Positions 1-64,000 of a stretch of 64,000 nucleotides of DNA are shown one piece after another. A program made the position numbers and the translations under genes. How positions within the stretch are numbered: the first letter of the stretch is position 1; every line of letters begins with the position of its first letter. The stretch is taken from positions 62,001 to 126,000 of the forward strand of contig QPGO01000187.1 of the NCBI GenBank assembly GCA_008632985.1, read 5' to 3'. This DNA is from Psammoneis japonica. Taxonomy: Eukaryota. Below the pieces are notes generated by a model. The model saw only the letters and a list, made by a program, of their open reading frames with translations, was not told where the DNA came from and searched no databases.

Positions 1-3000
1 CCTGTTGGTGTGGTGGAAGATTATTTGAGAAGTCGTCATCGTACTCCTCTGGCCATACAGCAGATTCAGACGTCCACACAGCGCCCGGCGGGCTGAAGGC
101 ATCAGCATACAACGCAAGAGCTTCACCAGTTACAAGCGCAAGCTCTTCGTCCTTTCGAAATGAAGACGACCCAAGCAAACTGAACAACGCATCCAAACTA
201 AATCAAGCAAACATCAATGAGGATACAGACGCATAATTCATTGGAAGCACAGCTACGTGTACATAGCGCTCACCATTGAATTCTAGACGGGCCAAGTTCC
301 ATTGCTTCATCAAGCCCTGCAGTAGAAGTGACACAACCTGCGCCAGAGGTAGTTGCCGCGAGCACCATTCCGGTCGCTTCGGCCAGAGCAGATGCCCTAA
401 CGGGGTCTGTGCTGTCGCCATTTCCATACTTTCTAATTGCGCGATTAAGGTTCGTGAGCGCCGCAGCGCTACAATTGTAAAGCTGCTCGTTCAAGATGGG
501 TGCATCGAAACCTTCATAAGAGAGCGCGATGACGAGACTTTGAGCGCAGGCATTGCCAATAACTTCGTCAGAATTCAACGTCCCGAGACCAAGGCATGTC
601 ACAATGGTCTCCGCAAGGTTCCAACATGACTTGATTACTTCTCCTTTTGGTGCTGCTTCAGCGGTGTTGCTTTCTTGCGCAGCTTTCAAGCGAAATGCTC
701 GGACACAGCTTGCTCCCAGAAAAGCTGATCCGTGCACTTCCCCAACCATGAACAAATTACTTCGCATGTTTGTGAGTTTTCCAGAACACAGATCCATGGC
801 TCGCGTAATCTCGGAATTCATTACCCAGTCATAGAGACTGCAAGAATCGTCGTTTCCTCTTCCACCGCACCATAGCTCGTAGTCCTCATAAACGTGGCCA
901 CAAGCTTCGGCGAGGTACCTCCGTGCCTTGGATGAAAATGCTGAAACTGCAAGGCTCTCCATATTTCTCAAGCTAAGGGATGATTTGTTACTCACAATCA
1001 TTGATCGAGCAAACCTTGACGTTGACAAGCATCCAGCTAAACACACGGAGCCTTGGTCCAGCAAATCTATCGACTCGCGTCCTGTCCCTTCTCGGGCGGA
1101 TACAAAAAGCACTAATGTGTCGGCTAATGCTTGGAAATAAGTATCAACCGAATCATCTTCACCGCCATACAAGTCATTGTACAGACAAATGAGACCAAAA
1201 TTTAACGTTGCCGCCTTGCCCGCATGTGAGAAATCAAGGTATCGTGGTCTCCATGACGAAGTCGACACGCCGTTATCGGTAGCAGGCGTTTTTGATTCAA
1301 ACACAAGCGTGACAAGGTCACGAAAGTCTGGTAGAGAGGGAGATGCATTCCTTGGTGGAGTCTCGACTCTTGCGCTTCCTTCCGTGGACAGCCCTAGTCC
1401 TTGCATGGCAATACTCGAAGCTGTCACGTCAGGGTCACCGGTCAAAAAACACAAGAGATGACAGGCCCTCGGCAAATCCAAAGCTTTTAAAAGATCTGTC
1501 GCCCACCTAGCAGCAGCGACTCTTGAGGCCTTTGGTTGTGAAGTTTGTGCTGCAGTCCAGAGGAGGGGGAGCAAAGCATTCGAGAGGATTATTCTGTTGT
1601 TGCCGGTGTCGTTCGTAGAAGCTACAGTATCCTCTCCAATGGGATGAGAATCAGAGGTAGTCATGTCACTCCAAGGATTGGATGTGGCTTGCGCATCAAC
1701 ATCCATTGCATCCTCACTTTCTGACGTGGGGGCAGGTGTATCAGGTGATGACTGACCAAGAGAATTTCTGTTGTACACCCGACAGTAGGAGGCTAGAAGC
1801 GCATCTAGGGCAGCCACGGCTCTTGGTCTCAACGTTTCGACTTCATTGGATGTACATCCAAACAAAAGAGCGGCCGTTTCAATCGAAACAGCCATTGTAC
1901 CGGAAGTGGTGTACCCCGAATTGTTGGAGGGAGCGCCACAGGTAAACACACCACCTTGACGCGCCGTTGCATAGTTCGACCTGCAAACAGCACAGACAAT
2001 CCCAAAACACGAATCCCGAATGGCGATGGATCCCTCACTGCGGGAACCTGACGACGACGCCAGGACCGAACACGCAACCGACAGCGATTTCGATAGCAAG
2101 GCAGCCAAGTCGCTATCATTATCATCCTTGTTCCTGTCATAGCGAGAAGCAAGTCGTACCGTGGTCGAGTTTAACAGTTTCGCACATGCCACGTGCTGAC
2201 TGTTATTCACTCGTGAAATGGTACTCGAATGCCCCACGGTAATTAGGAAATGATTGGCAGCCGAAACAACAAGCAAAGCCACCGTCATGACAAGAGACTG
2301 ATGGTTGGATGGATGATGAAGAAAGAACTGCGGGTTATCATCCACGACACGTCCCGTGATGAAATTCGCAATGGCACAGGCACACGTATCCGATACCATG
2401 CGCCGTTTCATAGACATGACAATCATTGTATCTTGTGCCAAACCCGCCTGATCTGGCAAAGCTATTCCCAACGCTCGGATGGGTTCCGGACCTTGGCTGG
2501 CTTGAACAAGAACGCTCTCTGCGTTGGATTCTCCCAGCACTAATGATAGCAAGTGACAAGAGAAAAGCAATGGATGCGGTCCCAGTATTGTGGTAGCATT
2601 GGTGGATGTATCACGTTGACGCATGGAATCCACATGTGCCTTGAGATAGGCTTTAGCCTTTTCTGAAACATCAATGTTACCGTCTCCAGAAGCAACTACC
2701 AAGAGCGCCACGGTTCTTGGCGTGCCCAGAGAACCATCGTCGTCGTCGTTGGTATCCATGGACGAGTCAGCCATGTCACAATCTTGATCTCCCATGAATA
2801 GCGCCCACATTCGATTGGGCGTAATGTAGTCGAGAAGAGCCATCTTGACAGCGGCGAGACGAGTGGAGGATGACATTTCCGCTGCCCAGTTTGCAGCCGT
2901 TTCCGAAGCACCACCAACCAGTCGATCTCTTGCGGCTTGAGAAAGCCCCAATGGGGGCATGGTACTACTGTTGTTGTTGTTGTTGTTGGGTGTCGTGTAA

Positions 3001-3739
3001 TAGAGCAAAACGTCAAGGAACAAATCATAAATGGCACCACCAGCTTTTCGACGACAAGCCCGCCGAGTCTCCTTCATGCGAGACTCAAAATTCAAACATG
3101 GTTCTGACGTTACAGTCTTTTCAATGGCTCTCAAGAGCAAGTGACAGATTTGATGCGATTGAGCTTTTCGGGATGCCGTCGCCAGAGACGTTACACCCGA
3201 ATGTACTCCCACCAAAAAAATGAAACCCGGAATCAATTCATCCACGTCCTCACATCGGGGCAGTCCCAAGGTCAAAAAGGCCAATGCCAAATTCATAGTA
3301 AATGGATCCACTCTACTTTTCGGTGTCTTCCAATAACATGCATTGCTTTCCTCGTCTATACAAAACAGCAGCTTTAAGATTTCCAGACAGGTACTTTGCA
3401 ATTCCCGTCGGCTCGAACTCGTTTCATGGTATGGCTTAACATTTCCACCAGTTTGCCATGGATCTTTGTTAGAGTGTCACTTAACATGCGATAAAAGTCA
3501 GAGGTTTGATTATTTTCTTCTCTCTTGAGTTCCAGTTGAGCTTGATGATTGGAACCAATTCGTTGCAGTAGTCGAGGTAATAGCTTTTCCAGTACGCGTT
3601 CCAAGGATGGACCGGCGTCTGTCATGGCGAGACGATGCGACACTCGTCCTAGACTTTCCAAATCAGACATGGCTGTTCTGTGGCGCTCTTGGAGTGACGG
3701 AGGAGAGGAGGAGGAGGATGGATTGGTGGTGCTTGTCAT
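1..3739 (-). CDS. ECM29: Proteasome adapter/scaffold Ecm29-like HEAT-repeat protein (5' part; continues past the left edge)
   Basis: N-terminus LESLGRVSHRLAMTD..LEKLLPRLLQRIG..KLVEMLSHTMKRV resembles the Ecm29 N-terminus. ORFs 3374-3739 and 270-3401 join by a 1-nt frameshift near 3390. A GT-AG intron at 198-273 splices in frame to CLDALFSLLGSSSFRKDEELALVTGEALA. Confidence 0.8.
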
Positions 3740-4179
3740 TGTTGCTACAATATAACAGTTGTTTGTTGATAAAATGACAGTGTTGTTGTTGTCTGTTGCG
3801 AGCACAGCAAAAATCGGAATGCAACCGAACAACGAAGAAAACCAAATTTGTGTTTTTGACAGACAATCACACAGATTTATTGCGCAAAGTCACGCGCGAT
3901 GCAGGGATGACACCTTTTTTTCATGCTTTTGTGTGTCTCCTTTTTTCTGCCTGTTGCGACTGGGTGAATGTGCCGCCACGCCCTCAGACACCACACCCTT
4001 CAGCCTTGATGAAACATGTGCCTCTCTTCAGGGAGGTGTGATCCTTGTTGGCATCTTTCGCTGCTCTGAGATTTTGGGAGATGACAGCGCACCCTTTCCT
4101 TGGTGCCCTGGGATGTGAAGCAACTGGCTTGGGCCTTCCCCCTCCCCTCAATCTTTGTCCAACTCATGCTTTGACTGTT

Positions 4180-4490
4180 GGAGCTTTGCAGCTTGCCAAC
4201 CAGCATGTGTTTGGCTTCACTGTCTCCTGACTCATGGCGCGGCTCTCACCACCAGCACATTGACAGAGCTGTCGTCATGTCGCCGGTTGCCATTGCGGTG
4301 TCAACTTGGCTGCAGAAGCTGAAAAGTGAGCACAAGACCCTCAACTCAATCCAAGATGTGAGCACAAACTTGCCTTGCTGTCCACAATTGCCAGCGCATC
4401 TCACACCACAACTCCGCCTGCCTGCATGATGAAAACCACCTCTGACACCCCCCAGTGGTCATGTTCCAACATTGATCTCATGCACATCAA
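4180..4490. repeat. Diverged ~300-bp direct repeat; partner at ~11525-11800
   Basis: gagctttgcagct..tcatgtc..aaaagtgagca..tcaatccaag..cacaaacttgcc..tgtccacaat..gaaaac is colinear in both copies. Many mismatches are TG versus CA swaps. Confidence 0.65.
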
Positions 4491-5414
4491 GCATGGGAGG
4501 ATCATGACAGTTGAAAACTGTGCCACCCAAAACCACATCAATTTTTCTGTCAACTCCCATGGTGCATGTCATTTAACTCAACCAGCAACATCAGAGTGCA
4601 CGATGTCGTGACATCTGCACACATGACAAAAATGTGTTGCCACATTGTAAAATCTGCTCATCTGCACATGACGGTTTTTGTCATTTGGTTGATCATCAAT
4701 CTGCTGCTGTTCTTCATGTTTGAACACAGATGTTTTTTAATTTTCGTGCTCTGCCTTTTTCACAACAACCAACGATCTTTGACGACAAGCCAAACATTGC
4801 AGTTGCATGCAATGAAATTTTCATCATGTAAAGTGTGCACCAATTGTTTGATCAATGACTGTGCTCCAATTTGCCCAGTCGTCCGCATCGTCCTCTTCAT
4901 TCCACATGTCTTGTCCGCTCTCTTGCAAGAATTTCAAACGTGCCGCTGCCGCGTTGGATGTTTCCTCGTCACCGTTCCAAAAAAGCCACACTGCATTTCT
5001 TGCATTTGGGTGAACATCATCGAGAGGAAGAGGTCCCTCGAAACGCTGAATCGTGTCGCTGCTCCCCTCTTGACGTCGTGTCATTGGCTTCTTTTTGTCT
5101 TTCTTCATTTTGCCCACCCCATTTTTCTCTTCCTTCCTCGTCTTGGCGCTGCCTGTTTTCACCGTCTCTGGCATCTTTCCATCCGAATCCTTCTTTTTCA
5201 TCGATCCCGTCGCCGTCGCCGTTGCCTTCATCTCTTGTTGTTGTTGTTTTCTTTTCTGTTGTGTCACTTTGTTTTGGATCCATGTTTCTGACTTCTCTCT
5301 GTGCTGTCTCCATTTCCGAATGTTTCTTTGTGATTGTTTGCATGCATCACTTGAAGGCACCCACGTGTTTTTCACGCACCTTGACGCGCATGTAGAAATC
5401 CATGTTGTTTTCCA

Positions 5415-8400
5415 GTGCATGCACCCTTTCTCCTGATGCTGTTCCACACAACATTTTCTTCCATCAATTCTGCACTCCACATTGCCCTTTCCCAGCACAA
5501 TCTCACATGGGATTTCCCTGGGAGAAGTTGCATGCACGTCTGGCAGGTTTTTGTGTTTAAAACTCCAAATCGCACCAGGCACGCATGCAACTTCTCCCAC
5601 ACACCACTCTGGCACATTTCCACAGAAACCAGATTTTTTGGTGTTGGAACAGCAACCATGGCGCCGCGTGACCTGTCGGTTGCCTCTCTGTTGCAAGACA
5701 ACAATGATTCCCACCTCGAGGAGGCCGCATTTGAATCTCTCTTTCCCAACGGTTTTGGAGTGATCGACAGCAACGAGCGGAGCCGTGTCAAAGCGACAAT
5801 CGAGATGGTGAAATCCAAGGTTCAGTTTCACCACGATTCCACTTGTGATCCCTCTCCAAATTGGATCGCACTTGCCCATGTGTGGCAAAAGTCGAAGGGC
5901 AGACCTCATTTTTTGTAGAACCAATGGTTGTGAACCGCATTGTTGCAAAGGAACTTGGGCACAAGAGCTTGCTGCACTTTCTTTCCGCAAAAGGATGGAG
6001 TTGTTCCAGTCAAGGTGCCAAACATCCTCATGCGTTGGAGTGTCGCCGTGCTCCCAAAGTGGAGGACATGAAAGTCGTCGGCGACAAGGCAAAATCAACA
6101 GACATTGCAACCAACATGATGGCAAAGATTTCCATGTTGTGCAAGCTTCTCCATGATCCCGGATTGTGCGACCCAAAGGGAGAGCCACTTGTCAAGCACA
6201 TTGAGCTGAGAAGTTTTGAAGGGAAGGTTTTGCGTCATGTGCAATGCCTTCACATTGGTTTTTTGATTCTTTGTGACAAGATTCTGCCGTGCGCACCTGA
6301 AAGGAGTGGTGATTGCAGTCATTGGCTGCACTCCCTGTTCGGCGAATGTGACGAGACATCGACTTGCATCAACTTTTTGGAAAATTTCCTGGCTCTTGGT
6401 CACCATGAGACGACCAAAGACGAATGTCCCATGTCCTTCCCTGCATCCAAAGGCAATGCTGGAAACTGTGTCAGTTCGGTGCATGGGCATGCCAAGTTCC
6501 AATTGCGTGTGCATGGTCATTTTGCAAAACTTGATCTGTCACATGCTGCAGAAATGATGAGATGCCGTGGCCCTTGTTGTCCTCCATTGGGCAAGCTGAC
6601 CCACAGAAACATCAAAGATTTTTCCCTTGACCCTCACTCTGTGTGGGTGGAAGAGGAAATTGGCAAGCCAAATCTTCCGTCCGACACAGTTGAGTGTCCC
6701 ATTGTTGTCATGCCGAGGAAACGTCTTCCGTTTGCCATCGTGAAGGACTTTAATTTCTCGTGCGGTTGTTCGGCAATCATCAACAACCTCGATGAGGTTG
6801 GTGCATGCGATTGCTTTTGTCGCGCTGTTGTGGCTGGGCATCAAACCGGATTCTCCTGTTTTCACCACTTGTTGTGCAACACAGATGCTGTGAAGCGTCC
6901 TTTTGTGGCTGGCGATCATGTCCTTCATTGCTTCAGAGAAGCTGCGAGGCTGTTCGGCAGCATTGCGGGGGATCGCAACAACCGACGCATGCAGAGCCCG
7001 GGACTCAATTTTGAGGAGGTTGGCAGAGTGCGGGACGAAACTCAACGGTTTGATGGATTTGCTTGTTGGCGGACTGGTTGTCATCATCGACCGGATCAAC
7101 GACAATGTTGGCAAGCCATCGTTTGACCACAAGGCAATCGAGGACATGTTCAAAACTGTGGTCCAAACATGGGATCATGCAGGTGCTGATCATGGAGAGT
7201 TCAGATGCATGAACTCTGTGCAGACATTGATGCTGTGTGGCATGGGGATCCATCCTCACCCTGACCTTCATAATCTTGCTGTCTGGTGGCCAAGTTGGGA
7301 GCGGCAAAGCAAATGGAGGAAATGAAGGTCCCGGTGGAGGAGCGCGATTTACTCTTGGAACAGATGGAGGGTGATTTTGATTTGGAAGACTGTGGAAAGA
7401 ATGGCCCAGAGTCTTTGCCATGTGACCTGAGTGCAGCTCGTGAAAAGATGGGAATCTGCGATGTCTTTTGTTGCGGACAGCATCTGTTGCTCTTGTTCTC
7501 TGATGGGCAATCAATGATCAAGCGGTTTGGAAGGCATGAATGGGAGCCAGTCCCATTCGTGTCGATTGATGAAGTTCAAGCCAAACTGGAACGGCAAAGA
7601 GAGGTTGCTTTTTCATGGCAATCACATTTGTTTTTTGTCTGATTGTGCTGACATTGTCACATTGATTTCTTGTTCTAACAGGAAGAAGGCTGCCGGTGAT
7701 TTGTTGTCATTCGCAATGAACAAAAGTGACGATTGCGAGGAGGAGTCAATTGACGAGAAAACAAGCGAACTTCCAACCACTCACATGGGTGAAGAGGACA
7801 AAAGTGAAGAGCCCATTGACGATGAGCACGACCAAGTTGCACATTGCTCCGAGGGTGAAGAGGACCACAGCGACTTGGGAGATTGTTTCGCAAGTGACGA
7901 AACCAACGGGGAAACACACAATGTGCTGTGGTTGGGGATGACCCGTGCGCTCAATGCAAGGCAACTATCTTCTCAAGAATCATGCTCTGAGAACGGGGTG
8001 GCCTTAGTGTCGTCCGACCAACACAGGCAAGACGAGGCCCGCGCAATGGCATTTGAGGAATCTAACAAAACAATCACAAACGTCATTCCAACAGTTTCTC
8101 TCCAAGATGGCCATCCTGATCTGCACTTAAATTGCAATGTGAAAGCAAGAGATTTCGTCAAGAGAGCCAAGCAGCAGTTTGAGAAACTTGTTGATTTCGA
8201 CAATCATGGGTTTGACCAAATCATGTTGGGCTGCTGCTGGATGCCAGATGGAGAGTGGCGCGACATTCATTTTGGGACGACTCAATTTTTCCAAAATCTA
8301 ATTGATCTTTGGGCCTTGCTCTCCAAAAATGAAGAAGGGGGGGGGACACAGTGATTCCCTTTGCTCTTGCAACCTTCTTCCAGGTTGTCAAACAATGGAA

Positions 8401-8857
8401 GAAATTGTCGGCTGTGTTCGACATGCGCACAATGGACAATGATGCTGCAAAGAGCCGTGAGAGTGTGTTCTTTGCAAGCAACCTTACAACCCAAGAACAA
8501 CGAGAATGGTGGTTGGGAAAGCCTTCCGATCAGGAAGAAGCTTGTCTTGGAGTTTCCGAAGAAGACATCAGAACAAACGCAATGGAAGGTGCTCGTGATG
8601 CACTGACCAACACTTCCTTCTGTCCTGTGTGGCCCAAACAAATGGGGCCTTTTCTTGCGCTTCCACTGCTCCTGGACATTCTTCATAAACCAAAACATTG
8701 TCCCCAATTGCCTCGACAGGGACAACCCGCAACTTGGGTGAGTGCTGAGTCTTCTCAGGCATTGAAAGCCAGTTGTTTCGTTTGTGATCAAGCTGCCAGC
8801 GACCAACCAAGTCTGTGTGCTGATGCCATTGCCTCATGGTTCTCTGGTCAATGTTGA
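5415..8857 (+). pseudogene. Degenerate, frameshifted ORF series of unknown function inside the TIR element
   Basis: Consecutive protein-like segments (5861-7126, 6903-7325, 7286-7642, 7527-8354, 8351-8857) with essentially no Tyr and excess Cys/His. Confidence 0.4.
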
Positions 8858-9290
8858 CAGGGCCTTCATCAAGACTCACACTCGTCGTCCTTGTCTTGTG
8901 GATGAGAAGGGAAAAGAAGAACAACATGCAAAAAATGGCGGGAAAATGGCAAACATTACATTGTCTTCCAGATTTGGATGATTCTTGCAGGTGTGGCATG
9001 TCTGCATTTTGATTTTTTATCTGGCATTTACAATGAACATTGTTCTTTTTTATTTGCTGTCAAAACAAAGGACATTGTCTCCGTTGAAACGCAATGACAG
9101 CCATGTCAAAAAGCAAGTTGGACTGTTCATTGTCACACATGAACACATTTTCAAATTTCAATGTTGCTGACAACAATTCATGCAATGTCACAGAGAAAAA
9201 CAGAGTGGCTGGCTGTCTCAACACGACCCAGACGACGGTTGCACTGTTGAACAGCAACACTGCTCTCATTGTTGCCGTGTGAAGATCAAG

Positions 9291-10544
9291 ATGTCGTCTC
9301 CAGCACCACCGGCAAAGAAGAGAAAGAAAAATAAGACCATCAAGCCAATGAGCCCAAGACTTCAGGCAGTGTTGAAGAGAACAGGCACGCAGGCAGTGCA
9401 TGGTGCATTGAAATCAGAAGCAGGGAAGGTGGCTGGAAATGATCTCTTTCCACAGGTGAATTTTCTCAGTCCATCAGAATTGGCAAGCAATGGGAGCATC
9501 TCAATGTTTGTGAAGAAACAGATTGCTGGTGGCAACATGGACACTTCAAATTGGTCAGGAACTTGGGAGGAATGGGCAAAAAAGGCGGTAAAAAGGCAAA
9601 TCAACAATCGCAGAAACATGGTGTGTTCGGCCATTGGGGCGGAGGCAATGGCCCGTGAGTCAAGTGACCAATGTGTGTGACTCAAGAGTTGCGCGCATCT
9701 CACAAGAAGATGACGGTGATGCTTTGTCCATGTGGGCGTTGTCACCAAGGAAGAGGGAAAGGAAAAAGAAAAGAAACTCAAGGCGGCAGTCAGGAGGAAA
9801 AAGCAAAGCAGGAAAAAGTCAAGCCGTGACAAGAATGAAGAGAATGACATCCCGTTTGTGCTGACATGGGATCCGTTCAGCCTGGACACTGTCACCGGCG
9901 GCAAATGAAGGAACAAGCAGGCACGCAAGTGGTTCTGTGATCACATCCTACCTCAAACCAAGCAAAAGCAGGCATGGAGCAGCGCCATCAAAACTGGGAA
10001 TGCACAGGTCTCACAGTTGTTTACGGCAGGTGACGAAGCTTTGGCGCCATTGGCCATGGAGAATTGTTGGCAGGTGTGGGCACACAGGAACAAGGAGGAG
10101 GTGGTGGAAGAATTGGGTGAGGAAATGGAGCCCAAAGAAACAAGGCCTGCCCCTCGGCACATGAAGCCAAAGAAACAATGAGTGTCTTGGGGAGACGATG
10201 GAATCATTCCGTTCAACGATTTACACAAAGAGGTGACGAAAGACAGAGACTCCAAGGAGGGCAAGGAGTTTGAAAAGTGGCATGCGGAGATCAAGAAAAG
10301 CGAGTGCGAGAAGTCTGGAGAAGCAAAAAAGAAGAAGAAGACAGCACCGACCGGCGATGCGGAGAAGGTGAAGGCAATGAACAGCCCAATGGTGGAGAGC
10401 AGCAGGGACGACAATGGCAATGACGATGAGCAGGAGGAAGGTGCAAAAGGCAAAACAAACGACGGAGGAGACGAGTCTGATGAAGACGAGTCCAATGAAG
10501 ACGAGTCCAATGATGATTGTCAGCTTGGTTCAAGAGAGTTGTAG
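9291..10544 (+). pseudogene. Degenerate transposon-accessory-type ORF (basic N-terminus, acidic tail)
   Basis: MSSPAPPAKKRKK (NLS-like), INNRRN, GDEALAPLAMEN, SWGDDGIIPFNDL..V..DR, and a DE-rich tail. It resembles an ORF family I recall from diatom DNA transposons; the assignment is unverified. Confidence 0.45.
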
Positions 10545-10912
10545 CAAGAAAATGTGCACACAGTTGACACAGCACTCGGTCATTGCGCACTGCAGATGCA
10601 ACAAGGAATTGACTTGGCCGATGAAATGTTTTTCTCATTTAAAACAATGTTCACGAAAATTGACAAACCAAGGTTTGTGTGGCAATGCAATCACGCACAG
10701 GCATGTGGCAACAAGGTGGAGGCAGAAATGGTGATGTGGACACAGTGAAAAACAGCATGCACAATTCTTGACAAGTTGTTGCAACATTGGTGCACCAAAC
10801 TTGCAACCAGAGGTTGGTCTGTCATCACATGACAACAATGTTTTTGCAACATTTTAACAAATTGTCATCATGTGAATCTGCACATTTTTGACATTTCGTG
10901 CACTCTGATGAA

Positions 10913-11574
10913 ATGATTGCTGTCAGGACAATCTCTCCTTGTGTGTCCAAGTTTGCTGCACTTCCAGCACTCAACCATCTTCTTCTTGTTCTGCACAAAG
11001 CTCATGCCCTCAGGTTTCTTGTTGGTCCCACAAGTGCCCAACACCTGCAACAATGCTTCCTTGGCTGAACTGGGGCACACATGAACCCTCAATGTGAGCT
11101 GCCAATGCAAGTCTTTCAAGACACATGCCAACAATCCTTGGCACCCTCCATTGACATTGCCACACCAACAACTTGTTCCTCTCTTTGCTGTGGATGTCAT
11201 CAGCACCCTCCTTGCTGAGCCCATTTTCTTTCTTGGCAACCTCTTCTGGGACAATCCTGCCATGGAATGGACCCTTGACAGCAGCTTCTTCAATGAATGG
11301 CAAGGCTCTTCAGAGATCACTTCTTTGCCCTCATCCAGCCAGCTCATTTGCCTTGATCTGCTTGCATGAAGTGTGCCATTGGATTCCTGTTTACCTCCTG
11401 ATCCTCATCTGCAGATTCCTCTCAACTTCTCAGCCCTTGTTTTTGTGGATTCCTCTTGAAATCCCAGTTCTCAATGACGGTGCTCCTTTGAGCATTGTGC
11501 TGTGACTTTTTGGCTTCTGTGTCAGAGCTTTGCAGCTCACCAACTGGTGTGCTTTTGGTCTTGCCATCTCCCAT
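10913..11574 (-). pseudogene. Retroelement gag/ORF1-like remnant with CCHC zinc knuckle
   Basis: CWKCSKLGHTRRDCP (C-x2-C-x4-H-x4-C) immediately beside the right TIR of the 4589-10910 element. Confidence 0.55.
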
Positions 11575-12858
11575 CTTGTTGCACAGGTTGCAAAATACAT
11601 CAACTCATGTCACCAGTTGCTGTTGTTGTGTTTGCTGGGGGTGCAAAAGCCAAAAAGTGAGCAAAAGACCCAAAACTCTCAATCCAAGCTGCAAACACAA
11701 ACTTGCCACATTGTCCACAATCATCGGCATGTTTTGCACTGCAAATTTGTCTGTCCACATGTTGAAAACTGCTTTTGACCCCATGTTCTGACATTGGCTC
11801 ACTGAGTTTGTCACCTGTGCACCCCGGCAGCAAGCGCATGTCTCCACTGCAACACTTGGCACTCAGCGCCACCAGCTGCTGGCACCCAACTGGCATCCTC
11901 CATGCACTGCACCATCCTTGTGTTGGGCTTGGCCAGCCTCAGTTTCGCTCCTGCAAATGATGTCTCCACTCGAGGTGTTCAAGCAGCCAGGGCTGCAATG
12001 CTGTTGTGGGCTCATGATTTGAGTGCCAACATTGTCCCCAGCTGTTGGGCCAGTGGCATGGGCCCTCTTCAAGCAGAGCCTTGACAATGCAAAATTTTGC
12101 CACCCATGTGCCAGCAGGTGGAAATTCTGTCCTTCACCCTGACACCAACATTCTGCTGGCACTCACTGAACCCTCAACTGGCAACCTTCTCACCCCAGCC
12201 CTCTGTCTGGGCCTGCCCTCTGCCCCCAGCTTGTGCCAGCTTGCATGCAGCACAGTGCATGTGGGGGGCACTGGCGCAGCCATCAGCCATGCCGCGCCAG
12301 CCCTTGGGTTGTTGAAAAGCAAAGCTCCCCCATTCTTGCAGTGGAACAGGTTGCTGCACTTGTGCCCAGATCATGCACTGCACAAGAGGCCAAGCATTGG
12401 GGGGGGGAAGATGTCCCACCACCCATTGACAGCTCAACATTTCATTTCTCTGCACATCAAATGAGTGCCCTGGCAACCAGTGGCTGTCGCTGCTTCCACT
12501 CATTCTTCCAAAGAGCTTCAGCAGCAAGCCAAGTGGACAGCCAAAATGCTCCCACCTCTCCCACCCTCTGGCATGCCGTGCCAGCTTTGGGATTGGGAAA
12601 GGGACCAACTGTGCTGGCAAAGTCCTGTGATCCTCCCATCCCTGCAATCCCAGTCTGCTGCACCTGATTCAGATCACTGCAAGAGGCTCCTGAACAACGG
12701 CAAAGTGACGCTCTGCTGCAGGCCCAGTCGCTGATCGCGCAAGCGTCAACAACACCCGCTTCACACGAAAACTTGAAATCCACTTCTGGCATAGTCACTG
12801 CCGCACCGTGATTGATTAAAATTCATTCTCGAAACAGGAGAGCAACTCTGCGCTGTGG

Positions 12859-15706
12859 ATGACAGAGAGAACGATGAAAGAGCGAACCACCAGTGCTGTC
12901 AAGCAGCAGCATGAACTTAGGGCATCTGCCGATGACTTTGTGCCGATACAGAAAGGCAGCGATTGTCGTTTAGATCCAAAAGCGTCCAAGTTCATGCCAA
13001 ATACCAGGGCATCAGGTGAGCTGTCAAAGCTGCGATTACCAACAGTGCCCGAGCAGACTCTTCGAGCCACATCAGAAGAGTTTGTACCATGTCCCAAAGA
13101 TCCGCTTGACGTACCCAGAGGCAGTCTGCTCAAGGTTTCAGCTGAAGAGTTCAAGCCTCGAACGCAGTCTCTCAATGTTGAAAGATCGGCAGGTCTGTCT
13201 CACTCTGCAACAACATTTATCCCCAAGGAGCCTCAACGACAAATTTGCCGCTTCTTTTCAAAGGGTGCGTGTCGTAAAGGCATAACGTGCCCCTACCTTC
13301 ATGATTCAACCATTGCAAGACGCGGTGTCGACTTGGAGCAGAATAACAACGACAAGCAGGAACAGGGTGAAAGGACTACATTCGACATGGACGGAGGAGT
13401 AAAGGTTGTCTTTGGACCAGGTCGGAGGTGCTGAAGCTTACGTTAGGAGTAAAGGAAGAAAGTCGTACAGTTGTCGTGTCGGGGTTACCATTTGGGGTTG
13501 AAGAGCAAGAGGTAGAAGCTCGACTCTCATCATACGGGCCTTGTCAAGCCTATCAGTTCAGACGAGTCAAAACTTTGGAGCAGTTTATGCAACAGCGTCT
13601 TTCTCCGAAGGGGCTGCAGCCAAAGCAGCGGTAGAAGCATTGCATGGTAGCTCAGCGGCTTCTTGGATAGGCTCTACCGCGTTGACACAAAGGGCTAAAA
13701 CAAGGAGCGCAAAAGAGCAGACGAGGTCATCCTTGTCCTCTGTATCGGTTATAATGAAAGGGTCGCATCCTTCAAAAAGTGGCATGAGCTTGAGGATCCA
13801 GTGGTACGCTCCATCTCGTGTGCCTGGGTTCATTTTCATCAACGTTACCAAGCAGCAAAGGCAGAGAAGGTGCTTAACGGAAACGAACTAAGCGGACGCA
13901 GATTATCTGCAAAGCTCCAACGTTCTTCGTATAATCAAACAACAAATTTTAGCGTGTGGGTGGGAAATCTAGCTGAACGAATAACCGCGGAGCGCCTATC
14001 AGTTTTGTCCAAGCGTGCTGTAAATGCCGCATAAAATCGGTGTCCTTGGGGGATCTGCCCTTCTCAGAGCGAGACGGGCCACACATTGTCCAGCGTCTTC
14101 TTAGTTCCCATGGCGGTCCAATAGTGTTTTTTGAACACAGTCAACGGAAGATGACGGAGGACAGAAACGGAAAGCTCTGGTGAAGTTCGCGAACCCCGCT
14201 GATGCCGAACGTGCATATCGCTTTTTTGAGAAAAGAAACAACATTCAGGAACTTGGTGGAAGCAGACTCTTTGTAGAATGCATTTTCAGCGTAAAGTTTT
14301 CTGTGCCTAGCCTCGCAGCAGATGCTATCATGAAGGAGATTAGCGACACCCTTAAGCAATACCCTTCTGCGAAATGTAACGTCTTCAAGAACGATTCGTC
14401 CATGATGGCGTCAATGTCGATCCAGACAACCGAGAAAAATACCATTGCTTCCATAACCAAGATAGTGAGCCCCGTGATTGACGGGGAGATAGTGCGGGGC
14501 AACCACGGCCAAAAAATTTGGAACGCCACATATTGTCCCCACGATTTAGTCAGTGCGTGTACAATGTCCTTGGTTGGGAATCAGTGTTTGTTTTCTGTGA
14601 CACGAGAAGACGAGAATTACGAGTACTCGGCCGGAGACTCGTCGTAAACGAATCATTGAAACATTGGTTGAGCATTGCTTGGATGAGACCAGAGAAACTC
14701 AGCTGTACCAATTTCTCGAGAAGAGTTTGAGGGCATTTTAATGAGGGGGCGATCGGTGTTGGACAAAGTCATCCGTTCGTCGGGAGTGACAAAGGTGTCA
14801 CTCGACATTTGCAACAGATCGCTGCTGGTTGAAGGTGATACGGAAGGGGTGAACCGGGCAAGGCAGTGCGTGACAAAACTTTTACAAAAGGCTGGGCGGA
14901 CGGAGAATCTAGTAGCGTGCTCCTCGGAGTGCCCAATCTGTCTTTGCCCAATTGATGGTAGCCAGGACACAGTTCATCTGTCATGCAAACACAGCTACTG
15001 CAACGATTGCTTCAAAATGTGGCTGACAGGCTCAAACAGCTGTCAATATCCACTCACTTGCCTTGAAGACAACTGCTCCAAAACGATTTCGATCATGGAT
15101 TTACGTGTACATCTCGAACCTGAACAGGTGTCGCGTCTACTCACCACAGCCTTTGTTGACTATGTTCGAAAGAACCACTCGTCGCTACAGTTCTGTGTTT
15201 CGCCAACATGCGCTGGACTGTATAGGATCAATAAAGACAGCAAAATGTCTTCATGCTCCTCTTGTTTGATCGACATTTGCACCGCTTGCAAGGCAAGTCA
15301 TCAAGGTCTAACTTGCAAACAGTATGCCTTAGCAACACTTCCGCCTGATCGATTGCGCTTCAAGATTGTTGACGAAATTTTGACGTTACGCTGTCCTCGA
15401 TGCAAGCAAGCTTTCCTTGACTTTGATGGCTGTTTTGCGGTTTCTTGCAGCGGATGTCCTTGCAACTTTTGCGGATGGTGCCTCAAAGACTGCGGCAGCG
15501 ATGCCCACCCCCATGTAAAATCCTGCCCCAACAAGGAGGCCGGAGCCGATTCCTACTTTGGCTCGAAAGAAATGTTCCAAACGGCACAAAACAAAACGAG
15601 AAGAGCCAAGCTACAGGGGCTGCTTGAGACGTTGAATCCACAAGAAAAGAAAGACGCCCTAGAATCCATCGAGCAAGACTTGAAGGACTTGGGTCTCTCT
15701 CTTTAG
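12859..15706 (+). CDS. RBR (RING-IBR-RING) E3 ubiquitin ligase with 5 PAM2-like motifs, a CCCH zinc finger and RRMs; multiple frameshifts
   Basis: CRFFSKGACRKGITCPYLH (CCCH). RRM-like segments TVVVSGLP, SVWVGNLAE and KALVKFANPADAERA. RING1 CPIC..CKHSYCNDC, IBR FCVSPTC..CSSC..CTAC..H..C, and RING2 CPRC..DGC..C..C.NFCGWC. At least 6 frame changes between 13430 and 14740. Confidence 0.8.
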
Positions 15707-17000
15707 AGTTTATCAAAAGCATGGCCGACTGGAAATTCTTTCTTGTAAGTGACTGGGGGGTTGAACCACGTGGAGAACTCGTTTGGAGGAAACCGCAGTC
15801 CAAGGGATGAATGCCCCCGTAACGCTCGAGTACCCTCTCCAGCATTTTCATCAAGAACGAGGTTGCGGGCTTGTTTCAAAATTAAAATGGGCGAATGACG
15901 AGATGTTTTGATATTGGAAATGGATGCTGGACAAAGTGCTTGCAGAATAGAATGGAGCCTCTGCTACACAAGGCTCAAGCGAATGTCGGCCGACCGCGGT
16001 CTCCAGGAGAGCGCAAAAAACGTTCATCGCTGTGTAACCATTACAGTCCATGAAATTTGCCGGTATAAGTGGGTTGCCAAACTAGATTGACCGTCTCTGG
16101 GATACGGCCGAAGGGAAACTCGGCCAGTTTAGAGTGTGGCATTATTCGTTGTATCAACTTTCATAGTTTTCTGTATGTTTATACCGCCCTGGCTAACCGT
16201 GCACGTATGTGTTCTTGCGTTCCAAAAACTCGGAGCTCTACGAGCATTAAACTCGTCTTTTGCGCCCCAGTTCGGATTTTGGGTATTGGACGTAACAATG
16301 GCAAAAAGTCCAATTCGGTCGATGATTGACCTGCTACTTTAGTCGAGCGCAACAACCGTACAAGATTTGAAATTCGATGTCCACTGTCGTACGTTGTATT
16401 TTGCTACGCATTTCTTCCAAAGTGAGACCGTCCAATGTGTGCTTCGATGCATCACAGAGGCGTTTTGAATCCATCAAGGCTCTATCGGAATCATCGTTTT
16501 CCGTGTTGAAATGCCTCGAGACTTCTCAATGCCAAACATAGTATGTGGGTATAGCCCCAGTTGCACTCATCATTACACTACCCAAGTTTTCAAAGTCAGA
16601 ACGAGCAAAACCCTCTTGGCCGAATGTAGTATCGTCACATAATGATCGCAGTCAAAGTCACAAATTCGCCGCATCAATGTTGCGTTGATTCGTCATCCAA
16701 CGCCAATTGCAGTAGCTTGTATTAGCAGCCCATTGATTAATCACATTCTTGTTGTAGACATTGCCGAGAACACTAGAATGTGATCGAATGTTTATAACGG
16801 TCAGGCGCATTTCTTCAAGAATAAAATGTTCCTGTGGTTCAATGCCCCACCCGAAAAGAAGATTCTTCCGGTCTGCCAAGCTCTTGTTGTTGAACTCTCG
16901 AGAATACTTTGGCGAATATTCAAACGCCTCCAAGTCTTCCACGGCGAGTCTCGTATGCTTTGTAACTTTCTTGCCGTTTCTCGATCATTGCTTGATTGAG
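15703..17000 (-). pseudogene. Possible fragmented coding region of unknown function
   Basis: Protein-like pieces in alternating frames (e.g. 16658-16942) with stops and normal TpA content. No recognisable domain. Confidence 0.25.
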
Positions 17001-17470
17001 CATGTTCACACTCGTCGCTCGAGGAGATTTCGTCGATGCATAATAAGAACAATTAAAAGCGAGCACCCAGTTTGAGTAGCTCAGCGGCAATAACACGCAA
17101 TACCCCCAATGTCGTGGTTGTCTCGCTGTCCAAGTGGGCCGTCCTACTTTGGCGTGGGCTTATGTCCTAAACCCTAATGGATTAGAGTAAATGAGACCTT
17201 GCTAGCTAGTGTGAGGGCTTTGTTTGGAGAAGCGGGTAAAGAACAAAGCAGAATGAAATGCAGCTTTATCGTGCACAAATAATGTTTTTTTGATTCCACT
17301 TTCATTCTATAAATCTTACTCCGGAGTAGAGTAGCAATTGTGACCTGCAACGACAGAGGTAATACTACAACTTTCCACTTTCCGTCACATAGAGACGCAC
17401 ACTCCAGGAGACTGCGACAAAATTCGCAGTAGCCCCCCACAAATCGTGTTGCTTTCTCTTGTGCACATCC

Positions 17471-18280
17471 TTACACCGCTTGATAGATTGGTGACTTTTG
17501 TCGCCGTCCGTCCCCGTATACTATCTTTAATAGCAATTGCAGCATTCCGCAGGACAATCCCAACGCGTTTGGGATAATAATGGTAGAATCCTTCATTTTT
17601 AGCACTCCTACCACCGTCCACAAGAAGCAGTTGGTAATGGATGCCAGTGTAAAGGGGAGTGGAATGCTCTCTGCCGATTGTTGCTGCAACACGGTCCTGA
17701 GCGCCGCCAGTGGCGCACCAAAAAGAAGGATCGTGAGCACTATTCCCATTTTTCCAACAATCCGAGCCGGTTGTTTGACACCCAGTGAAACCAAGATCGC
17801 AGTACCAACAATGGCTAGTGTACCCTGCAAATGTTGAGCGACACTGCCCGGCAGGGTCGGTGACTTGGAGGGTGAATACTGCAAAAAGCGAGCGACATAG
17901 TAAATAGCCAATGCGGCGCCGACCGCGTTACTAGCCCATATCGACGGTTCATGTTGGAGCAAACCGTACATGGTCCACAGAAAACAACTCGCCACCATGC
18001 TTGAGTACGGCAAGAGCGGGAGAGATCCTACCGACTTGTTTTTGGATATTTGTTGCACCGTTGGTAGTGGTGCCGCGCAAACTACAATGGAGGCGAGCGG
18101 CGCCAGAGTAGCAGCAACGTTGACGAGTCCCGAGCCAATGGATGGAGTAGGAGCGATCATGCTTAGAGATGTCGTTACAGTTCTTGGCGCGGAAGCAAAT
18201 GAAGTAGTAGCGGCGAGAGACTGTCCAACAAATGAAGTAGGTCGAGAGGTGAGCGTTTGCTGAAAACCCAAGGGGATCAT
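17471..18280 (-). CDS. SWEET: SWEET (MtN3/saliva) sugar transporter
   Basis: APLPTVQQI..KSVGSLPLLPY..LWTMYG..N and APLAALRTVL..SAESIPLP..LW..G..IIIPN.LG form two MtN3 repeats with a 7-TM pattern. First ATG at 18280. Confidence 0.93.
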   Translation of the reverse strand: MIPLGFQQTLTSRPTSFVGQSLAATTSFASAPRTVTTSLSMIAPTPSIGSGLVNVAATLAPLASIVVCAAPLPTVQQISKNKSVGSLPLLPYSSMVASCFLWTMYGLLQHEPSIWASNAVGAALAIYYVARFLQYSPSKSPTLPGSVAQHLQGTLAIVGTAILVSLGVKQPARIVGKMGIVLTILLFGAPLAALRTVLQQQSAESIPLPFTLASITNCFLWTVVGVLKMKDSTIIIPNALGLSCGMLQLLLKIVYGDGRRQKSPIYQAV

Positions 18281-18514
18281 TGAAAACGCGAAACGGAAGG
18301 AGAAAAAGTAGTTCGCTCTGGCGGCTACGAGAGAGAGAGAGAGCAGCGTTGTTGGAAAAATGAATAATTTTTGAAGAATGTGCTCAGGAGTTCGGAGTGT
18401 CAACACAAAAATGTGAGGGTTTGTTGGTTGCGTCGCGACTCGCGACGTGTTGTTTGCGTGGTGGTCGTTGGTCGTGTGTCGCTGTGTGTGCGCGCGGGCG
18501 GAGCGGAGAAAAAC

Positions 18515-18529
18515 TGACGTCTGACGTCA
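18515..18529. promoter_or_regulatory. Tandem bZIP sites TGACGT-C-TGACGTCA upstream of SWEET
   Basis: TGACGT at 18515-18520 and a full CRE palindrome TGACGTCA at 18522-18529, ~235 bp upstream of the SWEET ATG. Confidence 0.45.
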
Positions 18530-19231
18530 GTCCCGCGCGGAATGCATGTTTCAGACGTGCGTGTCGTTCATACAGTATCCGTGTTCCAAAGTAAAAAAAG
18601 TAGAGGAATTTAGAATACACAGTACAGTAGGAGCGCACGACTGGATTGCTCGTTCCAAATTCCAGAAGAGAGAACCGAAGGCAGGAGGCACATTCTACAC
18701 TCTAGTAGCTAGAGAGTAGCTAATAGGCCTATTTTTAAGAGGCCTATTTTTTAATGGGGCGGATGCTTTGATTGATTGCAACTGCAAGAAAGAAACTTGT
18801 CTTGTTGAACGGCCTGCAGTTGTTGATGGAGAAATGGCAATTGCAAGGTTCGAAAGAAATCACGATGTTGGAAAAGGGGAGGCCAGTTCATGGGAGCTGG
18901 TATCAAGCTAGCAAGTGCGAGAACAACACTTGTTCCCGTGTACCCTTCCAAGAGAAACATTGATTTTTCCTTTCTTTGTCTCAGCATGAGAAGTGTGGTC
19001 GTGTCCGACGAACGAGCACATGAAGGGCATCGTGAATGAACCATCATGATGAGATGGAGTTACTTTCGTTGGACCTATTATTAAACACTACATAAACTCA
19101 TAAGATATATGAAGTTGGTCTGCGATTACATCTTCCACATTTTTGTCTGCACAGCACTTACGAAGGTCGACGAGCCGCTTTGTAGCTATTGTATTCTTGC
19201 TACGGTAATTACTACGGCTCCAACGTAAAAT

Positions 19232-20773
19232 TCAAAGCCACATTATAATGGCATCCACAATGCTAACAGAAGCGAGAAACAACGCGCAATCCCTTTGAAG
19301 CTCTCGATTCTGTCGACCCTTTCCTTGTTGCACCCACAAGTCATCTCGAAAGCTCTTGACAATTTCTACTCCAGCTCTATCCAAATGCCCGAAATGTTCC
19401 TCTTGCATCTCTACAAATTCATCAAGGGCAATTTTTGGTTCAAGCTCCACATAACGTTTCCGTCCGGTTCCCAACACACTGGCCGCTCCATGAGCATCCA
19501 GCAAGACCGAGTCAATCTTGTTGTCTTGATGGGCCTTGTCGGCCCACGCATAAATACATCGCAAACGGTGAGGCATTTCTACATCCACGTCAAAATGAGT
19601 TCTAATGGCACCCATAAAGGTCTTGGTCAGTCGCTTCTTTGTCTTTTTCTCACGACGACGCGCTCTCCAATTTCCTGCAGGAGGCGGCGTGAGCTGCTCA
19701 TCGCTGTCAAGTTCCGGGAGAGGGGCTCGTACCGGATATGCCTGGATGGCATCCTGAAAGAGAGATTCGAGAGCTGCTTGGACCGGTGCAAGAGACAAGT
19801 CGGCAACATGAGCCATTTCCACTTGATCCAAGAGACCGTCCTTATCGGAATCCAAGAGATTCCACAGCGCTTCCACTCGGTTCTTACAGGATCTGGTAGC
19901 AAAAGATCGCAATACATTGTGAGTTTCCTTGAGCGGCAGTGTGGTCTTTTTTGGTTCCACTTGTTCGCCTCGCACAGCAGCTCGGTCCATATCCGAGTCC
20001 GTCACCGTCGTTAGAATATCCCATGAGTTGGAGAGTGTATCTGCGGCTGCCATTGTCAGATTTAGGGAATGTCTTGCAACACACAAATCAAACGACTCGG
20101 TAGTAGTACCGGCATCGCTAAACGGTGGCGGTCCGTCTTGCACGTATTCTTCTTCGCCTTGCTGCCACTCATAAAAGTCTCGAACGTGACGCATACAGCG
20201 GTCTGACGGAATTGCCATTGCCAATCCAGCCAACTTTTGTGACGACTCTTGCATATGGGACTGGAATTCGTCTTGGGTTAAATGCTCTGGAAGCTCCTTT
20301 GCTTTTTCGTCAAGCCACCTTTCAAATTCACCCGTATGCTTCTTTGCAAGAGCTAAATCATCACTGCAACCGTTATCTACGGCCTTGGCTATAGCCATTA
20401 ATCCATCCGCCAGCCACAAATCATACTTTTCTACAGGACTTGCCGCGTCATCGAGTGTTGTTTGGTGTTCCGTCAGGGCGGCTTTGAGCTCGCCAATCTT
20501 GTCTCGCTTGGCGTTGGAGGGAGCCCAAACACCACCGGCAATTTCAACTTCTCGAGCAGTCGGTCCTTTGAATTTGTTTTGCTGATCCAATGGTGACGCG
20601 CCAGCCATGGGATTGTGCCCTAAAATGTTGCTTGAAAAGGATCGATCTCCACAGCTGCATGTGTTGTTGTAAAAGGATGATTCAAAAGCCCTGCATGATG
20701 AAGCCGCTGCATAACTTGCTCTTTGACATCGAATGCCGTGCTTTTGTATAAACTGACACGACCACCTCAACAT
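19232..20773 (-). CDS. EF-hand-containing protein, possible mitochondrial presequence and C-terminal TM anchor
   Basis: Uninterrupted ORF of ~513 aa with EF-hand loop DSDKDGLLDQVE, an Arg/Ser-rich N-terminus and a hydrophobic C-terminus. Confidence 0.75.
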   Translation of the reverse strand: MLRWSCQFIQKHGIRCQRASYAAASSCRAFESSFYNNTCSCGDRSFSSNILGHNPMAGASPLDQQNKFKGPTAREVEIAGGVWAPSNAKRDKIGELKAALTEHQTTLDDAASPVEKYDLWLADGLMAIAKAVDNGCSDDLALAKKHTGEFERWLDEKAKELPEHLTQDEFQSHMQESSQKLAGLAMAIPSDRCMRHVRDFYEWQQGEEEYVQDGPPPFSDAGTTTESFDLCVARHSLNLTMAAADTLSNSWDILTTVTDSDMDRAAVRGEQVEPKKTTLPLKETHNVLRSFATRSCKNRVEALWNLLDSDKDGLLDQVEMAHVADLSLAPVQAALESLFQDAIQAYPVRAPLPELDSDEQLTPPPAGNWRARRREKKTKKRLTKTFMGAIRTHFDVDVEMPHRLRCIYAWADKAHQDNKIDSVLLDAHGAASVLGTGRKRYVELEPKIALDEFVEMQEEHFGHLDRAGVEIVKSFRDDLWVQQGKGRQNRELQRDCALFLASVSIVDAIIMWL

Positions 20774-21129
20774 GCTCAAATCGATACTCACTCCCTTGTT
20801 TTATAGAGTCATATCATATGACTACTAGTAGATGATAAACACACAGTTGGTAAAACGAGGCAACAAGCACAACAGCAACAACAGACTATTGATAACGACA
20901 CAATTCCATTTTGATAGCGACAAGTAGAAACCTACATGGTTTCCAGTACAAATTTGACAGCGACGCCACAGACGGAATCATTGTCAACGTACCAATCACC
21001 GCATCATTTTAGGGTTTTCGATCATAGGGAATTCCTTATTCGGCGCTGAATTTCCCTAGACAAGGAAACATAAGAAAATAAGAAAAGAAAAGATTAAAAA
21101 GTGATTAAATGCGTGGTTGCAACCGTCAT

Positions 21130-23450
21130 GATCCTTTCATCTAGAAGTTGATTTTTACAGAGCCCATGGCTGCCAAAACACCTCTTGTTGTGCAATGCAC
21201 TCAAAGAGTGAGGCAGACACCATTGGGGAGCACTTTCTCAAGGACAAAAAGATGTGCTTCCATGGTCTCTTAACCCTTCAACCACCGGACTTTGAGCAAA
21301 TCTCCACGGGTGGAGATTTGCTCCCATGCGTCACAGGTTTGTTGTGGAACGCGCATTCGCCAAAAATCTGGGGGAACCCTTTTTGTAATTTAGAAAGTTC
21401 AATGTCAACTTTTAACACTGGGTTTTTTCCAAGCTTTGTCTGTGAATGGAGAGGAGCCAAACCTCAACCTTTGACAACAGCGCAGATCTTGTCATGAGCT
21501 GCTGTCAAAAATGGAGCAATGGCGCCACACCCTTGGAGCAAATCTCCAAGTGCACATTGTGCACTTTGTGCAGATTCCGTGTGACATGACATTTTTGTGC
21601 CGTGTGCATTGCGTCATCATGAAAGTGCGCGACACGTCACAAATCCTCAAGCAGAGCAAATCTCCAAGCCGCCGCGCAAAAGAAGTCAGGAATGCGCGTG
21701 TTGCTTGCAATGTGCACAGTGCCACACTGTGCACCATGCTGCTGCCACACTGGCATGACCATGATGTTGCTCCAACACAGTTGCAACTCTGACGAATGCT
21801 GGCGGGCTGACAAACAATGACAGCCATTGAGCCATCCAGACCCAAATGTGTCATCTGCTGCTTCAGTGCTCATGGGACAATGGCTGTGCACACTTGCTGC
21901 TAACTCTGCCATTGAGAGACACAATCGCACGCTCATCTGCTGCAACAAACTCCATCTTCCACATCCGTTTGCAACTGGCCAGATGATGAAAACTCCAGGA
22001 TGTGATTTCCCAAATGAACAAATGTTGTCAAAGAACACATGTCACGCAGCTCCCACAATCACAGACATCCATGCTGGCAAACTGACAAGCAAGGTGTAAA
22101 TGTGAGTGGAACAAAGTGCACAACAATGAACCAATGAGGACACACATCACAGCACACTCACCACACAAGCTCCCAGAGGTGGCTCTGAGTGACTCTGCCA
22201 AATTTTGTGGTGCCTGGTGCCAGCAGTGGTTTGTGGTTTGTCTGTGCAACCAAGAGGAGGCAAGGTGCCCGGCCAAACCATCCTCCACCTCTTCACCTTG
22301 CCAAGTGCAAAGCCCAGAAACGCAGCTGCACTCACCAAGATCTCCAAAAACAATGTGGACGATGTCATGTCTTAGATTGTGAAGATGGCGCAGTTGAAGA
22401 ATGAGAGAAAAGGATGACCAGACACATGCACAAATGAACCTGACTCACAAAAGCAGGCTCGTGAGGTGTGAGAATTTTGTCAAAATGAGTCTGAAAGCCA
22501 ACCAACCACAACGTGCTCACTGCAACATCTTCTGTGGACAGCGATGAGACTGTCTGACAAATTCCAACATCGTGAGCAGCCCCGAGGCTCCATTGCGTCG
22601 ATTTGTTTCCAACGGCGTGCACTTTTCAGAAATTGTGATGACACAAAAATGATGCACCGTTGTTGTGCGCCAACCAAGACCCCAAGAAGGACATCAAATG
22701 CGCCACAAGTCCATCTTGACATCAACAACAGTTGCGCCAAAGGATGCAGAGTGGGGCGAAGCACAAAGCTCCCAAACGAACGCACTTTTGTGGTGCAAAT
22801 GCCATGAAAAAGTTGTCAATGTTGCAGAAGCAACAGCCGAACGCACGAGACGATCAAGCCACCCATGAAGCTGCAACAAAGCACAAAAAAATCTTCAGCG
22901 AGCATCCAGATGGCATGAAATGAGAAAATGTGGAAAGAACTCACCACGGAAATGTTGTCGACCATTCAGATGTTGCCCGCACAGTGCCGCAATCGAGTCA
23001 CAAGTCGAGGCACACAACCGTTTGTGGCATGTGCAGCAACCAAAGCACCCCAGGAGACCAAACCAATGCACCAACCTCTTTGCAATGGCAACAAAAAAAG
23101 ATGCCCCCTGGACAACGCATCATCATCACGATGTGTGCCATGGCTAGATGCGTCAAGTTACAACATGCCGTTTTTAATGACCGGTTGAGTCCAATCGAAT
23201 TGTTCGACTCTCGCACTTCACCGTGGTGAAATTTCAGTCATGGACGCCGGGAACATTTGAGGTCTCCGGCGGTGCACTTTCTGCATGATTCCACATAAAA
23301 AACCAAAAAAGTCTGGAATTCCCGACTTCTTTTGCGCGGCAGCAAGCCCACAAAAGCTCAAATTTGCACGACAGCCCTTTTTCTTGGCCAACGCAGCATT
23401 TCCGAAAACAGGTCGATGCAAGAAATTATGACATTTTTAGATGCGATGAA
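21130..23450. mobile_element. TpA-depleted degenerate repeat block, family not identifiable
   Basis: Near-absence of TpA and many overlapping Cys/His-rich spurious ORFs. No termini found. Confidence 0.35.
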
Positions 23451-23861
23451 CTTTGAAGTGCGTTGGATAAAAATGCCATCAACAATTTTGTACTTTTTCA
23501 GCAAGATAAATAACCTTCAGATGTGTCAGCAAAATTCACGTTCACTGTTGACCAAATTTGGTCTGCGGAGTTCGCAAGACTGTCGCACGATCATGGCGGG
23601 ACTTGTTCATCATGAAATTTCGTGTGAATCTGAATGGAAAAATGATCTGAAACGCGATCACATTGGGCGACAACACTGCAGCTAAGGATCCGAAGAAGCA
23701 CATTTCCCAGCGGACGAAACGGTTGATTTCAAACGCAACCAAGATCGTCCACGATCTATCGCTCACCATCACTTTTTCGATGGATTCCAACACAATGCCA
23801 CACAAAAAAACAACAGCGCAAAATTTGCCTTGTGTCGCAGATGACGAACAACTCATTCATC

Positions 23862-24242
23862 ATGATGTTTCTTCGCATTCTCACGTTTGCCGTTCTGGCC
23901 ATTTCGGTTTCCTCGTGGGAGGATTTGGCGACGGAGGAAGGCTTTCGCCTTTTAACGGGAGAAGCCAAGAAGAAGGGAGGCAAACGTGACAGGAAGTCCA
24001 AGGTGCCAAAGAGGTTTCGTAAGCTGACCAAAGAACCCAAGAGTGCCAACAAGGAATCCAAATCACCGAGAAAGTCTTCCAAGGCACCCAAGGGAAGCAA
24101 GACGCCCAAAGCCAAGGTTCCGAAATCCTCCAAGGCACCCAAGGGAAGCAAGACGCCCAAGACCAAGGTTTCGAAATCATCAAAGGCGCCACGTGTCGGC
24201 AAGAGTACGAAGGGACCCAAGGGAAAGAAGAAGAGCCTCTAA
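23862..24242 (+). CDS. Small secreted Lys/Ser-rich silaffin-like protein (126 aa)
   Basis: Signal peptide MMFLRILTFAVLAISVSS, a short acidic segment, RXL motifs (RLL, RKL), dense KxxK (KSSK, KAPK, KGSK, KTPK) and a 17-aa tandem repeat. Confidence 0.75.
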   Translation: MMFLRILTFAVLAISVSSWEDLATEEGFRLLTGEAKKKGGKRDRKSKVPKRFRKLTKEPKSANKESKSPRKSSKAPKGSKTPKAKVPKSSKAPKGSKTPKTKVSKSSKAPRVGKSTKGPKGKKKSL

Positions 24243-24499
24243 AGCTCTCTTTAGAGGCATTTAGATTTTCTGTTTCTTTCCATGCTTCGCTCGTCTGGAA
24301 TTACCCTCGTTCTGTGTTTTTACGCTTTTCTGCTTTGAGCAAAAGTCATGCAATGTACAAGTGCAGAAAGTAGACTCACATTAGGAACAATGAACTGTAG
24401 AGAAACTATTCACGGGTTGCTGCAGCGCCATGGACCTGCAAACGCTGAAGCGCAAAAAAGCAATCACAACCGAACCAATCCGGACCTTCGACTGAGTCG

Positions 24500-25578
24500 C
24501 AGGAGACGTCACAATGGCCCGTAGCCGGCCCTGCTACCTCGGTTATGACGACTTCAGTGCAAACCACATTGAAAACAACGGAAGCCTCAGCCGTGACGTC
24601 TACAAATGCCTGTCGAAGAGCCTCCATCAGACGCAACACCAGCACTCTGCAGGAGATGCAAAGGCAAAACTTGCCTTGACACACACAGCGACGAATTTAG
24701 TGTCGAGGGTAATCTCGAGGCGCATCATGGATTTCGTGTTTTTGTTTGCCATGCCTCCAAGTTCTCAATCCTCAAAAAGATCCCAATCAGCAAAGTGCGC
24801 CGGGACCCAGCTTGGATTAGAGATCTCGTTAAAAAGAGGCGAACGCATGACTTGCCCCTCTTCGTTAACACTGCTCTTTTCAAATGCACAGTTCAGGACT
24901 TTATGCAGAAGGACTGGCGCCCACCTTTGTTGAAGTTGGTAGACGAGACTGCAAAGCTGATGCAAGTCACGGTTTGGTGTCATTGGCGAAGAAGAAAAGC
25001 TCCAAAGATTTCCACAACTACGGACATGGTTGCTTCATCGCATGCAGAATGTCATCGACGACATGACACAGGACCTTCGTGTAAATGTATCGGAGTTCCT
25101 TGACAGTGAGGAAACATTCCCATACTCGCAAAATCATTACTTGAACGAAACCGCATCTCGCCTGTGGTCCGAAAGACTACAGGGTGATTTGATGGAAGCT
25201 CTTGGATTGACCGACATAATGCAAGATACAAGCGCCTCATCGACGATGGAGGGTACGAAGAGTACAATCATGGCCATTTTTGAGCGAGACCAGAAAATGT
25301 CGGTTGAAGAGCACATGGCGGAAGACATGCAGCATGCGTTGGATGCCTGTGGCAAGGTGCGCATGAAGCATTTTCTTGATGTCATTCCGATGGAATGCGG
25401 GAAGGTGTTTTTGGAGTTCGCTGAGAAAGCCAACAACGCCACAGCGGTGCACCTTACGGACGAGGAACTTGAACGCCTCGTGTGCGTCTCATCCGATGAC
25501 ACAATCAAACAGAAAAGCCTCAGGCGTAAGCACGAAGAGCTTGAAGCTAGACTGAAGGTCTTTGACGACCTCATTTAA
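24500..25578 (+). pseudogene. Mx/dynamin-like GTPase, middle and GED domains only, frameshifted
   Basis: DLPLFVN..F, PYSQNHYL.ET, ALDACGKV.MKHFLDVIPM and a C-terminal coiled coil. No GTPase domain seen. Confidence 0.7.
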
Positions 25579-25739
25579 AACCGATAGACACCATTTCAGT
25601 GGTTGTGGTTTCGACTGCGAAGCGCAGGTGTAGAGACGGCAGACAGACATGTAACAAGATGGTCAGTTCTTGATTTCAGAGTGTCGGTTCATTGTGACGA
25701 TTGAAAAGAGTGCAAAGCAAAGCAGCACCTTGAGCTCGG

Positions 25740-27300
25740 CAGCCCACTGAACTCACACTCGTTCAAACGGCGCCATAGTTTACATCGGTTCCTGCCTTGT
25801 CGGCGAAAACTTCCTTGGCATTGGATCTCTGACTGCCAACCAAAGGATCGCTTTCCTCTTCTGTGTCATCGCCCATGCCAAAAGGACAGTCCGGACTTCT
25901 TGTGCACTGGTGTGACAGATGGCAGGCGAATCATTGCCGTTGTCAAGATGAAGGCCCACTGCAAATCTGCTGCCACCGCCAAGGAGTGTCAGCACATTTC
26001 TGAAGTTGGTGAATTTTCGGTTGCATCATGTGATTTGCCTGAATTGCGCAAGTTCATGCTCAAGCGTTTGCAGGCAGTTCAGGTGAGGATCTATACGGAA
26101 TGGCAATTCGAAACTGTCGTTGTCACAGTGACTCACCTTGGACTCCAACACTTCCTTGCCACAGTGTGCTCATCATGCAAGCACCCTTGGAGTCAACCAT
26201 GTCATTCTTGCTGCTGGAGACAGAGCAGGCCTTGCAGCAATGGTGGTTGTTGAGTGCTCCGACAAGTTCCTTGAAAGCCATGAAAAGTGCATCAACGACA
26301 TGCATGAGTCGGCATTGAAGTGGGCGTGCAAGGAGAGCATTGACATTCCCGCCAAAGAGCTCAAGGCTGTTGTGAAAACTGCACGAGCAAAGGTGGACTG
26401 TGAGTCATTTATGAAATCGGTGTGCTTTTGGAAAGAACTGACTGAGCCTCAGTGCTTGCCACTCCCGCTGTGCGAAAGGATCATTCCCATGCAGGATGCA
26501 CACTGGAACAACACCAAGCATGGGTCGGACGTCAAAACCCAGCACTGCCAAAGCCAATCAGCCCCAGTTCCTGTTGCATCTGCTGGAGCCAAGGCATGCG
26601 ACCGCATGCAAATGACAGCACTGCCTGACATCCACAAAGGCACTGTGCCATGTTCATTGCCAAGGAAGATCTCAACAAGCACAAATCCCTTCACGACTTC
26701 AGAAATGATGCAAAGCACAAGGTGAGCTTCAGAAAAGCACTCCTTCAATTGTCTGAGTTTTTCAAGAAGCTGAGCCAGCAAAATCTCCCCAGTTGCACCG
26801 GAACTCCTTCGCCCTTTACAACGATCGTCACACCTGTGCGGTGAAATCCAAAAGAAGCCAACCAATTTTGCAGCAAAAGAAACTGGAAAGCCCCCCAAGC
26901 GTTCCCACCTAGAAGCTCTGCTAAAACCAAAGGACAGTTCTGAAGAGGTCCCTTCCAAGCGATTCAAGAGTTGTCACAGCGCGGCACACCTGTGTTCAGG
27001 GCAAATGAAAACAACGGAAGCAAGAGGGGGAGTGGAGCTTTGGCAAGATGCATTTTGTGTGACTCCAAGACACATTGGCGCTGCTCTGGCTGCAGACAAT
27101 GGCATTGCTGCAATGGCCCCCATCCAGAAAGTGCTGGTGCACCGCACTTTCAAGATTCGTCAACACACCGCGATGGGAAAAACAGGGATCATCCAATCGC
27201 TGGAGTGCACACATGCTTTGTGCACTGTCACCCATCCATTGTGAACCAGGGATTGTCACATGTAATTGTAGCAGTGAAGAATGTCATCTTTTCGACCACC
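25740..27300 (+). pseudogene. Degenerate transposase-like gene with C-terminal Cys-rich finger
   Basis: LPLP..RIIP..AHWNNTKHGSD (similar to piggyBac-like YN..GGVD) and RCILC..KTHWRCSGCRQWHC. TpA-depleted and frameshifted. Confidence 0.45.
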
Positions 27301-27720
27301 AGCGAATTGCAGCAGTCAGGAACATCATCTTGTCTTCACAAGAGGCGTCTCGCTGGTTTTGATGCCCCGCCAATGAGAGCGATGCATCCTTTCACGTAAA
27401 ACTCGGTACGAATTCTCTTGCAATTGACACACTTGTCACAGCAAAATGTGGATGTCATGCATTGACATTTTTGGTAGGAAAAGGTTTGGTGGCAAGATCA
27501 AACATCGGTTGTTGCCGCATCATGGTTGGTTTGTTTTTGTCGCAGCGGCGCATGAATGTCGCAAAAAGTCTGTCCGTCGTACGCGACATCATGTGCTCAC
27601 CTGTCAGCAACATCAAAAATGATCGACAGACAATGGCAAACAACGCTCGTCGCCCTCGTCGTCCTCGTCGTCGTTGTGAGAACTGCTTGAGTAACAGCAG
27701 CACAGTAATCGAGCGGCGCC

Positions 27721-29555
27721 ATGAACAAACGGAAAGCCGACGACAACGAGGGGGGGCATCAATCGCCTCTAATATTATTTCCTGAAGCAAGCGACTACCC
27801 CTTCGACGATAAGTTTGTTTTTCGTGATAACAGCATGTTCCTGCGGGGACTTGGAACGCAGGCTTTGTTTCTTCGTCCAACACAAATGGGGAAATCTCTT
27901 TTTTTGCGCTTGCGAATCATTTATACAACAAGAAACTTGATCAAGCGCAACGACCGCAAGTTCAATTCCTCGCAGATGTATCCAATACCATGTACGTGTT
28001 CGACCTGAACTTTCTTCTCGTTGGCGGAAACACCCTTGAGGCCATCGATGGCAGTATTAAAAGGAGTGTGCAAGATAGAGTTGCAGAATTTGTGAACCAA
28101 AACAAAGAGGTTCAGCCTTTCTACCGAGAGCCCCATGAAGAAGCGCTGTGCGGCGAATATCTCGCAAGACTGGCCATTGCCGTGGCAGATTATGGCTCGT
28201 CGATCGCCGAGTCAAAGCAATCTTTACTGATACTAGTTGATGAATACGACAAGCCCGTTCGTGAGATCTTAGTTGACCTCATTGGAACGGGTGACGACTC
28301 TCGATGGGAGACTGTCAAGGCGGCCCTAGTGAACTACCGGAGTTTCTTTTCATCATGCAAGGCAGTCACTGATCCCAGCTTCCTCCATAGCAACGCTGGA
28401 ATGAAAAAGGTGTGCGTTTGGGTTACTGGGGTTCTCCCTATTGAATTGAGACTCATCAGCGACTTTAACCCAACAAACTACACATTCCGGCCTGAATTCG
28501 CGAGTGCTTTCGGTCTACTCGACAGCGATGTTGATTCCATGCTCAATAAAGTCGACCAAAGCTTTCCATTTCAGAACGACCAGGAAAAATCGAAAGTGCG
28601 GCATGCTATTAAACACTTGGCCAACCGCCTTTACTTTGGCGAAGATACTCCTCTGTACCAAACAAGGGTAGTCAATGGCATTATGAATGTTCTCATGTCA
28701 CCCCAAGCAAGATCTAGGTGGCTGCAAAACACCTCCAAACTCCCAAGAGGAGTTCAGTTCCAAGAGATACCAGGCTCTGTTTTCGATGTTGTCCGTCGTC
28801 AGCGTGGCACCGCAATCACCGAGGTTGCTCGGAGCTTGAGTTCTGATGAGGGGATTGTTTCTACGCTCAACGAGTCCTTGAACCTGGCCGATGTCCTCAA
28901 AAATCCTGTATCTGTACCAGACTACCTTACGCTGCTAGTCAATTTGGGCATTTGTTCCGTACGCGAAAAAGGTGATCAGACGGTGTTCACCGCGACAAGT
29001 ACCTACTTTCGCGCTCCGTTCTTCCAACGGTTGTTGGAAAACTCCCTCCAACCCCTCTTGGAAGCATCTACCTTGGACGAGCTCTACACAGATGGTGAAA
29101 TGCGAATACATGAATTTATGACGACTCTCCCGAAATCAGGTATGTCTAGTATGATCCGCTGGGCAGACCAAGCGCGGAGCAACAACAATATATTGGAGCT
29201 TCAGTTTCAGGGGTTCTTGATTGGAGAACTTGTGGGTTTGCTGTGGAATGAAGAAGTAGATACAACTCAAGAAGATAGGCTTGACTGTGGGCGGACTGAT
29301 GTAAGGATTGCTGGAGAACGTGTTGTTCTGCAACTCGAGCTTAAACAAAAGGCGACCCAGGCCGAGCCCACTGAAGCCGAAATGACAAAGCATCACGTGC
29401 AACTCTTCAAATACGTGAAGGAGCTGACTGAGAAGGAACAGAGATCTGTATCACCACGATTGGTGGCTGGTTTTGTTGTTGTGATGTTCAACAATGGAAA
29501 AGAGTTCATGGTGAAACGCACGACCTATGATCGAGGAAGTACAAGTAGTAGCTAA
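27721..29555 (+). CDS. AAA-ATPase-like plus PD-(D/E)XK nuclease protein (bacterial-type architecture); frameshift near 27900-27990
   Basis: LFLRPTQMGKS (Walker A variant), LLILVDEYDKP (Walker B), VWVTGV, and C-terminal GRTDVRI..LQLELK..QLFKY. Confidence 0.8.
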
Positions 29556-30149
29556 GAGGCTTAACATTCAGGCACGTTTACTTTGGCGTAGTGTTGCCTG
29601 GTGACGGTGAGCGTCCAGCAGCATTTATCTCATCAGCGAAACCAACTATGTTGAGTGACTCAACAGAGGTGCAGAATACTCAACAATGACAGTGAAACGT
29701 AGTTTCGCCGCGATTCCTCTAGTTATTTTTGCTAACTCTAACATATGGCGATAGGTGTCGGCTCCCCCTTATTAACGTAAGCAGTACGTTCTTGTTCAGT
29801 CAGCGGCGACTGGCCTGTCGATTTCGGTCGTTTGCCAGCCTAGGAAAGAGAGTCCTCTTGAGAGTGAAGGAATCTATTCGGATTGTACAAGTGTCATGCC
29901 AGGCTTAGAGAGATCGACCGGATTGTGCAAATGGAAATTCTATCGATGTGTATGTCCGTTGACAAAAAGGAACTAAACGATTTATTGTGCCCCGTCTGCT
30001 GTCATGCGTCTCTTTTTCCTGGCCAAACTGTGTGCGTACTTCCTGCAAAAAGGCGGCGGCTTGAGGGGAGAAGTTGTTTTCGAAGGCAGCGGTTCTGGAG
30101 GTTATGTTCGACAGAGGTGGCGAACTATAAGCACCAATTACAAATGACA

Positions 30150-30955
30150 CATGTTGGCCATGTTGTCAATGTCATTGGGACCCAACACATGCTGAAACAA
30201 GTTTTGGCAAGCCATGTGGCCATCCTGGGTGCCCTGCACCAACTTGACATGCACCAACTTTGAGTGCTCCCAAGTCATCCCCAAGATGGTTTCCAAACCT
30301 TGACATCATCCACAGCGCAAGTGTCAGTGTCTTGCCATGACCATTGACAAGAGGTGCATGGGCAATCATCTCATCACAATCATTTGAACAACCAGCCTGT
30401 GGGTTGTCAGCCTCAAGAGCAACCTCCTGCTCATCACTCATCACACACAATGCAGGCAAGGGGTGCTTCATTCTCACCAGAGCTTGCATGCAGATGCTCC
30501 CCAATGGAGTTGAAGGTCTTAGGCCAGCCTTTTTCTAGAATGGTCGGCAGCTCCTCTGGGGACTTGTGGGCTGTCTTTGCAGTCTTGAGATGATGGATGC
30601 CATGTGCAGATGCCAAGGTGATGCCTGGGGGCTCCAGCATGTGAGAAATGCGCACATGGTGATGCGCCAGATGTGCACTCAGCTTGAGGTTTGTCTCAGC
30701 TCATGGGGAGACAGCAGTGCCCAAGTTGGCTTGCAGTGGATGAGCCTGTTCACCAGGCAGCACTGGTGGCAGAGCTTGAGCACCTCCTGGATGCCTGAGG
30801 ACCTTGCAAAGCTGCCAACCCTTGTGGTTGTCCATGTGTCCCAGCTCAGAAATGCTGCCAATGCCTTGTTCATTGGTTGTGGCATGTGCTGCCGCACTGG
30901 TGAAGCCCAGATGCACACATGGTGTGGCGTGCATGGCTGCGACTTGTGTGGCCAT
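30150..30955 (-). pseudogene. Degenerate Ty1/Copia (CoDi-type) gag
   Basis: LGFT..AA..EQGI.S..EL..LCKVLRHPGG..AETNLKL..WPKTF..APLACIV..EMIAHAPL matches the diatom CoDi gag pattern, with Tyr replaced by Cys/His. Confidence 0.7.
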
Positions 30956-31963
30956 CTTGGGTCACAGGTCACAGAAATTCAGCAGAAAAAAACACACACA
31001 CGTTTGCATTTTGCCCAAAAAGTGAGCAGATTGCATGAGTTTTCAGCAATTTTGATGGTTGGACACAGGACTTGATGTCCTCTCTGTGCCACCACAGGAT
31101 CACATGCAGAGTTGTCGCATTGGACTGGCAAGTGGTGTGCACTTGGCTTGAACATGTGCACTCATCTGTTTCAATGAATCACAACAAATGACAGTGCTTT
31201 CATTCCTGTGTGAGTGTTCACATTGCACATTGTGTGAGCACATGCAAGTTGTCTCAAATGAACATGACAAACAACAGCATGTGTTTTGTGATCTGCAGAT
31301 GTTGATGTTTGCATTGTGCAAATGCACTGGGTTCCCACAGCCTGCTCAGCCCACAGCGAGTGTTTAAAATGTGTTGACAGCCCAAATGTGCAGTGCGACT
31401 GCACTGCAATTCTGACATTCTCACTCTGCGACATTCCATCACTCATGCATTTGCCTCCGCAGCAACTTGGTGACAAAAATGACATCCCATGGTCATTGTT
31501 GTGGTGCCATGCACCTGCGATGAATGCTTGTGAGACACATCAGAATTGTTGACACTGTCATCACCATGTGGTCGTGTCAAGCTCAAACAAATTCTGGGGG
31601 CAAAAATGCTGCACCCAACTGGCTCAAAATGTGACCAAACATTCAAAGATGTTTCCTGATTGTGCCCAATCAATTGAAACCCTAAATTTCAGGCAAACAA
31701 AATGTTCACATGCGCCACAACTCTTGGCACAATCAGTGCATTTGATTGTGGCTCTGACAAAGTCAAGAAACCATGCTGTTGTGATGCACATGGCAGAACA
31801 AGTGTCAACACATGCAGCGTGCAACTAAAGCCAAGAAGTGAGAGTGAGTGGTGATGTGCCATGAACTTTCCATTGTTGCCAATGTTTGCAGCTCAATGTC
31901 CTGTGAACAACAGACCACAGGCCACAGGTCAAACTCTTCATCAAGTGAACGCTGAGAAATGTT

Positions 31964-34900
31964 CACCCCTGTGCAAGGGAAGAGCATGGATGCAATGGCA
32001 TGGTGATGCAATTTAGATGTCATCAAAATTTCACACACTGTCATTTAACAACATCAAGCATTTGCACACAAAAAATGCTCACAGTGTCAGGGAAAATCCT
32101 GATCCATGCTCTCCCTCAATTCTCTGGCTGCCAAACACTGAGGGCAGGAGTTGACCATTTTTCTTCTCTCACACAACACACAAAAAACACACATCAACAA
32201 GAACCCACCACAGTGATGTCAAGCATTTTGTTGTCAACACCTTCCCATGACACGGTGCTCCTTGCTGCTGACAATGATGACTCGGGTGCACCAGGCAATG
32301 TTGTTTTTAGTGCTGTTGAGTGTGTGTCATTGCTGGCATTGCACAGCAACAACTCGCACCTTTTTTCAGCCGCTGCAGTGCCTGCCTCAGACAACTTGAC
32401 ACATGCAACCTCTGCAAAGCTGCCCGCACCCTTCTCCCACACATCTGTTGGCATCTCTGTTGATGCATTTGGCAAGCAACCTTGCAGTTTTTGGCAGGTT
32501 GAAGTTGGCTCTAAACTGCTTGTGTTGTGTGCCTTGGTGGTCTTTTTTGTCTTTGCAGTGCTCAACAATGTTGACCTGGTTGCCACATCCGTCAACAGTG
32601 TGCACGGCTGTTGCTGAATTTTTTGAACAAAGAACTCAGACATGAAGCAATTTTTTGTTTGCTCTTTGCATTGGTGGTTTCATTGATTTGTTCAGTGGCC
32701 ACAGCCAATGACAGCACCCATGATGATGATGAGTGTCAAGACAAAGACAAAGCATTTGACAGCAAGTTCAATGAGTTGATGGCAGACACTGCAGAGGAAA
32801 TGCTGAAAGAGCATCAAGAAAAGGCACAGATCAATCACATCAATCAGAGGTTAGCAGGTCCAATGGAGCAAAGCTCTGAGATCATCCAATTGCTTCAGCA
32901 GAACTTGCTGGAACAAATGGATGTGCCACACAACCTGATTCACCAGGTCAGTGCAGCTCAGCTCAACTCACTGGTGGTGTCTCAATCAATTGAAACAGAT
33001 GGTGGAACAAGAGATTGGACAATGCACTGAAGGGGAGCAGAAAGAAACCAGCCAGGAAAGCAACAACCACAGTGAACAAGAGGGAGTGCCGCTTCAAGAA
33101 TTGGAAGAAACTCTGAGTCTGTTGCACATTCTGGAGGACAGCAACAAGCCCTGCGACAAAGTCAGGTGCAAAGGCATTGGTTTTGACATGGAAGATCCTT
33201 TTGAAGTGGTCTTGTTTGAGTGCAAGATCAACGAGGAGTCCAGCAGCATTCAGACCTTTCAAGTCTTGGGCAAAAGTGAGGAAAGTGCTGAATGCTTGGT
33301 AACCGCAGCATCCTGCAGTGCTCTGCCTGACAACATTGCTGACAGCTTCAGCTGCAAAGATGGTGTTGTCGGTGGCATCTTAGCACAGATTCTGGACAAC
33401 TGGGGAAATGAAGATTGTGCTTGCATCTGATTTTGGTTTTGATTGCACAGTGACAAAGCTTGGCATTGAGGCAACAGCATTGGGAAAGACACAAATGATT
33501 TGCACTTGTTGCACAGAATTTGTGAGCACAGCGTTCAAAGTTTAAAGTCTCCAGTTGCAAGCACAGCTTGTCACAGAAAATTCAAAGGCATGAAGGAGTC
33601 CATGAGTGATTGTGGTGTTTGTAAAATGGTTGCAAAGGGGCTTTGGCATGGAGAGCACCAGTGAGCTGACAGCTTCAACCTGATTTTGCTTTTGATTCTA
33701 GCAGGTGGCAGGTCTCCTGGCAACATTTTTTGAGCTGCAATCACAAGGGGGCAGCTCACAATCCATTGAATCAGAGAGAAGCAGAAAAAAAACATCTTGA
33801 TCTGTTTCATGGTTGATGTCTTTGGCGAAAGCAGCAAAGATGTTTTTCACTTCTTGCTTGGGTGGCTTCAATGCCGTTTGCCCCCAAATCTGATGTGACA
33901 AACTTTTCCAAGTCTCAAAGGGAAGAGAGTCGAAAGATCAATCCAAAATCACATCATTGCCATCATCATTTCCATCAAAAACCATGACTTGAGTTTCCCT
34001 GTGCAAGCTCTTTAGGTCCTCCGTGTGGCAGCTTCTTGACTTCTTTCACCTTTTGGTGGCACATTTAAAACAAAAGGAAATTCGTTGCCATCTTGGTCAT
34101 TCCATGACATTGATGTCACAGATGATGTGTTCAAAAAAGTGGAGCCTTCATCCACAGAATTGATGAAAAAGGCCCTTGCATTGGTTTCAAGATGATGTGT
34201 CATCTTTGAGCACTTTGATGTCAAAACAGATGTGGAGAGACCTTGAACAATGGTGCAACTGTTTTCACTGGTCCATGATGGCAAAAGGCAAAATTTGTTG
34301 GGACATTTTTCCGGTGTGATTTCTGCATGTTTCCACACAAAATGATGGCCTCAGTTTGGCCTCTCCCAGGATGCCATTGAATGCTGTGTTTCCTTTCAAA
34401 CAAGTGTCCTGCATTCTTCATTGGTGGCCTGTTCCAGCCCCAGGGGATGAGAAATCCATCACGCAAGAGGCCAATTCTTTGTGCAGTTCAGCGCATCAAA
34501 GAACTCCTTCAAATTTGATCGTCTCGAAAATCGAAAGGTGAGTGCACACAAAATGCATGAGTTTTGTGTGCACTCACCCTTCGATTTGAAAAAAACCTGA
34601 TTTTTAAGGAGTTTGTTGCACTGAATGCAAAAATGGGCCAGTGATGGGAATCGAGCCTGTGCGCATCACCTGGAGCTGGAACAGGCCTGGTGTGTTCTTG
34701 ACTTGTCCATGAAAAGAAGCTGCGCATTTCAAGATTCAATCAACATGACATTGCAGTTGGCAAAAAAGGTCATGTTTTTTGCCCCAAATTTTTGAATTGG
34801 CTGCTTGAGTGGGAAAAAGTGTCGAAAGCTGCGGCTTCTTTCACATTTGTCAGAGGTGGCCGAGACAGCGCAGAGAATGTGCCCACATGCTTCAGCTTTC

Positions 34901-35228
34901 AGCTCACAAGTGTTTTCATCTTGGAAGTGCCTTTCATGCAAATGAGCAATCCAGAGTTTCCATTGAGTGATGCTCTTGCTGTTGCTCGCATGCTGACCAT
35001 GTTGTTTGCTGAAAACACACACAGCGCTTTTTTGCGACAACGAATCTTTGACTCCCATGATTTTCACAGAAAATGCACGCAGAAATGATTTTCACAATTT
35101 TCATCTCATGCCACCTTGATGACATGTGCATGCTGGCAAAGCTGTGTGCATGCTCAGCTCAACGAGTGTGATGATGTCATCACACACCACAGCCACATGC
35201 ATCCCACGGCAGCCCTTGCACAGGGGCG
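31964..35228. mobile_element. Non-autonomous Mutator-like (MULE) element, 3265 bp
   Basis: TIR C(A/G)CCCCTGTGCAAGGG at both ends and a perfect 9-bp TSD AGAAATGTT (31955-31963 / 35229-35237). Confidence 0.8.
34426..34687. mobile_element. 262-bp foldback MITE nested in the MULE
   Basis: TIR GGCCTGTTCCAGC(C/T)CCAGG(G/T)GATG, central hairpin ggtgagtgcacacaaaa/ttttgtgtgcactcacc and 4-bp TSD TGGT. Confidence 0.85.
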
Positions 35229-35575
35229 AGAAATGTTTGGCCAAGACAAGTGTCGCCAAAAAAATCAACTGCCGACATCATGATTTTTTTTTCTAAACAG
35301 CTCGAAATCTACTCAATCTACTTCCACTTGCCTGAAAACTGCTTGTCAGTCAGAAAACGAGCTCCTGTCGCGCCAAATGGCCTCCATGCATGACAGGTTC
35401 TTTGTGCTTTTTCAATTTTTAGGGGTGATGTGCAGACTGCACCAAGATTGCCAGTAGCCACTGCGTGAATCTTCTACGTGGGGGTGACCATTTAGCTGGA
35501 ATAATTCGACTAAATCTTTTTTTTTCAATGTTCGTCCGCCATCCGAATTCCTCGTGCTTTTTGTGTGACAAAAAA

Positions 35576-38500
35576 ATGACGCCGACCATGGTGCGTTTGC
35601 TGTTGCGACGTCGTCAATGTTGATGTGGGAGGCTGCATCGGTGTATTATTGTGTCTAGTGTCCCCATTAGAAAGCATCTATAATGCGATGCATCTTCCCA
35701 ATTTTGATTTAATGAACCATTTTGACATCTTTTGTTCTCACGCAATTTTTGCTGTGCTGTTGCTGCCGCCGACAGAGTGCGAAGGTACCCAAGACCTCAT
35801 CGGAGGAGGTTTATGCCAAGGTGGATTCGTTTATTGAACGCTTCAATAACAATGAAGGTAACTTTGATGGTTTTATCCCTGGTGAATCATTTTGGCTTAT
35901 AAGCCACAATGGAAGGAGTGAAAAGAACATCCCTGATGCGCTGCACTTTAGCAAGTTCTTGCGAATCGACCACAAGTCGTTTCTTAGTGCATATGGACGG
36001 TACCCTAGAAAGAAGATTGAAGAGAGTCACAGTCAGATAAAGACAAGTGACATGTATGGTGCAGGGCTGGTGACAGTTGTTCCGCGTGGTTCTGAAGATG
36101 AAGAGTGCACGTGCCTCAGCAAATGCCAGGTCCCACGTGATGATAGAGAGGCTAGACGACGCAAACGTAGTGAAATAGTTGAAGCACATAATTCAGGACC
36201 TATCTCGCCTTCAGCTGGTGGGGAGAACCAAGCAGCAGCTGCCGCTGGAGGGACCCCTTCTGCACCCAAACAAACCGCCACCGCGGTTTCTCCCGACATG
36301 TGCCAATCAAATCCACGGCCGACTCGTGCCATTCTGTATGACAAGATTAAGCAGCAGTTGTCACAAACAGCTCTTGATGAAGTGGCAGAGTTGATAGGAG
36401 ATTACATGTTGTCCATGTGTTCTCTGGGAGCATTGTCAGGACGCAAGTCTACCTCGTCATCGTGGGAGCACACATTGGAGAGCATTCTGTCAGAAGTGGC
36501 AAAGCCTTTGGCACTTGACCTGTCAACACTAGCAGCAGAAACAAACAAGCGGTATCATGAGGTGGTGATGGAAGATCCAAGTTACAAGCCAAGCACCGAA
36601 CTCCAAACGCTGGCGCACGGTGTGTTGCAGCAGTGCGAAACAGAAGACGGATTGGCGGAGTTGAAATGCTCCAAGAACGGTGGCGGATTCTCCACTGAGT
36701 TCATGAAGCTACCAAGACGCACAAAAGGTGGTGGTAAGGATTCAAGGAATAGGTCCATAAAAAGGAAAGCAAAGAAAATCAGCAAGTATTTGGAGAAACA
36801 CCCGAAGCAAAGCCACACGGTGCTCGAGCACATTGCGAAGAAGCGGAGGTTGACACTCATACCGAAAGACGAGCTGGCTCTCACCGCACCTGAAATCATT
36901 GCAATGAGACAATATGTTGATCCAAAATTGAGTGACAATGCTATCTACCGACTTATTACATTCTTCAAACACACCCGACCGGTTCTCAAAGGTTTGTTCC
37001 CAAGTGACGCCCGTCAACAAGTGAACGACTTCATGAAGAAGGAAGACATCCCGCTTCAAATCCGAACCATGCCATTATTTACAGACAAAAATGAAACAAA
37101 GAAGAAGTCATGTGTCATGTGGTTCCCATCCGACTTGTGTCTAGTTGTCGAGAGACTGATATCCAAAGCAGCAGTTGCTGGAAAGTTAGAAACCTCCGTG
37201 TCCTTCTCTAGTTCGCTCGACAAGATAGTACCCGTCTTCGGAATTGACAAAGGCGGGGACATCATTTCCTTGCTAATCCGAATCGCCAACCGCAAGGATG
37301 GCAACACTGCAGAGCATAGCTCAGTCCTTGCAGCTGTTGAGGAAGCTTCAGAGTGCTGGGATAATCTGCGGATGAGTATATTCAGAAACGATCTTCCTAT
37401 TCGGAAGTTCCTGCAGCTGCTCATTGACGACAAGGCAACCGTTCTCTTTGTTGAAGCAGTTGAAGACAATCGTGTCAAAGCGTGTATGCCACTTTTGCTA
37501 CAGCTGCAAGACAAAAATACGAAAGAAACAGTGTCGTCAGAGGCGGTGTCTTTCACTCGGTCGGCCGACGTTTCTTCTACTAACATCTCATTGTACGCAC
37601 CTAGAGTCGAGCCGACTATCCTGGCTATTGAACGGACAAATGAAGTGACACTCAACGCAAGTGAAGACGACTCGGTGGATCTCAAGGTGAATCTTATACT
37701 GGCAAGTAATCACGAGAGATCTATGCTATCTGAGGGTACAAGCGTCTATATGGGCATGGAAATACACGACAAGCACTCCAACAAACTGTTGTCCATGCAC
37801 TTTCCAAGTACTTTAATAGTTCCACCCGGTGCAAACATCAGGATATCCAACAAGGGGTTGTCGACTTTTCAGTCCAACGACGGTAAGCAGCAAAACATAG
37901 TGTGTGGAATCGGGACGTCCACGGTTCTGTGTCCCTGCTCCTGTTGTACCATGGAAGGTGCAGACTTCTCCAAGTATCTCCCGCGTTGGATGGAGAAGTA
38001 TGAGAAGCCAGACGAGCAAGGGAAATGGAAATATCATGACGCTCCTCTCCGAGAGGGTGAGTATGATCCTCACTTCTGCCACGACGTGTGCCGAGCAGCT
38101 ACCAACGACGGGAAATTCAAGCGTTCTGCTGCCCAAGATCGAAGCGATAAACTCAAAGCCGCGAGTCAAACAAAGGCTCCATTCCTGTCGCAGGATCCCA
38201 AGAAGGATACATGCGCCCCCTTACATTTCACGATGGGAGCTTTCTCCAGTCATCTGTTCCCCATGCTTCGCGAGCGACTCGCGGAAATTGAGCAGAACGC
38301 ATCGTGGGGTCAGCAGGTGATAGAAGTGAAACAAGATGCAGATCAGACAAGGACAAAACCATCTGAGACTTACCAAGCCCTTCTGAAAGAAAGCAGTGAA
38401 TTCGACGTGGACATTGCAAGGCACACGAGAACCGTGGAAAAAGAAAATGAAAAAGAGACGCCTGACACCAGTAGGGTCCAGCTATTTCAAGAAAGAATTG

Positions 38501-39507
38501 AAGAATTGAAGCAGCTGAAGAAAGCTCACTCAGAAAACTCTGACTTCGGGATTCTCACCCGACTGGTTCGGGGTGCAGGGATAGTGCTTGACGCTATCAA
38601 ATCGTATGAAAAATCGGACAAGAAACCAAAAGGCCCAGCATCTTACGTCTTCACGAGAGCCATTGAAGTATACGGCAGAGCTCATTTCCAGCCCATGTTT
38701 GGTGGATACAATGTCTCGAATGACGCAAGCATTCAAGTAATGGAAGAATGGAACGCCATCTGCAATGCAACATGCGGTGTATATAATGAAGAAGAAGAAC
38801 CAGAGATGCACAAGTCAATTGTTGAGCTAATGGATAAATCAAAGAAGGTGACGAAGCCTCTACTTACCATGGCCAAGTTTATGAAGACGCAGAGGAAGCT
38901 TGATGAAGTCTCTATGGTATCCTATGAAGAAGAAACTGTCAAGCACTCAAAAGCATGGCGCGAGGAGTTTCCCGACAAGAACAAACAGGCGGGCCCAGTT
39001 TTCCTCAAGCTGCACAAAGAAGAGTTCCACGGGGTGCCATTCTGTCGATGCTGGCAGATGCGTGGACGACTAAGTGAAGAAGGCTTTGAGAGCGCCCACC
39101 CATTCCTAAATGCAGTGTACAATGCGACGAAGTCAATGGTCAACACTCGACAAAGAGTGAACTGCTACGCATCCCGCATCGCGCAACGAAACTCACCAGA
39201 AGTACAGCTAGTATTACGAAACCTTGGAGACAGCTTGCAAAAAAGACCAAGGACAGTCATCACCACAAGAACGACCCGTCGTCAGCAACAAGGTACGGAA
39301 AGGATAGAGGAGCTTCACGAGACCGACTCTTCTGGAGAGTACATAGTAATTTCTGATGAGGCGGTCATCAAAAAGTCCTGGGCACCATTGTACTTCCTTG
39401 CGATGGAAAACAGGGCTCCGACATCCTGGCAGCGCGTGTTCCTGGAAGACGAACAAGTCGGGGATGAAACAAGGGCAAGCATTAGGTTCTGCAGTAGTGG
39501 TACATAG
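35576..39507 (+). CDS. Intact RAG1/Transib/Chapaev-type DDE transposase (~1250 aa)
   Basis: GIDKGG (D1), NDGK-x6-G-x9-CSCC (D2 plus Zn), PLH, KLHKEEFH and LSEEGFESAH (E). Open frame 35722-39507. Proposed first exon 35576-35590 with GT-AG intron 35591-35775. Confidence 0.8.
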
Positions 39508-39872
39508 CGCTGAGCAATCACTGTGCTCACTTACACTGAATCTTTTTTTCTGTAGGGTATTTCATCCCGACGAATGACACTGATTGCATTCCCAACCCAA
39601 TGGCTGCACTACTTTCTTTACAACTTGCCGTGTCTTCTTTTCTTTCGCCGTTGGTTGCGATGTTGTGTGCCGAATGCATTCAAATAAAACGCCGTTGCGG
39701 TATGATAAAAGTAGTCGTTTGTTTTTTCGCCGCTTTCGGGAAAAAAAGTGACGTTAGTTTCACAATTGGTAATGAGCGAGGCTTCTACACAAAATCGTGG
39801 TATGTATCTCTCGTAGCCGAGCGAAGAGCAGACAATGTACCAGGCCTACGGCTTCATGGGCCCCTCTTTCAC

Positions 39873-39947
39873 GTAGGGCCCTAGTGCGTAGAAATCCAGC
39901 TGACTTTAGTAAAAAAGCTACTTGATTTTTTCTACTTAGGGCCCTAC
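39873..39947. repeat. Imperfect ~75-bp inverted repeat bounded by two TAGGGCCCTA palindromes
   Basis: gTAGGGCCCTA..gtagaaa / tttctac.TAGGGCCCTAc, downstream of the transposase. Confidence 0.5.
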
Positions 39948-40235
39948 CCGTCATTCATGATGTCAGTTTTTGAGTTTTGTTGGTGACAACGTTCTTTTTC
40001 GCCGTTACAAGTTGAAGTTGTCAACGACATGACAGAGAAGAACTCTACTGTACGGTACGCCGCACCGCCCGCCGCCCATGCGATACACGATAGCTCTACT
40101 GTAGGCCCTATGCAGTAGCTACAGTACTCTCAAAAGAGAGAACGCGAGACCTAAGATTTGATTTGCGATCTGGATCTTGCGAAATCAGAAGAACGGGTTC
40201 ACTTTTCAAATATTGTTTCATACAACAGCGACAAC

Positions 40236-43200
40236 ATGGGCAACTCTGAATCGAAGAGTCGTCCTTTGGAGCAGTGGACCAAGGACGATGTGGCTGATTC
40301 CGTAGTCTCGTTGGGTGGTCCAAAGTATAAAGAGTATGCTGCCTCGATTCGCGATTCCGGGATTGACGGCGGTCTCTTGAGTTCCCTTGGAGATGATGCG
40401 AGCGAACTCGAAGAGATGCTGGACGAGTTGGAGATTTCGTCCAAAATTCATCGAAAAGTGATTGCGCGAGCATTGGAGTCATCCTTGTTGGATCAAGAGA
40501 AAACGGACAAGTCTGCTCCGACGACACCTGTGGTCGAGACGAACAACACGGATGATTGTAAACAAGAAGAAAAGGTGTCAACAGAATCAAGCATCCCTCC
40601 TAATCAAGATGTGCCTGATTTTTTGGCCGCAGAAGAGTATGACTTGACCGCGTATACTCCCATTTCAGAGATTCAGGAGTTTGATGGACTTGCGAGACAA
40701 CTTATGGGATCCAATTCCAGCGCCAATTATGCCGGCGTACACCTGTGTCGATTAGATGGTCAGCACGTGCTCTGTGGAAATCTGCGTGGACCCAACGGTG
40801 AACTCATACCTATGGATCGAGGAACAGTTGTGGATCATAATCAAAGTTTCTGCTCTCAGTTGGTGTTGGACAAGTCCAAAGATTTTGTCATTCGTGAGGT
40901 GACAATCGAGGACTTTCGTTCCATTGGGTCAACCTATGTGGGTCACGTCATCAAGAACGATGACGGGTCGAGACTAGGAGTAGTATGCCAGATTACCACA
41001 GATACCTATGAAGAGAGTCAACGTGAAGAGGAGTCCTTGCGACTCTTGTCCGCCGAGATTGCTGCCATGACGGAGCAGCAACTCCGTCTACGAAAACAAT
41101 TGCAAGATCGCAACAAGTCACTTACAGAACAAGTTGCGAACGCCAGGAAAGAATACATGGATCTCAAGTCTAAAGAAGAAGAAGAAAAGTCATCCAAGTC
41201 GGAGCAAAACGTACCACCACAAGTTGATGATGGCCCCAAGTCGTCCAAGTCTGAGCAGAACGTACCACCACATGTTGATGATGGCCCGACTTCGAACTCA
41301 AGCTTGTTGCCGTTTGTGGCAAACCAGTATCGAGCGTCCGAGTTGGAACGGCAACACATTCCTTCCTCGGTTTTCGAAGAGGCTGCTAAGGCTGGTATGC
41401 CTCCGCCACCCGTGGGAAGAGACGACATGGCCCGTGTATCCAGGGTAGAGGCATTGGGATTGCACAAGATGGATCCAGACTCGCCCATGGCGAAGCAGTT
41501 AAAGGGATTGGTTGGCAGGACTGCTTCTCTATTTCGGTTTCCAGTTGTTGCCATCACAATCCATAACCACTCGAATCAGCTCGCCCTTGGTATTCAGGAC
41601 GGCGGTGTTGGTGTTATTCAAGCTGGAGAGACGATTTGCTCCGACAGCGAAGGCGCCCCCTTTTGCGTTGCTTATGGACGCGGCACCACCGCCTGCAACT
41701 ATACAATTATGAAACGAGGCACGTTTGTTGTCCCCGATTTGTGGAAGGATGAGGCATTTATGAGCTGCTACACTGGTAGTCCCATGCGTTCTTACGTTGG
41801 AACTCCTATAATCACTTCCGATGGGTACGTCGTAGCTGTGCTTTGCATGTTGGACACAGTTCCGAGGCACGATTTCACCAAGGACCACGAATTAGAGCTT
41901 GAACGAATGGCTCTCCTCATGGCGCAAACCATCGAAAATTGGGAGCACCGTCGAATTATGGACGAGCTTGTCGAAGAACGTAAGCTCCTCAAGCACCTCA
42001 CTAGTACCATGTCGTTGCGAGAGAGCAAGCGCGATGCCCCGTCTGGTGAGGTCACGATTGTTCTTACCGACATTCAAGGCTCGACCTCTCTTTGGGAGGC
42101 TGACGCTGATGCCATGAAAGAGGCCTTAGGCTTGCATGACAAAATCCTCCGAAAGTGCATTTCCGCCCATAGCGGCTACGAAATCAAAACTGAAGGCGAC
42201 GCGTTTCACTTGGCCTTTCATGATCCTGTGGATGCCATTGGATTTGCTCTCGAGGCTCAAATGGAGTTGTACAAGGCAGATTGGTCGGATAGTATTCTAG
42301 CCTTGGCTGATGCAGGCATCGATGAAGAGGGACGGTTTCGTGGCCTTCGTGTCCGGATGGGTATCCACCATGGAAGTGCGACGCCTCAGATCAACGAAGT
42401 TAGTGGCCGTGCATCGTATTCCGGAAAGACGTTTCGGTTGGCAAAGAGCATCGAGGCTCTGTGTTTTGGTGGACAGATACTGGCAACTGCCGAAACTTGG
42501 CGGGTTGTTTCTGAACTGAGTGAGCAGTTGGGAACTCCTCAAGTAGTTGATTATGGAGAGTATGTGCTCATGACTGGTGAATTTATGGACGAAGGTATCA
42601 TTGCAAAGGGTGTCGTACAGTTGGTTCCTAAAGAGTTGGCGTATGATTACTTCAATGCAACCGGTAGTACTAGCCACGCTTCTCTTGTGCCGGCAAAAGG
42701 ACGGAGGTTCCCGCAGGCTGACACTACCCGCAGACTAACCACATCGTTCTTGGATGCACCGGATAAGAGTGGAACCGCTACAATGATGTTTGTTTATCCA
42801 TCGGGGACAGATGACTTTGCTGATGACTTGGCGCAGCGGACATTCTCGATCTTGACAAAAGTGGTCAGGTCGCTACTGTTGCAAGTGTCGCCGCCGGGCT
42901 ACGAATGCCAAGAAGACAAAGGTAAATAGGCAGTCGATACATGCCGATGGTTCTTTGGAAATGAACTAACAAATTTCTTGTTTCGACGAATAAGGCAAAT
43001 GGGTGATTGCATTCGAATCGTTGGATCCGGCTGTCAAGTTTGGGCTCATGCTCATGACGGCGGTTGGTAACGCACCCTTTGACGATGAAGTTGATACCAC
43101 CAATCTTATCCGAGTTGGTATTCATTCTGGTGCCTTTTCAGGAATGGCCCCGCATCCATTGACCGGTCGTGCCGATTATGTCGGTCCTGTAGTGAACCGT

Positions 43201-43524
43201 GCCGCTCGGGTTGCGGCTGCCACGGATGCGGGCAAGGTGTTTGTGGGAGTGCCAGTTGTCGAGTCAGCAGAGATGCCACCACCTCCAACCATGGACTCCG
43301 AAGTGTCGGTGGAGTTTGTATGTGCAAAGGAATTAAAAGGTGTCTCTTGCAAAATGGCCTTGTTTTGTTGTGAAGACAAGGCGAGCAAAGGACGGGTTGC
43401 ACGAATGTTGAAGAAACCGAGATCTGACGGAAACAAAGGCCGCAAGGCTAAGCATACGAGTGAAGGGGCAAAGCCGAAACGTTCATTTCTTGGCTCGCTG
43501 CGCATCCGCAAAAGCAAAAGGTAA
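40236..43524 (+). CDS. Class III nucleotidyl cyclase: N-myristoylation motif, SAM, GAF domain(s), two cyclase domains
   Basis: MGNSES; SAM WTKDDVAD..GIDGGLL; GAF CNYTI..VPDL..D..F..MRSYVGTPI..LCMLD; CYC1 TIVLTDIQGST..KTEGDAF..RVRMGIH; CYC2 RVGIHSG..DYVGPVVNRAARV. Intron 42922-42994 (GT..ctaac..AG). 17-aa duplication at ~41187-41288. Confidence 0.9.
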
Positions 43525-43775
43525 AAGACGTATACACAAGGGATGCTTTGGCAGTACAATGCATGTTTCCATATTTATCTTTCAGCATGGCAAATGCGTA
43601 GTTCTGTTTTTAGTAAAGAGAAGGAGTTGCAGCTCTCTTCCACAATCCAATCAGTTATGTGCTGCTTTGGGTAATATTAGTAATATTTGTTTTTCACATT
43701 TCAATTTGTTGCTTCATTCCTTCTGTCAACGGCTTTTGCTTTGGGCTATACCAGCTCGATTGTCAACTAGTTGTT

Positions 43776-44861
43776 TCATGCCTTCTCTCGACGCTCATGC
43801 ATCATCCATCGCCAGTCACAGTAGTTGGGGGTCTTTGCCCAGTATTGAAATAGAGATTCAATCAATTCTGTGTTGTAAACATTTTTCAAGACGCTCTTGT
43901 GCTTTCGCTTATCAATACCTTTGCTGCGCATTTCATCCACAATTATGGATTCTTGCGGTTCGATATCCCAGCTCCGTAGCAACGTCTTCCATTCGTCAAC
44001 ACTCTGTTGGAATTCGACCGATTTTTCTGGCACGTATTGAAAGGCTTCGAGAAGTTCCTTTTCCACGCGAGGGTAGTTTTCCTTTTTATTGTCAAAATCC
44101 ATTGCCTGGTCCAATCTCAACTTTAAAGACGGACGTTTCAAAGCTTCTTCACAGCCCCACGTTTTCATGTCTCTTGCCACCACCTCTTCAAAGTTTTTCT
44201 TGTTGACAAGAGCCAGAGTTTTGACTTCAGGGTGCTCTCGTCGCTCATAACAAAAATCGGAACGAGTACCGTTCTCAAACACAGATTGGTGATTTGATTC
44301 TGGTAGAAAACAATCACGAATATCACAAATAATCCGTTCCAATATATTACGGCGGTACATCAAGACATAACGAGGATTCAGCTGCTTGAGTCCCTCTACC
44401 ACACCTCGTGTAAGATGAGGCGCCAGAACTTTGGGAACAAACACTTGAGAATGATTCCTCATCACGTGCTTGTAGCTATCCATGACCATGTCCTTGTCTG
44501 CCAAAACCGGGTCTGACATTTTTCTTTTAAAGAGCTTGTTGTTTTGGTGTTTAAGAAATTCAGAGGATTCGTCATGTGCTAAACTGACTGTGGGATCCAA
44601 CCCCGTGTGACGCTCCACAAGCTTTCGTGCAAACGCAATTGCGAACGTGCTTCCAGAGCAACCATTGGAAACCATCACCAACGGTCGTGACCTCCAATTG
44701 CCACTGTACTTTTCAAACTTATTGGCTTGATGAAGTCCGACCGAATAAGACGAGGAGGAGAGAGCAGAAGACGAGTGAACTCTGAGTAAAAAACATAATT
44801 CCCATGTAATAAGCCCTACAGCAATGGTAATAGCAGCATGTTTGAGGCTCTTTGACAGCAT
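43776..44861 (-). CDS. Sulfotransferase-like type II membrane protein
   Basis: N-terminal TM helix, VMVSNGCSGST (5'-PSB-like loop) and VLMYRRNILER (3'-PB-like motif). Confidence 0.6.
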   Translation of the reverse strand: MLSKSLKHAAITIAVGLITWELCFLLRVHSSSALSSSSYSVGLHQANKFEKYSGNWRSRPLVMVSNGCSGSTFAIAFARKLVERHTGLDPTVSLAHDESSEFLKHQNNKLFKRKMSDPVLADKDMVMDSYKHVMRNHSQVFVPKVLAPHLTRGVVEGLKQLNPRYVLMYRRNILERIICDIRDCFLPESNHQSVFENGTRSDFCYERREHPEVKTLALVNKKNFEEVVARDMKTWGCEEALKRPSLKLRLDQAMDFDNKKENYPRVEKELLEAFQYVPEKSVEFQQSVDEWKTLLRSWDIEPQESIIVDEMRSKGIDKRKHKSVLKNVYNTELIESLFQYWAKTPNYCDWRWMMHERREKA

Positions 44862-46564
44862 GGTTTACAATCTACTACAACGAGATGAAGAGTGAATGGG
44901 GCGTGTTGACGGCATTGCTGCGCTGCCAGGAGCGAGGAGCAACGGATTTTTCGAATTTTTCTCAAGGTCATTACAAAATTTGTCGTCGCATTATGCGAGC
45001 ATTGTCCTATTGCCCAACCCACAGCAGGGGCCATTTTTGTGACTTGGGCAGTGCCATTGGATGTCATTGCAGCTGCCCTGCCATGGAGGCTGCCAGCCGG
45101 AGAAACGCATGTTGTTGCGCTTCAGATTTTCAAACTCACGCAAGAAAGATCGCATGGGACCTTCAACTTGCGAAACTTCCCTCCGGCCAGGCCAGCACCA
45201 CCATGAAAAAGCAAGCGGGGGCCAGACGACGAGGACAACAACTCGACGTGGCTGTCAGACTTGGCAGAGAAACACGACAACGCACCAGAGAACAGTTTCC
45301 AGGCAGGGTGAACATCACACCACAATTGCTTTTTTGCAGAGGCTCAAAACGGAGCTCTCAAGCTCTGCCGATGTTCGAGAGCTGCTTCTTGGAGTCTGTC
45401 AGCACTGCAAGCCACCAGAGCAAGCTGCGAGCGTGCTCTTTCTTTTTGCCAACCTCGCGCACATTTGTGAGTGGAGAGCGAGCTTTGCACTGCCTCCCCT
45501 CTTGTGGATCTCATGCTCCTTGTTGATTGATGCCACAACTCTGCTGCAGCGCTGTGCGCAGGAGTGGGCAGGCAAAACAATGTCGCAGTGGCCTGGCAGT
45601 CTTTGTGATGCCCCTGTTTGTTGGCGCAGTCATCAGCTCTGTTGGGCGCTTTGGCTGTGGATGCAACATCCAGCATCTTGGCTGGAGCCCCTGGTTGATG
45701 ACCAACCCGGCACATTGTCAGTCAGTCAGCATGGGGAGCCCGCGCCAACTCAAGCCACAAAAGATGCAGCCGCCATGAGCAGATCCAAGATGATTGCTGA
45801 AACCAAAAACCTCAACAATGCTGCTGTCCCAGAAGGTGGCTTTGTGGCCAAGACATGGTCAAAATGTTTGACCGGGTCACTCTTTCAAAGTGAAGAGCTC
45901 TGTGAAGCACTTGGGGGTGCTGAAGTGATTTCCACAACAAGCCCAGTCAGAAACCTCAGGACAAGGAAGAGTCAAACTCCATCATCAAGAAGAAAGCAGA
46001 GACCTGTGTCTCAAATGCAAAGAAGAAGCACAAGGGAATGCAAAGAGGAGCTCAACCACTCCCATGATCAGCGCATCATCAACTCCACAACTCCAAAGAT
46101 GACTCCAAAGTGGACATCCGAGGAGGAGGCAAATGCAGTGCTGGTGGTTTCAATGCATTGGATGAGTGCACAAATGAAGGTCTGTCTGCCATCATGCTTG
46201 TGATGTGGGCCTGTCCCACAAACGAATTAAAAACATGAGAAACACCAGCTTCCACCAAGGCCTCCCCCTGTCATGCAAGAACAAGCTGACAAGACAACAA
46301 GCTCTGGGTTTTTTGGATCTTTGAAGAGATCCTTCAATCTGCTGATTGTCAATGGCTGCATTGTCCTTTCATTCTCCATTGTCAAATGCTTGTTTTGCCC
46401 CTGAGACATGAGAGGTGTGGAGCGCGGTTTTGAGGAAGAGCAAGACATGCCAAGCAGAGAGTCAAAAAACATTTGTGGGCTCAAACAACACTTGGATTTG
46501 CCAACCAGTCTCAGCTGCTTTTTCCTCAAAAGTCATCAATGCCAATTGCTTTTTGTGCTCAAAA

Positions 46565-47000
46565 TTGGCTGCTGGGCCAGTCCATGACTTCTCAACAAAG
46601 CTTTGACTCCAAAAAGTCAGCCACCCACTCTTGGCCATCACAGCCAACATTGTCATCTCCCTTGAGATCACTGTGCCATCACATGGAACAAAAATGTGTT
46701 CCAATGGAGTTGTTGTGCCATGAACGCCAATCTAGAAGGATTTTTGACAAGGCTGAAAATGACCATTGTTTGGGTCTTGGCTCACCTCGGTCGGGGGTCC
46801 CTTCACCCACATGCACTCACAGCGCTGGAGTTGCATGATGTGCATGTGGCTTGACAATGTCCAGAAGAAACTCTTGATGCACTTGAACAAAGAAAGCACA
46901 TTTTCCTGATGGCTGTGGTTGTTTGCACCAACAGAAAACAGAGACAATCACAAGGTGCAGAGCTGCTGTTGCTCTTCCAAGTTTTCCAGAAAGATGCTGT
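46565..47000 (-). pseudogene. Third, highly degenerate partial copy of the SGNH esterase gene
   Basis: Colinear with 55235-55700 (aaaagtcagccaccc, catggaacaaaaatgt, gggtcccct) and translates EHIFVPCDGTVIS. Confidence 0.75.
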
Positions 47001-47585
47001 TACATGAGGTGCAACAAAGGAGCAAAAGTCCTCCCAATTGGCAGTGACAAAAGAGGAATGATGTGCCCATGCTGTGGTGAATGACCCCATGCCGAGATGC
47101 TTGGGCTCAAGAGGGGATGGTTTGTGCACAAAATGCAGAAAAGCTTTGCTCTCAGTGCGCCACAAGAATGCCCATGGACCAGCATCTCCAGGCACCAATT
47201 TCATCTTTTTTTGTGGCTGCACTCTGATGATGACCCTCTCTGATCTAGAGCAGCAGTTGGCAGTTTGCCATTTGGTGGAAGCACGGTCAATTTCCCGTCT
47301 GCGTCGATGAGACAGATGGATGGACGTGATCGTGATCGTGACATCATGACTGGGCAAGGGCGCGATGAGCCCGCCCGCCTAAAACCAAAATGCTTCCCCC
47401 CCGGATTGGGTGACCGACTTCTGCCGGCATGCGTGGCAGGGACCATCTCAAGCAAGAGAAGGACGGAACGATCAGAAGGAAGGAAAGTTTGCGAGATGAA
47501 TGCAACACTGCAGCTGCTTGCGAACACGATAAACTGAAATTTGCAGTCTAGAGAGATGCAACGGCGACAATGGGACAGTGCAATG

Positions 47586-48025
47586 TGCAGCTGCTGACAA
47601 GAGCCAATGTGTCACGGCGACGTGTTACAGCCTTTAAATGTCACAAAGGGCGTGACAAAAATGACCTTTGTCTGCATGCACACTGCATTGTGAATTCACA
47701 ATGCAGCAGTTCATCGCAGCCATCAGGCAGGAGGCCAGGGGTTCGAAACCCTGAGTGGGAGTTGTCTGCAGCAACGTTGATCACTGTCGAACGCGTAAAA
47801 ACTCTGTGCAGTTCTGCATGTTCCTTCGCACGCACCCACACTGTTCCGCCAAAACCGTGCAGTGTCAGCACACGTCAGTGAAGAGCCGCATGGACGCGTG
47901 ACACATGGGGAGGAGTGCAGCACACAGCTGCCAACAAGAGCCAATGCACCACGGCGACGTGTTGCAGCCTTTGAATGTCACAAAGGGCGTGACAAAAACA
48001 ACCTTTTGTCTGCATGCACACTGCA
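47586..48025. repeat. Two ~100-bp direct repeats ~337 bp apart
   Basis: acaagagccaatg..cacggcgacgtgtt.cagccttt.aatgtcacaaagggcgtgacaaaaa..tttgtctgcatgcacactgca at ~47586-47687 and ~47923-48025. Confidence 0.85.
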
Positions 48026-48236
48026 ATGGCTGCAGTTCTGCACAATGGTTTGAGTTGTGTTGCGGCCTTTGTCGTTGGTCATCAGAATGCAAAGCAACAT
48101 TTGTCACGGTGATGTGAGCGTGTCTCTGCCACCGCACGACCATTCACAAGATGTGGAATGTGTTCCCCGAGCTGTCCCCTGGCAATCAAGTGGCACTGTG
48201 AACCTCAATGCAAGAGCCATGTGCCACACCAGGCGT

Positions 48237-49049
48237 TCATTCCACACAAGTGATTTCAACGCAACTCTTTCCAACATCACCCGCATCCAATCTGAACACC
48301 CCTTTCATTGAGATTTCTTGATCAATCAGTTCTGCAGTTTCCGGAACACCAGTGGTTTCCATGTTTTCAAGTTCAACTTCAGCAGAGATGAAGAATTTGT
48401 TTGCAAGCCAACCGGGGCAATCCAAGTGGCAATTGGCATGCCCACAGGTTCCAAACATCAATTCCCAGAAAGCTTGAGCCGCCTCTTCTGCCATTTCATA
48501 GAAGTTTTCAGGAGGTTGGTTGTTGTCCTTTTCTTCATGTGCAAGGCAGATGAAGAACCGGCAGTGCGGCTTGGTCATTTCTGTCAGATCATTCTTCTCG
48601 AACAACGAATTCTCGCGGGCCTCGTGCTTGAGCTTCTTCTTCCTCCCTTCAATTTCCTCATGATTGGCATTGTCACACATCGGAATTGATTTGTTCGGAA
48701 ATTCTCGGTTGAGCCACGCTTGTTCCAAGCGTGTGCACAAGTCGGTCACGGTGTCGTCGTTTTTGTCACAGGGTGCTTCCAGCCACTCAGCGTGACCCGT
48801 CAGCACCTTCATGTCAAAAGAGCAAGCCAGAAATGCAGCAGGGGACAAATTCTCTTCCTTCATGATTTGCGCACAGCCTTTGTACAGTTCATGACTTTCT
48901 GTCCTGCCAAAGTCGTCTTCTTTCTTGAGAACTGCTTGAACAACAGCATGCCAATGCTGCGTTGCAAGGACTTGCAGCCCACGCTGAACACCCTTGTCGA
49001 GTTGGTCAAAGGAAGTCATGGAAGGCTTGTTGTCAAAAGTGGCACTCAA
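48237..49049 (-). pseudogene. TpA-depleted ORF of unknown function
   Basis: 270-aa protein-like ORF with only 2 Tyr, inside a mutated domain. Confidence 0.35.
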
Positions 49050-49301
49050 GATGATGGCAAGGTGGGGAGGATGAAGAGACGCAGCACGCAGCGATCACAG
49101 CAATGCTGGATGCTTCACCGCTGCAACCTGCAACGCACGCAGAGCCTTCTTTCATTGTTTGTTTTCTTTTGTCATTTTTTGGCTTCACGCACAGACCGAC
49201 GGACAGATTGCATGACTGCTCGAAGCATGACATGCGTGAGCAGAAGAACAAATCATTGACCACTCAGTGGTTGGTGATTGCAGACTTTTTCGTGTCGGTC
49301 C

Positions 49302-49352
49302 GGCAGTCGGGCAGTGGGGCAGTGGGGCAGTGGGGCAGTCGGGCAGTCGGGT
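49302..49352. repeat. 8-bp tandem repeat GGCAGT(C/G)G x6
   Basis: ggcagtcg/ggcagtgg units seen directly. Confidence 0.85.
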
Positions 49353-51098
49353 TGTCCGTCTGAATTTGAAAGTGTGTCCCTTGGATTTTGAAAGGGCATG
49401 GGTTGTTTAGTGCAGATGAATTCTTCGGATTCTTGGAATTGTCATTGAGGACATGAGAGGTTGTGGGGACATCCTAAAAAATTGACAAATTCCCTGCGAC
49501 TGGTGCGTGGCACGGTTTTTCAGGAGAGCTCAAAAGTTCTGAAAAATTGGGATTGCCGGCGTGGCATGTTCAAAAATGTGCTCAGTTACACACAAAGACA
49601 ATTTGTCATGAATTCCACACGAAAAAGTCACATTGGGGAAAACACATCAAACTGCAAGTGAGTTTGTGTGATGCGCTGTTGTGGCGATAAATTGGAAAAA
49701 AAAGAGTGTCCGTGCACCTCGCTGCAGCCCCAAAAATGGCATGAGACATCAAATGTGACGGTCATCCGCGTCACCGGTGCGGTGGCCACGCCACTCAGCC
49801 ACCACAATGCCGGCCCCGACGCAGGGCCCTGCGCACGTACAGGCAATGCAGCATGCAACGGCACACATGCACCCACACCCACAAAGAAAGACAAGTGGTC
49901 AATGCTCCCTGCAGGCCTGGTTGTGTTCAATCCCATCTGAATCCCATGCTCTAGCTCTGTCTTTTTTCACCGCCCCCGCAGCTCTTCATGTGACTCAACT
50001 GCAATCCATTTCTGTGTCTCCCGGCCCCAATGCAACAGAACCACACAACTCCATTGGCCATTTGTTGGCAGCCAGTGACCAGTGCAAAACACAGAGCAAC
50101 AGTGGCTCCAGGCTGGCGAAGCACTCGGCGGCAGCTCTTCTTTTGCCTCACAAGCCACAATTGCTTTTTTGACAGAGCCTCAGATTTGAACTCTCAACCT
50201 CCACCCCACCACCACCACCACCAGCAGCTCTTGCCCCAGCAAGCACGGCCGCGCCAGCAGCGGAATCAACAAATGCCATGATGCAACAGGATCCAAGGTG
50301 CGCTGCAGCAACCGCACATCAAACATTCTCTCTGTGGAAACCTCCCTGGTCGGTGGTGTGCTGTCTGTTGGCAAAAAAATTTCAGCAGAGTTGAAAAGAT
50401 CAAAAATGTGAAAAACTTGCAAAGATTGCACAGCAGGCACAACTGCAGCAAAGATGCTCCCACAGAATGCACAAGCAACTGGGTGCTGTTTGTGTGGCAC
50501 ACCAATCATGAGCACATGCACTTGGAAATCACAACCATTCACTGAGGCAATCCTCCCAGCTCAGCATTGCTGGCTGTCCTGAGATCACAACAAAAGCTCG
50601 TGTGTGGCTGGAGCATGTGCTGCTTCCTCAGCAAGCACCCAGCACCGCTGCTCTTGTTTTGCTTCCAGCACCAGCTTTGCCAGTGCCAGGTGCAACCTGA
50701 GTCTTTGAATTCCTTGTCATTTTGACTTGCTCAATGGCCAACCAGCTGATTCTTCAGCAATTGCTGGTCAATTGACCTCTGTCATTCTCTGACTCTGCTC
50801 TTCACTGTTGGCTGATGATCCTGATTTTGAGCACTCTGGTTGGTTGTGGTGCAAGCCACTGGCACCAGACCTCAAGCCAGAGCTTGCAACTCAAGGAACC
50901 CAGAACTGGAGCTCTTGCCAGAGAGCCACAATGGGTGGGTGGTGTGGCTGCAAGCAAAAACTCACTCTCAACTCGTCAACATGCAGTGCAACATTGGTGA
51001 AAGAAAAGAGTGAGGTTGCCATGGCTTGTCAGGTGCTTGCAGCCATGAGTGCTGCTTCTGCAATGCACAAAGCACCTCAGAAGCAGCAACGCACAGCA

Positions 51099-51372
51099 CC
51101 CCCCCCCCCCCCCCCCCCCCCCCCCNNNNNNNNNNNNNNNNNNNNNNNNNNNNNNNNNNNNNNNNNNNNNNNNNNNNNNNNNNNNNNNNNNNNNNNNNNN
51201 NNNNNNNNNNNNNNNNNNNNNNNNNNNNNNNNNNNNNNNNNNNNNNNNNNNNNNNNNNNNNNNNNNNNNNNNNNNNNNNNNNNNNNNNNNNNNNNNNNNN
51301 NNNNNNNNNNNNNNNNNNNNNNNNNNNNNNNNNNNNNNNNNNNNNNNNNNNNNNNNNNNNNNNNNNNNNNNN
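51099..51372. other. Poly-C run followed by assembly gap (N, 51126-51372)
   Basis: Seen directly. Confidence 0.99.
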
Positions 51373-51610
51373 AGAACAATCTCTTTCTCTCTCCTCAAGA
51401 GATGCACGTGTGGCAACAGCACCTGGTCTTAAGATTGCCTGGTGCAGCAGAGAGAGAGGCAAGTTCTCATCATCCAAAAGCTCACCAATGCAAGAGGAAA
51501 CTAAAACCAAAGTCACTTTCTACAGCAAGTTAACTTCTGACAAAGTTGCAATGTTGCACATGGCACCACATGAGCAGACAACAATGTCCGCAGTTGTCTG
51601 GCAGTCATCA

Positions 51611-52001
51611 CAACAACTCCATTTGTTGGTGCAACCATCGGCTCTGTCGAACGCATCAGCTGTCAGGCCAGTCCATGATTTCACAAAGCTTTGGTTCTAA
51701 AAAGTCAGCCACCCTTTCTTGGCCAAGCTGGTTCTTGTGTCAACAACTCCATTCATTGGTGCAGCCATCATCTCTGTCAAACGCATGTCAGCTGTTGGGC
51801 CAGTCCATGATTTCACAAAGCTTTGGTTCTAAAAAGTCAGCCACCCGCTCTTGACCAAGCTGGTTCTTGTGTCAACAACTCCATTCGTTGGTGCAACCAT
51901 TGGCTCTGTCAAACGCATTTGCTGTTTGGCCAGTCCATGATTTCACAAAGCTTTGGTTCTAAAAAGTCAGCCACCTGCTCTTGACCAAGCCGGTTCTTGT
52001 G
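51611..52001. repeat. 3 x ~130-bp tandem amplification of the esterase pseudogene 3' end
   Basis: Unit caacaactccatt..ccagtccatgatttcacaaagctttggttctaaaaagtcagccacc..ggttcttgtg occurs three times. Confidence 0.9.
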
Positions 52002-53563
52002 GCTGTCACAACCAATGTCACCAAATCCCATCACAACCGGGCCGTTGCATGGAACAAAAATGTGTTCGGTCAGAATGGTTGCACCATGCGCAATCTGAAA
52101 GGATTTGACAGCATCTTGTGCATGTGGACAAGGTTGACAATGATCGTTGTTTGGATCTTGGCTCAGTTCCGCCGGGTCCCCTTGCCCACATGTGCTCGCA
52201 ATTGTTGGAAATTCATTGTTTGTAAATGGCTTGTGGCAATCTGCACAAGAAACTCTTGATGTGATTGAACAAAAGTCTCATTGGAAGGTGCCCCCTCTTG
52301 GTGGTTGCAATCATTTCCACCAAGAGAGACAATCACAAGGTGTGGTTGCCACTCCTCAAAGTTCCAAAAAGGCAGTGTCTTGGTCTGAAGGGTTCGGTTG
52401 CAATGACCCTGCATTGTTTTTTTGCCAAGCGCCACTGGCAAATTCGCAAATGCACTCTGCATCAGTCCAATGCCTAAAATGGCTTGGACGCTCACCTCAG
52501 CATTCAAACGTTTTCCCAAGATGCCAGGACATGCAGAGTTGCAATTGTTGCATTTCCAGGGTTGAGCAAGATGGCTGCATGTTTGCGGAGTGCCATCCAC
52601 ACAAAAGCCTGCCACATCACTGGCACCAACAAAACCAGCCCAGCATGCTGGCAGTGTTGGTGGAGTTGAAAGAGTTGCAACAGCGTCATCCATTTCCACT
52701 CCATGGAATTCAAGCACCGGCATGGCTGACTTGCCCAAACCGTTGCCACAGGGTGCACCGCTTTTGTGTCAGCAATTTTGTCAGCGCCGACGCGTTCCAG
52801 GTCTGGGTGGGACCTCGCACTGCTGAGCTGTGACGTCGACAGTTTTTTTAATCACGTTTGCATGTCGCACACACAGATTTCTGCTTGATTTTTTCGACAT
52901 TTTGTGTCATTTTACGGTGCAGTCATTGAGCGATCCGTCCAAAAACTTTTGACATTTTTTGTCACAGCGCGATTCTGTGACGTCTTGAGAATCGCGCAGG
53001 GCAGGCGCACTTGCAAAAACGTCGAGTGGTGAGAGGCACAATTGTGCCACAAACTTGGCCATCTGTTTGATGTTGAAAACAAACACATCCATCAATTAAA
53101 TTCTCGCACTGCGGAGCTCGCACGTAGAATTCTACGGGCCCAATGTCACAAGGAGTCCCACCTGGGGCTGGAGCACGTCCGCCAATGCCGCGGTGTGCAC
53201 CCTGGTGCCTTCAATTTGAGTGCCATGTTTGTCCTTCTCTGGCTGAAACAAATTTCCTTTCAGAATTGTTGTTTGCTCCAGTTTGCTGGTGACTGTGTTG
53301 GCTGCGACTGCATTGAGCCCGCACCCGATGAATTTTTGCTCGGAGGGCAAGGATGCCATCTCTTCTGCAGTCATGTTTGTGTTGAAGTGCACTCTGCTGC
53401 ATGGCCAGTCCAACCTGACAACACCATTGTCCTCAAGCTGTTGCCAGTGACCTGCAAAACTGAAGTTCTCTGCATTGTTTGCAGGACAAAAGGTTCCTTC
53501 AACAACAGCAGCGCTCAAGGCAACAACAAGACTTGCAACAGCACAAACAGTTGAAATCCTCAC
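51915..53563 (-). pseudogene. Full-length hypermutated copy of the SGNH esterase gene, interrupted by a MITE
   Basis: Colinear with 55232-56464, and its 3' flank (~51430-51650) matches ~55020-55230. ATG has become GTG and Tyr has become Cys/His throughout (GNDY to GNDC, WKYNN to WKCNN). Confidence 0.93.
52789..53179. mobile_element. 391-bp MITE
   Basis: Absent from the intact paralog. Imperfect ~25-bp TIR GACGYGYTCCAG..GGTGGGAC and 4-bp TSD CGCC (52785-52788 / 53180-53183). Confidence 0.85.
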
Positions 53564-53919
53564 AGCAACACGACGGCTGTAGCTTGAAAAGCAACAAGGT
53601 TGGTGCTGTCTGTTGGCAGTGACACCATAACCATGGGATGGTTTTTGTTCGATGTGCACAACTTTCGAACTTCAAAACTGCGACGGGCGTCGGGACGGCT
53701 GGGGGACGGACGTCAGTCCACGGGGATTGTCTTGTCAGTGTCTCGGGTGTGTGTTGGTCTTGATTCTGTGCCTCATTGCAGGCGTTGTCTGCCTTGCGGC
53801 TTGCGGCGCACAGAAGTTTTCAGTTTTTCGATAGCTACAGTAGCTAAGCATCTAGCATTGCATCAAGAATCAAGAAGAGTGGAAACAGATTGACGATTAT
53901 AAAACCATCATCATACACC

Positions 53920-54713
53920 ATGCCGACCTGCTACCGTTGTCAAGAAGAGCTTGGTTCGGCGGACTTTACTGCCTTTGAACTTAACAAAGTGGGAAAACGG
54001 TTGTGCAGAGGCTGCGTTGCGGAAAAGAGACCAGCACCCGCGGCTTGTCCGTGCAACAACCCGTTTTGTATCCACAAGGCAAACAAACCGAATGGTGAAC
54101 CGTGCTATCACTGTTACAACCATCAAGGCAACAAAAGTAAATTCATGTCCTACTCAATGTCAATGTCAAAATTGAACGAGGCTTGTGGCGAATTAGTTGG
54201 AACAAGCACCCAACTAAGCCCGCCGTAGATGCCGTGAATGCTTGTAAGGATCAAATTCCGATTACAAAAGATTTTGCGTGCTTTCTTTTTTCCACGGCGG
54301 TTGACGCCCTGGTGGACGGTGACCCCCAGTTGCCTCCGGAGAGGGCTCCGTTGTTGACGCAGTATGCGTTGGTGATTGAAAAACTTGCGGAAGAAGAGAC
54401 GGGCAGTCAGCCGAAGTTTTCCTCTGAAACGGACGCCTTGAAATATCGCTACAGAGAGGTTGCTCGCATTGACTGCGGCGATGATGTGGTTCCGTTTCTC
54501 GCTCGCCGCATCGATTGCCATTGCTTGGATGGGCGCAAGGCGTATTGTCCGGGCTGTCAAAAGGTGGTTTCTGCAAGAGTCATGAAAAAGTGCTCCGCCT
54601 GCAAAATCGCCCAATTTTGTTCCAAAGAATGCCAACGTGCTGCATGGAAGAGAAATCACAAGGTCGAGTGTAAAAAAATCAAGGGATTGGTGGATGCTGG
54701 CTTCTTGACTTGA
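53920..54713 (+). CDS. MYND zinc-finger protein with N-terminal CxxC..CxxC finger; 1-nt frameshift near 54200
   Basis: CPGC..KKCSACKIAQFCSKECQRAAWKRNHKVEC, preceded by FLARRIDCHCLD. Confidence 0.8.
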
Positions 54714-55231
54714 TCCGACTTTTGTTGGCGGAAAATCGCAGCACGTTCACACCATTCCAAAATATGCCAGTGCGTAACGAAACGTCAGTGTATTGCACAT
54801 TAGACATTGTCTATTATAACAGCTAAAACCTGTAAACTATCCAATACGACGTGTGTTGAACCTACTCACGGCAAGAGTGACTCTGTTGCGCACGACGCTG
54901 TCTTATGTCTTTCACCAAAGATTCTTATGGCAAAATAAGCGGTTGACGCTTTGCGACTTAGCTGACACTTAGGAGCCCAAAGCGATTGAAAAGTCACATC
55001 TGTGTAGCTACAGCTCATAATCTCGAGACTACACCGGTGCAGAAGAGAGAGGAAAGTTCTCATCACACAAGAGCTCACTAAGTCTGAAGGAAGAAGCTGA
55101 AATAATACGTCGCCCTTTGCAGCAAGTTAACTTCCGATAATGCCAAAATGCTGCCGTGGCACTACATGGGTAGGCTACGACAGTCATCGCAACACCTCCG
55201 CTCGTTGATGTAGCCATCGGCTCTGTCGAAC

Positions 55232-56464
55232 TTATTGGCTGTTGGGCCAGCCCATGATTTCACGAAGCTTTGGTTCCAAAAAGTCAGCCACCCGCTCTTG
55301 ACCAAGCCGGTTCTTGTGGCCGTCACAACCAATATCACCATCTCCCGACACAACCGTGCCGTCGCATGGAACAAAAATGTATTCGGTCGGAATGGTTGCA
55401 CCATGCATAGTCTGAAAGGATTCGACCGCGTATTGTATGTACGGACAAGGCCGACAACGATCATTGTTTGGATCTCGGCTCAGTTCCGTCGGGTCCCCTT
55501 GCCCACATATACTCACAATTGTTGGAATTTCATCGTTTGTATATGGTTCGGCAATCTGTAAAAGAAACTTTTGATATGCTTGAACAAAAGTCTCGTTGGA
55601 AGGTACCTCCTCTTGGTGGTTATAATCATTTCCACCAAGAGAAACAATCACAAGGTGTGGTCGCCACTCTTCAAAGTCCCAAAAAGGCAGCGTCTCTGTC
55701 TGAAGGGTTCGGTTGTAATAATCCTGTATTGTTTTTTCACCAAGCGCCACTGGCAAATTCGCAAACGCATTCTGCGTCAGTCCAATGCCTGATATGGCTT
55801 GGACGCTCACCTCGGCATTCAAACGTTTTCCCAAGACGCCAGGATATGCAGAGTCGCAATTGTTGTATTTCCAGGGTCGAACGAGATGGTCACATGCTTG
55901 CGGAGTACCATCCACACAAAAGCCTGCCGTATCACTGGCACCAATAAAACCAATCCGGTGTACCGGCAGTTTTGGTGGAAGCGAAAGAGTCGCGACATCG
56001 TCATCCATTTCTACTCCATAGAATTCAAGCACCGACGTGGCTGACTTGCCCAAACCATTGCCATAGGGTGCCGCTTGTGTCAATTTTGTCAGTGTGACGG
56101 TGTGCATTCCGGTGCCTTCAATTCGAATGCCGTATTTATCCTTCTCTGGCCGAAACGAATTACCTTTCAGAATCGTTGTTTGCTCCAGTTCGCCGGTGAC
56201 TGCGTTGGTGACGACTGCGTTGAGCCGCACCCGATGAAGTTTTACTCGGAGGGTAATGACGCCATCTTCTGCAGTCATGTTTATGTTGAATTGCACTCTG
56301 CTGCACGGCCAGTCCGACCTGACAACACCATCATCCTCAAGCTGTTGCCACCGGCCTGCAAAACTGAAATTCTCTATGTTGTTTGCAGGATAAAAGGTTC
56401 CTTCAACAGCAGCACTCAGGGCAACAACAAGACTTGTAACAGCACACACAGTTGAAATCCTCAT
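55232..56464 (-). CDS. Secreted SGNH/GDSL hydrolase, carbohydrate esterase CE2-like (410 aa)
   Basis: Signal peptide MRISTVCAVTSLVVALSAA, N-terminal FAGRW..DWP domain, and blocks IGFIGASDTAG, AISGIG, SLGGNDY, GCDGH. Confidence 0.88.
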   Translation of the reverse strand: MRISTVCAVTSLVVALSAAVEGTFYPANNIENFSFAGRWQQLEDDGVVRSDWPCSRVQFNINMTAEDGVITLRVKLHRVRLNAVVTNAVTGELEQTTILKGNSFRPEKDKYGIRIEGTGMHTVTLTKLTQAAPYGNGLGKSATSVLEFYGVEMDDDVATLSLPPKLPVHRIGFIGASDTAGFCVDGTPQACDHLVRPWKYNNCDSAYPGVLGKRLNAEVSVQAISGIGLTQNAFANLPVALGEKTIQDYYNRTLQTETLPFWDFEEWRPHLVIVSLGGNDYNHQEEVPSNETFVQAYQKFLLQIAEPYTNDEIPTIVSICGQGDPTELSRDPNNDRCRPCPYIQYAVESFQTMHGATIPTEYIFVPCDGTVVSGDGDIGCDGHKNRLGQERVADFLEPKLREIMGWPNSQ

Positions 56465-56752
56465 AGTAACACAACGACTAGTTCCTATCTTGAAGAGCAG
56501 AAATGTTGGCGGTGTATGTCTGTTGGTAACATCATGAGGATGGTTTGTGCGATGCACGCAACAACACAGCACCGTCCGCGAATTTTTATGAGTTATGTAT
56601 ATTTATATGAACACAACGGAAATTTTTGTCAATGGTGTTATGTAGTTTTTAACGGTTATCCGTTAAATTTAGTCTTGTTTGGCGAAGAACATAATACTGT
56701 TTATGCATTATTTATTCATGTGCCTTTCTATGTTTTGAGTCGTGAGGGCTGT

Positions 56753-56783
56753 TGATGACTTATGATGACTTATGATTACTTAT
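56753..56783. repeat. 10-bp minisatellite (TGATGACTTA)n, left part; continues at 62170-62262
   Basis: The same unit lies on both sides of the Gypsy element. Right-hand units mostly read TGATGACTTG or TGATGACTTT. Confidence 0.9.
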
Positions 56784-56945
56784 TGCAAGGTCTAACGAGA
56801 TAAAGACTTCAGTGATAACAAAATTGTGAGCGAAAGACCGAGGTAACGAGGGTCGCTTTCAGCGAAGCCCGTTACAACGGCTTCCGTTATATCTAATAGG
56901 TTCATTAATACTATATATCAGAAAAATAAGGTGCGAGACACTGCA
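56784..56945 (-). repeat. 3' LTR (TpA retained)
   Basis: 149/162 identical to 62008-62169 by hand alignment; adjoins the PPT. Confidence 0.95.
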
Positions 56946-56959
56946 CTCTTCCCTTCCAT

Positions 56960-58182
56960 GATTCGAGTGTCGAGAATCATGCGGGACTCAAAAAATTTAA
57001 ATTCCAATGGATGAGGATAGAAGGGAAACCCAAATGTTGGGGAGAAAACCCTTAACCTCAGGTATGATACGGTACGACGCGATGTATATTCAATCGTTCT
57101 GTCACATGAGGTGTACGTTGGACCGTAAGTGTGCCGTTGGCGTGTGCTTGAACGACAGGACATGGACCGTGAGCTCGTGGCTCGAGCTTGGTTGGGTCGA
57201 CAGCCTTGAGTAGAACTTGTCCGCCAACTTGAAAATCGTAGGATCAGCGTTTAGCGTTGGCTCGATGGAGATTCGCATTAACAATTGTTTGTCGGTGTTC
57301 TTGAATGGCAGCAAGATCGGCTGGGACCGGCAAGTCAAGAATCATGTCATGTTGAAAAACCACAGCACCGGGTGAAATCTTGAGAGCACGAGAAACCGCA
57401 CATCGCATTGCATGCATGGCAGTTGCCAATGCATTGTCCACTAGTTGATTGGCCTGCTCAACATTCTGTGGAGGACAAACATGAAGCAAAGTGCGCAAGA
57501 TGTTTCCAACAGTTTGATGCATGCGCTCGCGTGCCGCACTGGCTTGTGGATTTCGCGACGCAGTCGGAGCGTCTTCTACTCCTGCTCGTTGCAATGACAA
57601 TTGAAAGTCCTCTCCAATGAATTCTCCACCATTGTCATGGATGCACCGGTTGGGATGAGGATGACGAGACAACCAACAATTTTCAAATTGTTGAGCAATG
57701 TGAGACGAGGTTTTGTTGTCGATGCGAACAAGTTCAGTCACATTCGAAACGGCGTCAATACAAGTCAAAGCGTTGAATTCGATTTCATGGTTTTGAATTT
57801 CAATTTTCCAGGGACCGATGAGGTCAACCGCAACTTCCGTCCATGGTGATAAAGGCGCTTCCCGTTCAGGCAGGTCCCCATGTCCAGGGCCCAAAGTTTT
57901 CAAACGTTGACAATCAGCACAATGAAATCCTTCACAGGATTGACGAAGGGCAGGATGACAGAAATGTGCGCCAACAGTGGAATGCATTCGGTGCACTCCT
58001 GCATGTCCCAAAATCCCATGACACCATCGTATGATGTCGTGCAGCAACGCCGTTGGAACACAAATTTTCCACGCAGTCGGAGGATCATTCGGTCGAGCAC
58101 GACAACAAATTACAGGACGCTGATTCACATGTTCCACAACGAAGCGTTCTGGACATTGTTGTCGCACATTGTTCAGCTCCAC
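56960..58182 (-). pseudogene. Gypsy integrase
   Basis: H-x4-H..CADC zinc finger, VAVDLIGP, HDNGGEF and NPQASAARERMH. Confidence 0.9.
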
Positions 58183-58206
58183 GTCGACGAATTGGCATTC
58201 TTGAAT

Positions 58207-60540
58207 TCATTGCACAGTTGCAGGGTTTTGCATTTCCTCGAGAGAAGGACAGTTCAAAAATGATTCACACAATTCGGGGTCGTCCACGACAGAAGAATAA
58301 AATGGAGATGGTTCTTCACGACGACAGGAAAAATGAGACACACTGTTTTGGTCGTCCAGTTCTTCTTCATGCGGTGGCACAGCAGGGTCGATCGTCTTAA
58401 AATCAATCAGCTTGCCCTTGTCAGGAGCACACTTCCCTTCCGCAGGAGGGTCCACACGCGGCAATCTTGAAAAACAATCCGCCAAGAGACCATCTTTGCC
58501 ATCAACGCATTCGAAAGTTGGGGCAAAATCTTCCAAGAAGAGTCGCCACCTAAGAACTCGTTGAGAATTGAGCGCACGAAAGGTGAGATTTTTATGATCC
58601 GTAAAAACAGCACAGTCAGCTCCAAATGACATGCTTCGAAATTCTTTGAAACACATTGCCACCGCCAACAATTCTTTTTCAATCGTAGAGCAGTTCTGTT
58701 GTGCTGCGCTGAGTTTCCGGGACCAGTGAGCCACTGGTTTCCCGTCTTGCATAATTGCGGCTCCCATCTGACAGTCCGAAGAGTCAGCACAAATGTGGAA
58801 TGGTTTGTTGTGATCCGGGTGGACCCAAAGGGTGTCGTCCAGCATCAAGGTTTTCACATCTTCAAAGGCTCGTTGACATTCAGGGGTCCATTCCAACTTG
58901 CTCTTGCCTGTCAACTTTGTGAGTGGAGCGAGCACGTGTGAGCGACGAGGCCACATGTTGCGACAATAAGTTGCTGCACCGACAAACGATCGCAGTTGCG
59001 TCACAGTTTTAGGTGGTTGCATTCGTAGCACCGCTTCCACTTTCTTCTTCCACGGTCGGACTCCTGCAGGCATGAGCCAATGGCCTAAAAAATCCGTCTC
59101 TTGGACACACCATTCGCACTTGAGTGGGTTAATTTTCAGATTGTTCTCTTCTAGTCTGGATGACAGCTCATCGAGTCGACGCATGTGAGCATCAAACGAA
59201 TCATCAAATTGAGCAATGTCATCGATGTAAGTTTCAACATCGACTCCTTTTGCCACTTTTTCAATGATGGCTTGAGCAATGTCGGGAGAGGTTTTCAAAC
59301 CCATGGCCAATCGACAACATCGAAATTTTCCAAACGGAGTAACAACAGCACACAAATCCTTGGATTCTTCGTCAAGCTCGATGTGACAATAAAACACAGT
59401 GAGGTCCAACTTGGTCAAGTGCTTGCATCCCGAGCGTCGGTGAATAACGTCTTGAATGATCGGCAGAGGACAGACCTTTCGCTTGAGCACCTTGTTCAAC
59501 TCACGAAAATCGGATGCCCATTGAACTCGTCCATCCTTTTTGGGAGTTGCAAAAGTTCCGGCTGCCCATTCAGTTGGTCCCACTGGTTCCAGTGCGCCAA
59601 CATTACATGGATGTTGCAGTTCTTTCTTAAAAACGGCTTCATCCCTCTTGGACACTTCACAAGCCTTAGAATGGAAGGGAACAGCATTGGGATCAACTTC
59701 CAAGTGAACAGTCTCATGCGGACATTTGCCAAGCATTCCATCAAAGAGGGTTTCATGCTTTTCAAGCACTGCCTGTAGCTCATCACGTTGTTCTTGAGTT
59801 AAGTGAGTTTGAGCTTGCGCCACTTTCGCGGATGATGCTTTCTCGCACTTGGCGTCCATCACAAAAGATTGTCCGAAGGCTTCCTCATCGTCTTCGTCTT
59901 CTCCGTCGTTTTCCAGTGCATCCAACCAATTCTGAACTGAGTTCCAATGATTGGATTGCTTCATTGGGATCGACGTTTCCAACCACTTTGTTGTTCCAAA
60001 TCGAAAATCAAGCACGATTCCGGCTTTCGACAAAAAGTCTTGTCCCAAAATTAAATCATGCTTGCATGGGGCATCAAAAACTTGAGCCGCAATGCTGTCG
60101 ACTTGTTTTGACTTGTCAAATTCTGGCAATGTCAAGTCCTTCATAATGACGCATCGGGAGGATTCACATCGTCCGGCTGCCGTCTGAAAGCTCAACCGTC
60201 CTTCATCGTTCATGGTTGGATTCGCTCCCTTCGGCAAAACTCGAGAATGAACAAGAGTGTCAGCACCTCCTGAATCCAATGGCACTCGCAACACTCGCTC
60301 ACTCTCTTGATTTTGAATGGCACGCACCGCCATCAACGTCGTTGGCACCACATTCAATGGTTTGGGAGTCGCAGTTTTAGGGGTTGGCTCAGCGCACTCC
60401 AAAACGCCGCCCAATTTTTCTTCATTCACAGCATGAGATTCCATCAGGTCTCCCACATTGTCATCAACATTAAAACATGTGTTTTCTTCACGATCACACG
60501 AAACATAAAAAGATTGAGCGACACGCTCTGACTCGGGCAC
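58207..60540 (-). pseudogene. Gypsy pol: aspartic protease, RT, RNase H
   Basis: LDSG, DFRELN, TPFGKF..MGL, YIDD, FLGH, ADSSD, SRKL..EKELLA and FTDHKNL. Confidence 0.95.
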
Positions 60541-60552
60541 TTCCGTCCCTTG

Positions 60553-61774
60553 TCAATTACGCCAACTTCGTTGGCCTTGATGGGTGCGACCGTTCTGATC
60601 GCATCCATTTCCGCCTCGCATCTCACGAGGCCCTCCTTGATCAAAATGGTGCGACTCCATTTGCCAGCCACCAGGGGGAGCTGCTCCAGCCGGATTTCCA
60701 CAGCCTTGGGCATCACCGTTGGCTTGGGTGCCGTTTTGATTTTGGCAATAGGATCCATTCCCTTGAGAATTCTGGGAGTCATTGTAATTGCCGTAACCTC
60801 GGCCTCCACATCCTCCTTGATTGCCATGACTGCCACGTCCTCGACCTTGGAAGTTGCCACGACCTCCTCGACCTTGGGGTCCTCTGCCTTGGCAGTTTCC
60901 TCGGCCTCCACCACGACCTCCGCTACGACCGCCACGGTCGGACCTCGGTCGATGGTTTTGGCTTTCTGGATTCAAAATGCAATCCTTCCACTTGTGGTCA
61001 TGATTCGCATGCACCGGGCATCTAGATTCTGGATCCGTTCCACCACTGTTGCCACGAGAGCGTCTTGAAGCTTGAGACGAAGCACCATTGCTTTTCCTCT
61101 TCTTGTCCTGCTTCTTGTTGCTGCTCTTGTCAGCAAAAGATTTCTCATTGTTCGTGTGACTGATGATCTCAGCGAGAGCATCGTTTGCTGTCGCTCGTCC
61201 TGCTCGAGTGCACATCTCACGCCACGGACGAGGGAAGCTGTCGAATGTCATCTTTTTCTTCTGAGCTTCGTTGACTTGAGGAGCATTTCCCGGAAGTTTG
61301 TTGGAGTGCCGAATCAAGGTTTCCATGCGATCTGCATGCGCCCGCACTTCAGATTTGAATGGTTTTTTCAAAGTTGGCAAATGTTCAATCATCACATCAT
61401 GCGCTTCATCATCACAATAAGACAAGTAAAAACGATTGATTTCCTGATCAAAACGCTCGACAGTTTTATCGGCATCGTCAATTGCATTGGTCAAGTTCAC
61501 CCACTTGTCCTCTGCAGCATCCGCAAGCACTTCCTCGAAATTTTCGAACAACTCCTCGCCAGTGGTGCACTCCAATTTCACAGCAATTTTACGAAAACGA
61601 TCCTCAACGAACAACAATGCTTCAATGCCATGAGTGCCATCAAAACGCGGACACTTTTTTGTACGAGTGCTACCGTCATCATACGATTGGGTCAATTTCA
61701 CGTCCTCCAAGTCAGAATGCTCAAATTTAGCTTCACAGCCAATGCAAGGCTCCTTCAACGATTCACTCATCATG
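60553..61774 (-). pseudogene. Gypsy gag
   Basis: Open frame upstream of pol with CPVH..HKWKDC knuckle and RGG-rich tail. Confidence 0.85.
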
Positions 61775-62007
61775 AAAAAGGGAATGCAATTGTTCAACAG
61801 TCCTTTCCAGGGACTCCACCTTTGACTCCAAATGATGCACTCGGCTCGCCAAATTCTGTTCGTGTCGTTTACGTTGTTGCACTTGTTTCTGGTGCTCAAC
61901 AGCCCAAACTGCTGCTCCTGCGCGCAGTTCTCTTTTCTCACGTTTGGTCAATTTGTTTGCATTGTTCCCAGTCTCCACCCAGTTCTTTGAATCGACTGTA
62001 ATTACAG

Positions 62008-62169
62008 TGCAAGGTCTAACGAGATAAAGACTTCAGTGACAACAAAATTGTGAGTGAAAGACCAAGGCAACGAGGGTCGCTTTCAGCGAAGCCCGTTACA
62101 ACGGCTTCCGTTGTGTCTAATGGGTTCATTGGCACTACATGTCAGAAAAACAAGGTGCGAGACACTGCA
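62008..62169 (-). repeat. 5' LTR (TpA converted)
   Basis: Direct repeat of 56784-56945. Confidence 0.95.
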
Positions 62170-62534
62170 CTTGTGATGACTTATGATGACTTGGGATTGC
62201 TTGTGATGACTTGTGATGACTTTTGATGACTTTTGATGACTTGTGATGACTTGTGATGACTTCACTTAGGAAGTCGAGTGTGCGGTTCCCGTGCGAAGGA
62301 CAGCCAGCTGTCTGTCTGTGCAAAAATGTCATCAACACGAGAAGACGGAAAGGACGCGTTGATGTTGACTGGCATCAACTATGGCGTTCAAAACAACAAT
62401 CAGCAAAGCCATGAAAGTAAAACCATGATTACCACAATGAAGAATTCAACTACTTTAGGTGCTGCAAATGTGAGCGTGCGGCCAGAAGCACGCGCAATTG
62501 GGCAGTCTGAGGCATCGTCAACACAAGTTGCGAG

Positions 62535-63026
62535 TCAGTTCTTGTTTTTCTTGGACTTGATGAGCCAGTGAGAGCGCGACAAACAGTCCCTCTTCTCCTG
62601 ACAAATGTGATCTCGAAATGCTTTCAACGGGAAAGCCGCGCAAGCTTGGCGGGTTGCTCGTGGCTTCTCCGGCTCGATCTTTGTCTTGTCGCGAATCGAC
62701 GTGTCGACGTCAATCTTGAGCCACCTCTCCACCTCGGATCCCTGCCAACGAGGATAGCCTCGGAAGGCATGCGGTGCAGGAGGATGCAAACGCAGGTCGT
62801 GCAAGAAATCAGCCCTGTCTTGTTTGGCACGGGCTTGCCCGGCAGCGATGGTTTTCCGAAGATTGTTCAGGTTGCTCTGAAAACGCTCACAGGGGAATTC
62901 TTGAAATTCGGGGCACGTTTGGCAGATGGCTTTGGGTCCCATTCTGTCAACCTTCTTGGAAATGATGTCTTCCCCAAGAAGCATCTTTGCCTTGCTGTGC
63001 TTCCAACCTTTTTTTCCTCTTGCCAT
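62535..63026 (-). pseudogene. Degenerate two-repeat ORF (W..S.A..LL..D ... R.EY..F....FR.HIYQE type)
   Basis: WKHSKAKMLLGED..PEFQEF..RF and WQGSEVERWLKID..AFPLKAFRDHICQE. I recall this family as repeat-associated in diatoms; unverified. Confidence 0.5.
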
Positions 63027-63421
63027 GGTCATCGTTCCCTGTTGGCTCTGTCGTCTTGGTTCTGCTGTGTGCTGTGGACTGGCCAGGAAATCGCCAAAAA
63101 TTGTTTTGCCACAAAACTTTGGAATTTGAGTGGGCGGCACATTTCTACGTGCACACTAGATTTTCGGTGCATTTCTGCGAAACTCAGTGAGAAACAAAAA
63201 CCATGTGGAAGCGCACAGGCAGAGATTGCCAGGTTAACCCGGCAAAAAAATTTGAGTTTGAATCCCTCTTGTTGATCCTCGAAGGAAAATGTACATTGTG
63301 TTGTCTTTGCAAACACACATGGGAAAAACATTTCCCACGCTTGGCACGAACAAAATTTTGGAGGTTTAGCGAGGCAAAGTTCTCGCTCAAGTTCTTTCTT
63401 CATTGCATGCACAGCAGCTCA

Positions 63422-64000
63422 ATGAGCAGCAGTGGCAGTCAAAACCAACAGCTGCAGCAGCCACTTTCCTCTCCATCGCCCAACAGGACCAGGAGATCCA
63501 TCGGAAGCAGACGTTGCGACTCTGTTCCCGCAGCTGTCAACCAAGCAATCATTGAATCGCTGCTCCGTGATGGGACCGTCTTGTTCTCCGACTTTCACAA
63601 CAACGAACTTTGCGGATCAGCCGACAAGTCCGAGGAAAGAAGAGCTAGAAACCAATTTGACGTCATCCGCCGCTGGCTGAACTGTCAACCCAATCATTTC
63701 GACAACTTGGTCAGAGATCTCGAAGCAATCGAAGACACGCCGGAACCGGAAGAGCCTTCACCAGCAGCCGCACCAGCAGCGGTGCCAGCAGCCGCACCAG
63801 CAGCAGAACCAGCAGCATCAACACGAAGAGCCATGGCGAGCAAGTGCTGCATTGTTCCATTTTTTACAACTGTTTTGCATCTCTCACCATCACGTCGCCT
63901 TCTTCTTTTGTTCTTTTGCAGATGTCTTTGATGGTGCCAACGAGACGGCGGAGCTCCTGGCCATCGAGATCAAGGTCAGGACATTCAACTTAGTCCGACC
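63422..64000 (+). pseudogene. Divergent ORF with PAAA repeats, partial
   Basis: MSSSGSQ..PAAAPAAVPAAAPAAEPAA, with a possible intron at ~63845-63920. TpA-depleted. Confidence 0.35.

Follow-up and report, generated by a model that had tools for sequence, protein, structure and literature searches.

Discrete domains of TpA-to-TpG/CpA conversion in a genomic window of the diatom Psammoneis japonica

Sharply bordered domains within a 64,000-nucleotide stretch of the Psammoneis japonica genome (contig QPGO01000187.1, positions 62,001 to 126,000; hereafter ‘the window’) have lost almost all of their TpA dinucleotides and are rich in TpG and CpA. The depletion is confirmed, and both the coordinates and the abrupt borders that a sequence-only reading of the window had given for it agree with the per-kb ratios of observed to expected TpA (O/E) and with the positions of single TA sites. 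Pooled over five strongly depleted blocks (25,850 nt, ~25.9 kb), which together contain 91 TA, the O/E is 0.05 for TpA, 0.43 for CpG, 1.75 for TG and 1.70 for CA. The corresponding values are 0.53, 0.94, 1.21 and 1.22 in the normal DNA between blocks (30,465 nt, 1,109 TA), and 0.16, 0.88, 1.28 and 1.50 in a sixth, weaker block at 57280-64000. Kilobase by kilobase, TpA O/E is 0.00-0.19 at 4-13, 22-23, 26-27, 30-35 and 45-53 kb and 0.13-0.26 at 57-64 kb, and intervening genes mostly show 0.45-0.79. The edges are abrupt, falling within about 100-300 bp. With edge coordinates set by single TA sites (3878/12792, 21413/23145, 25781/27263, 30139/35294 and 45008/53580), blocks 1 to 5 occupy 3879-12791, 21414-23144, 25782-27262, 30140-35293 and 45009-53579, and the sixth extends from about 57130-57280 to the window end at 64000. 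The median TA-free gap is 17 nt in normal DNA (maximum 224) versus 196 nt in the blocks, where the longest N-free gap reaches 1,220 nt (45008-46228, block 5); a larger gap of 1,478 nt includes the N run at 51126-51372. A TA-free run of 1,220 nt would arise with a chance of ~2e-20 if TA occurred at its background frequency. Per kb, the blocks lack 32.8 TA and 27.4 CG (60.2 summed), as against a surplus of 63.9 TG and CA.

The content of the blocks is diverse. Block 1 (per-kb TpA O/E 0.02-0.10, CpG 0.12-0.75) is probably an LTR retroelement, old and lying on the minus strand, judging from a minus-strand zinc knuckle (zf-CCHC match at 10871-11404, E 4e-5) flanked by direct repeats at 4275-4388 and 11605-11721, which are 76-78% identical with four CA/TG double mismatches; no homologue was found for the longest ORF of this block. 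Blocks 2 and 3 are high-copy repeats. Block 2 has a TpA O/E of 0.03 at 22-23 kb, and the contigs that cover it, built without a reference from public run X1 (library type unrecorded, and maybe the sample of the window's own assembly), sum to a depth of about 500-2,500, versus ~54 for the flanking gene. Block 3 (TpA O/E 0.10 and CpG 0.47 at 26-27 kb) reaches about 890-1,070. High copy number in X1 is seen at 20.7-23.3, 26.0-27.3 and 34.0-35.3 kb, at summed depths of about 500-2,700 on the same scale. The stretch between blocks 2 and 3 (23145-25781) is partly depleted, with TpA O/E of 0.18-0.37. Block 4 (TpA O/E 0.04-0.12, CpG 0.14-0.34) lies mostly near single-copy depth, and block 5 (TpA O/E 0.00-0.19), which includes the N run, holds two decayed copies of a GDSL-like gene, at 46564-46891 and 51873-53662, that match 55190-56562. 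The claim that all identifiable blocks are transposons or duplicated genes is confirmed in part: it can be upheld for a Ty3/gypsy element at 57-62 kb and for the GDSL copy at 51.9-53.7 kb, and the zinc knuckle of block 1 and the high-copy repeats speak for it. It is weakened by the absence of transposon domains from the other 236 block ORFs scanned (88, and 150 of 154, in two scans). Viral domains were likewise not found in the blocks' scanned ORFs, and for the bulk of the strongly depleted sequence a transposon identity is no more than putative.

The direction of change can be read from a pair of paralogues. The intact, spared paralogue is a GDSL-lipase-like ORF on the minus strand at 55190-56572 (the ORF at 55232-56572 matches Pfam Lipase_GDSL_2, E 4e-5, under the curated cut-off) with a TpA O/E of 0.59-0.70, and its converted pseudogene copy in block 5 (51873-53662, minus strand) is 86.5% identical over 1,362 aligned nt. 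Where the gene has one of its 45 TA, the copy has CA in 18 cases and TG in 20 (38/45 converted), TA in 2 and another dinucleotide in 5; in the opposite direction, only 3 TA of the copy stand opposite a CA or TG of the gene. The gene's 74 CG appear in the copy as TG at 31 places, CA at 19 (50/74) and CG at 23.

A single insertion shows the same direction. The Ty3/gypsy element, on the minus strand, with Pfam matches to RVT_1, RT_RNaseH, RT_RNaseH_2, rve and Integrase_H2C2, consists of an unconverted left LTR (3′ LTR, 56784-56947), an internal part with gag-like, RT/RNase H and integrase ORFs (56948-62007) and a partly converted right LTR (5′ LTR, 62008-62171). The two LTRs of one element are identical at integration; here they differ at 13 of 164 positions, by 10 changes of TA to CA or TG, 2 of CG to TG or CA and 1 other A-to-G. 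The left LTR's 15 TA are TA, CA and TG in the right LTR at 5 places each (10/15 converted), its 10 CG are CG at 8, TG at 1 and CA at 1, and all 12 of the 12 TA- or CG-type differences carry the TA or CG on the left side. Against a background of a single change among about 114 positions outside TA and CG, the LTR pair yields a TpA rate roughly 100-fold over background per base, a figure with only one background event behind it. The putative duplicated target reads CTTAT on the left of the element and CTTGT on the right. The TpA change thus occurs in DNA after integration.

The Pol protein of the element supplies a comparison polarised by an outgroup. Its Tyr content is 0.6% and its Cys content 4.0%; the Tyr median among 120 protein relatives is 3.6%, none of the 120 shows the Tyr loss, and TpA O/E lies at 0.45-0.71 in five of five metagenome relatives of the element. 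At 17 conserved Tyr columns, defined by Tyr in at least 80% of relatives, the window has Cys 11 times, His 3 times and Tyr 3 times, so that 14/17 are changed with Cys versus His outcomes at 11 to 3, whereas 208 of 236 other conserved columns are kept (Fisher p 7e-10). Between copies within depleted DNA, 19 of 42 adjacent double mismatches are CA/TG (five repeat pairs). The paralogue pair, the LTR pair and the outgroup-polarised Pol therefore agree with the directional change of TpA to TpG/CpA on both strands that had been proposed from the sequence; in most of blocks 1, 4 and 5, for which there is no outgroup, the direction is deduced from how the DNA is composed, from its mass balance and from a small number of internal repeats.

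The change is highly dependent on sequence context. Sorted by 5′ neighbour, transitions at A number 37/88 at TpA, 11/215 at ApA, 15/229 at CpA and 11/161 at GpA, a rate of 0.42 at TpA versus 0.05-0.07 after other bases (37/88 versus 37/605 for all other contexts, Fisher p 2e-17). The sequence-only reading had staked its proposal in advance on such a dependence on the 5′ T. A pyrimidine is preferred on the 3′ side, in the order TAT, TAC > TAG > TAA. Polarised conversions by 3′ neighbour are 17/35 for T, 15/28 for C, 2/7 for G and 3/16 for A (pyrimidine versus purine, p 0.026). Among surviving TA, TTAA (4.55-fold), CTAA (2.94) and GTAA (1.76) are over-represented, and ATAT (0), ATAC (0.15) and GTAC (0.28) are under-represented (chi-square p 4e-17), with a similar flank trend in the weak block (p 3e-4). 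TG and CA outcomes follow one another at random, with 20 runs versus 19.5 expected for 37 events: the A of T-A is hit on either strand independently, without strand clustering.

The process follows sharp domain borders, not element ends or sequence homology. At 55.2-56.6 kb, 3.3 kb from its converted copy, the intact paralogue has escaped, and so has the left LTR. The Ty3/gypsy internal part is converted rightwards from about 57.13-57.28 kb, placing a domain edge inside the element, and conversion continues beyond its right end into a non-repeated flank, the 10-bp host satellite at 62172-62262, which has mostly TTGTG, TTGGG or TTTTG units; the part of the satellite to the left of the element (56736-56783) is spared and its units keep TTATG. 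The block at 30.0-34.0 kb is near single-copy contig depth, yet TpA-depleted. Because partners of converted copies are spared, the edge cuts an element and the satellite flank is converted, conversion is unlikely to be homology-triggered, and the repeat trigger implied by the original comparison with RIP finds no support. A RIP-like process, in which duplicates pair and both copies are mutated at TpA instead of CpA, could draw on the fact that several blocks are repeats or duplicates, and on the closeness of block 5's right edge (53580-53830) to the point where gene-copy homology stops (53662); given the observations above, and a main target in Bigelowiella natans that is described as single-copy, we hold it to be very unlikely. 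Fungal RIP, in Neurospora and others, is alike in that dense dinucleotide-specific transitions inactivate transposons and duplicated genes for good and leave regions of skewed dinucleotide composition. Its direction is the opposite, however, since RIP makes TpA from CpA and the window loses TpA and gains CpA/TpG, and it needs a duplication of which both copies are mutated, whereas in the window one copy is spared and a non-repeated flank is converted. RIP is moreover premeiotic and depends on RID/DIM-2. CpG decay, in turn, is a separate, slower second process, by which about half of CpG has gone in the older domains (transitions at CpG 49/146 versus 23/501 elsewhere); its likeliest cause is 5-methylcytosine deamination. 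As in the decay of methylated repeats, CG becomes TG or CA in the strong blocks, with products equal to those of TpA conversion. As the sequence-only reading had argued, this decay cannot remove TpA, and the two losses are separable in time or place, the 57-64 kb domain, probably younger than the strong blocks, having a TpA O/E of 0.16 with a CpG of 0.88. The same domain counts against polymerase eta-type error-prone patch repair at T:G mismatches arising from 5-methylcytosine deamination, a candidate put forward earlier that would lead one to expect CpG and TpA to be lost together, as they are in the five strong blocks. In the right LTR, 10/15 TA but 2/10 CG are changed, so that TpA loss is ahead of CpG loss. 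Polymerase eta leaves a signature at the WA motif with many transversions, and here ApA is spared (0.05 versus 0.42 at TpA) and only 5 of the gene's 45 TA became anything other than CA or TG. Patch repair thus fits poorly, and we regard it as highly improbable.

Other explanations concern the origin of the letters themselves. The X1 contigs over block 4 have 0 differences from the window at 29951-30870 (920 nt), 4 at 30898-32107 (1,210 nt) and 9 at 32134-34475 (2,342 nt), in total 13 differences over 4,472 nt of TpA-free block at a depth of 49-66, like that of the flanking gene. Because contigs that would need accurate reads reproduce one TpA-free block, there is very little to recommend a sequencing or assembly artefact produced by misreading modified bases of silent DNA. 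The conversions are also all-or-none per site, evenly TG/CA and differ between repeat copies, which is the pattern of fixed mutations. What an artefact would account for is the sole X1 contig at 24448-25623, which differs from the window at 21 places; among the 15 listed, 9 have CA/TG in the window and TA in the contig. Since the contig reads TA at no fewer than these nine (at least 9) converted places, the window letters are unconfirmed by X1 in this interval, and the mismatch may reflect a difference between alleles or strains, or a contig that comes from a paralogue (depth 85.9 versus ~54). The unrecorded library type of X1 points the same way, as does the N run, because of which the window has to be taken as a scaffolded assembly. 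The support that had been called for from raw reads is therefore found, at the level of contigs, for 30-34.5 kb but not for 24448-25623. At 23026, 23034, 23202 and 23214 the window has TG/CA, but some to most of the repeat-copy depth in X1 has TA, and among the 40 window/X1 differences listed, 16 have TG/CA in the window against TA in the contig and 0 the reverse. ADAR-like RNA editing fixed via reverse transcription, or intrinsically TA-poor foreign DNA, has in our view a negligible probability. One affected element is indeed a retrotransposon, and ADARs favour a 5′ U according to the discussion of a preprint (bioRxiv 10.64898/2026.01.13.699255). Against this, the LTRs of a single insertion differ in one direction only, whereas edits made before integration would mark both alike, a satellite and a non-retroelement pseudogene are converted, both strands are affected equally and the element's relatives have normal TpA; editing and foreign origin are both refuted for the window's three polarised cases.

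The best explanation of the whole, which we consider probable, is a DNA-level process that changes TpA to TpG or CpA in discrete, probably silenced domains of transposon-derived, duplicated or inserted DNA. That a real TpA-specific process acts in situ on such domains we hold with high confidence. In islands of this kind, DNA already in place has had its TpA converted nearly completely to TpG or CpA, at a per-base rate some two orders of magnitude above that of other substitutions. The domains may be heterochromatin, and the agent an enzyme recruited to them, most likely a deaminase that would turn adenine in the T-A context into hypoxanthine, which would then be copied as G, in a process of one kind with the TpA-only hypermutation of silent viral DNA in B. 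natans. The effect would be irreversible inactivation, as Tyr codons become Cys or His, many other codons are altered and TAA and TAG stops are lost. For the chemistry taken by itself, adenine deamination has by our estimate slightly less than an even chance. At the palindromic TpA, A-to-G on one strand is indistinguishable from T-to-C on the other, and the identical signature would result if an enzyme modified the T in T-A within silent chromatin, for instance a TET/JBP-type dioxygenase yielding 5-hydroxymethyl- or 5-formyluracil by oxidation, and the product were sometimes copied as C. The paralogue, context, LTR and block data fit this thymine chemistry equally, the flank preference equals a 5′ purine before the T, and nothing in the window counts against it. 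Dinoflagellate DNA carries 5-hydroxymethyluracil preferentially at TpA and TpC, and 5-formyluracil can pair wrongly with G. We know of no such thymine modification in diatoms, and a literature search on TpA, 5-hydroxymethyluracil and dinoflagellates found no paper. The authors of the B. natans preprint favour adenine deamination, as a proposal only, and we judge thymine chemistry unlikely.

The process had at first appeared to lack any description. No diatom report of TpA-directed hypermutation was found in the literature searched, but an equal TpA-only signature is given in an April 2026 preprint on Bigelowiella natans (Mettrop et al., bioRxiv 10.64898/2026.01.13.699255), because of which hypermutation of this kind is no longer undescribed. 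As set out in the accessible text of that preprint, 231 of 302 nuclear mutations in a mutation accumulation experiment lay in two viral regions and were all TpA to TpG/CpA, arising de novo in culture in some lines only, the larger of the two regions is single-copy and silent, and an ADAT2-like adenine deaminase is proposed. On the same text, B. natans and the window share a TpA-only change to TpG or CpA according to strand, bounded regions and rates far over background. The main target in B. natans is single-copy and silent, and a probably silenced block near single-copy depth is depleted in the window, so that neither would seem to need homology; in both, the long-term trace consists of 1-kb windows poor in TpA and rich in CpA+TpG; as in B. 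natans, reverse-transcriptase and DDE domains are enriched in low-TpA coding sequences. The hosts differ, a diatom (stramenopile) versus a rhizarian chlorarachniophyte, as do the targets, which are a retrotransposon, repeats, a pseudogene copy and a satellite in the window and giant-virus or virophage inserts in B. natans. TpA O/E is near-total at 0.05 in the window versus 0.45 in the B. natans virus region, CpG decay accompanies the window's older domains and is absent from the preprint's accessible text, and the evidence is comparative here and real-time there. Relative to that text, the 3′ pyrimidine preference, the absence of strand clustering and the edge inside an element are new observations. 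APOBEC/AID enzymes are alike in logic, in that a context-specific deaminase disables foreign or mobile DNA. They target C, however, whereas the window is changed at A (or T) in TpA without strand-coordinated clusters, and they act during reverse transcription, whereas the change in the window is made post-integration in chromosomal DNA.

Should the signature prove genome-wide, it would give a second, distant algal lineage with TpA-directed hypermutation of silent DNA, and what is so far the oddity of one species would become a candidate for a genome defence widespread among eukaryotes. Since 0 of 125 element relatives from other sources carry the signature, nothing here shows spread across diatoms. 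A bolder reading, which we think possible but on balance doubtful, is that the diatom and the rhizarian share a chromatin-coupled DNA adenine-editing defence of one origin, old in the stramenopile-alveolate-rhizarian group or older, which would mark inserted or silenced DNA and, together with 5-methylcytosine decay, turn all of its TpA and CpG into TpG/CpA, an irreversible erasure that requires no homology; if so, the one-directional differences between the window and X1 would point to a process still at work today and haplotype- or copy-specific. Whatever its chemistry, the TpA-converting process is constrained by the window in ways that the preprint's accessible text does not provide: its mutator acts on integrated chromosomal DNA, on either strand, non-processively, with TAT/TAC favored over TAG/TAA and independently of CpG decay, within domain edges that can run through an element and leave a homologous copy 3 kb off untouched. 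Candidate deaminases or thymine-modifying enzymes are testable, because diatoms include genetically tractable species. For the genome itself, depleted domains lose TAA/TAG stops and fill with long spurious ORFs, transposons within them become invisible to protein-domain searches, and copies of a family diverge by the choice between TG and CA, which confounds both repeat annotation and insertion dating.

Five blocks of the window are strongly depleted in TpA (3879-12791, 21414-23144, 25782-27262, 30140-35293 and 45009-53579; strong blocks 1 to 5), and a sixth, weaker block runs from about 57280 to 64000, all limits being taken from single TA positions. Measured per kilobase across the window, the observed/expected ratio (O/E) of TpA is 0.00-0.19 in the five blocks and 0.13-0.26 in the sixth, and mostly 0.45-0.79 in the genes between them; at the borders, the transition is complete in about 100-300 bp. 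Pooled strong blocks (25,850 nt) contain 91 TA and have O/E of 0.05 for TpA, 0.43 for CpG, 1.75 for TG and 1.70 for CA. The corresponding ratios are 0.16, 0.88, 1.28 and 1.50 in the weak block (57280-64000; 6,721 nt, 71 TA) and 0.53, 0.94, 1.21 and 1.22 in pooled normal DNA (30,465 nt, 1,109 TA). In normal DNA, the distance free of TA is 224 nt at most (median 17 nt); in the blocks, the median rises to 196 nt, and the longest such gap free of N is 1,220 nt (probability about 2e-20 at the background TA frequency) and another of 1,478 nt spans an N run (51126-51372). Per kilobase, the blocks show -32.8 TA, -27.4 CG and +63.9 TG+CA, so that losses and gains match. Both the ratios and the single TA positions confirm the sequence-only reading of TpA-poor, TG/CA-rich blocks with abrupt borders, separated by genes with ordinary TpA. 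These genes encode an RBR-type RING/IBR protein (14741-15706), a SWEET transporter (17471-18406, minus strand), an AAA-ATPase-like protein (27990-29555, below the Pfam cut-off) and an adenylate/guanylate cyclase-domain protein (40158-42929). The best matches of the SWEET ORF are diatom proteins at 45-56% identity, with Striatella, Nitzschia and Eucampia among the matches listed. No tRNA genes that might serve as chromatin barriers were found at the borders. The left border of block 1 (last TA at 3878) comes close to an ECM29-like gene on the minus strand (ORFs 270-3401 and 3377-3889), being only ~230 bp upstream of the part that codes for its N-terminus, which places the promoter of this gene at or inside the converted domain.

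The direction of change can be read from a duplicated gene. A stretch within block 5 (51873-53662) is a copy of a GDSL-lipase-like gene with normal TpA (55190-56562, minus strand), and the two are 86.5% identical over 1,362 aligned bases. At the 45 TA sites of the gene, the copy has CA in 18 cases, TG in 20, TA, TC and AA in two each and TT in one; at the 74 CG sites, it has TG in 31, CA in 19, CG in 23 and AG in one. The copy itself contains only five TA, and the gene reads CA or TG at three of them. Folded onto A, the transition rate depends on the 5′ base, with 37/88 for a preceding T and 11/215, 15/229 and 11/161 for a preceding A, C and G, respectively (Fisher p 2e-17); A-to-G rates independent of the 5′ T, which would have refuted the sequence-only reading, are thus not what is seen. 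Transitions at G occur at 49/146 sites after C and 23/501 otherwise. Along the copy, TG and CA outcomes follow one another at random (20 runs versus 19.5 expected), which indicates that each hit was a separate event and did not belong to a processive run along a single strand. The GDSL-like copy has a second, older fragment at 46564-46891. Separately, a 131-nt unit is present three times in tandem at 51611-52001 (91-93% identical); it derives from the terminal part of the GDSL-like gene copy and corresponds to 55190-55318 of the gene.

An independent polarised comparison comes from a minus-strand Ty3/gypsy element (Pfam RVT_1, RT_RNaseH, RT_RNaseH_2, rve and Integrase_H2C2) that straddles the border of the weak block, with long terminal repeats (LTRs) at 56784-56947 (left) and 62008-62171 (right). 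The two LTRs of one element are identical at integration; here, they differ at 13 of 164 positions. The 15 TA of the left LTR correspond to five TA, five CA and five TG in the right one, and the ten CG to eight CG, one TG and one CA; the remaining difference is an A-to-G flanked by two converted TA, and no site shows the opposite direction of change. These counts (10/15 TA versus one change in ~114 other positions) suggest a per-base rate at TA ~100-fold over background, the background being a single event. Because a 10-bp satellite (unit TGATGACTTA) is present on both sides of the element (56736-56783 and 62172-62262), the element must have inserted into a satellite array. The units retain TTATG on the left and mostly read TTGTG, TTGGG or TTTTG on the right, and the putative 5-bp target duplication has two forms, CTTAT (left) and CTTGT (right). 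TA density is normal across the left LTR and the next ~200-300 bp of internal sequence, and falls at about 57.13-57.28 kb. Taken together, these patterns indicate that the change was made in chromosomal DNA after integration and not imported from an edited RNA, that the domain is not the element itself, and that adjoining host DNA is included.

The coding capacity of the element carries the same signature. Five metagenome contigs with relatives of its Pol (46-55% identity) all have TpA O/E of 0.45-0.71, and the best 120 protein relatives listed (40-61% identity) have at least 2.4% Tyr (median 3.6%) and at most 2.8% Cys, versus 0.6% Tyr and 4.0% Cys in the window Pol. Seventeen alignment columns are occupied by Tyr (codon TAY) in at least 80% of relatives; in the window Pol, 11 of them have Cys (TGY), three His (CAY) and three Tyr, whereas of the remaining 236 conserved columns it retains 208 (p 7e-10). 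Further changes from Ile/Met to Val, Leu to Pro/Ser and Val to Ala also match TA conversion; the active-site Tyr of the YIDD motif is still present. The signature was found in none of the five metagenome or 120 listed protein relatives, all of which have ordinary TpA or Tyr content, although this says little because predicted-protein sets are biased to intact copies. A tblastn search with the gypsy proteins returned no second copy in the window. The Pol frame (58210-60552, minus strand) remains open over 781 codons with YIDD intact and 14 of 17 conserved Tyr lost. Since TA conversion is incapable of making an in-frame stop, open frames outlast function.

The bases flanking TpA further constrain the process. 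Relative to normal DNA, surviving TA in the strong blocks are enriched in TTAA (4.55-fold), CTAA (2.94), CTAG (1.85) and GTAA (1.76) and depleted in ATAA (0.56), CTAC (0.48), ATAG (0.30), GTAC (0.28), ATAC (0.15) and ATAT (0) (chi-square p 4e-17), with a like trend in the weak block (p 3e-4). In our own fit, these values are reproduced by multiplying two half-sites that act independently, each on its own strand, with conversion ordered by 3′ neighbor as T > C > G > A. Polarised hits are distributed likewise by the base 3′ of A, with 17/35 for T, 15/28 for C, 2/7 for G and 3/16 for A (p 0.026). The coding-strand A of Tyr codons always has a 3′ pyrimidine, and Cys exceeds His at these codons by 11:3 (p 0.057). 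Repeat pairs lying wholly within depleted DNA differ chiefly by CA versus TG, which makes up 19 of 42 adjacent double mismatches in five pairs, as expected if an ancestral TA or CG was converted independently in each copy.

CpG loss accompanies TpA loss in the five strong blocks, as had been noted from the sequence, and has the same borders. The two are nevertheless separable, with O/E of 0.16 for TpA and 0.88 for CpG at 57-64 kb, and 10/15 TA versus 2/10 CG changed in the right LTR. We read the CpG loss as probable ordinary decay of methylated CpG, in which case the strong blocks would be older or more methylated.

The paralogue pair, the LTR pair and the outgroups support a domain-restricted mutator that turns TpA into TpG/CpA on both strands. 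They show a post-integration, DNA-level process of TpA-specific transitions on both strands, with a 3′-pyrimidine preference and without strand runs, limited to domains whose borders are sharp and whose layout is independent of homology. RNA editing followed by retrotransposition fails to account for LTR changes on one side only and for the converted flanking satellite, and an intrinsic composition of the element is contradicted by gypsy relatives with ordinary TpA. Clustered, APOBEC-like editing by a cytosine deaminase is at odds with the random order of outcomes (20 runs versus 19.5 expected). The sequence-only reading had framed the process as repeat-induced, but homology-triggered RIP fails on both the LTR and the paralogue pairs, in each of which one copy (the left LTR and the normal-TpA gene) is spared. 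Its candidate of polymerase eta patch repair also finds no support, with ApA changed at 11/215 sites versus 37/88 for TpA and with TpA lost without CpG loss at 57-64 kb.

Among chemistries, the simplest would be deamination of adenine to hypoxanthine, which would then be read as G, as is also proposed for Bigelowiella natans. The main rival is a modification of thymine at TpA that is read as C; as TpA is palindromic, its outcome would be indistinguishable from that of adenine deamination. The agent is probably an enzyme recruited to the domains. That the domains are silent chromatin is suggested by a single proxy, the borders common with CpG decay.

The claim that every block is a transposon or duplicated gene holds for the gypsy element, the GDSL-like pseudogene copy with its older fragment, and the high-copy stretches at 20.7-23.3, 26.0-27.3 and 34.0-35.3 kb (summed depth about 500-2,700), whose identities are secure; elsewhere it is unproven, Pfam and homology searches being blank. 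The stretch at 30.0-34.0 kb is near single-copy depth today. Block 1 probably represents an old LTR element, with a zinc knuckle (10871-11404, minus strand) just within degenerate direct repeats (4275-4388 and 11605-11721). Among 88 ORFs with a length of 110 aa or more, Pfam matches in the strong blocks were limited to this zinc knuckle and a weak GDSL match, the rve/integrase match lying in the weak block; from the 154 shorter ORFs (65-109 aa), 150 were searched likewise and gave chance-level matches only. Such a lack of matches is expected if rewriting has affected ~6% of positions and abolished every TAA and TAG stop. Long open frames occur on both strands of block 1, for example one of 455 aa on the minus strand (4827-6191) and one of 425 aa on the plus strand (5849-7123). 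Neither has a family match, and a homology search with the 455-aa ORF gave nothing at E 1e-3 or below. Open frames of this kind exist in the strong blocks because TAA and TAG are gone, and would mislead gene callers.

Contigs from public sequencing runs were compared with the window. The run X1 (dated 2019, library type not on record, possibly the window's own source sample) contains 87% of sampled words of 27500-37000. Its contigs over the TpA-free block, assembled reference-free, cover 29951-30870 (920 nt, no differences), 30898-32107 (1,210 nt, four) and 32134-34475 (2,342 nt, nine) at a depth of 49-66, versus 53.7 for the flanking gene. Contigs of such length and depth would need accurate reads, which makes misreading of modified bases unlikely. 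Contigs of a second run, X2, gave coverage in 17 of 30 bins, and no match was placed for those of a third, X3. Counter-evidence comes from partly depleted DNA at 24448-25623, where the sole X1 contig placed has a depth of 85.9 and shows 21 differences; among the 15 listed, nine are CA/TG in the window and TA in the contig, and two are TG and CG, respectively. Over 40 listed window-contig differences, the window has TG/CA against TA in 16, TG/CA against CG in eight, CG against TG/CA in two and TA against TG/CA in none, with 14 others. At 23026, 23034, 23202 and 23214, where the window has TG/CA, the depth of the high-copy family is partly to mostly TA, so the family as such is not TA-free. We take the TA-bearing contig sequence to represent paralogous or allelic copies less converted than the window's own, which would add a fourth comparison with this direction of change and hint at recent activity. 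At 24448-25623, the window bases may instead be unsupported.

Some X1 contigs also point to structural differences. The contig over 35698-39872 has a depth of 29.9, about half the ~54 of neighboring single-copy DNA, and two contigs join 35453 to 39888, skipping 4,434 bases; this segment, with a 1,261-aa ORF (35722-39507) that has no Pfam match, may therefore exist on one haplotype only. Another contig (depth 69.8; shorter side only 32 letters) joins 20928 to 27468, skipping 6,539 bases, and a further one joins 21271 to 23341. An insertion missing from another haplotype or copy may thus account for the island with blocks 2 and 3.

A precedent is found in mutation-accumulation lines of B. natans (Mettrop et al., bioRxiv 10.64898/2026.01.13.699255). 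According to that preprint, two integrated viral regions received 231 of the 302 nuclear mutations. Every one of these was an A-to-G or T-to-C change on TpA, the rate was ~6e-7 per site and generation, and only some lines were affected; the larger target region is single-copy and transcriptionally silent. The preprint also describes 124 genomic clusters of low-TpA, high-CpA+TpG windows and low-TpA coding sequences enriched in reverse-transcriptase and DDE domains, and names an ADAT2-like deaminase as a candidate, proposed only; the words ‘diatom’ and ‘CpG’ are absent from it (text of April 2026). The sequence-only reading knew of no earlier description. This stands for diatoms, with no report of the signature in the literature searched (about 1.7 million PubMed Central articles and most subscription journals being outside coverage); the available text of PMC9258296, which contains both ‘diatom’ and ‘hypermutation’, is on an unrelated topic. 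It does not stand for the kind of process, described in B. natans in 2026. The TpA signature of the window is of the same kind in another major lineage; here it is nearly complete, lies on transposon-type and duplicated DNA and has CpG decay alongside. The phenomenon in P. japonica belongs to a very recently described kind, and what is new is the set of constraints on its mechanism.

Follow-up and report, generated by a model that had tools for sequence, protein, structure and literature searches.

The window (the whole 64,000-bp stretch that was analyzed) carries an intact gene predicted to encode a secreted esterase, the remains of further copies of the same gene, and a young retrotransposon. 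The features on which the analysis rests are the following.

45009-53831, no strand: TpA-purged island of 8.8 kb with all dead esterase pieces (TpA O/E 0.06, 34 TpA in 8823 bp), edges sharp within tens of bases
45337-45725, minus strand: faint fourth esterase fragment, covering 3' flank and CDS end and matching 54970-55305 (transition-tolerant alignment, purine/pyrimidine matches)
46533-47001, minus strand: third, older and more decayed esterase fragment, aligning to 55202-55694, with no ancestral TpA kept
51397-52001, minus strand: incomplete duplicate of the 3' flank and the 3' end of the CDS, then tandem units of ~130 bp from the CDS end (alignment)
51870-53614, minus strand: dead esterase copy, whole span, by alignment to the intact copy
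51870-52785, minus strand: 3' two-thirds of the dead copy, aligning pairwise to 55187-56092, with 3 TpA left
52786-53182, no strand: MITE-like insert of a very high-copy family, splitting the dead copy, with 28-nt imperfect terminal inverted repeats
53186-53614, minus strand: 5' third of the dead copy and ~50 nt upstream (pairwise alignment), with 1 TpA left in 53183-53605
53920-54713, plus strand: MYND zinc-finger gene (PF01753, E 3.3e-8) with normal TpA by position, between the dead and intact copies, marking the right border of island 45009-53831
55232-56464, minus strand: intact CDS of a predicted secreted SGNH/GDSL-type esterase, 410 aa (ORF and translation)
56784-62171, minus strand: young LTR retrotransposon of Ty3/gypsy type, immediately upstream of the intact gene, with RT, RNase H, and integrase domains
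57443-64000, no strand: younger TpA-depleted island, starting inside the retrotransposon and running to the window end (TpA O/E 0.16, CpG O/E 0.88)

The intact gene has 84 homologues, the best of them at 58-60% identity, and several are named SGNH hydrolase-type esterase or carry PF13472; for ECM29, the best protein match stood at 48%. The gene's own match to PF13472 (E 3.2e-5, 24.9 bits) lies under the 32.9 cut-off, and S177/D178, G277-D280, and H383, the Ser, GGND, and His blocks of SGNH/GDSL hydrolases, are invariant across 10 aligned sequences. Family match and conserved catalytic blocks together place the predicted protein in the SGNH/GDSL hydrolase family. Its CDS has a normal content of 39 TpA, and the duplicated, non-coding flanks keep theirs as well, with 13 TpA in the 3' flank (55002-55231, 230 bp) and 27 in the upstream 5' flank (319 bp). 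At 28 metagenome loci with relatives of the esterase, all short and gene-dense, no TpA-purged stretch was seen.

The dead copy sits in tandem with the intact gene, in the same orientation and 3.3 kb away, and includes both upstream and downstream flanks. An earlier note, made from the sequence alone, had called one esterase copy intact and the other dead, and alignment bears this out: the start codon that the note had seen destroyed reads GTG at 53561-53563 (ATG>GTG), and relative to the intact copy there are five frameshifts (+2, +2, +5, +1, and +2) and a net insertion of 401 nt. The inverted arms of the MITE-like insert (52786-52813 and 53155-53182) are 75% complementary, and summed contig depth over it reaches 82,000-89,000, compared with ~55 beside it. 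In contigs from a public DNA run, which may be the source data and is therefore not independent, depth is 54-58 and equal for the dead and intact copies, so that the dead copy is single-copy by contig depth; the same contigs agree with the window at TG/CA sites, and no TpA-site variants were seen in them. The more decayed third copy, which the note had put at 46565-47000, is real and runs between the limits given above; at 13 aligned TpA sites it reads 6 CA, 6 TG, and 1 AA, and at 16 CpG sites it has TG/CA at 12. For the fourth fragment, the transition-tolerant alignment score was 100.5, compared with 55.5 or less for shuffles.

Comparison of the intact and dead copies over 1287 positions in 8 ungapped blocks found 166 differences (87.1% identity), divided into 133 transitions and 33 transversions. 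With transitions hidden by a purine/pyrimidine alphabet, likeness was 97.6% across a stretch of 884 nt and 94.3% across one of 459 nt. Within the blocks the intact copy has 40 TpA, which appear in the dead copy as CA (18), TG (16), TA (2), or other dinucleotides (4), never as CG, and both strands are used alike (16 TG versus 18 CA; binomial p = 0.86). For the CDS alone, the 39 TpA became 18 TG, 16 CA, 1 TA, and 4 other, a result (39 / 34 / 4 / 1) that matches the hand count in the earlier note of ~38 TpA with ~33 TG or CA, ~4 other, and 1 kept. Reverse cases are rare: within the blocks just 4 TpA stand in the dead copy, of which 2 are shared, 1 lies opposite CA, and 1 lies opposite TG. Tabulated by dinucleotide context, as the note had proposed, the change is TpA-specific and near-saturating (34/39 CDS TpA to TG/CA): strand-symmetrised A>G is found at 34 of 82 TpA adenines (41.5%) versus 32 of 578 others (5.5%; Fisher p = 7e-17), the latter made up of 10/206 at AA (4.9%), 12/212 at CA, and 10/160 at GA. 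The similar A>G rate at non-TpA adenines that would have spoken against the note's reading is therefore absent, the rate there being ~8 times lower. The many CpG losses that it reported were confirmed, with the 71 CpG in the blocks reading TG in 30 cases, CA in 18, other in 2, and unchanged in 21 (TG/CA in about two thirds, 45/66 to 48/71), and C>T at 48/143 at CpG versus 19/484 elsewhere (p = 1e-19).

Three independent lines, namely, homologues, opposite outcomes in the decayed copies, and an LTR pair, show that the direction of change was from TA to TG/CA. When the 21 amino-acid changes due to TpA sites alone were polarised with the 9 nearest homologues, the intact state was backed at 15 and the dead state at 3, with 3 ties, so the outgroup sharing of TG/CA states that the note had named as contrary evidence did not appear. 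Changes backing the intact state are mostly from a conserved Tyr to Cys or His. At aa 10, 149, and 246 (and at 345, a mixed codon), the homologues' residue is in the dead copy and not the intact one, so at these three or four TpA-tagged sites a few differences arose on the intact lineage. Both decayed copies have TG or CA at 10 sites, of which 6 agree and 4 are opposite, and opposite outcomes need a TA ancestor. As TpA is self-complementary, the sequence reads the same whether the A or the T was chemically altered.

In the retrotransposon, the 3' LTR (56784-56947) is unmutated, and the 5' LTR (62008-62171) is TpA-depleted, as is the interior from about 57443. The LTRs differ at 13 of 164 nt (92% identical), and all differences are transitions in the same direction: 10 TA>TG/CA, 2 CpG>TG/CA, and 1 other, or 11 A:T>G:C and 2 at CpG. 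At the 15 TpA of the 3' LTR, the 5' LTR has 5 TA, 5 CA, and 5 TG, with 0 reverse cases, and 2 of 10 CpG became TG/CA in the 5' LTR; outside TpA and CpG lies 1 of the 13 differences, while 10 of 15 TpA changed. These differences arose after integration. The share of Tyr is 0-1.3% in the retrotransposon ORFs, compared with 2.2-3.4% in host genes. The two LTRs were identical at insertion, and only the one inside the island mutated.

Six sharp-edged islands of this kind cover 32,660 of the 64,000 bp (32.7 kb), with a TpA O/E of 0.03-0.16 versus 0.52 in the rest; TpA-free runs within them extend up to 1478 bp, whereas just outside TpA occurs every ~20-30 bp. Island 45009-53831 has a CpG O/E of 0.48, with TG at 1.67 and CA at 1.70, and the dead copy lies at its edge beside other unrecognisable DNA; ~4 kb of it is without detectable repeat in the window, and TpA-free DNA continues ~140 bp past the end of homology (53690-53831). 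In 57443-64000, where 70 TpA are left, low TpA O/E is combined with nearly full CpG O/E (0.16 and 0.88), so TpA and CpG losses are separable and TpA loss is faster. At 3879, 12791, 45009, and 53831, island borders lie 0-150 bp from gene starts. What can be recognised inside the islands is all repeats, the targets seen being two LTR elements, the MITE-like insert, and the host-derived esterase pseudogene with its other pieces, and ~20 kb of island DNA is without recognisable origin. Because the intact copy and its flanks keep TpA, one LTR of two was mutated, and the dead copy lies within an island, targeting looks territorial, by position and not by having a second copy. The earlier claim that the process hits host-gene duplicates finds no support in that form, as it implies that duplication is what sets the process off, and the intact copy, just as much a duplicate, keeps TpA in its CDS and flanks. 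Judging from the sequence context, the target may be a silenced chromatin territory.

Susceptibility also depends on the base that follows TA. The per-strand mutated fraction by 3' neighbour is 32/65 for T, 20/38 for C, 6/20 for G, and 5/35 for A (chi-square p = 0.0016), and a survivor-derived ranking predicts the strand that was mutated in 33/47 cases (p = 0.008), or 28/40 without the third copy (p = 0.017). The counts in this test are small, and some history may be common to the dead and third copies. The favoured site is TA followed by a pyrimidine.

This process is not new: localised TpA hypermutation of integrated viral DNA is already described for Bigelowiella natans (Mettrop et al., bioRxiv 10.64898/2026.01.13.699255, 2026 preprint). 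In two silent viral regions of that alga, one of them single-copy, de novo mutations numbered 231, of which 230 were A>G or T>C and lay on TpA without exception, and the signature arose de novo in mutation-accumulation lines at a ~1000-fold elevated rate (10.64898/2026.01.13.699255). The same three traits are observed here, in that changes are almost exclusively A>G/T>C, are restricted to TpA (to TpG or CpA only), and are confined to regions, and LTR elements are among the targets here just as transposon-type domains are enriched among depleted sequences in B. natans (10.64898/2026.01.13.699255). The long-term signature in B. natans is mild (NCLDV region rho(TpA) 0.45, 124 clusters in ~95 Mb; 10.64898/2026.01.13.699255), unlike the present case, in which about half of the 64-kb window was purged to an O/E of 0.03-0.16. 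The preprint's main text holds no treatment of host-gene pseudogenes, flanking-base context, or border behaviour (10.64898/2026.01.13.699255). The window probably comes from a species other than B. natans, given that the best protein matches stand at 58-60% (esterase) and 48% (ECM29). What is new here is that a host pseudogene was mutated to saturation, that borders are territory-like, and that TA followed by a pyrimidine is preferred.

Fungal RIP changes C:G to T:A, mainly CpA>TpA, so that TpA and stop codons arise and GC falls, and both copies are mutated. The direction here is the opposite (TpA>TpG/CpA), as TpA is destroyed, TAA/TAG stops are removed, and GC rises, and neither the intact copy and its flanks nor the 3' LTR was mutated, which does not fit fungal RIP itself. 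What it shares with the present process is irreversible, dinucleotide-specific transitions that disable transposons and gene duplicates and skew dinucleotide ratios (PMC2621366). Fossils of ADAR (RNA) and APOBEC (DNA) activity in retroelements are likewise a record of deaminase-type hypermutation that became fixed in mobile-element copies in the genome (PMC4866542). In those cases the change takes place before or in the course of reverse transcription and marks a single strand, whereas here both strands of resident DNA were hit after integration, including a non-retroposed duplicate. In silenced repeats, deamination of methylated cytosine gives CpG>TpG/CpA. The same change in these islands (48/71 in the dead copy, 2/10 in the 5' LTR) may have that cause, which would account only for the CpG half of the changes.

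A homology-triggered, RIP-like process acting at TpA, with the intact copy spared only by selection against mutated lineages, would agree with the repeated nature of everything recognisable in the islands (esterase copies, LTR elements, the high-copy MITE-like insert), with the presence in island 45009-53831 of at least four pieces of the esterase locus lined up in tandem, and with the comparison to RIP made by the preprint's authors (10.64898/2026.01.13.699255). We consider it unlikely, because the duplicated non-coding flanks of the intact copy keep 13 TpA in 230 bp and 27 in 319 bp, of 15 TpA the 3' LTR lost none and the 5' LTR, 92% identical to it, lost 10, contig depth makes the dead copy single-copy, ~4 kb of the island is without detectable repeat in the window, and the main B. 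natans target is single-copy (10.64898/2026.01.13.699255); TpA-free DNA past the homology at 53690-53831 points the same way, although such leakage would also fit RIP. The territory could be the same and the chemistry different, with a TET/JBP-type enzyme modifying or oxidising the thymine of TpA (to 5-hydroxymethyl- or 5-formyl-uracil), which then mispairs with G and yields T>C. Self-complementary TpA makes TA>CA and TA>TG fit T>C equally well, the flanking preference can be read as a purine 5' of T, and in dinoflagellates 5-hydroxymethyluracil is enriched at TpA and TpC; but no TET/JBP-type enzyme was seen among the window ORFs scanned, the T-A-pyrimidine context matches U33-A34, where tRNA adenosine deaminases naturally act, and we regard thymine chemistry as rather improbable.

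That the process is genome-wide, with TpA surviving only under selection and the islands being all unconstrained DNA, would suit the borders at 0-150 bp from gene starts, but it is very improbable given that an LTR without obvious function keeps all 15 TpA when its twin lost 10, that intergenic 54714-55231 and 56465-57280 are TpA-rich, and that the B. natans rate differs 1000-fold between regions (10.64898/2026.01.13.699255). An RNA-editing fossil, in which hyper-edited (A>I) transcripts were reverse-transcribed and the dead copy is an edited retrocopy, has in its favour the retroelements in the window and the likeness of A>G with a 5' U/T preference to ADAR editing (10.64898/2026.01.13.699255). 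A single edited RNA strand would leave just one type of change, however, and the equal use of strands (16 TG, 18 CA) contradicts such a retrocopy. ADAR tolerates a 5' A nearly as well as a 5' U and prefers a 3' G, in disagreement with the rates at AA (4.9%) and TA (41.5%) and with the 3' neighbour order T≈C>G>A. With the dead copy in tandem, in the same orientation, 3.3 kb away, and including both flanks, and with LTR differences that postdate integration, this origin is highly implausible. Pairwise differences alone give no direction, and the sole run with this stretch may be the source data, so the polarity might be reversed (the intact copy having gained TpA by classical RIP, CpA>TpA) or the changes might be sequencing errors at modified bases. 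Both are hardly credible: CpA>TpA would make stops, yet the TpA-rich copy has an open 410-aa frame and conserved Tyr; the decayed copies have discordant TG/CA outcomes and the LTRs are asymmetric; and the dead copy has indels, transversions, and an insertion like a real old pseudogene, with contigs of the public DNA run matching the window at these sites.

The likely account is that the dead esterase is an old tandem-duplication pseudogene lying in a territory under localised TpA hypermutation with the B. natans signature, with adenine deamination the most likely chemistry. The A:T>G:C change at TpA acts on DNA, on both strands, turning TA into TG or CA by the strand struck, and according to this model it ends once TpA is destroyed, so that no TA is found as CG. 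Its pace would exceed that of background substitution by a factor of tens to hundreds, with a slower CpG>TpG/CpA decay alongside in the same territories. The domain that is struck has sharp borders by active genes and is probably silenced chromatin, with transposons or tandem repeats as its seeds. As for the reaction, most likely an enzyme deaminates adenine to hypoxanthine in 5'-TA-3', and this enzyme may be tRNA-A34-deaminase-like. In their natural substrate, tRNA adenosine-34 deaminases act on an adenine that immediately follows an invariant U (U33-A34), in keeping with the T-A requirement here; we know of no activity of these enzymes on double-stranded chromatin DNA, and none of their genes was seen in the window. 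TadA and ADAT2-ADAT3 are proposed as candidate enzymes in the preprint, which also cites DNA editing by amphioxus ADAT2 (10.64898/2026.01.13.699255), and we treat the link to tRNA adenosine-34 deaminases as a lead only.

TpA hypermutation has so far been described in only one other alga. A broader reading, which we hold tentatively and with more doubt than confidence, is that this is a second, unrelated marine protist lineage with a homology-independent, chromatin-territory-guided DNA adenine deamination that would rewrite every 5'-TA(Y)-3' in transposons and trapped host DNA, fast and irreversibly, and stop sharply at active promoters. If true, the enzyme suggested by the T-A-pyrimidine preference would be a repurposed deaminase of the tRNA-A34 type. 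The system would then mirror RIP, in that Tyr codons, start codons preceded by T, and both TATA and poly(A) signals would be destroyed, no stop codons would be created, and GC would rise; it may be widespread among protists.

Two copies of an SGNH esterase gene lie near each other here, one with an open reading frame and its TpA dinucleotides in place, the other interrupted and almost stripped of them. The window is eukaryotic DNA with a GC content of about 48%, encoding the host genes ECM29 (best protein match, 48% identity), a CCCH finger, an RBR ligase, a SWEET transporter, a cyclase, and a MYND finger; uninterrupted ORFs of 3 to 3.8 kb are also present. Homologues of the intact esterase, 84 in all, come from marine protists, and the closest share 58 to 60% identity with it. 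Several of these carry PF13472 or are named SGNH hydrolase-type esterase. The intact protein itself matches PF13472 weakly, scoring 24.9 bits where the cut-off is 32.9; when it is aligned with the nine homologues closest to it, the Ser, GGND, and His blocks show no variation. The esterase copies and pieces are as follows.

55232-56464, minus strand: intact esterase, 410 aa in an open frame whose start resembles a signal peptide
51870-53614, minus strand: dead esterase copy, in the same orientation as the intact copy and 3.3 kb to its left
52786-53182: MITE-like insert in the dead copy, with 28-nt imperfect terminal inverted repeats
51397-52001: tandem units of about 130 bp each, repeating the gene's 3' end
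46533-47001: third, older esterase copy, with 13 of 13 aligned TpA sites altered
45337-45725: fourth, faint esterase fragment

The dead copy differs from the intact one at 166 of 1287 ungapped aligned positions, by 133 transitions and 33 transversions. Where the intact copy has TpA (40 sites), the dead one reads CA 18 times, TG 16 times, TA twice, something else four times, and CG never. Within the CDS alone, 39 TpA became 18 TG, 16 CA, 1 TA, and 4 other, an almost exact match to the hand count in an earlier note on this locus. Counted per adenine on both strands, A>G changes struck 34 of 82 adenines in TpA, compared with 10/206 in ApA, 12/212 in CpA, and 10/160 in GpA (Fisher p = 7e-17 for TpA against other adenines), so A-to-G change is far rarer at non-TpA adenines (32/578) than in TpA (34/82). 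The loss of CpG that the same note described is also borne out, as 48 of 71 CpG became TG or CA and 21 were kept, and C>T affected 48/143 cytosines in CpG versus 19/484 elsewhere (p = 1e-19). With transitions hidden by a purine/pyrimidine alphabet, the copies are 97.6% alike over 884 nt and 94.3% alike over 459 nt.

Loss of the dead copy's ATG, likewise noted earlier, is real, with GTG standing in place of the start codon. Net insertions of 2, 2, 5, 1, 2, and 3 nt relative to the intact copy are accompanied by one of 401 nt that interrupts the gene. On the MITE-like insert at 52786-53182, the summed depth of contigs from one public DNA run, which may be the assembly's own source, reaches 82,000 to 89,000, compared with about 55 on either side, and some 900 contigs stack there at 95% identity or more; this pile-up shows that the insert belongs to a very abundant MITE-like family. 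Only 5 TpA occur in its 397 bp, and the abundant family may itself be TpA-poor. Among 15 single-letter differences listed between the run's contigs and the window, none falls at a TpA-derived site, and several are the state of the other copy; they carry no trace of current TpA polymorphism and weigh neither for nor against it. The more decayed third copy proposed earlier does exist, at 46533-47001; its aligned TpA sites read CA six times, TG six times, and AA once, and 12 of 16 CpG read TG or CA. A single TpA-depleted island, 45009-53831, contains the dead copy together with the tandem units and the third and fourth fragments. The same island holds an assembly gap of 247 N at 51126-51372, beside which is a homopolymer-like C-rich/G-rich tract whose translation is poly-Pro or poly-Gly.

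TA is the ancestral state, as seen along three independent lines: protein outgroups, three-copy patterns, and an LTR pair. Relatives of the esterase encoded at 28 metagenome loci, on short contigs, are no more than 52% identical to it. None of these loci contains a TpA-purged stretch, and they are too distant for comparison at the DNA level, so polarization was carried out at the protein level. Across 397 compared codons, 21 amino acid differences are owed to TpA positions only, typically Cys (TGY) or His (CAY) in place of a conserved Tyr (TAY). At these 21 sites the nine nearest homologues have the intact copy's residue in 15 cases, the dead copy's in 3, and neither or both in 3; extending the comparison to all 55 homologues gives 16, 4, and 1. 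At the protein level, the nearest homologues thus side with the intact copy instead of sharing the TG/CA states. At aa 10, 149, and 246, and at aa 345 (a mixed codon), it is the dead copy that has the homologues' residue, so the change at these few positions occurred on the intact lineage. Where both decayed copies have TG or CA (10 sites), they agree at 6 and are opposite, TG versus CA, at 4, the pattern expected from independent hits on an ancestral TA.

The LTR pair belongs to a retrotransposon beside the intact gene.

56784-62171, minus strand: Ty3/gypsy-type retrotransposon with reverse transcriptase (RT), RNase H, and integrase

Its 164-nt LTRs differ at 13 positions, all by transitions: at 10 the 3' LTR has TA where the 5' LTR has TG or CA, at 2 the contrast is CG versus TG or CA in the same direction, and 1 is an adjacent A>G. 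The comparison revealed no TpA private to the 5' LTR. Since LTRs are identical at integration, these changes followed insertion and affected one LTR only. The element spans an island border, TpA being normal in the 3' LTR and in the adjoining 330 bp or so of the interior and depleted in the remainder, and its TpA-normal end adjoins the esterase promoter. Its long, still open ORFs contain 0 to 1.3% Tyr, compared with 2.2 to 3.4% in host genes. The RT ORF (58210-60552, minus strand), with 0.6% Tyr in 781 aa, has lost most of its Tyr codons but retains the one in its Y-I-D-D motif, which may reflect chance survival or recent family activity under selection. The element is embedded in a short host tandem repeat (unit approximately GATGACTTAT; flanks 56736-56783 and 62172-62254). 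Repeat units retain TA in the non-island flank and have TG at the same places in the island-side flank, so the purge reaches past the element into host DNA.

Six islands summing to 32,660 bp have an observed/expected TpA of 0.03 to 0.16, compared with 0.52 in 31.3 kb of gene-bearing DNA.

3879-12791: island holding an old LTR element with repeats at 4176-4497 and 11520-11834 and a zinc-knuckle (gag-like) ORF at 10871-11404
21414-23144: island
25782-27262: island
30140-35293: island
45009-53831: island with the decayed esterase copies
57443-64000: younger island, with most of the Ty3/gypsy element

Borders are abrupt: for example, TpA occurs every 10 to 100 bp up to 45008 and next at 46228, and the MYND gene starts 90 bp past the end of island 45009-53831. 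The intact esterase is untouched. So are the 230 bp of its duplicated 3' flank, which hold 13 TpA, and the 319 bp upstream of it, which hold 27. In the younger island CpG is near normal (observed/expected 0.88), and TpA loss is therefore faster than, and separable from, CpG loss. The old LTR element has repeats 68% alike in full letters and 85% alike with transitions hidden; apart from it, the content of the other islands is unrecognizable. Among 60 ORFs of at least 90 aa from five islands, none has a Pfam match above the curated cut-off; ORF 48240-49094 found no homologue among 559 candidates, ORF 45043-46200 had no match in 1.84 billion representatives, and a search for a decayed MYND-gene copy in 47000-51100 and 62172-64000 gave no score clearly above shuffles.

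Overlapping stop-to-stop ORFs of 150 to 455 aa occur on both strands of the six islands, for example 4827-6191 (minus) with 4859-5392 (plus), none with a family match; TpA-free DNA lacks TAA and TAG and so yields long spurious ORFs on both strands. Island 21414-23144 is strand-asymmetric (observed/expected 2.28 for TG versus 1.59 for CA), whereas other old islands are symmetric (TG/CA of 1.66/1.62, 1.87/1.92, and 1.67/1.70), and its asymmetry might go back to the ancestral composition or to a phase in which the process was strand-biased. At 23145-25781 TpA is intermediate (0.14 to 0.38) and CpG normal (0.75 to 1.18), and the ORFs have no family matches; this zone may be a territory that is young or affected in part.

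TpA that survive in islands differ in context from TpA elsewhere (n = 163 versus 1129, chi-square p = 1.5e-17), with TTAA, CTAA, and GTAA enriched and ATAT, ATAC, and GTAC nearly absent. These contexts fit an additive model in which adenine is mutated most before T or C, less before G, and least before A. The polarized sites are a largely independent test of this survivor-derived model and, with small counts per context, give per-strand mutated fractions by 3' neighbor of 32/65 for T, 20/38 for C, 6/20 for G, and 5/35 for A (p = 0.0016). Of 47 informative cases, 33 had the mutation on the predicted strand (p = 0.008); leaving out the third copy gives 28 of 40 (p = 0.017). By symmetry, the preference reads equally well as one for a purine before T.

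This signature matches the localized hypermutation of the alga Bigelowiella natans (Mettrop et al., bioRxiv 10.64898/2026.01.13.699255). As described in that preprint, two integrated viral regions gained 231 mutations in mutation-accumulation lines, of which 230 were A>G or T>C; every such change in both regions lay at TpA, and the rate was about 1000 times background. One region is single-copy. The authors also found clusters depleted in TpA and enriched in CpA and TpG, and they propose an ADAT2-like DNA adenine deaminase. The process is already in print for one species, and in the literature searched this 2026 preprint is the one report of TpA-specific A:T>G:C hypermutation. Its main text contains no analysis of host-gene pseudogenes, flanking bases, or borders. 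The window probably comes from a different organism than B. natans: matches to its esterase and ECM29 reach no higher than 58 to 60% and 48% identity, and its ORFs of 3 to 3.8 kb run without interruption.

The best reading, which we consider probable, is a territory-limited, DNA-level mutator acting on both strands and specific for TpA(Y), changing A:T to G:C. Such a mutator would run parallel to CpG decay and would act on anything within its territory, a host pseudogene included. TpA is self-complementary, so deamination of the A and modification of the T would leave the same sequence; by analogy with B. natans and from the T-A-pyrimidine context, we favor adenine deamination as the candidate chemistry. 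The substrate of tRNA deaminases, U33-A34, resembles this context.

A rule triggered by homology, like RIP, is unlikely, as only one member of the gene pair, and only one of the two LTRs, was mutated. The same one-sidedness means that duplication, the trigger implied by the earlier note, is probably not what sets the process off, whereas the polarity, specificity, and saturation in that interpretation hold. That the dead gene is a retrocopy edited by ADAR is highly improbable given equal strands (16 TG, 18 CA), sparing of ApA, and LTR changes later than integration. Reversed polarity, as in classical RIP, or an artefact is scarcely credible: the outgroups speak against it, the TpA-rich copy is the one with an open frame, and the dead one carries indels and transversions. 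Retention of TpA by selection only was considered and dropped.

The locus is a clean, polarized natural experiment, combining a functional gene with a saturated pseudogene at a distance of 3.3 kb, an older third copy, and a young retrotransposon with LTRs on either side of the territory border. Gene callers are likely to be misled into false genes by the spurious long ORFs of TpA-free islands, and the flanking-base preference is a possible guide in the search for the enzyme. The comparison shows that the process attains saturation, that it affects host-derived as well as foreign DNA, and that it follows position, not copy number.

What the first reader, a model, noticed from the sequence alone, without database searches (positions are those of the whole stretch)
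51915..62169. Mutator prefers TAY on the mutated strand; YTAR sites tend to survive
At strand-discriminating sites in the LTR and esterase pairs, YTAY mostly becomes YTGY and RTAR mostly becomes RCAR (roughly 20 versus 4 by hand). The mutated A therefore sits in 5'-TAY. Residual TpA in saturated blocks is often CTAG, TTAA or CTAA, which has no TAY on either strand. Inference: this resembles the UAC/YAC preference of TadA-type deaminases more than a context-free bias.
Basis: partly seen in the sequence, partly recalled or inferred. Interest (0 to 1): 0.75.

Follow-up and report, generated by a model that had tools for sequence, protein, structure and literature searches.

The report
Sequence fingerprint of diatom TpA mutator
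In this diatom-like genome, silenced repeats have had most TA steps rewritten to TG or CA, and the neighbouring bases set how fast, which gives a fingerprint for the unknown enzyme behind a recently described form of genome defence.

Summary
In the window's duplicate pairs the TAY strand changed at 21 sites and the TAR strand at 6. Three retrotransposon families agree (93:30, 52:14, 75:14 sites; about 2.2:1 by events). In 200 kb taken elsewhere in the genome, relative TA survival is YTAR 0.32, mixed 0.085, RTAY 0.012. Pol eta is rejected: A>G at AA, CA and GA is about 100-fold below TA. The TadA likeness is only partial: CA is not a substrate, TadA's own TACG context has about half the best rate, and the rule spans six bases (best RRTAYY-like, worst TTTAAA), with the outer pair shielding both strands equally. 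There is no strand bias or strand clustering. Best reading: a distributive, post-insertion, domain-guided A:T>G:C mutator, probably an adenine deaminase; a lesion on the T is not excluded and no enzyme is identified. TpA hypermutation is in print for Bigelowiella natans (2026 preprint), with no flank rule in its main text. This scan has reported the TAY/YTAR rule several times on other DNA of the same genome.

The parts
51873..52756 (-). TA-erased duplicate of the 3' part of the esterase-like gene, at the end of a saturated block (about 45001-53600)
   Evidence: 86.7% identical to 55190-56071; 3 TA versus 30, 20 CG versus 50
53191..53636 (-). TA-erased duplicate of the 5' part of the esterase-like gene
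   Evidence: 83.4% identical to 56098-56543; 2 TA versus 15
51915..53600 (.). Nine surviving TA steps (51960, 52223, 52475, 52849, 52913, 53097, 53125, 53133, 53580); all nine have T at -3 or A at +2, none is RTAY or CTAG
54141..54713 (+). MYND-finger ORF in TA-normal DNA between the two duplicates
   Evidence: Pfam PF01753 E=3e-8; TA o/e 0.47
55232..56602 (-). Open, TA-rich GDSL-like esterase ORF (456 aa stop to stop); the spared partner of the duplication
   Evidence: PF13472 E=4e-5, below the curated cut-off
56784..56947 (-). LTR facing unique DNA; all 15 TA steps kept
56784..62171 (-). Ty3/gypsy-type LTR retrotransposon copy; 79 of 255 scored TA sites left, 73 TG, 100 CA, 3 other
   Evidence: RT, RNase H, integrase domains; about 20 further copies at 93-97% identity; states
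62008..62171 (-). LTR facing another TA-poor repeat; 10 of the 15 TA steps of its partner LTR changed
   Evidence: shows mutation after insertion

Best explanation
An enzyme-driven mutator acts on inserted, silenced DNA and turns TpA into TpG or CpA. Shown: it acts after insertion, one site at a time, on either strand with equal dose, needs T 5' of the A almost absolutely, and its rate depends on a six-base context (favoured: purine, A, TA, pyrimidine, not A; best TATC/TACC/TACT; worst TTTAAA; a CpG just 5' protects). It fades over a few hundred bases at element ends that face unique DNA, and its dose tracks CpG decay but runs more than ten times faster. Inferred: the chemistry is adenine deamination to hypoxanthine, copied as G; targeting follows CpG-methylated silent chromatin, not pairing of repeats; the +1 pyrimidine decides which A reacts, while the palindromic part reflects how the duplex around the TA step opens or is repaired. 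The enzyme is not identified.
For: Both TG and CA outcomes at 204 of 248 sites among 20 copies, copies mutated independently. A>G per 1000 A: TA 325 (all events), CA 3.2, AA 2.6, GA 2.0 (singletons). Same flank weights in three families. No strand clustering, |r|<=0.03 at all distances; strand bias 0.035+/-0.086. Terminal survival follows TA density of the flank, rho 0.61, 32 ends; only one partner of the esterase duplication is hit. TA dose versus CpG decay rho 0.69. Almost pure transitions. No alkyladenine glycosylase match while 4 of 14 controls rang. Mettrop 2026 shows de novo TpA-only A>G/T>C in another alga and proposes deamination.
Against: Sequence cannot tell a lesion on A from one on T; side products do not decide (A>T at TA sites 2.1x background, p=0.04; A>C 1.5x, not significant). 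No specialised deaminase was found: TadA with Asp at 108, an ordinary ADAT2, two A_deamin genes, a deaminase-dioxygenase fusion. BjADAT2, the natural DNA adenine deaminase cited by Mettrop, prefers GAA (PMC10354150, passages). EndoV is present. Methylation was not measured. The motif leaves large site-to-site variation unexplained (residual SD 2.5).
Confidence: 0.55

Rival explanations
1. The lesion is on the thymine of 5'-RTA (for example enzymatic oxidation to a base that pairs with G), giving T>C; TAY is only its mirror image.
For: Formally identical pattern; a duplex base-flipping oxidase would fit the palindromic part. A deaminase-2OG-Fe(II) dioxygenase fusion exists in the genome.
Against: No TET/JBP match, but no control rang, so uninformative. 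The fusion's domains look like small-molecule enzymes (inference). A>C at TA sites is not raised significantly.
Confidence: 0.15
2. A two-step route: a methyltransferase marks adenine in palindromic TA contexts of silent DNA, and the marked A is then deaminated or miscopied.
For: Quasi-palindromic RRTAYY preference (correlation of the two sides r=0.65) is what a duplex-reading methyltransferase could give.
Against: No MT-A70 match, control silent; ApT-type 6mA (recalled) is excluded because TAC is as hot as TAT and AAT/CAT/GAT are cold. Rates are graded, not all-or-none.
Confidence: 0.1
3. An error-prone Y-family polymerase (Pol eta or iota type) fills repair patches started at methylated CpG and inserts G opposite T.
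For: TA dose tracks CpG decay across copies (rho 0.69); AAY is slightly above other non-TA contexts (4.3 per 1000).
Against: AA is about 100-fold below TA and no higher than CA, against a WA signature (recalled); no strand-coordinated patches within 10-25 bp; sites next to CpG mutate less, not more.
Confidence: 0.08
4. An ADAR/ADAT1-fold enzyme edits DNA in RNA:DNA hybrids at silenced repeats.
For: Two A_deamin genes; the second has close relatives across diatoms; ADAR domains deaminate dA in hybrids with 5' T best (PMC5389660, passages); duplex action fits the symmetric term.
Against: ADAR's best site was TAG and AAG was also well edited in that paper; here TAG is slow and AAG is background. 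No strand bias relative to transcription. This is one possible identity within the best explanation, not a separate chemistry.
Confidence: 0.07
5. Editing during retrotransposition (RNA or first-strand cDNA), selection, or reversed polarity (fungal RIP creating TA in the other copy).
For: Most affected DNA is retroelement-derived.
Against: The two LTRs of one copy differ at TA sites, both strands are hit in each copy, a non-retro gene duplicate is hit; 80 of 80 related elements from metagenomes have TA o/e 0.45-1.08, so TA-rich is ancestral.
Confidence: 0.02

Closest known systems
TpA hypermutation of integrated viral DNA in Bigelowiella natans (Mettrop et al., bioRxiv 10.64898/2026.01.13.699255)
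   Same: A>G/T>C confined to TpA, both strands, regional, TpA-poor and CpA/TpG-rich clusters that include transposon domains; enzyme unknown, deamination proposed.
   Different: Here a diatom-like stramenopile, near saturation over roughly 40% of sampled tiles, multi-copy retroelements and a gene duplicate, coupled to CpG decay. The flank rule is absent from the preprint's main text (0 hits for flanking, context, trinucleotide); its Fig. 2B motif and Table S2 were not visible to me.
TadA and TadA-derived adenine base editors (ABE3.1, ABE8e, ABE8e-YA)
   Same: A>G, 5' T favoured (ABE8e genome-wide off-targets at TA; PMC13225742), YAY>YAR in ABE8e-YA (PMC12528748).
   Different: ABEs accept either pyrimidine 5' of A; here CA is about 1% of TA. 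TACG is not the hotspot. Palindromic outer-flank effect. Wild-type TadA edits tRNA.
Amphioxus BjADAT2/3 (PMC10354150)
   Same: Natural deaminase that edits adenine in DNA.
   Different: Prefers GAA for adenine, also edits TCG, favours hairpin loops; here GA is background, TC is not specially hit and hairpin score does not predict rate.
Fungal repeat-induced point mutation (RIP)
   Same: Repeat-focused, dinucleotide-specific transition hypermutation that ruins transposons.
   Different: Opposite direction (RIP makes TpA from CpA; recalled). One partner of a close duplication is spared and LTR ends are often spared, unlike pairing-triggered RIP (recalled).
Pol eta WA signature (recalled)
   Same: A>G at TA.
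   Different: No AA component and no strand-coordinated patches.

Membership tests
B. natans-type TpA hypermutation | A:T>G:C transitions restricted to TpA on both strands | tested here: met
B. natans-type TpA hypermutation | Regional, aimed at foreign or repeated DNA, genes spared | tested here: met
B. natans-type TpA hypermutation | Ongoing de novo mutation about 1000-fold above background | not testable with these tools
   needs mutation-accumulation lines; one search gave only contigs of one sample
B. natans-type TpA hypermutation | Same flank weights and same enzyme | not testable with these tools
   preprint supplement closed; enzyme unknown in both
TadA/ABE-type deamination | 3' pyrimidine preferred (YAY>YAR) | tested here: met
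TadA/ABE-type deamination | Either pyrimidine accepted 5' of A (YA) | tested here: not met
   CA 3.2 versus TA 325 per 1000
TadA/ABE-type deamination | UACG/TACG as best context (recalled) | tested here: not met
   TACG 0.47 of best, effect 0.27+/-0.11 versus 1.0 for TATC/TACC/TACT
TadA/ABE-type deamination | A DNA-competent TadA-fold enzyme in the genome | tested here: inconclusive
   TadA has Asp at 108; ADAT2 has Asn, as ADAT2 orthologues generally do (PMC10354150); family search not exhaustive
TadA/ABE-type deamination | Hypoxanthine intermediate | not testable with these tools
   needs biochemistry
Pol eta (WA) | AA>AG excess alongside TA>TG | tested here: not met
ADAR-type editing | 3' G preferred (TAG best) | tested here: not met
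   +1 G 0.41 of +1 C
Fungal RIP | C:G>T:A at CpA | tested here: not met
   non-CpG C>T 1.6 per 1000
Fungal RIP | Both partners of a duplication mutated | tested here: not met
   esterase pair and LTR pair

The most novel reading that the evidence does not exclude
The diatom encodes a natural adenine deaminase that works on double-stranded chromosomal DNA with a strict 5'-T rule (an adenine counterpart of duplex cytosine deaminases), recruited to methylated silent chromatin as a dedicated genome defence, and shared in kind with a rhizarian alga. The palindromic outer-flank effect and the lack of strand clustering are its trace.
Probability: 0.2. Interest if true: 0.92.

Novelty: new member of a known kind. 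Interest (0 to 1): 0.62.

Why it matters
TpA hypermutation is known from one preprint, with no enzyme. A quantitative six-base fingerprint, the same in three element families, makes two questions testable at once: whether the diatom and B. natans processes are the same (score the preprint's 231 mutations against these weights) and which candidate enzyme is responsible (its spectrum must give T-only at -1, TAY>TAR, cold TTTAAA, unremarkable TACG). It also removes Pol eta, ADAR-like and plain TadA-like signatures as simple explanations. A natural duplex-DNA adenine deaminase would matter for genome-defence biology and for base editing. The process also biases dating and annotation of diatom repeats: it removes tyrosine and stop codons and creates long spurious ORFs.

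Tried and rejected
Hairpin-loop targeting: stem score does not predict residual rate (rho 0.01). Repair patches at CpG: nearest-CpG distance goes the wrong way. Processive or single-strand bursts: no strand clustering. Telling A from T lesion by transversions: inconclusive. TA>CG is rare (11 events) but says only that CA/TG products are not substrates. Family searches for TET/JBP, MT-A70 and DddA-like domains found nothing with silent controls: no evidence either way. Two DNA searches for a second family from the window gave few full-length copies, so copia families were used. First metagenome scan found nothing; the second gave 80 related elements, none TA-erased, and none of 120 related pol proteins was tyrosine-poor, but both lists favour best-scoring, intact or collapsed copies and cannot show that other species lack the process. 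Sequencing runs: no RNA holder listed; contigs of one sample gave a truncated difference table of no use for context. PMC13101598 passages held nothing on ABE context. Not fetched: the 72-79% identity Ty3 group; 10 of the 20 copies (other subfamilies, gappy) were left out.
Full report
Setting. The window alternates between TA-normal genic DNA (TpA o/e about 0.4-0.8) and kilobase blocks with o/e 0.0-0.2 and raised CpA/TpG. It lies in a 91-Mb eukaryotic assembly. Named relatives of its proteins are diatoms, so I infer a diatom. The finding covers a duplicated esterase-like gene and a Ty3-type retrotransposon.

Observation at the coordinates. Over 59 alignable TA sites of the three pairs, RTAR went to CA 15 times and TG 4 times; YTAY went to TG 6 times and CA twice: 21 v 6, p=0.006. 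Only 3 TA steps are present in the TA-poor partners alone. In blocks picked by eye, survivors are YTAR/mixed/RTAY 52/40/5 against 154/510/268 in normal DNA. YTAY and RTAR are the two strands of one site class. Inside 51915-53600 nine TA survive, none CTAG, all with T at -3 or A at +2.

Larger samples. (a) Twenty arbitrary 10-kb stretches, 500-bp tiles classed by their neighbours only (129 depleted, 149 normal): survivors 144/116/9 versus 518/1577/892; relative survival 0.32, 0.085, 0.012; TTAA 0.52, ATAC/GTAT 0.01; p=8e-50; A at +2 is enriched twofold among survivors and TTTAAA is the commonest survivor. (b) Ty3 family: I fetched the 20 other copies at 93-97% identity. One real copy still rich in TA served as baseline for 19 others plus the window copy. 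Of 255 TA sites, 7 possibly private to the baseline were dropped. Survival: YTAR 0.55, YTAY 0.31, RTAR 0.28, RTAY 0.13. TAY-strand versus TAR-strand events 1245 v 558; by site 93 v 30 of 134 (11 ties), p=1e-8; 204 of 248 sites show both outcomes. Pairwise sharing is close to chance (mean z -0.14, SD 1.17), so copies were hit independently. (c) Two copia families (20 of 20 copies; 10 of 20): 622 v 277 and 447 v 209 events; 52 v 14 of 75 and 75 v 14 of 103 sites. Here sites were called from column states, so sites converted the same way in every copy are missed.

The full motif. A competing-risk model (each A has its own hazard, each copy its own dose) on 532 sites, 50 copies and 8499 observations gives log effects: +1 T 0.60, C 0.53, G -0.41, A -0.72; +2 C 0.44, A -0.57; -2 A 0.52; -3 A 0.35, G 0.22, T -0.49; bootstrap SD 0.04-0.08; little beyond -4/+3. 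By 3' dinucleotide, TATC, TACC and TACT are best, TACG 0.47, TACA 0.40, TAGA 0.13, TAAA 0.05; CG, TT, TC or TG just 5' of the TA protect, CG most. Splitting into a palindromic and a strand-choosing part, the outer pair (-3/+2) is almost wholly palindromic, the inner pair mixed. Model-free, in the Ty3 family: with T at -3 or A at +2, survival rises from 0.12 to 0.39 or 0.46 while the TG:CA ratio stays 0.8-0.9; the copia families show the same rise. An enzyme reading one strand could have such a motif by coincidence, so this favours but does not prove a duplex-level step. Residual site variation is large (SD 2.5).

After filtering, A>G per site is TA 0.55, AA 0.008, CA 0.008, GA 0.008 (the TA figure is conditional on unchanged neighbours). 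Across three families, non-TA singletons per 1000 are CA 3.2, AA 2.6, GA 2.0, against 325 for all TA events; CpG C>T 15, other C>T 1.6. There is no WA signature and no YA signature. A weak NAY>NAR trend outside TA (AAY 4.3, AAR 1.2) may be spill-over.

How it acts. After insertion: the LTRs of one copy differ. On both strands equally (0.035+/-0.086), without strand runs at any distance. In domains: terminal 200 bp survive when the flank is TA-normal (rho 0.61, 32 ends), and the open esterase gene 3.3 kb from its ruined twin is spared. Dose per copy (0.8-1.8 hits per TA) tracks CpG decay (0.03-0.07 per C; rho 0.69). In diatoms DNMT5 methylates transposons (PMC9998398, passages), so I infer that silent methylated chromatin defines the target; methylation was not measured. 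Direction: related elements from metagenomes have normal TA (80 of 80).

Candidates. Family searches of the own genome, not exhaustive, found a bacterial-type TadA with an N-terminal extension and Asp at the D108 position, an ADAT2 with the usual Asn, tandem dCMP deaminases, RibD, another nucleoside-deaminase-like gene, a deaminase fused to a 2OG-Fe(II) dioxygenase, and two A_deamin genes, the second conserved across diatoms. All lie in TA-normal DNA where checked. EndoV is present; no alkyladenine glycosylase matched while controls rang. TET/JBP, MT-A70 and DddA-like searches were blank with silent controls. None is shown to be the mutator.

Literature seen. Mettrop et al. bioRxiv 10.64898/2026.01.13.699255: parts 1-3 of 5 (abstract to conclusion) and term search; figures and supplements not seen, and they may hold a flank motif. 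Passages only: PMC12528748, PMC13225742, PMC10354150, PMC5389660, bioRxiv 10.64898/2026.07.20.739671 (all ABEs prefer a pyrimidine at -1), PMC9998398, PMC13101598. Searches for a diatom TpA mutator or its flank rule listed no such paper; the library lacks most subscription journals. Recalled, from no call: TadA's UACG substrate, the Pol eta WA hotspot, RIP's direction and pairing trigger, ApT-type 6mA, duplex cytosine deaminases.

Earlier notes of this scan report the same TAY/YTAR rule on other pieces of this genome and led me to the preprint; I tested the rule independently. In the few lines shown they do not mention the outer-flank symmetry, the cold TACG/CGTA contexts or the edge effect.

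Verdict. It works like a deaminase-type, T-anchored A>G mutator guided by silent domains; it fails membership tests for plain TadA/ABE, ADAR, Pol eta and RIP signatures, and is best filed as a second lineage of the B. natans-type TpA hypermutation with a newly measured six-base fingerprint.

Noticed in passing
L025 (G000:C79:87006-90176), minus strand: A zinc-dependent deaminase domain fused to a DIOX_N/2OG-Fe(II) oxygenase in one 491-aa frame; probably nucleobase salvage, not examined further.
   Followed up: partly
L057 (G000:C79:343058-346324): A second A_deamin (ADAT1/ADAR-fold) gene with close relatives in centric and pennate diatoms; role unknown.
   Followed up: partly
L023 (G000:C38:5868-9179): Bacterial-type TadA with a hydrophobic N-terminal extension, possibly organelle-targeted.
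   Followed up: partly
G000, whole genome search: No alkyladenine DNA glycosylase (PF02245) match although controls rang; could let hypoxanthine persist.
   Followed up: no
window:56756-56783 and 62172-62262: A 10-bp tandem repeat (TGATGACTT-like) flanks the Ty3 copy on both sides, as if the element inserted into this array.
   Followed up: no
window:51611-52001: Three tandem copies of a 130-bp piece of the esterase duplicate; older, more diverged pieces at 46564-46891.
   Followed up: no
L003/L016 (G000:C42:61143-73581): Two Ty3 copies lie head to head in inverted orientation.
   Followed up: no
window:58207-60552: Because all tyrosine codons are TAY, the mutated pol frame has 0.64% Tyr and 4.0% Cys against 2.6-4.9% Tyr in 120 relatives; Tyr loss can flag hit proteins.
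   Followed up: partly
one search list (C37, C244, C44, C21, C90, C16, C322): A copia family with near-identical scores and 1400-aa open frames, perhaps very young; its TA state was not checked.
   Followed up: no
L021/L022 (C41 and C317): Tandem dCMP-deaminase gene present identically on two contigs (allele or duplication).
   Followed up: no

Follow-up and report, generated by a model that had tools for sequence, protein, structure and literature searches.

A Ty3/Gypsy-Type Retrotransposon across the Edge of a TpA-Poor Domain in a Diatom-Like Genome: Probable Local Change of TpA to TG or CA after Integration

Considering its LTRs and coding order, the insert near the right end of the window (the whole 64-kb stretch of DNA that was analyzed) is, as judged from its sequence, a Ty3/gypsy-type LTR retrotransposon on the minus strand of a diatom-like genome. 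Because gag-pol lies on the minus strand, the left LTR is the 3' LTR. The features of the element and its surroundings are as follows.

56753..56783: 10-bp minisatellite, left part, with units ending in TTA
56779..56783: left copy of the target site duplication (TSD), 5 bp, CTTAT
56784..56945, minus strand: 3' LTR (left copy), 162 bp, TG...CA termini, 15 TpA and 10 CpG
56946..56957, minus strand: polypurine tract abutting the 3' LTR on its upstream side, minus-strand sequence GGAAGGGAAGAG
57130..57300: boundary, within the element, of the TpA-poor domain
57244..58182, minus strand: integrase ORF with Integrase_H2C2 and a sub-cut-off rve match, shortened by a TGA at 57244-57246
57301..64000: TpA-poor domain, comprising most of the element and the right flank
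58207..60540, minus strand: pol ORF with RVT_1, RT_RNaseH and RT_RNaseH_2, in the frame of gag, terminated by an in-frame TGA (58207-58209)
60553..61941, minus strand: gag-like ORF, 462 aa, without a Pfam match, ending at an in-frame TGA at 60553-60555
62008..62169, minus strand: 5' LTR (right copy), 162 bp, 5 TpA and 8 CpG
62170..62174: right copy of the TSD, CTTGT (TpG where the left copy has TpA)
62174..62263: 10-bp minisatellite, right part, with most units ending in TTG or TTT

The element has what is typical of diatom Ty3/gypsy elements: LTRs with TG...CA termini, a 5-bp TSD (here matching in four of five bases), a polypurine tract, a single-frame gag-pol and the order reverse transcriptase, RNase H, integrase. 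These diatom elements are named "GyDi". The rve domain scored 28.9 bits against a Pfam cut-off of 32.6, and a Pfam search of the element returned no protease domain. Its nearest named protein relatives were from diatoms, the best match being only 61% identical. This copy is dead: it carries three in-frame stops, every one TGA, and has lost 21 of 24 conserved tyrosines. The TGA at 57244-57246 reads CGA in nearly all other copies on contigs of a public sequencing run (run X1). No second copy was found within the 64-kb window, and run X1 yielded 1,893 aligned pieces, with 572 transition and 118 transversion places.

The two LTRs aligned without gaps and were 92% identical, differing at 13 of 162 sites. 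All 13 differences were transitions (p = 0.005 even under the assumption that transitions make up two thirds of changes), with 5 T/C versus 6 A/G. The first-pass annotation had described the 162-bp copies as differing at 13 sites by transitions only, without indels, in 10 TpA, 2 CpG and 1 other position, and with TG/CA in the 5' LTR (62008-62169) in each TpA or CpG case; our alignment bears out the count, the classes and the three site pairs given as examples. The right LTR keeps 5 of the 15 TpA of the left LTR and has TG or CA at the other 10; it keeps 8 of the 10 CpG and has TG/CA at 2, so that about two thirds of TpA and one fifth of CpG are lost, and it has no TpA or CpG beyond those of the left LTR. 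Changed sites made up 10/30 TpA positions versus 3/132 other positions (Fisher p = 2e-6), and at all 12 TpA or CpG differences TG/CA stood in the same copy, the right LTR (two-sided binomial p = 5e-4). The 13th difference, A/G at 56908/62132, is flanked by two changed TpA within TTAATA/TTGGCA. The TSD, too, reads CTTAT on one side and CTTGT on the other, as had been noted. The insertion point sits within a 10-bp minisatellite, TGATGACTTR, in which the TSD and two more positions have TA to the left of the element and TG to its right. The TSD is weaker evidence than its appearance suggests, because the variable position (R) of the minisatellite is the very base that differs between its two copies.

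TpA was bimodally distributed over the window, with poor blocks having observed/expected ratios (o/e) of 0.09 for TpA and 1.64 for CA/TG, and normal blocks having 0.55 and 1.21. Poor segments called by the HMM (TpA o/e 0.05-0.15) covered 34,000 of the 64,000 bp (53%), and TpA-free runs reached 1,220 bp. TpA levels were normal in the 3' UTR, the left LTR and the flank beyond it; the element right of about 57,300 and the right flank were TpA-poor. Left of the edge (56400-57280), 58 TpA were observed versus 72.7 expected, which is normal, and right of it (57300-62007) 50 versus 314.5, about one sixth. The block of the element had a CpG o/e of 0.91 and a TpA o/e of 0.15, and the HMM assigned 61951-62500 to an intermediate level (TpA o/e 0.34). 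The depletion is confined to blocks and absent from the silent sites of the host genes, where TpA o/e was 0.53 and 0.59, compared with 0.14 and 0.22 at the silent positions of gag-pol. Since the host genes keep their silent-site TpA, the process is local and not genome-wide. The TpA-poor blocks included the gypsy element, an ORF with a CCHC knuckle and a duplicate of a host gene; the remaining poor blocks of the window gave no match by Pfam, tblastn or phmmer.

The direction of change was read from the interior of the element and from a paralogue pair. We found that the 24 pol columns with Tyr in at least 70% of 30 relatives were occupied in the element by Cys (13), His (7), Tyr (3) and Phe (1), that is, 20 of the 24 conserved-Tyr codons are now TGY or CAY. 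Other conserved pol residues were mostly retained (Trp 15/15, Gly 37/40), and further excess changes (Ile to Val 9, Thr to Ala 5, Val to Ala 4) are all explicable by TpA to TG/CA. Both Cys and His were seen, and therefore both strands were hit. In five related elements from metagenomes TpA o/e was 0.45-0.71, compared with 0.16 in the interior of this element, which thus kept roughly a third of its TpA, like the right LTR (5/15). The paralogue pair consists of two SGNH copies, an intact copy B and a copy A in a poor block. The 45 TpA of copy B correspond in copy A to TG (20), CA (18) and TA (2); its 74 CpG correspond to TG/CA at 50 sites, and just 3 of its 231 TG/CA are TA in copy A. Copy A also differs by 36 transversions plus indels. 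At 12 codons B has Tyr and A has His or Cys, and the commonest residue of 55 homologues was Tyr at 7 of these 12. At residues 195 and 388, two of the 12 sites, it is copy A that matches the outgroup (His in 23/55 and 48/55 homologues), and at three more of the 12 sites the commonest outgroup residue was neither Tyr, His nor Cys; at residue 292, copy A again agrees with the outgroup (Met in 45/55). In this comparison with the 55 homologues, the SGNH copy in the TpA-poor block is the derived one at most informative sites.

The family majority in run X1 is not a clean ancestor, because other copies have mutated too. In the 40 best-supported differences that set this copy apart from those of run X1, TA there corresponded to TG here once, TA here to CA or TG there four times, and 10 private differences of this copy were of the CpG type. 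Nevertheless, four independent lines of evidence (pol Tyr codons, paralogues, domain layout and related elements) polarize the process in the same way, and by these lines the earlier proposal of post-insertion TpA (and CpG) to TG/CA change in the 5' LTR is supported indirectly. For the 13 LTR sites themselves we infer the TpA to TG/CA direction by extension from the element interior and the paralogue pair, as compared at the sequence level, and the left (3') LTR is taken as the near-ancestral state.

Based on these distributions, we consider it highly probable that a local TpA to TG/CA process mutated the right part of the locus after integration and spared the left. A Ty3/gypsy element would have integrated with two identical LTRs, and their differences would therefore be a one-directional record of the process. 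The right 4.9 kb (5' LTR, gag and most of pol) and the DNA rightward of it would then have come under the process, which would work on both DNA strands and turn 5'-TA-3' into TG or CA by A to G on either strand, with a slower decay of CpG to TG/CA running alongside. The left 0.5 kb (3' UTR, polypurine tract and 3' LTR) and the left flank, which adjoin an intact host gene, would have been spared. What is targeted would, we infer, be a chromatin domain instead of a sequence.

A comparable process is described in the chlorarachniophyte Bigelowiella natans, where, according to a preprint, de novo mutations in integrated viral regions are confined to TpA and yield TpG or CpA, and the genome has 124 TpA-depleted clusters (bioRxiv 10.64898/2026.01.13.699255, Mettrop et al. 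2026). The two cases share A to G and T to C at TpA on either strand, regions with sharp limits, and clustered TpA depletion with CpA and TpG gain as the long-term footprint; reverse-transcriptase and DDE domains are enriched there among TpA-poor coding sequences. Changes fell on TpA here as well (10/13 LTR differences, 38/45 TpA of SGNH, 20/24 Tyr codons), in the same direction in the interior and the paralogues (of 12 Tyr sites, 7 speak for it, 2 speak against it and 3 are uninformative), and they were confined to HMM blocks, with TpA retained at the silent sites of host genes. In contrast to B. natans, the host here is diatom-like (a stramenopile) by protein similarity. The footprint is far heavier here (TpA o/e 0.05-0.15 over 53% of the window versus 124 clusters); an LTR retrotransposon, other DNA and a duplicated host-gene fragment take the place of giant-virus or virophage inserts as targets; CpG decay accompanies TpA loss; and the process is read from a sequence footprint, whereas de novo mutations were measured there. 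Our literature search found no report of TpA-restricted A:T-to-G:C hypermutation in diatoms, the B. natans preprint being the sole description found. By analogy with what was proposed for B. natans, adenines in a T-A context of the DNA could be the substrate of a deamination to inosine, a chemistry to which we give even chances.

Other origins of the asymmetry must be weighed. The density of TpA switches within the element, and run X1 holds many family copies in varied states, which would suit a chimera in which ectopic recombination or gene conversion fused an unmutated left end to a heavily mutated copy, the differences then stemming from two loci. This is improbable: the flanks are as asymmetric as the ends of the element (left TpA-normal, right TpA-poor), the TSD and two minisatellite positions differ likewise, with TA left and TG right, and a positional domain accounts for the asymmetry of flank, TSD and minisatellite together. 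A sequencing or assembly artefact, with base modifications of silent chromatin being read wrongly as G or C, would explain why the blocks look too clean (TpA-free runs of more than 1 kb). We regard it as the least credible of the alternatives, considering that the region is reproduced in run X1 contigs (354 pieces at least 99% alike, from a run that may be the assembly's own source), that one run X1 flank contig showed 1 difference in 285 bases, that the transversions and indels of SGNH copy A are like those of a real old pseudogene, and that a 247-N gap in the window suggests a scaffolded assembly. Retroelements are frequent editing targets, and both of their LTRs are copied from one template during replication. 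Clustered transitions in a retroelement do recall ADAR or APOBEC, and according to the Discussion of the B. natans preprint (bioRxiv 10.64898/2026.01.13.699255), ADAR favors U or T 5' of the A that it edits. However, such enzymes act before integration, on one strand, in RNA or single-stranded cDNA; they can neither alter flanks nor make the LTRs differ, since the latter share one template. ADAR-kind RNA editing or cDNA editing before integration, or selection against TpA/UpA in the element, is thus extremely unlikely, given that both strands are affected (13 Tyr to Cys and 7 Tyr to His in pol, besides the LTR types), that the host-gene duplicate, which is not a retroelement, changed likewise, and that losing conserved Tyr amounts to damage rather than adaptation.

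Repeat-induced point mutation (RIP), found in Neurospora and other fungi, is a local, transition-only, dinucleotide-specific process that turns CpA into TpA, ruins repeated or mobile DNA and leaves a compositional footprint. The process favored here resembles it in being local, transition-only and directed at one dinucleotide in mobile DNA, but it destroys the TpA that RIP makes and creates no TAA or TAG stops. If the left LTR and flank had undergone a RIP-like change of CpA to TpA (C to T, or G to A at TpG) and the right LTR were ancestral, the LTR pattern would be fitted equally well: of 27 CpA/TpG sites in the right LTR, 10 differ (Fisher p = 7e-7). Around the left LTR the sequence is AT-rich (GC 0.36-0.39, TpA/ApT 0.81-0.87), and SGNH copy B departs from the outgroup in the RIP direction at residues 292 and 388. 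Even so, we judge this reading very improbable. It would call for another process, in the opposite LTR, to explain the two CpG differences; the interior lost TpA as much as the right LTR did, so that a second process is needless; and the TpA count of the left part resembles that of normal DNA and of the relatives, with no excess, while the affected DNA loses TpA. Moreover, RIP mutates both duplicates, whereas here nearly all changes sit in one LTR and one paralogue, and with one member of each repeat pair spared, duplication is not by itself the trigger. In silenced transposons, methyl-CpG deamination shares the CpG to TG/CA class (2/10 in the LTR, 50/74 in SGNH), but it explains this minor class alone, and TpA was lost faster than CpG (LTR 10/15 versus 2/10).

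With post-integration TpA change in a local domain as the favored explanation, we lean slightly toward the broader view that diatoms, and perhaps SAR, may possess a defense-like adenine deamination at T-A steps, tied to chromatin domains, which would erase TpA from long nongenic or mobile stretches, outpace methyl-CpG decay and end within a few hundred bases of active genes. If this domain-defense reading is true, an element straddling the edge is an internal calibration of rate (about two thirds of TpA versus one fifth of CpG lost) and of sequence preference, with A-T-A-Y going first and TTAA and CTAA last. TpA-directed hypermutation would be no chlorarachniophyte peculiarity and would shape about half of this diatom-like stretch, mirroring RIP with the opposite chemistry and disabling genes by missense (Tyr to Cys or His) and not by stops. 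Old transposons would be concealed from homology searches, and long false ORFs would arise because TAA and TAG vanish. The footprint would serve as a sequence-only marker for silent chromatin and its borders, and the search for the enzyme would be narrowed to one that acts on both DNA strands, requires T before A and has a measurable wider context preference.

The first-pass annotation had also held that LTR-divergence dating would overestimate the age of the element, and this follows from the direction supported here: only 1 of the 13 changes falls outside the TpA and CpG classes. If the process operated as proposed, such dating would be invalid, and the 13 differences would reduce to 1 to 3 background changes. 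A "young" element, as it was called, is compatible with one run X1 contig that connects both flanks without the element through a single unverified joint. The depth of the element summed over run X1 contigs was 1,000-4,500, versus about 54 for a flank contig. The summed depth of the left flank bin 56511-56721 was raised too (385 versus about 54), although this bin is TpA-normal.

The minus-strand LTR retrotransposon of this window was described in the first-pass annotation as having accumulated changes from TpA and CpG to TG/CA in its 5' LTR after insertion. Its structural features were as follows.

56784-62169, minus strand: LTR retrotransposon, 5,386 bp, with paired 162-bp LTRs
56784-56945 and 62008-62169, minus strand: left (3') and right (5') LTRs, 162 bp each, TG...CA termini
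abutting the 3' LTR, minus strand: polypurine tract GGAAGGGAAGAG
5-bp flanks of the element (target site duplication, TSD): CTTAT on the left, CTTGT on the right

The original observation was accurate throughout. The LTRs aligned without gaps and differed at 13 of 162 sites, all of them transitions. Where the left LTR has 15 TpA and 10 CpG, the right one reads TG or CA at 10 and 2 of them, respectively, and no TpA or CpG was private to the right LTR. The thirteenth difference sits between two altered TpA. Altered positions were concentrated within TpA (10/30, against 3/132 elsewhere; p = 2e-6), and all informative differences shared a common direction (12/12, p = 5e-4). LTR dating would overestimate the age of the element, as expected: 13 differences against 1 to 3 outside the TpA class would correspond to an inflation of about four- to thirteen-fold. 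The TSD reads as claimed (CTTAT versus CTTGT), but its value as evidence is reduced, because the insertion site is a 10-bp minisatellite (TGATGACTTR) and the differing base coincides with its variable position. The 35-base flanks (56749-56783 and 62170-62204) matched at 29 of 35 bases and had a rare repeat unit in common, which reads GATTAC in the left flank and GATTGC in the right one; 3 of the 6 mismatches pair a left-hand TA with a right-hand TG. Such agreement could reflect a longer target duplication or merely the minisatellite; a 35-nt duplication was considered and set aside, since in-phase minisatellite stretches match well anyway.

A single frame of 1,637 codons covers gag and pol and is interrupted by three in-frame stops, all TGA. 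In domain order, the Pfam matches were RVT_1 with two RT-RNase H families, then Integrase_H2C2 and, scoring under its Pfam cut-off, rve. Among 353 protein relatives the closest was 61% identical, and the named ones came from the diatoms Pseudictyota and Cyclotella. A diatom is likewise indicated by the protein similarity of host genes in the window, with an ECM29-like ORF sharing 41% identity with Odontella and 39% with Seminavis, and an SGNH hydrolase sharing 44% with Ditylum. Blastn with the LTRs and the whole element returned only the self-match within the 64-kb window, and a degenerate LTR-core pattern had no matches among metagenome contigs.

Taken as a whole, the window has TpA at 0.30 times the expected level, and CA and TG at 1.44 times; the distribution is bimodal. 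A two-state model on TpA counts called seven TpA-poor segments, in which TA has nearly been erased to TG/CA.

3801-12900: TpA-poor segment
21201-24200: TpA-poor segment
25801-27650: TpA-poor segment
30151-35300: TpA-poor segment
45051-53800: TpA-poor segment
57301-61950: TpA-poor segment
62501-64000: TpA-poor segment

These segments total 34,000 of 64,000 bp, each with an observed/expected (o/e) TpA ratio of 0.05-0.15, and their longest TA-free runs reach 1,220 bp (leaving out a run that spans an N gap). The poor blocks had CA and TG at about 1.64 and CpG at 0.54, versus 1.21 and 0.94 in normal blocks. The CpG ratio was 0.81-0.91 in the two segments holding or adjoining the gypsy element and 0.22-0.69 in the other TpA-poor segments. 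Since CpG is still high in the former, TpA was erased well before CpG decayed; the TpA process is the faster of the two. Recognisable host genes were located in normal segments. At silent codon positions TpA o/e was 0.53 and 0.59 in host genes and 0.14 and 0.22 in the gag-pol of the element; because the host genes retain silent-site TpA, the depletion is a local one, as opposed to a bias across the genome that selection hides. The element itself contains a block edge, at about 57,130-57,300. TpA was normal in the left flank, left LTR and 3' UTR (58 TA observed versus 72.7 expected), whereas the remainder of the element was depleted (50 versus 314.5), and so was the DNA to its right. Between block edges and the starts or ends of genes there are 0.2-0.8 kb, a spacing that hints at silent chromatin as a possible target. 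An assembly gap of 247 N (51126-51372) also falls within a TpA-poor block.

A sequence pair alone cannot tell which copy has changed, and outgroups were therefore compared. Pol was aligned with the first 30 of 120 listed relatives. Tyr occurs in at least 70% of these at 24 columns; the element retained it at 3 of them and had Cys (13), His (7) or Phe (1) at the rest, while other conserved columns were mostly retained (Trp 15/15, Gly 37/40, Asp 30/34). Among the other losses, Val had replaced Ile (9) and Met (3), and Ala had replaced Thr (5) and Val (4). The change of TAY to TGY or CAY is exactly that of TpA to TG or CA, and the occurrence of both outcomes means that both strands were hit. Five related elements from metagenome loci had TpA o/e of 0.45-0.71, versus 0.16 in the interior of the element; by this yardstick about one-third of the TpA has survived in the interior, as in the right LTR (5/15). 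No LTR pairs were found in the three of these five loci that were examined. The third comparison was provided by a pair of paralogous SGNH hydrolase sequences, copies A and B.

51873-52784 and 53191-53662: SGNH copy A, in a poor block, a duplicate of copy B lying 1 to 5 kb left of the element
55190-56092 and 56098-56562: SGNH copy B, in a normal block, matching copy A
55235-56602, minus strand: intact SGNH ORF (copy B), 456 codons

The copies differed by 184 substitutions, 148 of which were transitions. The 45 TpA of copy B corresponded in copy A to TG (20), CA (18) or TA (2), and 50 of its 74 CpG were TG or CA, while only 3 of the 231 TG/CA of copy B were TA in copy A. Twelve codons encode Tyr in copy B and His or Cys in copy A; among 55 homologues, Tyr was the commonest residue at 7 of them and His at residues 195 and 388, and some other residue prevailed at the remaining 3. 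At residue 292, copy A and not copy B agrees with the outgroup (Met). Such exceptions can be explained where the common ancestor of the copies already carried a TpA codon. Residue 388 (55439-55441, minus strand) is Tyr (TAC) in copy B and His in copy A and in 48 of 55 homologues. It may be the catalytic His of the SGNH family, so the "intact" copy B may not be an active enzyme.

The pol Tyr columns, the SGNH pair and the related elements indirectly support the direction from TpA to TG/CA that had been claimed, and RIP on the 3' LTR is very unlikely. A chimeric element, with its left end TpA-normal and the remainder depleted, is a minor possibility; the states of the interior, of the right flank and of the right-hand LTR and TSD copy are all explained by one process that affected everything rightward of about 57,300.

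The process is TpA-specific and works on both strands. It acts on DNA in place, since the two LTRs differ and a non-retroelement duplicate is also affected, and its limits are set by position and not by sequence identity, since one LTR and one paralogue were spared. The TpA surviving in poor blocks were enriched in TTAA, CTAA and GTAA; ATAT accounted for only 1 of 204, as against 51 of the 1,039 TpA of normal DNA, and the contexts ATAC and ATAG were also strongly under-represented. In the LTRs, ATAT was lost at 3 of 3 sites and CTAA kept at 2 of 2. These survivor contexts indicate a wider sequence preference of the process (A-T-A-Y), which fits an enzyme better than selection. The natural tRNA substrate of ADAT2-like enzymes also has U before the target A. 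The underlying reaction would be deamination of adenine to inosine in DNA, as proposed for Bigelowiella natans.

Mutation-accumulation lines of that species acquired 302 new mutations, 231 of them in two integrated viral regions, as described in a preprint (Mettrop et al., bioRxiv 10.64898/2026.01.13.699255). Nearly all of the latter were A-to-G or T-to-C changes, every one of which was on TpA. The same preprint describes 124 genomic clusters poor in TpA and rich in CA and TG, an enrichment of reverse-transcriptase and DDE domains among TpA-poor coding sequences, and a proposal of deamination to inosine based on an ADAT2-like protein (10.64898/2026.01.13.699255). It was the sole matching description in the full-text literature searched, where no report of TpA hypermutation in a diatom was found, most subscription journals lying outside that scope. 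Set beside the B. natans system as described there, the footprint in the window is much heavier, and it comes from another eukaryotic lineage.

The content of the poor blocks was also searched. For 56 ORFs of the poor blocks, and for 10 ORFs searched again with E up to 1, Pfam yielded only a CCHC knuckle and a weak SGNH match, apart from matches at chance level. The CCHC zinc-knuckle ORF (10871-11404, minus strand, within a TpA-poor block) may be a remnant of an older retroelement gag. No further gypsy pol was detected in the window by tblastn with 30 of 120 RT relatives as queries, and the right-flank ORF had no phmmer match among 1.84 billion representatives. TAA and TAG are nearly missing from the TpA-poor segments, resulting in long overlapping ORFs on both strands (e.g., 4824-6191 minus and 5849-7126 plus); these had no Pfam match and are probably not genes. 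A 93-nt direct repeat (47577-47669 and 47914-48006) is 85% identical. At several of the differing places one copy has TG where the other has CA, as expected of independent changes at one ancestral TA or CG.

In public sequencing run X1 (Logan contigs) 46% of the sampled words were present, and in runs X2 and X3 next to none. X1 contigs were placed at 80% likeness (1,893 pieces). Their summed depth was 1,000-4,500 across the element versus 54 for a flank contig; thus, the family is highly repeated. The left LTR bin was about three times as deep as the right one (3,371 versus 1,174), a difference not counted as evidence. Variable places comprised 572 transitions and 118 transversions. Classes of difference were scored on 40 listed of these 690 places, all outside the LTRs.

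CG in other copies, TG/CA in the element: 10 of 40, including the stop at 57244-57246 (CGA in others)
TA in other copies, TG in the element: 1 of 40
TA in the element, CA/TG in other copies: 4 of 40
CG in the element, CA/TG in other copies: 4 of 40
TG-versus-CA swaps, at 4 dinucleotides: 8 of 40
Other differences: 13 of 40

The TG-versus-CA swaps are what independent changes at one ancestral TA or CG would give; they also show that the majority state of the family is mutated too. One X1 contig of depth 31 joins 56755 to 62209 without the element, by a single joint within the minisatellite, and a flank contig has depth 54. The joint may represent an empty-site allele and is compatible with a heterozygous insertion. 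Two single sites also differed: 62381 is TA in the window and TG in all placed X1 contigs, and 57323 is TG in the window and TA in most. These differences could be allelic, derive from another copy or reflect recent change.

Follow-up and report, generated by a model that had tools for sequence, protein, structure and literature searches.

An LTR retrotransposon at the edge of a TpA-depleted domain

The minus strand of positions 56784-62169 of the window (the whole stretch of 64,000 nucleotides that was analysed) carries a complete Ty3/gypsy LTR retrotransposon of 5,386 bp (Table 1). Its direct LTRs, 162 bp each and 92% identical, both begin with TG and end with CA; a polypurine tract adjoins the 3' LTR, and a 5-bp target-site duplication (ACAAG/ATAAG) matches at 4/5 positions, the mismatch being a TA/CA pair. 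The Pfam domains of pol follow the Ty3/gypsy order (a weak Asp_protease_2, RVT_1, RT_RNaseH with RT_RNaseH_2, Integrase_H2C2 and rve), and pol is colinear with relatives of 1,100 residues. Named pol relatives come from Cyclotella and Cylindrotheca, and the closest among the matches listed shows 61% protein identity. For gag, 34 relatives were found in total (top identity 46%) and no Pfam family was matched. The element is young and belongs to a family with roughly 40-55 copies.

Gag and pol share a single frame, with zero frameshifts across 1110 aligned residues. The TGA codon at their boundary may be a native stop, since gag and pol relatives appear as separate database proteins. Two further in-frame TGA codons, both in pol, are premature. 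At the RNase H/integrase junction the relatives are fused PR-RT-RH-IN proteins, with W 34, N 33, T 14 and R 7 in the column concerned (120 listed of 284); at the second TGA, within the integrase, the closest relatives listed have Arg and the alignment goes on in the same frame. Both codons originated outside the TpA process described below, and the integrase is truncated by them. An alternative genetic code for TGA was rejected, the element giving no evidence for it. It had been claimed in an earlier note on this DNA that the frames stay open. This is correct for frameshifts and for TAA and TAG, none of which occurs, but not for TGA. With two premature stops and 20 of 23 conserved pol tyrosines replaced, this copy lacks the intact gag and pol of a potentially active element.

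Beyond the spared 3' LTR, a GDSL-lipase-like host gene starts at a distance of about 320 bp, and this expressed-looking, spared paralogue lies 3 kb from a decayed duplicate. The host ORFs of the window are long and intron-free, and together with the named pol relatives they are the grounds for calling the genome diatom-like. The top match in the host-protein search was 48% identical, and the one named match, a Bacillariaceae MAG, stood at 30%; an ECM29-like host protein gave no taxonomic indication in a protein atlas.

Table 1. Features of the locus, and the nine tyrosine sites in seven pol motifs. Residue numbers refer to pol+IN, and counts are of Tyr among the relatives listed.
Feature	Position	Strand	Remarks
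Lipase-gene duplicate, decayed, TpA-depleted	51873..53662	-	82-86% identical to 55190-56562
GDSL-lipase-like host gene, TpA normal	55235..56602	-	ATG about 56464
Host 10-bp minisatellite, spared side	56753..56783	.	includes target-site duplication ATAAG (element orientation)
3' LTR, spared	56784..56945	-	15 TA
Polypurine tract adjoining 3' LTR	56946..56959	-	ATGGAAGGGAAGAG immediately 5' of the LTR's TG
Integrase C-terminal part to true stop	57058..57243	-	stop TGA 57060-57058
Depleted-domain edge	57130..57280	.	TA density shift
Second premature in-frame TGA, within integrase	57244..57246	-	
Integrase zinc-binding and core domains	57247..58206	-	0 Tyr/320 residues; Tyr columns 817, 844, 891, 964
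Premature in-frame TGA, RNase H/integrase junction	58207..58209	-	
pol: protease, reverse transcriptase, RNase H	58210..60552	-	Pfam RVT_1, RT_RNaseH, RT_RNaseH_2, weak Asp_protease_2
In-frame TGA, gag/pol boundary	60553..60555	-	gag and pol in same frame
gag	60556..61773	-	ATG at 61773; RGG-rich C-terminus
5' LTR	62008..62169	-	162 bp, TG...CA, TpA-depleted, 5 TA left
Host minisatellite, depleted side	62170..62262	.	includes target-site duplication ACAAG
Flanking DNA, TpA-depleted	62263..64000	.	obs/exp 0.04-0.14 in bins from 62501
Tyr site, query C	pol+IN 412		119/120
Tyr site, query C	pol+IN 530		118/120
Tyr site, query H	pol+IN 578		108/120
Tyr site, query C	pol+IN 588		93/120
Tyr site, query C	pol+IN 594		111/120
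Tyr site, query H	pol+IN 609		115/119
Tyr site, query C	pol+IN 621		119/119
Tyr site, query C	pol+IN 682		106/115
Tyr site, query H	pol+IN 964		97/98

Loss of TpA and of tyrosine codons

The dinucleotide TpA is nearly absent from much of the window. Its observed/expected ratio is 0.16 in the element (ApT, 0.96), 0.17 in the pol region upstream of the integrase, and 0.08 over all depleted blocks, against 0.52 in gene-bearing DNA. There are six such blocks, sharply bounded, with 176 TA in 32,406 bp compared with 1,116 in the 31,594 bp of gene-bearing DNA, and CpA and TpG are raised in them (1.66 and 1.64, against 1.23 and 1.22). The blocks occupy gene-free intervals and reach to within a few hundred bp of genes; inside them are relics of transposons, the duplicated fragment of a gene, and single-copy flanks. 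One edge falls inside the element: at 56600-57099 every 100 bp contain 7-11 TA, from 57300 on just 0-1, and the C-terminal part of the integrase, on the margin of the spared zone, has kept its tyrosines (SYDF, VVPY). From 57500 to 62000 the loss shows no trend. The flank beyond the 5' LTR, whose depth from about 62680 on is that of single-copy DNA, is also depleted, and its ORFs matched no Pfam family. CpG is normal in the element (0.9) and low in the older depleted blocks (0.16-0.6); AA is undepleted (1.26-1.30). In 79 related elements the TpA ratio ranges from 0.47 to 1.08 with a median of 0.73. The low value of 0.52 in gene-bearing DNA means either that the process leaks genome-wide or that the baseline of the species is low.

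The effect on the proteins is most visible at tyrosine. Columns of the pol alignment (120 listed relatives of the 284 found) were scored when at least 60 relatives were present with at least 60% consensus. At the 23 Tyr columns the query has Y 3, C 14 and H 6 and no other residue, whereas 420 of the other 505 conserved columns are kept (Fisher p = 2e-12). Cys or His thus occupies 20 of these columns in the query and at most 3 in any of the 120 listed relatives, whose 273 non-Tyr residues at the same columns are chiefly F (150) and H (68), with C only 4 times. Tyr content is 6/464 in gag, 5/781 in PR-RT-RH and 0/320 in IN, against a median of 3.6% in the relatives. The 10 Tyr columns of gag, scored on all 34 relatives found, read Y 3, C 3, H 3 and F 1.

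These results uphold the central proposal of the earlier note, that TAY codons had become TGY or CAY. All nine Tyr sites in its seven motifs were located and carry Cys or His where relatives have Tyr; the 120 listed relatives, though diverse, keep Tyr and the query alone deviates. Active relatives with Cys or His at these sites would have spoken against the proposal, and frequent His was seen in column 491 only (34/120). The same replacement which had been pointed out in an Mx fragment (ALDACGK, at 25336-25356(+)) was recovered, its Cys being Tyr in 60/61 dynamin/Mx-like relatives. The motif APLACIV, ascribed there to a CoDi gag, is present at 30446-30466(-), and no gag family was matched by Pfam in that region.

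Tyrosine is not the only residue concerned. Of the 528 conserved pol columns 105 differ in the query, and 38 of these differences are explained by a single TA>TG/CA change; the remainder comprise 5 of CpG type, 13 other transitions, 29 transversions and 20 with at least 2 changes. Most of the 105 protein differences have no polarity, because the closest listed relative is just 61% identical. Further residue changes from TpA loss are I>V, V>A, T>A, L>S/P and M>V, and the loss extends to the non-coding LTR and to flanking host DNA. Tyr loss is a side effect of mutation at a single dinucleotide and belongs to a general loss of TpA.

Direction, timing and sequence context

The LTRs of an element are identical at the time of insertion. 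Here, 10 of the 13 LTR differences have TG or CA in the 5' LTR where the 3' LTR has TA, and none is reversed; bases within TA were changed at 10/30 positions (33%), all others at 1/114 (0.9%). The insertion also split a host minisatellite. On the spared side its units read CTTA in 3/3 cases, while on the depleted side only 1/9 does so (CTTG 6, CTTT 2); conversion is thus found on the 5' side only. A third comparison is offered by the lipase duplicate, which retains 5 TA against 45 in the gene copy and differs from it by 38 TA>TG/CA changes and 3 reversed ones. The LTR pair (10:0), the lipase duplicate (38:3) and the 79 relatives with normal TpA give the same TA-ancestral direction as the tyrosine columns, without use of Tyr. 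Taken together, the LTR, lipase and minisatellite evidence indicates that the process hits integrated DNA in sharply bounded domains and that repeats are not treated symmetrically. The spared 3' LTR could in principle have arisen by gene conversion instead of marking a domain edge.

The same comparisons bear on the possibility that the RNA or cDNA of the element was deaminated before integration (by an ADAR-like activity on dsRNA or an APOBEC-like one on cDNA) and the mutated copy inserted. Such editing classically strikes retroelements, a 5' U is preferred by ADARs (cited in bioRxiv 10.64898/2026.01.13.699255), and the sense strand of pol has gained more TpG than CpA. Changes made in that way should be confined to the element and equal in its LTRs, yet the LTRs differ at 10 TA sites in a single direction, conversion extends beyond the element into host minisatellite and single-copy flank, and a gene duplicate that is no retroelement bears the same signature. 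Moreover, AA is not depleted as it is in ADAR hyper-editing, and the loss of TpA has no trend along the element. The LTR asymmetry largely refutes pre-integration editing, which we regard as very unlikely.

Selection on the element family for avoidance of UpA/TpA, for example in escape from an RNase or a restriction-like activity, has a precedent in that UpA avoidance is common among RNA viruses and expressed RNAs (PMC3829696, in the part available). Relatives of the element are nevertheless normal in TpA and Tyr content; conserved Tyr positions were destroyed rather than preserved, non-coding LTR, host flank and pseudogene were hit as well, and one LTR escaped. The Tyr columns, the polarity of LTRs and lipase duplicate and the TpA of the relatives refute this explanation for practical purposes, and its probability is negligible. 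Biased gene conversion was also considered, and rejected for want of dinucleotide specificity.

The fate of individual sites shows how the change operates. Among 60 TA sites of known ancestry, 25 became TG and 23 CA, 7 are unchanged, 5 are otherwise altered, and none is CG. It follows that the strands are equally hit and that a single hit removes the other strand's site. TA survival depends on the tetranucleotide, from 0 in ATAT and 0.03 in ATAC up to 0.53 in TTAA, and is fitted by a per-strand multiplicative model. The target preference is RTAY, with TTAA spared, provided that TA once stood in contexts like those of the background or of the relatives; when DNA from 30 of the 79 relatives served as another baseline, the survival order was unchanged. 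At the sites of known ancestry, which are few, those with two favourable flanks were mutated in 19 cases and kept in 1, and those with none were mutated in 2 and kept in 2. In the pol sense strand TG stands at 100 per kb against 65 in the relatives and CA at 70 against 73, and this excess of TpG gain over CpA gain is unexpected under a strictly symmetric process. A strand bias was not significant in the protein changes, either for Tyr>Cys against Tyr>His (14 vs 6, p = 0.12) or for the tally of 38 TA-type changes (23 TG vs 15 CA, p = 0.26).

A misreading by the sequencing chemistry of modified TpA (and 5mC at CpG) in silenced DNA was weighed as well. Modified bases give systematic base-calling errors in some long-read data, and in the older blocks TpA and CpG both seemingly went to TG/CA. 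Depleted stretches recur in the contigs of run X1, which has a word depth of about 55 and may be the assembly's own data, and so is not fully independent: 51977-52815 (839 bp) shows 2 differences and 49895-50814 (919 bp) shows 3. The conversions are partial and copy-specific, and a difference between the 5' and 3' LTR is not what motif-wide misreading should produce, unless the modification were domain-specific too. We hold such an artefact to be highly improbable.

A proposed process and its relation to known systems

We consider it likely that a host process acting after integration turned TpA into TpG or CpA in the element, within gene-free domains and with a preference for RTAY. In outline, the element integrated first, and the host process would then have converted TpA to TpG or CpA; its chemistry would be A:T>G:C, at TpA only; and it would act on chromosomal DNA in sharply bounded domains of gene-free, presumably silenced DNA. 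As TAT and TAC are the best targets, Tyr codons turn almost completely into TGY (Cys) or CAY (His), and as the process destroys TA, TAA and TAG cannot arise. Their erasure from six frames leaves long frames, with false ORFs on either strand.

Signature, direction, post-integration timing, edges of the domains and preferred context are shown by the comparisons above; an enzyme as the agent and genome defence as its role are what we infer from this pattern. A preference for a 5' U/T is known from ADARs and from TadA/ADAT enzymes, and the most likely candidate is a TadA/ADAT2-type deaminase that acts on adenine in DNA and requires a 5' T; a thymine-modifying enzyme acting at TpA would be expected to leave an identical pattern. 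Alternatively, no dedicated enzyme may be involved, and a lesion or replication error at TpA could be repaired in open or transcribed chromatin and not in silent chromatin, with slow loss as the result. The coincidence of depleted blocks with gene-free intervals, edges a few hundred bp from genes, the spared 3' LTR next to a gene start and the lowish TpA of gene-bearing DNA would all agree with this. The contrast is very large for such a mechanism, however (33% of LTR bases in TA changed against 0.9% of others), and the element is young, with neither frameshift nor CpG loss. In addition, the preprint on Bigelowiella natans (bioRxiv 10.64898/2026.01.13.699255) describes the same signature as arising about 1000 times faster than normal, in bursts and in some lines only, which points to regulated activity. 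We judge a process with no dedicated enzyme unlikely.

If a dedicated host process is accepted, proteins would be disabled by missense while long frames are kept, and these could seed new genes. Gene and transposon annotation would be misled: domain searches fail on depleted DNA (1 transposon-type Pfam match, a zinc knuckle, among 102 overlapping ORFs of at least 100 residues), false long ORFs arise on either strand, and Tyr-poor, Cys/His-rich 'proteins' are predicted. Ages from LTR divergence would be badly overestimated, 8% raw against about 1% outside TpA and CpG. A natural enzyme so behaving would edit adenine or thymine in the double-stranded DNA of chromosomes, and would do so in a specific context. 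The locus constrains it to post-integration action with sharp edges by genes, no symmetric homology trigger, RTAY preference and sites disarmed by one hit.

RIP, the repeat-induced point mutation of ascomycete fungi, resembles the present process in that transitions at one dinucleotide disable transposons and duplicated genes where they lie and can extend into adjacent DNA. RIP, however, changes C>T at CpA, makes TpA and stops, and mutates both members of a repeat; here the direction is opposite, TpA is destroyed so that TAA and TAG are impossible, and the partners of a repeat fare differently, the 3' LTR and the lipase gene having escaped. The editing enzymes APOBEC3 (G>A) and ADAR (A>G) likewise leave deaminase-type hypermutation in integrated retroelements, but their substrate is cDNA or RNA that has yet to integrate, and their changes show strand bias, in contrast to the post-integration, balanced change seen here (25 TG : 23 CA), which includes host DNA. 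CpG decay driven by methylation is another source of TpG/CpA and another mark of silenced blocks, and older blocks of the window bear it too; in this element CpG is normal and TpA mostly gone, so that the TpA process must be separate from CpG decay and faster. With the diatom Ty3/gypsy elements GyDi (Maumus et al. 2009, PMC2806351) the element shares its type and diatom-named relatives; the accessible part of that paper contains no mention of hypermutation or dinucleotides, and no report of TpA hypermutation in diatoms was found in the literature searched.

In the same literature, targeted A:T>G:C hypermutation of chromosomal DNA is so far described in one preprint and one species; near-saturated blocks in another, distantly related lineage would mean a genome defence of wider reach among eukaryotes. 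According to the accessible part of that preprint (bioRxiv 10.64898/2026.01.13.699255, Mettrop et al.), 230/231 new mutations in two integrated viral regions of B. natans mutation-accumulation lines were A>G/T>C, all at TpA; reverse transcriptase and DDE domains were over-represented among low-TpA genes, and an ADAT2-like enzyme was named as a candidate. As far as that part goes, both cases share A>G/T>C confined to TpA and yielding TpG/CpA (here 48/60 TA sites of known ancestry), clustered windows of TpA loss with CpA/TpG gain (here six blocks, 0.08 inside and 0.52 outside), foreign or repeat-derived DNA as the target, reverse-transcriptase genes included, and a bias towards GC, opposite to the usual one. 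It is conceivable, if slightly less than an even prospect, that a diatom-lineage alga possesses a domain-targeted base-editing defence, which would turn A:T into G:C until little TpA is left and would be directed at R-T-A-Y in silenced chromatin and at any DNA inside it (transposons, gene duplicates and flanks) rather than at repeats as such. Since the signature is common to the rhizarian Bigelowiella, this may be an old defence of the stramenopile-alveolate-rhizarian (SAR) group. The present host groups with diatoms by named relatives and not with chlorarachniophytes. Compared with what is accessible of the B. natans results, depletion here is near saturation (0.04-0.17, against 0.45 in the viral region), and what is hit is an LTR retrotransposon along with flanking DNA and the duplicated fragment of a host gene. 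New mutations were measured directly in B. natans; for the window, where the changes are read from sequence states, one sample showed 7 exchanges between TA and TG/CA among 40 listed of 232 differences. The RTAY preference and the in-place LTR asymmetry are seen here and are not among the results in that part of the preprint.

Structure of the retrotransposon and its substitution signature

A single continuous minus-strand frame (61947-57244) carries Pfam matches in Ty3/gypsy order: a weak aspartyl protease, reverse transcriptase, RNase H, an integrase zinc-binding domain and an integrase core. Taken with the 162-bp TG...CA direct repeats, the purine run immediately 5' of the 3' LTR and the five bases flanking the two ends (ACAAG and ATAAG), these matches indicate that the retrotransposon is complete, 5,386 bp in length (56784-62169). 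It was inserted within a host 10-bp minisatellite, which runs on past both ends. The named pol relatives are diatoms. By tblastn, residues 33-1140 of the closest relative aligned with the element in one frame at 61% identity, and there is therefore no frameshift. The in-frame stops are TGA in every case, and where the premature ones lie, the relatives have fusion proteins some 1,100 residues long. Host genes of the window are long ORFs without interruption.

Contigs from sequencing run X1 summed to a depth of 2,100-3,100 across the element, whereas adjacent single-copy DNA had about 55; this puts the family, very roughly, at 40-55 copies with at least 90% likeness. A summed depth of 55,000-95,000 was reached at 47336-48002 and 52672-53338 (single-copy DNA, about 55), which places both short stretches in repeats of extreme abundance. 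In place of the usual zinc knuckle, gag has a long low-complexity region rich in Arg-Gly-Gly, which makes up its C-terminal third (60556-61000, minus strand).

Features of the retrotransposon, the lipase duplicate and the TpA-depleted blocks
Feature	Position	Strand	Remark
LTRs, 162 bp each	62169-62008 and 56945-56784	-	TG start, CA end; 92% identity
gag start ATG	61773	-
In-frame TGA, gag/pol border	60553-60555	-
Premature in-frame TGA	58207-58209	-	relatives: W/N/T/R
Premature in-frame TGA	57244-57246	-	relatives: R
True pol stop	57060-57058	-
Lipase duplicate, part 1	51873-52784		86% match to gene, 55190-56092
Lipase duplicate, part 2	53191-53662		82% match to gene, 56098-56562
Depleted block	~3900-12900		500-bp bins
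Depleted block	~21400-23000		500-bp bins
Depleted block	~26000-27500		500-bp bins
Depleted block	~30000-35200		500-bp bins
Depleted block	~45000-53500		500-bp bins
Depleted block	~57400-64000		500-bp bins

An earlier note, made from the sequence alone, had claimed that Tyr is replaced by Cys or His in seven pol motifs, through TAY to TGY or CAY. The copy (internal stop written as X) was aligned with 120 listed relatives of the 284 found, and columns were called conserved when at least 60 relatives were present with a consensus of at least 60%. Among the 23 Tyr columns, which include all nine Tyr sites of those motifs, the copy has Cys in 14, His in six, Tyr in three and no other residue. The claim is thus confirmed far beyond chance, with 20 of 23 columns changed; at the other conserved columns the copy keeps 420 of 505 (Fisher p = 2e-12). 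The relatives behave differently at the Tyr columns: Phe is their commonest substitute (150 of 273 non-Tyr cells, Cys accounting for 4), and none of the 120 has Cys or His in more than three. The copy has scarcely any Tyr (gag 6/464, PR-RT-RH 5/781, integrase 0/320), against medians in the 120 relatives of 3.6% for Tyr, 1.9% for Cys and 2.9% for His. In gag, where all 34 relatives found were used, the copy has Tyr in three of ten Tyr columns, Cys in three, His in three and Phe in one.

Other residues were changed in the same manner. Further changes at conserved columns that fit TA to TG or CA are I>V (10), V>A (4), T>A (3), L>S (3), L>P (2) and M>V (2). Single TA to TG/CA changes make up 38 of the 105 differences at the 528 conserved columns; the remainder are 5 CpG-type changes, 13 other transitions, and 29 transversions and 20 differences needing more than one change, the last two classes being expected because the nearest relative is 39% diverged. 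The loss of Tyr is a by-product of the loss of TpA.

The earlier note had extended its reading to two further loci. In the dynamin/Mx-like fragment, Cys stands where 60 of 61 relatives have Tyr, as the note had seen, and two other Tyr are retained. This ORF (24961-25575, plus strand; 142 relatives) is the C-terminal portion of a GTPase whose full-length relatives bear Dynamin_N and Dynamin_M, and it sits in DNA of intermediate TpA (obs/exp 0.26-0.38); the locus may represent a gene fragment that this process has only begun to alter. The APLACIV motif, assigned to a CoDi gag, lies in an 88-residue ORF (30437-30700, minus strand) which gave no gag family match.

Direction, post-integration timing and domain structure of the TpA loss

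Both LTRs of a retrotransposon are identical upon insertion, and differences between them therefore arose in the chromosome. Ten of the 13 differences have TA in the 3' LTR and TG or CA in the 5' LTR, with none in the opposite direction, so that one LTR only was altered; the remaining three are two CpG-type changes and one other transition. By context, 10 of 30 bases in TA, 2 of 20 in CG and 1 of 114 others were changed. The minisatellite carries CTTA in all three units on the 3' side, and on the 5' side CTTG in six, CTTT in two and CTTA in one of nine units. Conversion thus reaches host DNA beyond the element.

Self-comparison revealed, within one of the depleted blocks, a decayed duplicate of the adjacent GDSL-lipase-like gene. 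TA in the gene faces TG or CA in the duplicate at 38 sites (reverse, 3), and CG faces TG or CA at 50 (reverse, 6). In 79 related elements retrieved from metagenomes, TpA obs/exp ranges from 0.47 to 1.08 (median 0.73). Taken together, the LTR pair, the minisatellite, the duplicate and the relatives uphold the direction proposed in the earlier note, with TA ancestral; none of the four draws on Tyr. The process is post-integration and regional, is confined neither to repeats nor to retroelements, and affects homologous copies asymmetrically, one LTR and one paralogue being spared. A more distant third lipase fragment (46564-46891, 68%) lies in a TpA-depleted block, and a 132-bp unit from the 3' region of the gene forms three tandem repeats at 51611-52001.

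Over the whole window TpA obs/exp is 0.30; within the element it falls to 0.16. In 500-bp bins the window divides into normal DNA and depleted blocks with sharp borders. In the pooled blocks obs/exp is 0.08 for TA, 1.66 for CA, 1.64 for TG and 0.52 for CG, against 0.52, 1.23, 1.22 and 0.94 in the remaining DNA. The value of 0.52 for TA in normal DNA is itself below the median (0.73) of the related elements, which come from other organisms, and reflects either a low species baseline or a low-rate leak of the process everywhere.

Every ORF bearing host-type Pfam domains (ECM29, CCCH, RING-IBR, SWEET, AAA-like ATPase, guanylate cyclase, MYND, GDSL lipase) sits in normal DNA. Among the 102 ORFs of at least 100 residues overlapping depleted blocks, a single zinc knuckle was matched, together with a few weak hits under the cut-off, one of which, to GDSL lipase, marks the decayed duplicate; the boundary ORF 12820-13431 among them is the CCCH host gene. 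The zinc knuckle (CCHC; 10871-11404, minus strand), the sole transposon-type match in the older blocks, is probably a gag relic of a different retroelement in the 3900-12900 block. At 34426-34687, also within a block, the DNA is palindromic, with a 70% match to its own reverse complement over about 260-280 bp.

In the block that contains most of the element, 40 ORFs of at least 80 residues in 9 kb lie in several frames on both strands (for example 61069-61998 and 59164-59775, both plus strand); one of the 40, of 310 residues, runs antisense to gag. Long ORFs on both strands are present because TAA and TAG have been lost, and gene finders would predict false genes across the block. The edge of the depleted domain falls within the element, at about 57130-57280, so that the final 350-500 bp, along with the 3' LTR, are unaffected. 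The lipase gene starts about 320 bp from this spared end, a proximity that might reflect a tie to chromatin state.

Context preference, candidate enzyme and known systems

Of 60 TA sites with known ancestry, 25 became TG, 23 became CA, 7 were unchanged and 5 had other outcomes; CG was never found. The process is strand-symmetric, with one hit per site. Survival of TA varied with the neighbouring bases, from 0 at ATAT through 0.03 (ATAC), 0.07 (ATAG, GTAC), 0.10 (CTAC), 0.13 (ATAA), 0.25 (CTAG), 0.27 (GTAA) and 0.34 (CTAA) to 0.53 at TTAA. A model in which the strands are hit independently, at a rate set by the base 3' of A, fits all ten tetranucleotide classes, with fitted survival of 0.15 for T, 0.28 for C, 0.45 for G and 0.79 for A. 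A second baseline for pol was the DNA of 30 relatives, picked for their long matches from among the 79; against it, survival was 0.03 for ATA, 0.04 for GTA, 0.20 for CTA and 0.48 for TTA, and by 3' base 0.38 for TAA and about 0.15 for the others. RTAY is the preferred site; the best targets, TAT and TAC, are the Tyr codons, and the poorest are TAA and TAG. CpG obs/exp is normal in the element (0.9) though TpA has been lost, while the older blocks are depleted in both; of the two losses, that of TpA is therefore the quicker.

The signature, its direction, its post-integration timing, the domain structure and the context preference are established by these data; from them an enzyme requiring intact TpA is inferred, the leading candidate being a TadA/ADAT2-type adenine deaminase. 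Enzymes of this type target the A following U33 in the tRNA anticodon loop. An enzyme that modifies the thymine of TpA would leave an identical pattern, and because TpA and RTAY are both palindromic the two are inseparable from sequence alone. For Bigelowiella natans, an ADAT2-like protein is put forward in a preprint on TpA hypermutation (Mettrop et al., bioRxiv 10.64898/2026.01.13.699255).

In the literature searched, as far as the available texts go, the signature is described only in that 2026 preprint. The present genome is not that of B. natans; in the protein database its ECM29-like protein found nothing closer than 48% identity. Diatom gypsy elements were described by Maumus et al. 2009 (PMC2806351), and in the available part of that text 'hypermut' and 'dinucleotide' are both absent. 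With its LTR pair, split minisatellite and paralogue pair, the present locus is a particularly clean natural experiment. The escape of one LTR and one paralogue sets the process apart from RIP. The larger finding is a stop-free, TpA-erasing hypermutation of presumably silenced DNA, with a putative enzyme behind it, in a second eukaryotic lineage; the type of hypermutation has been described recently, and the present case is a further instance of it.
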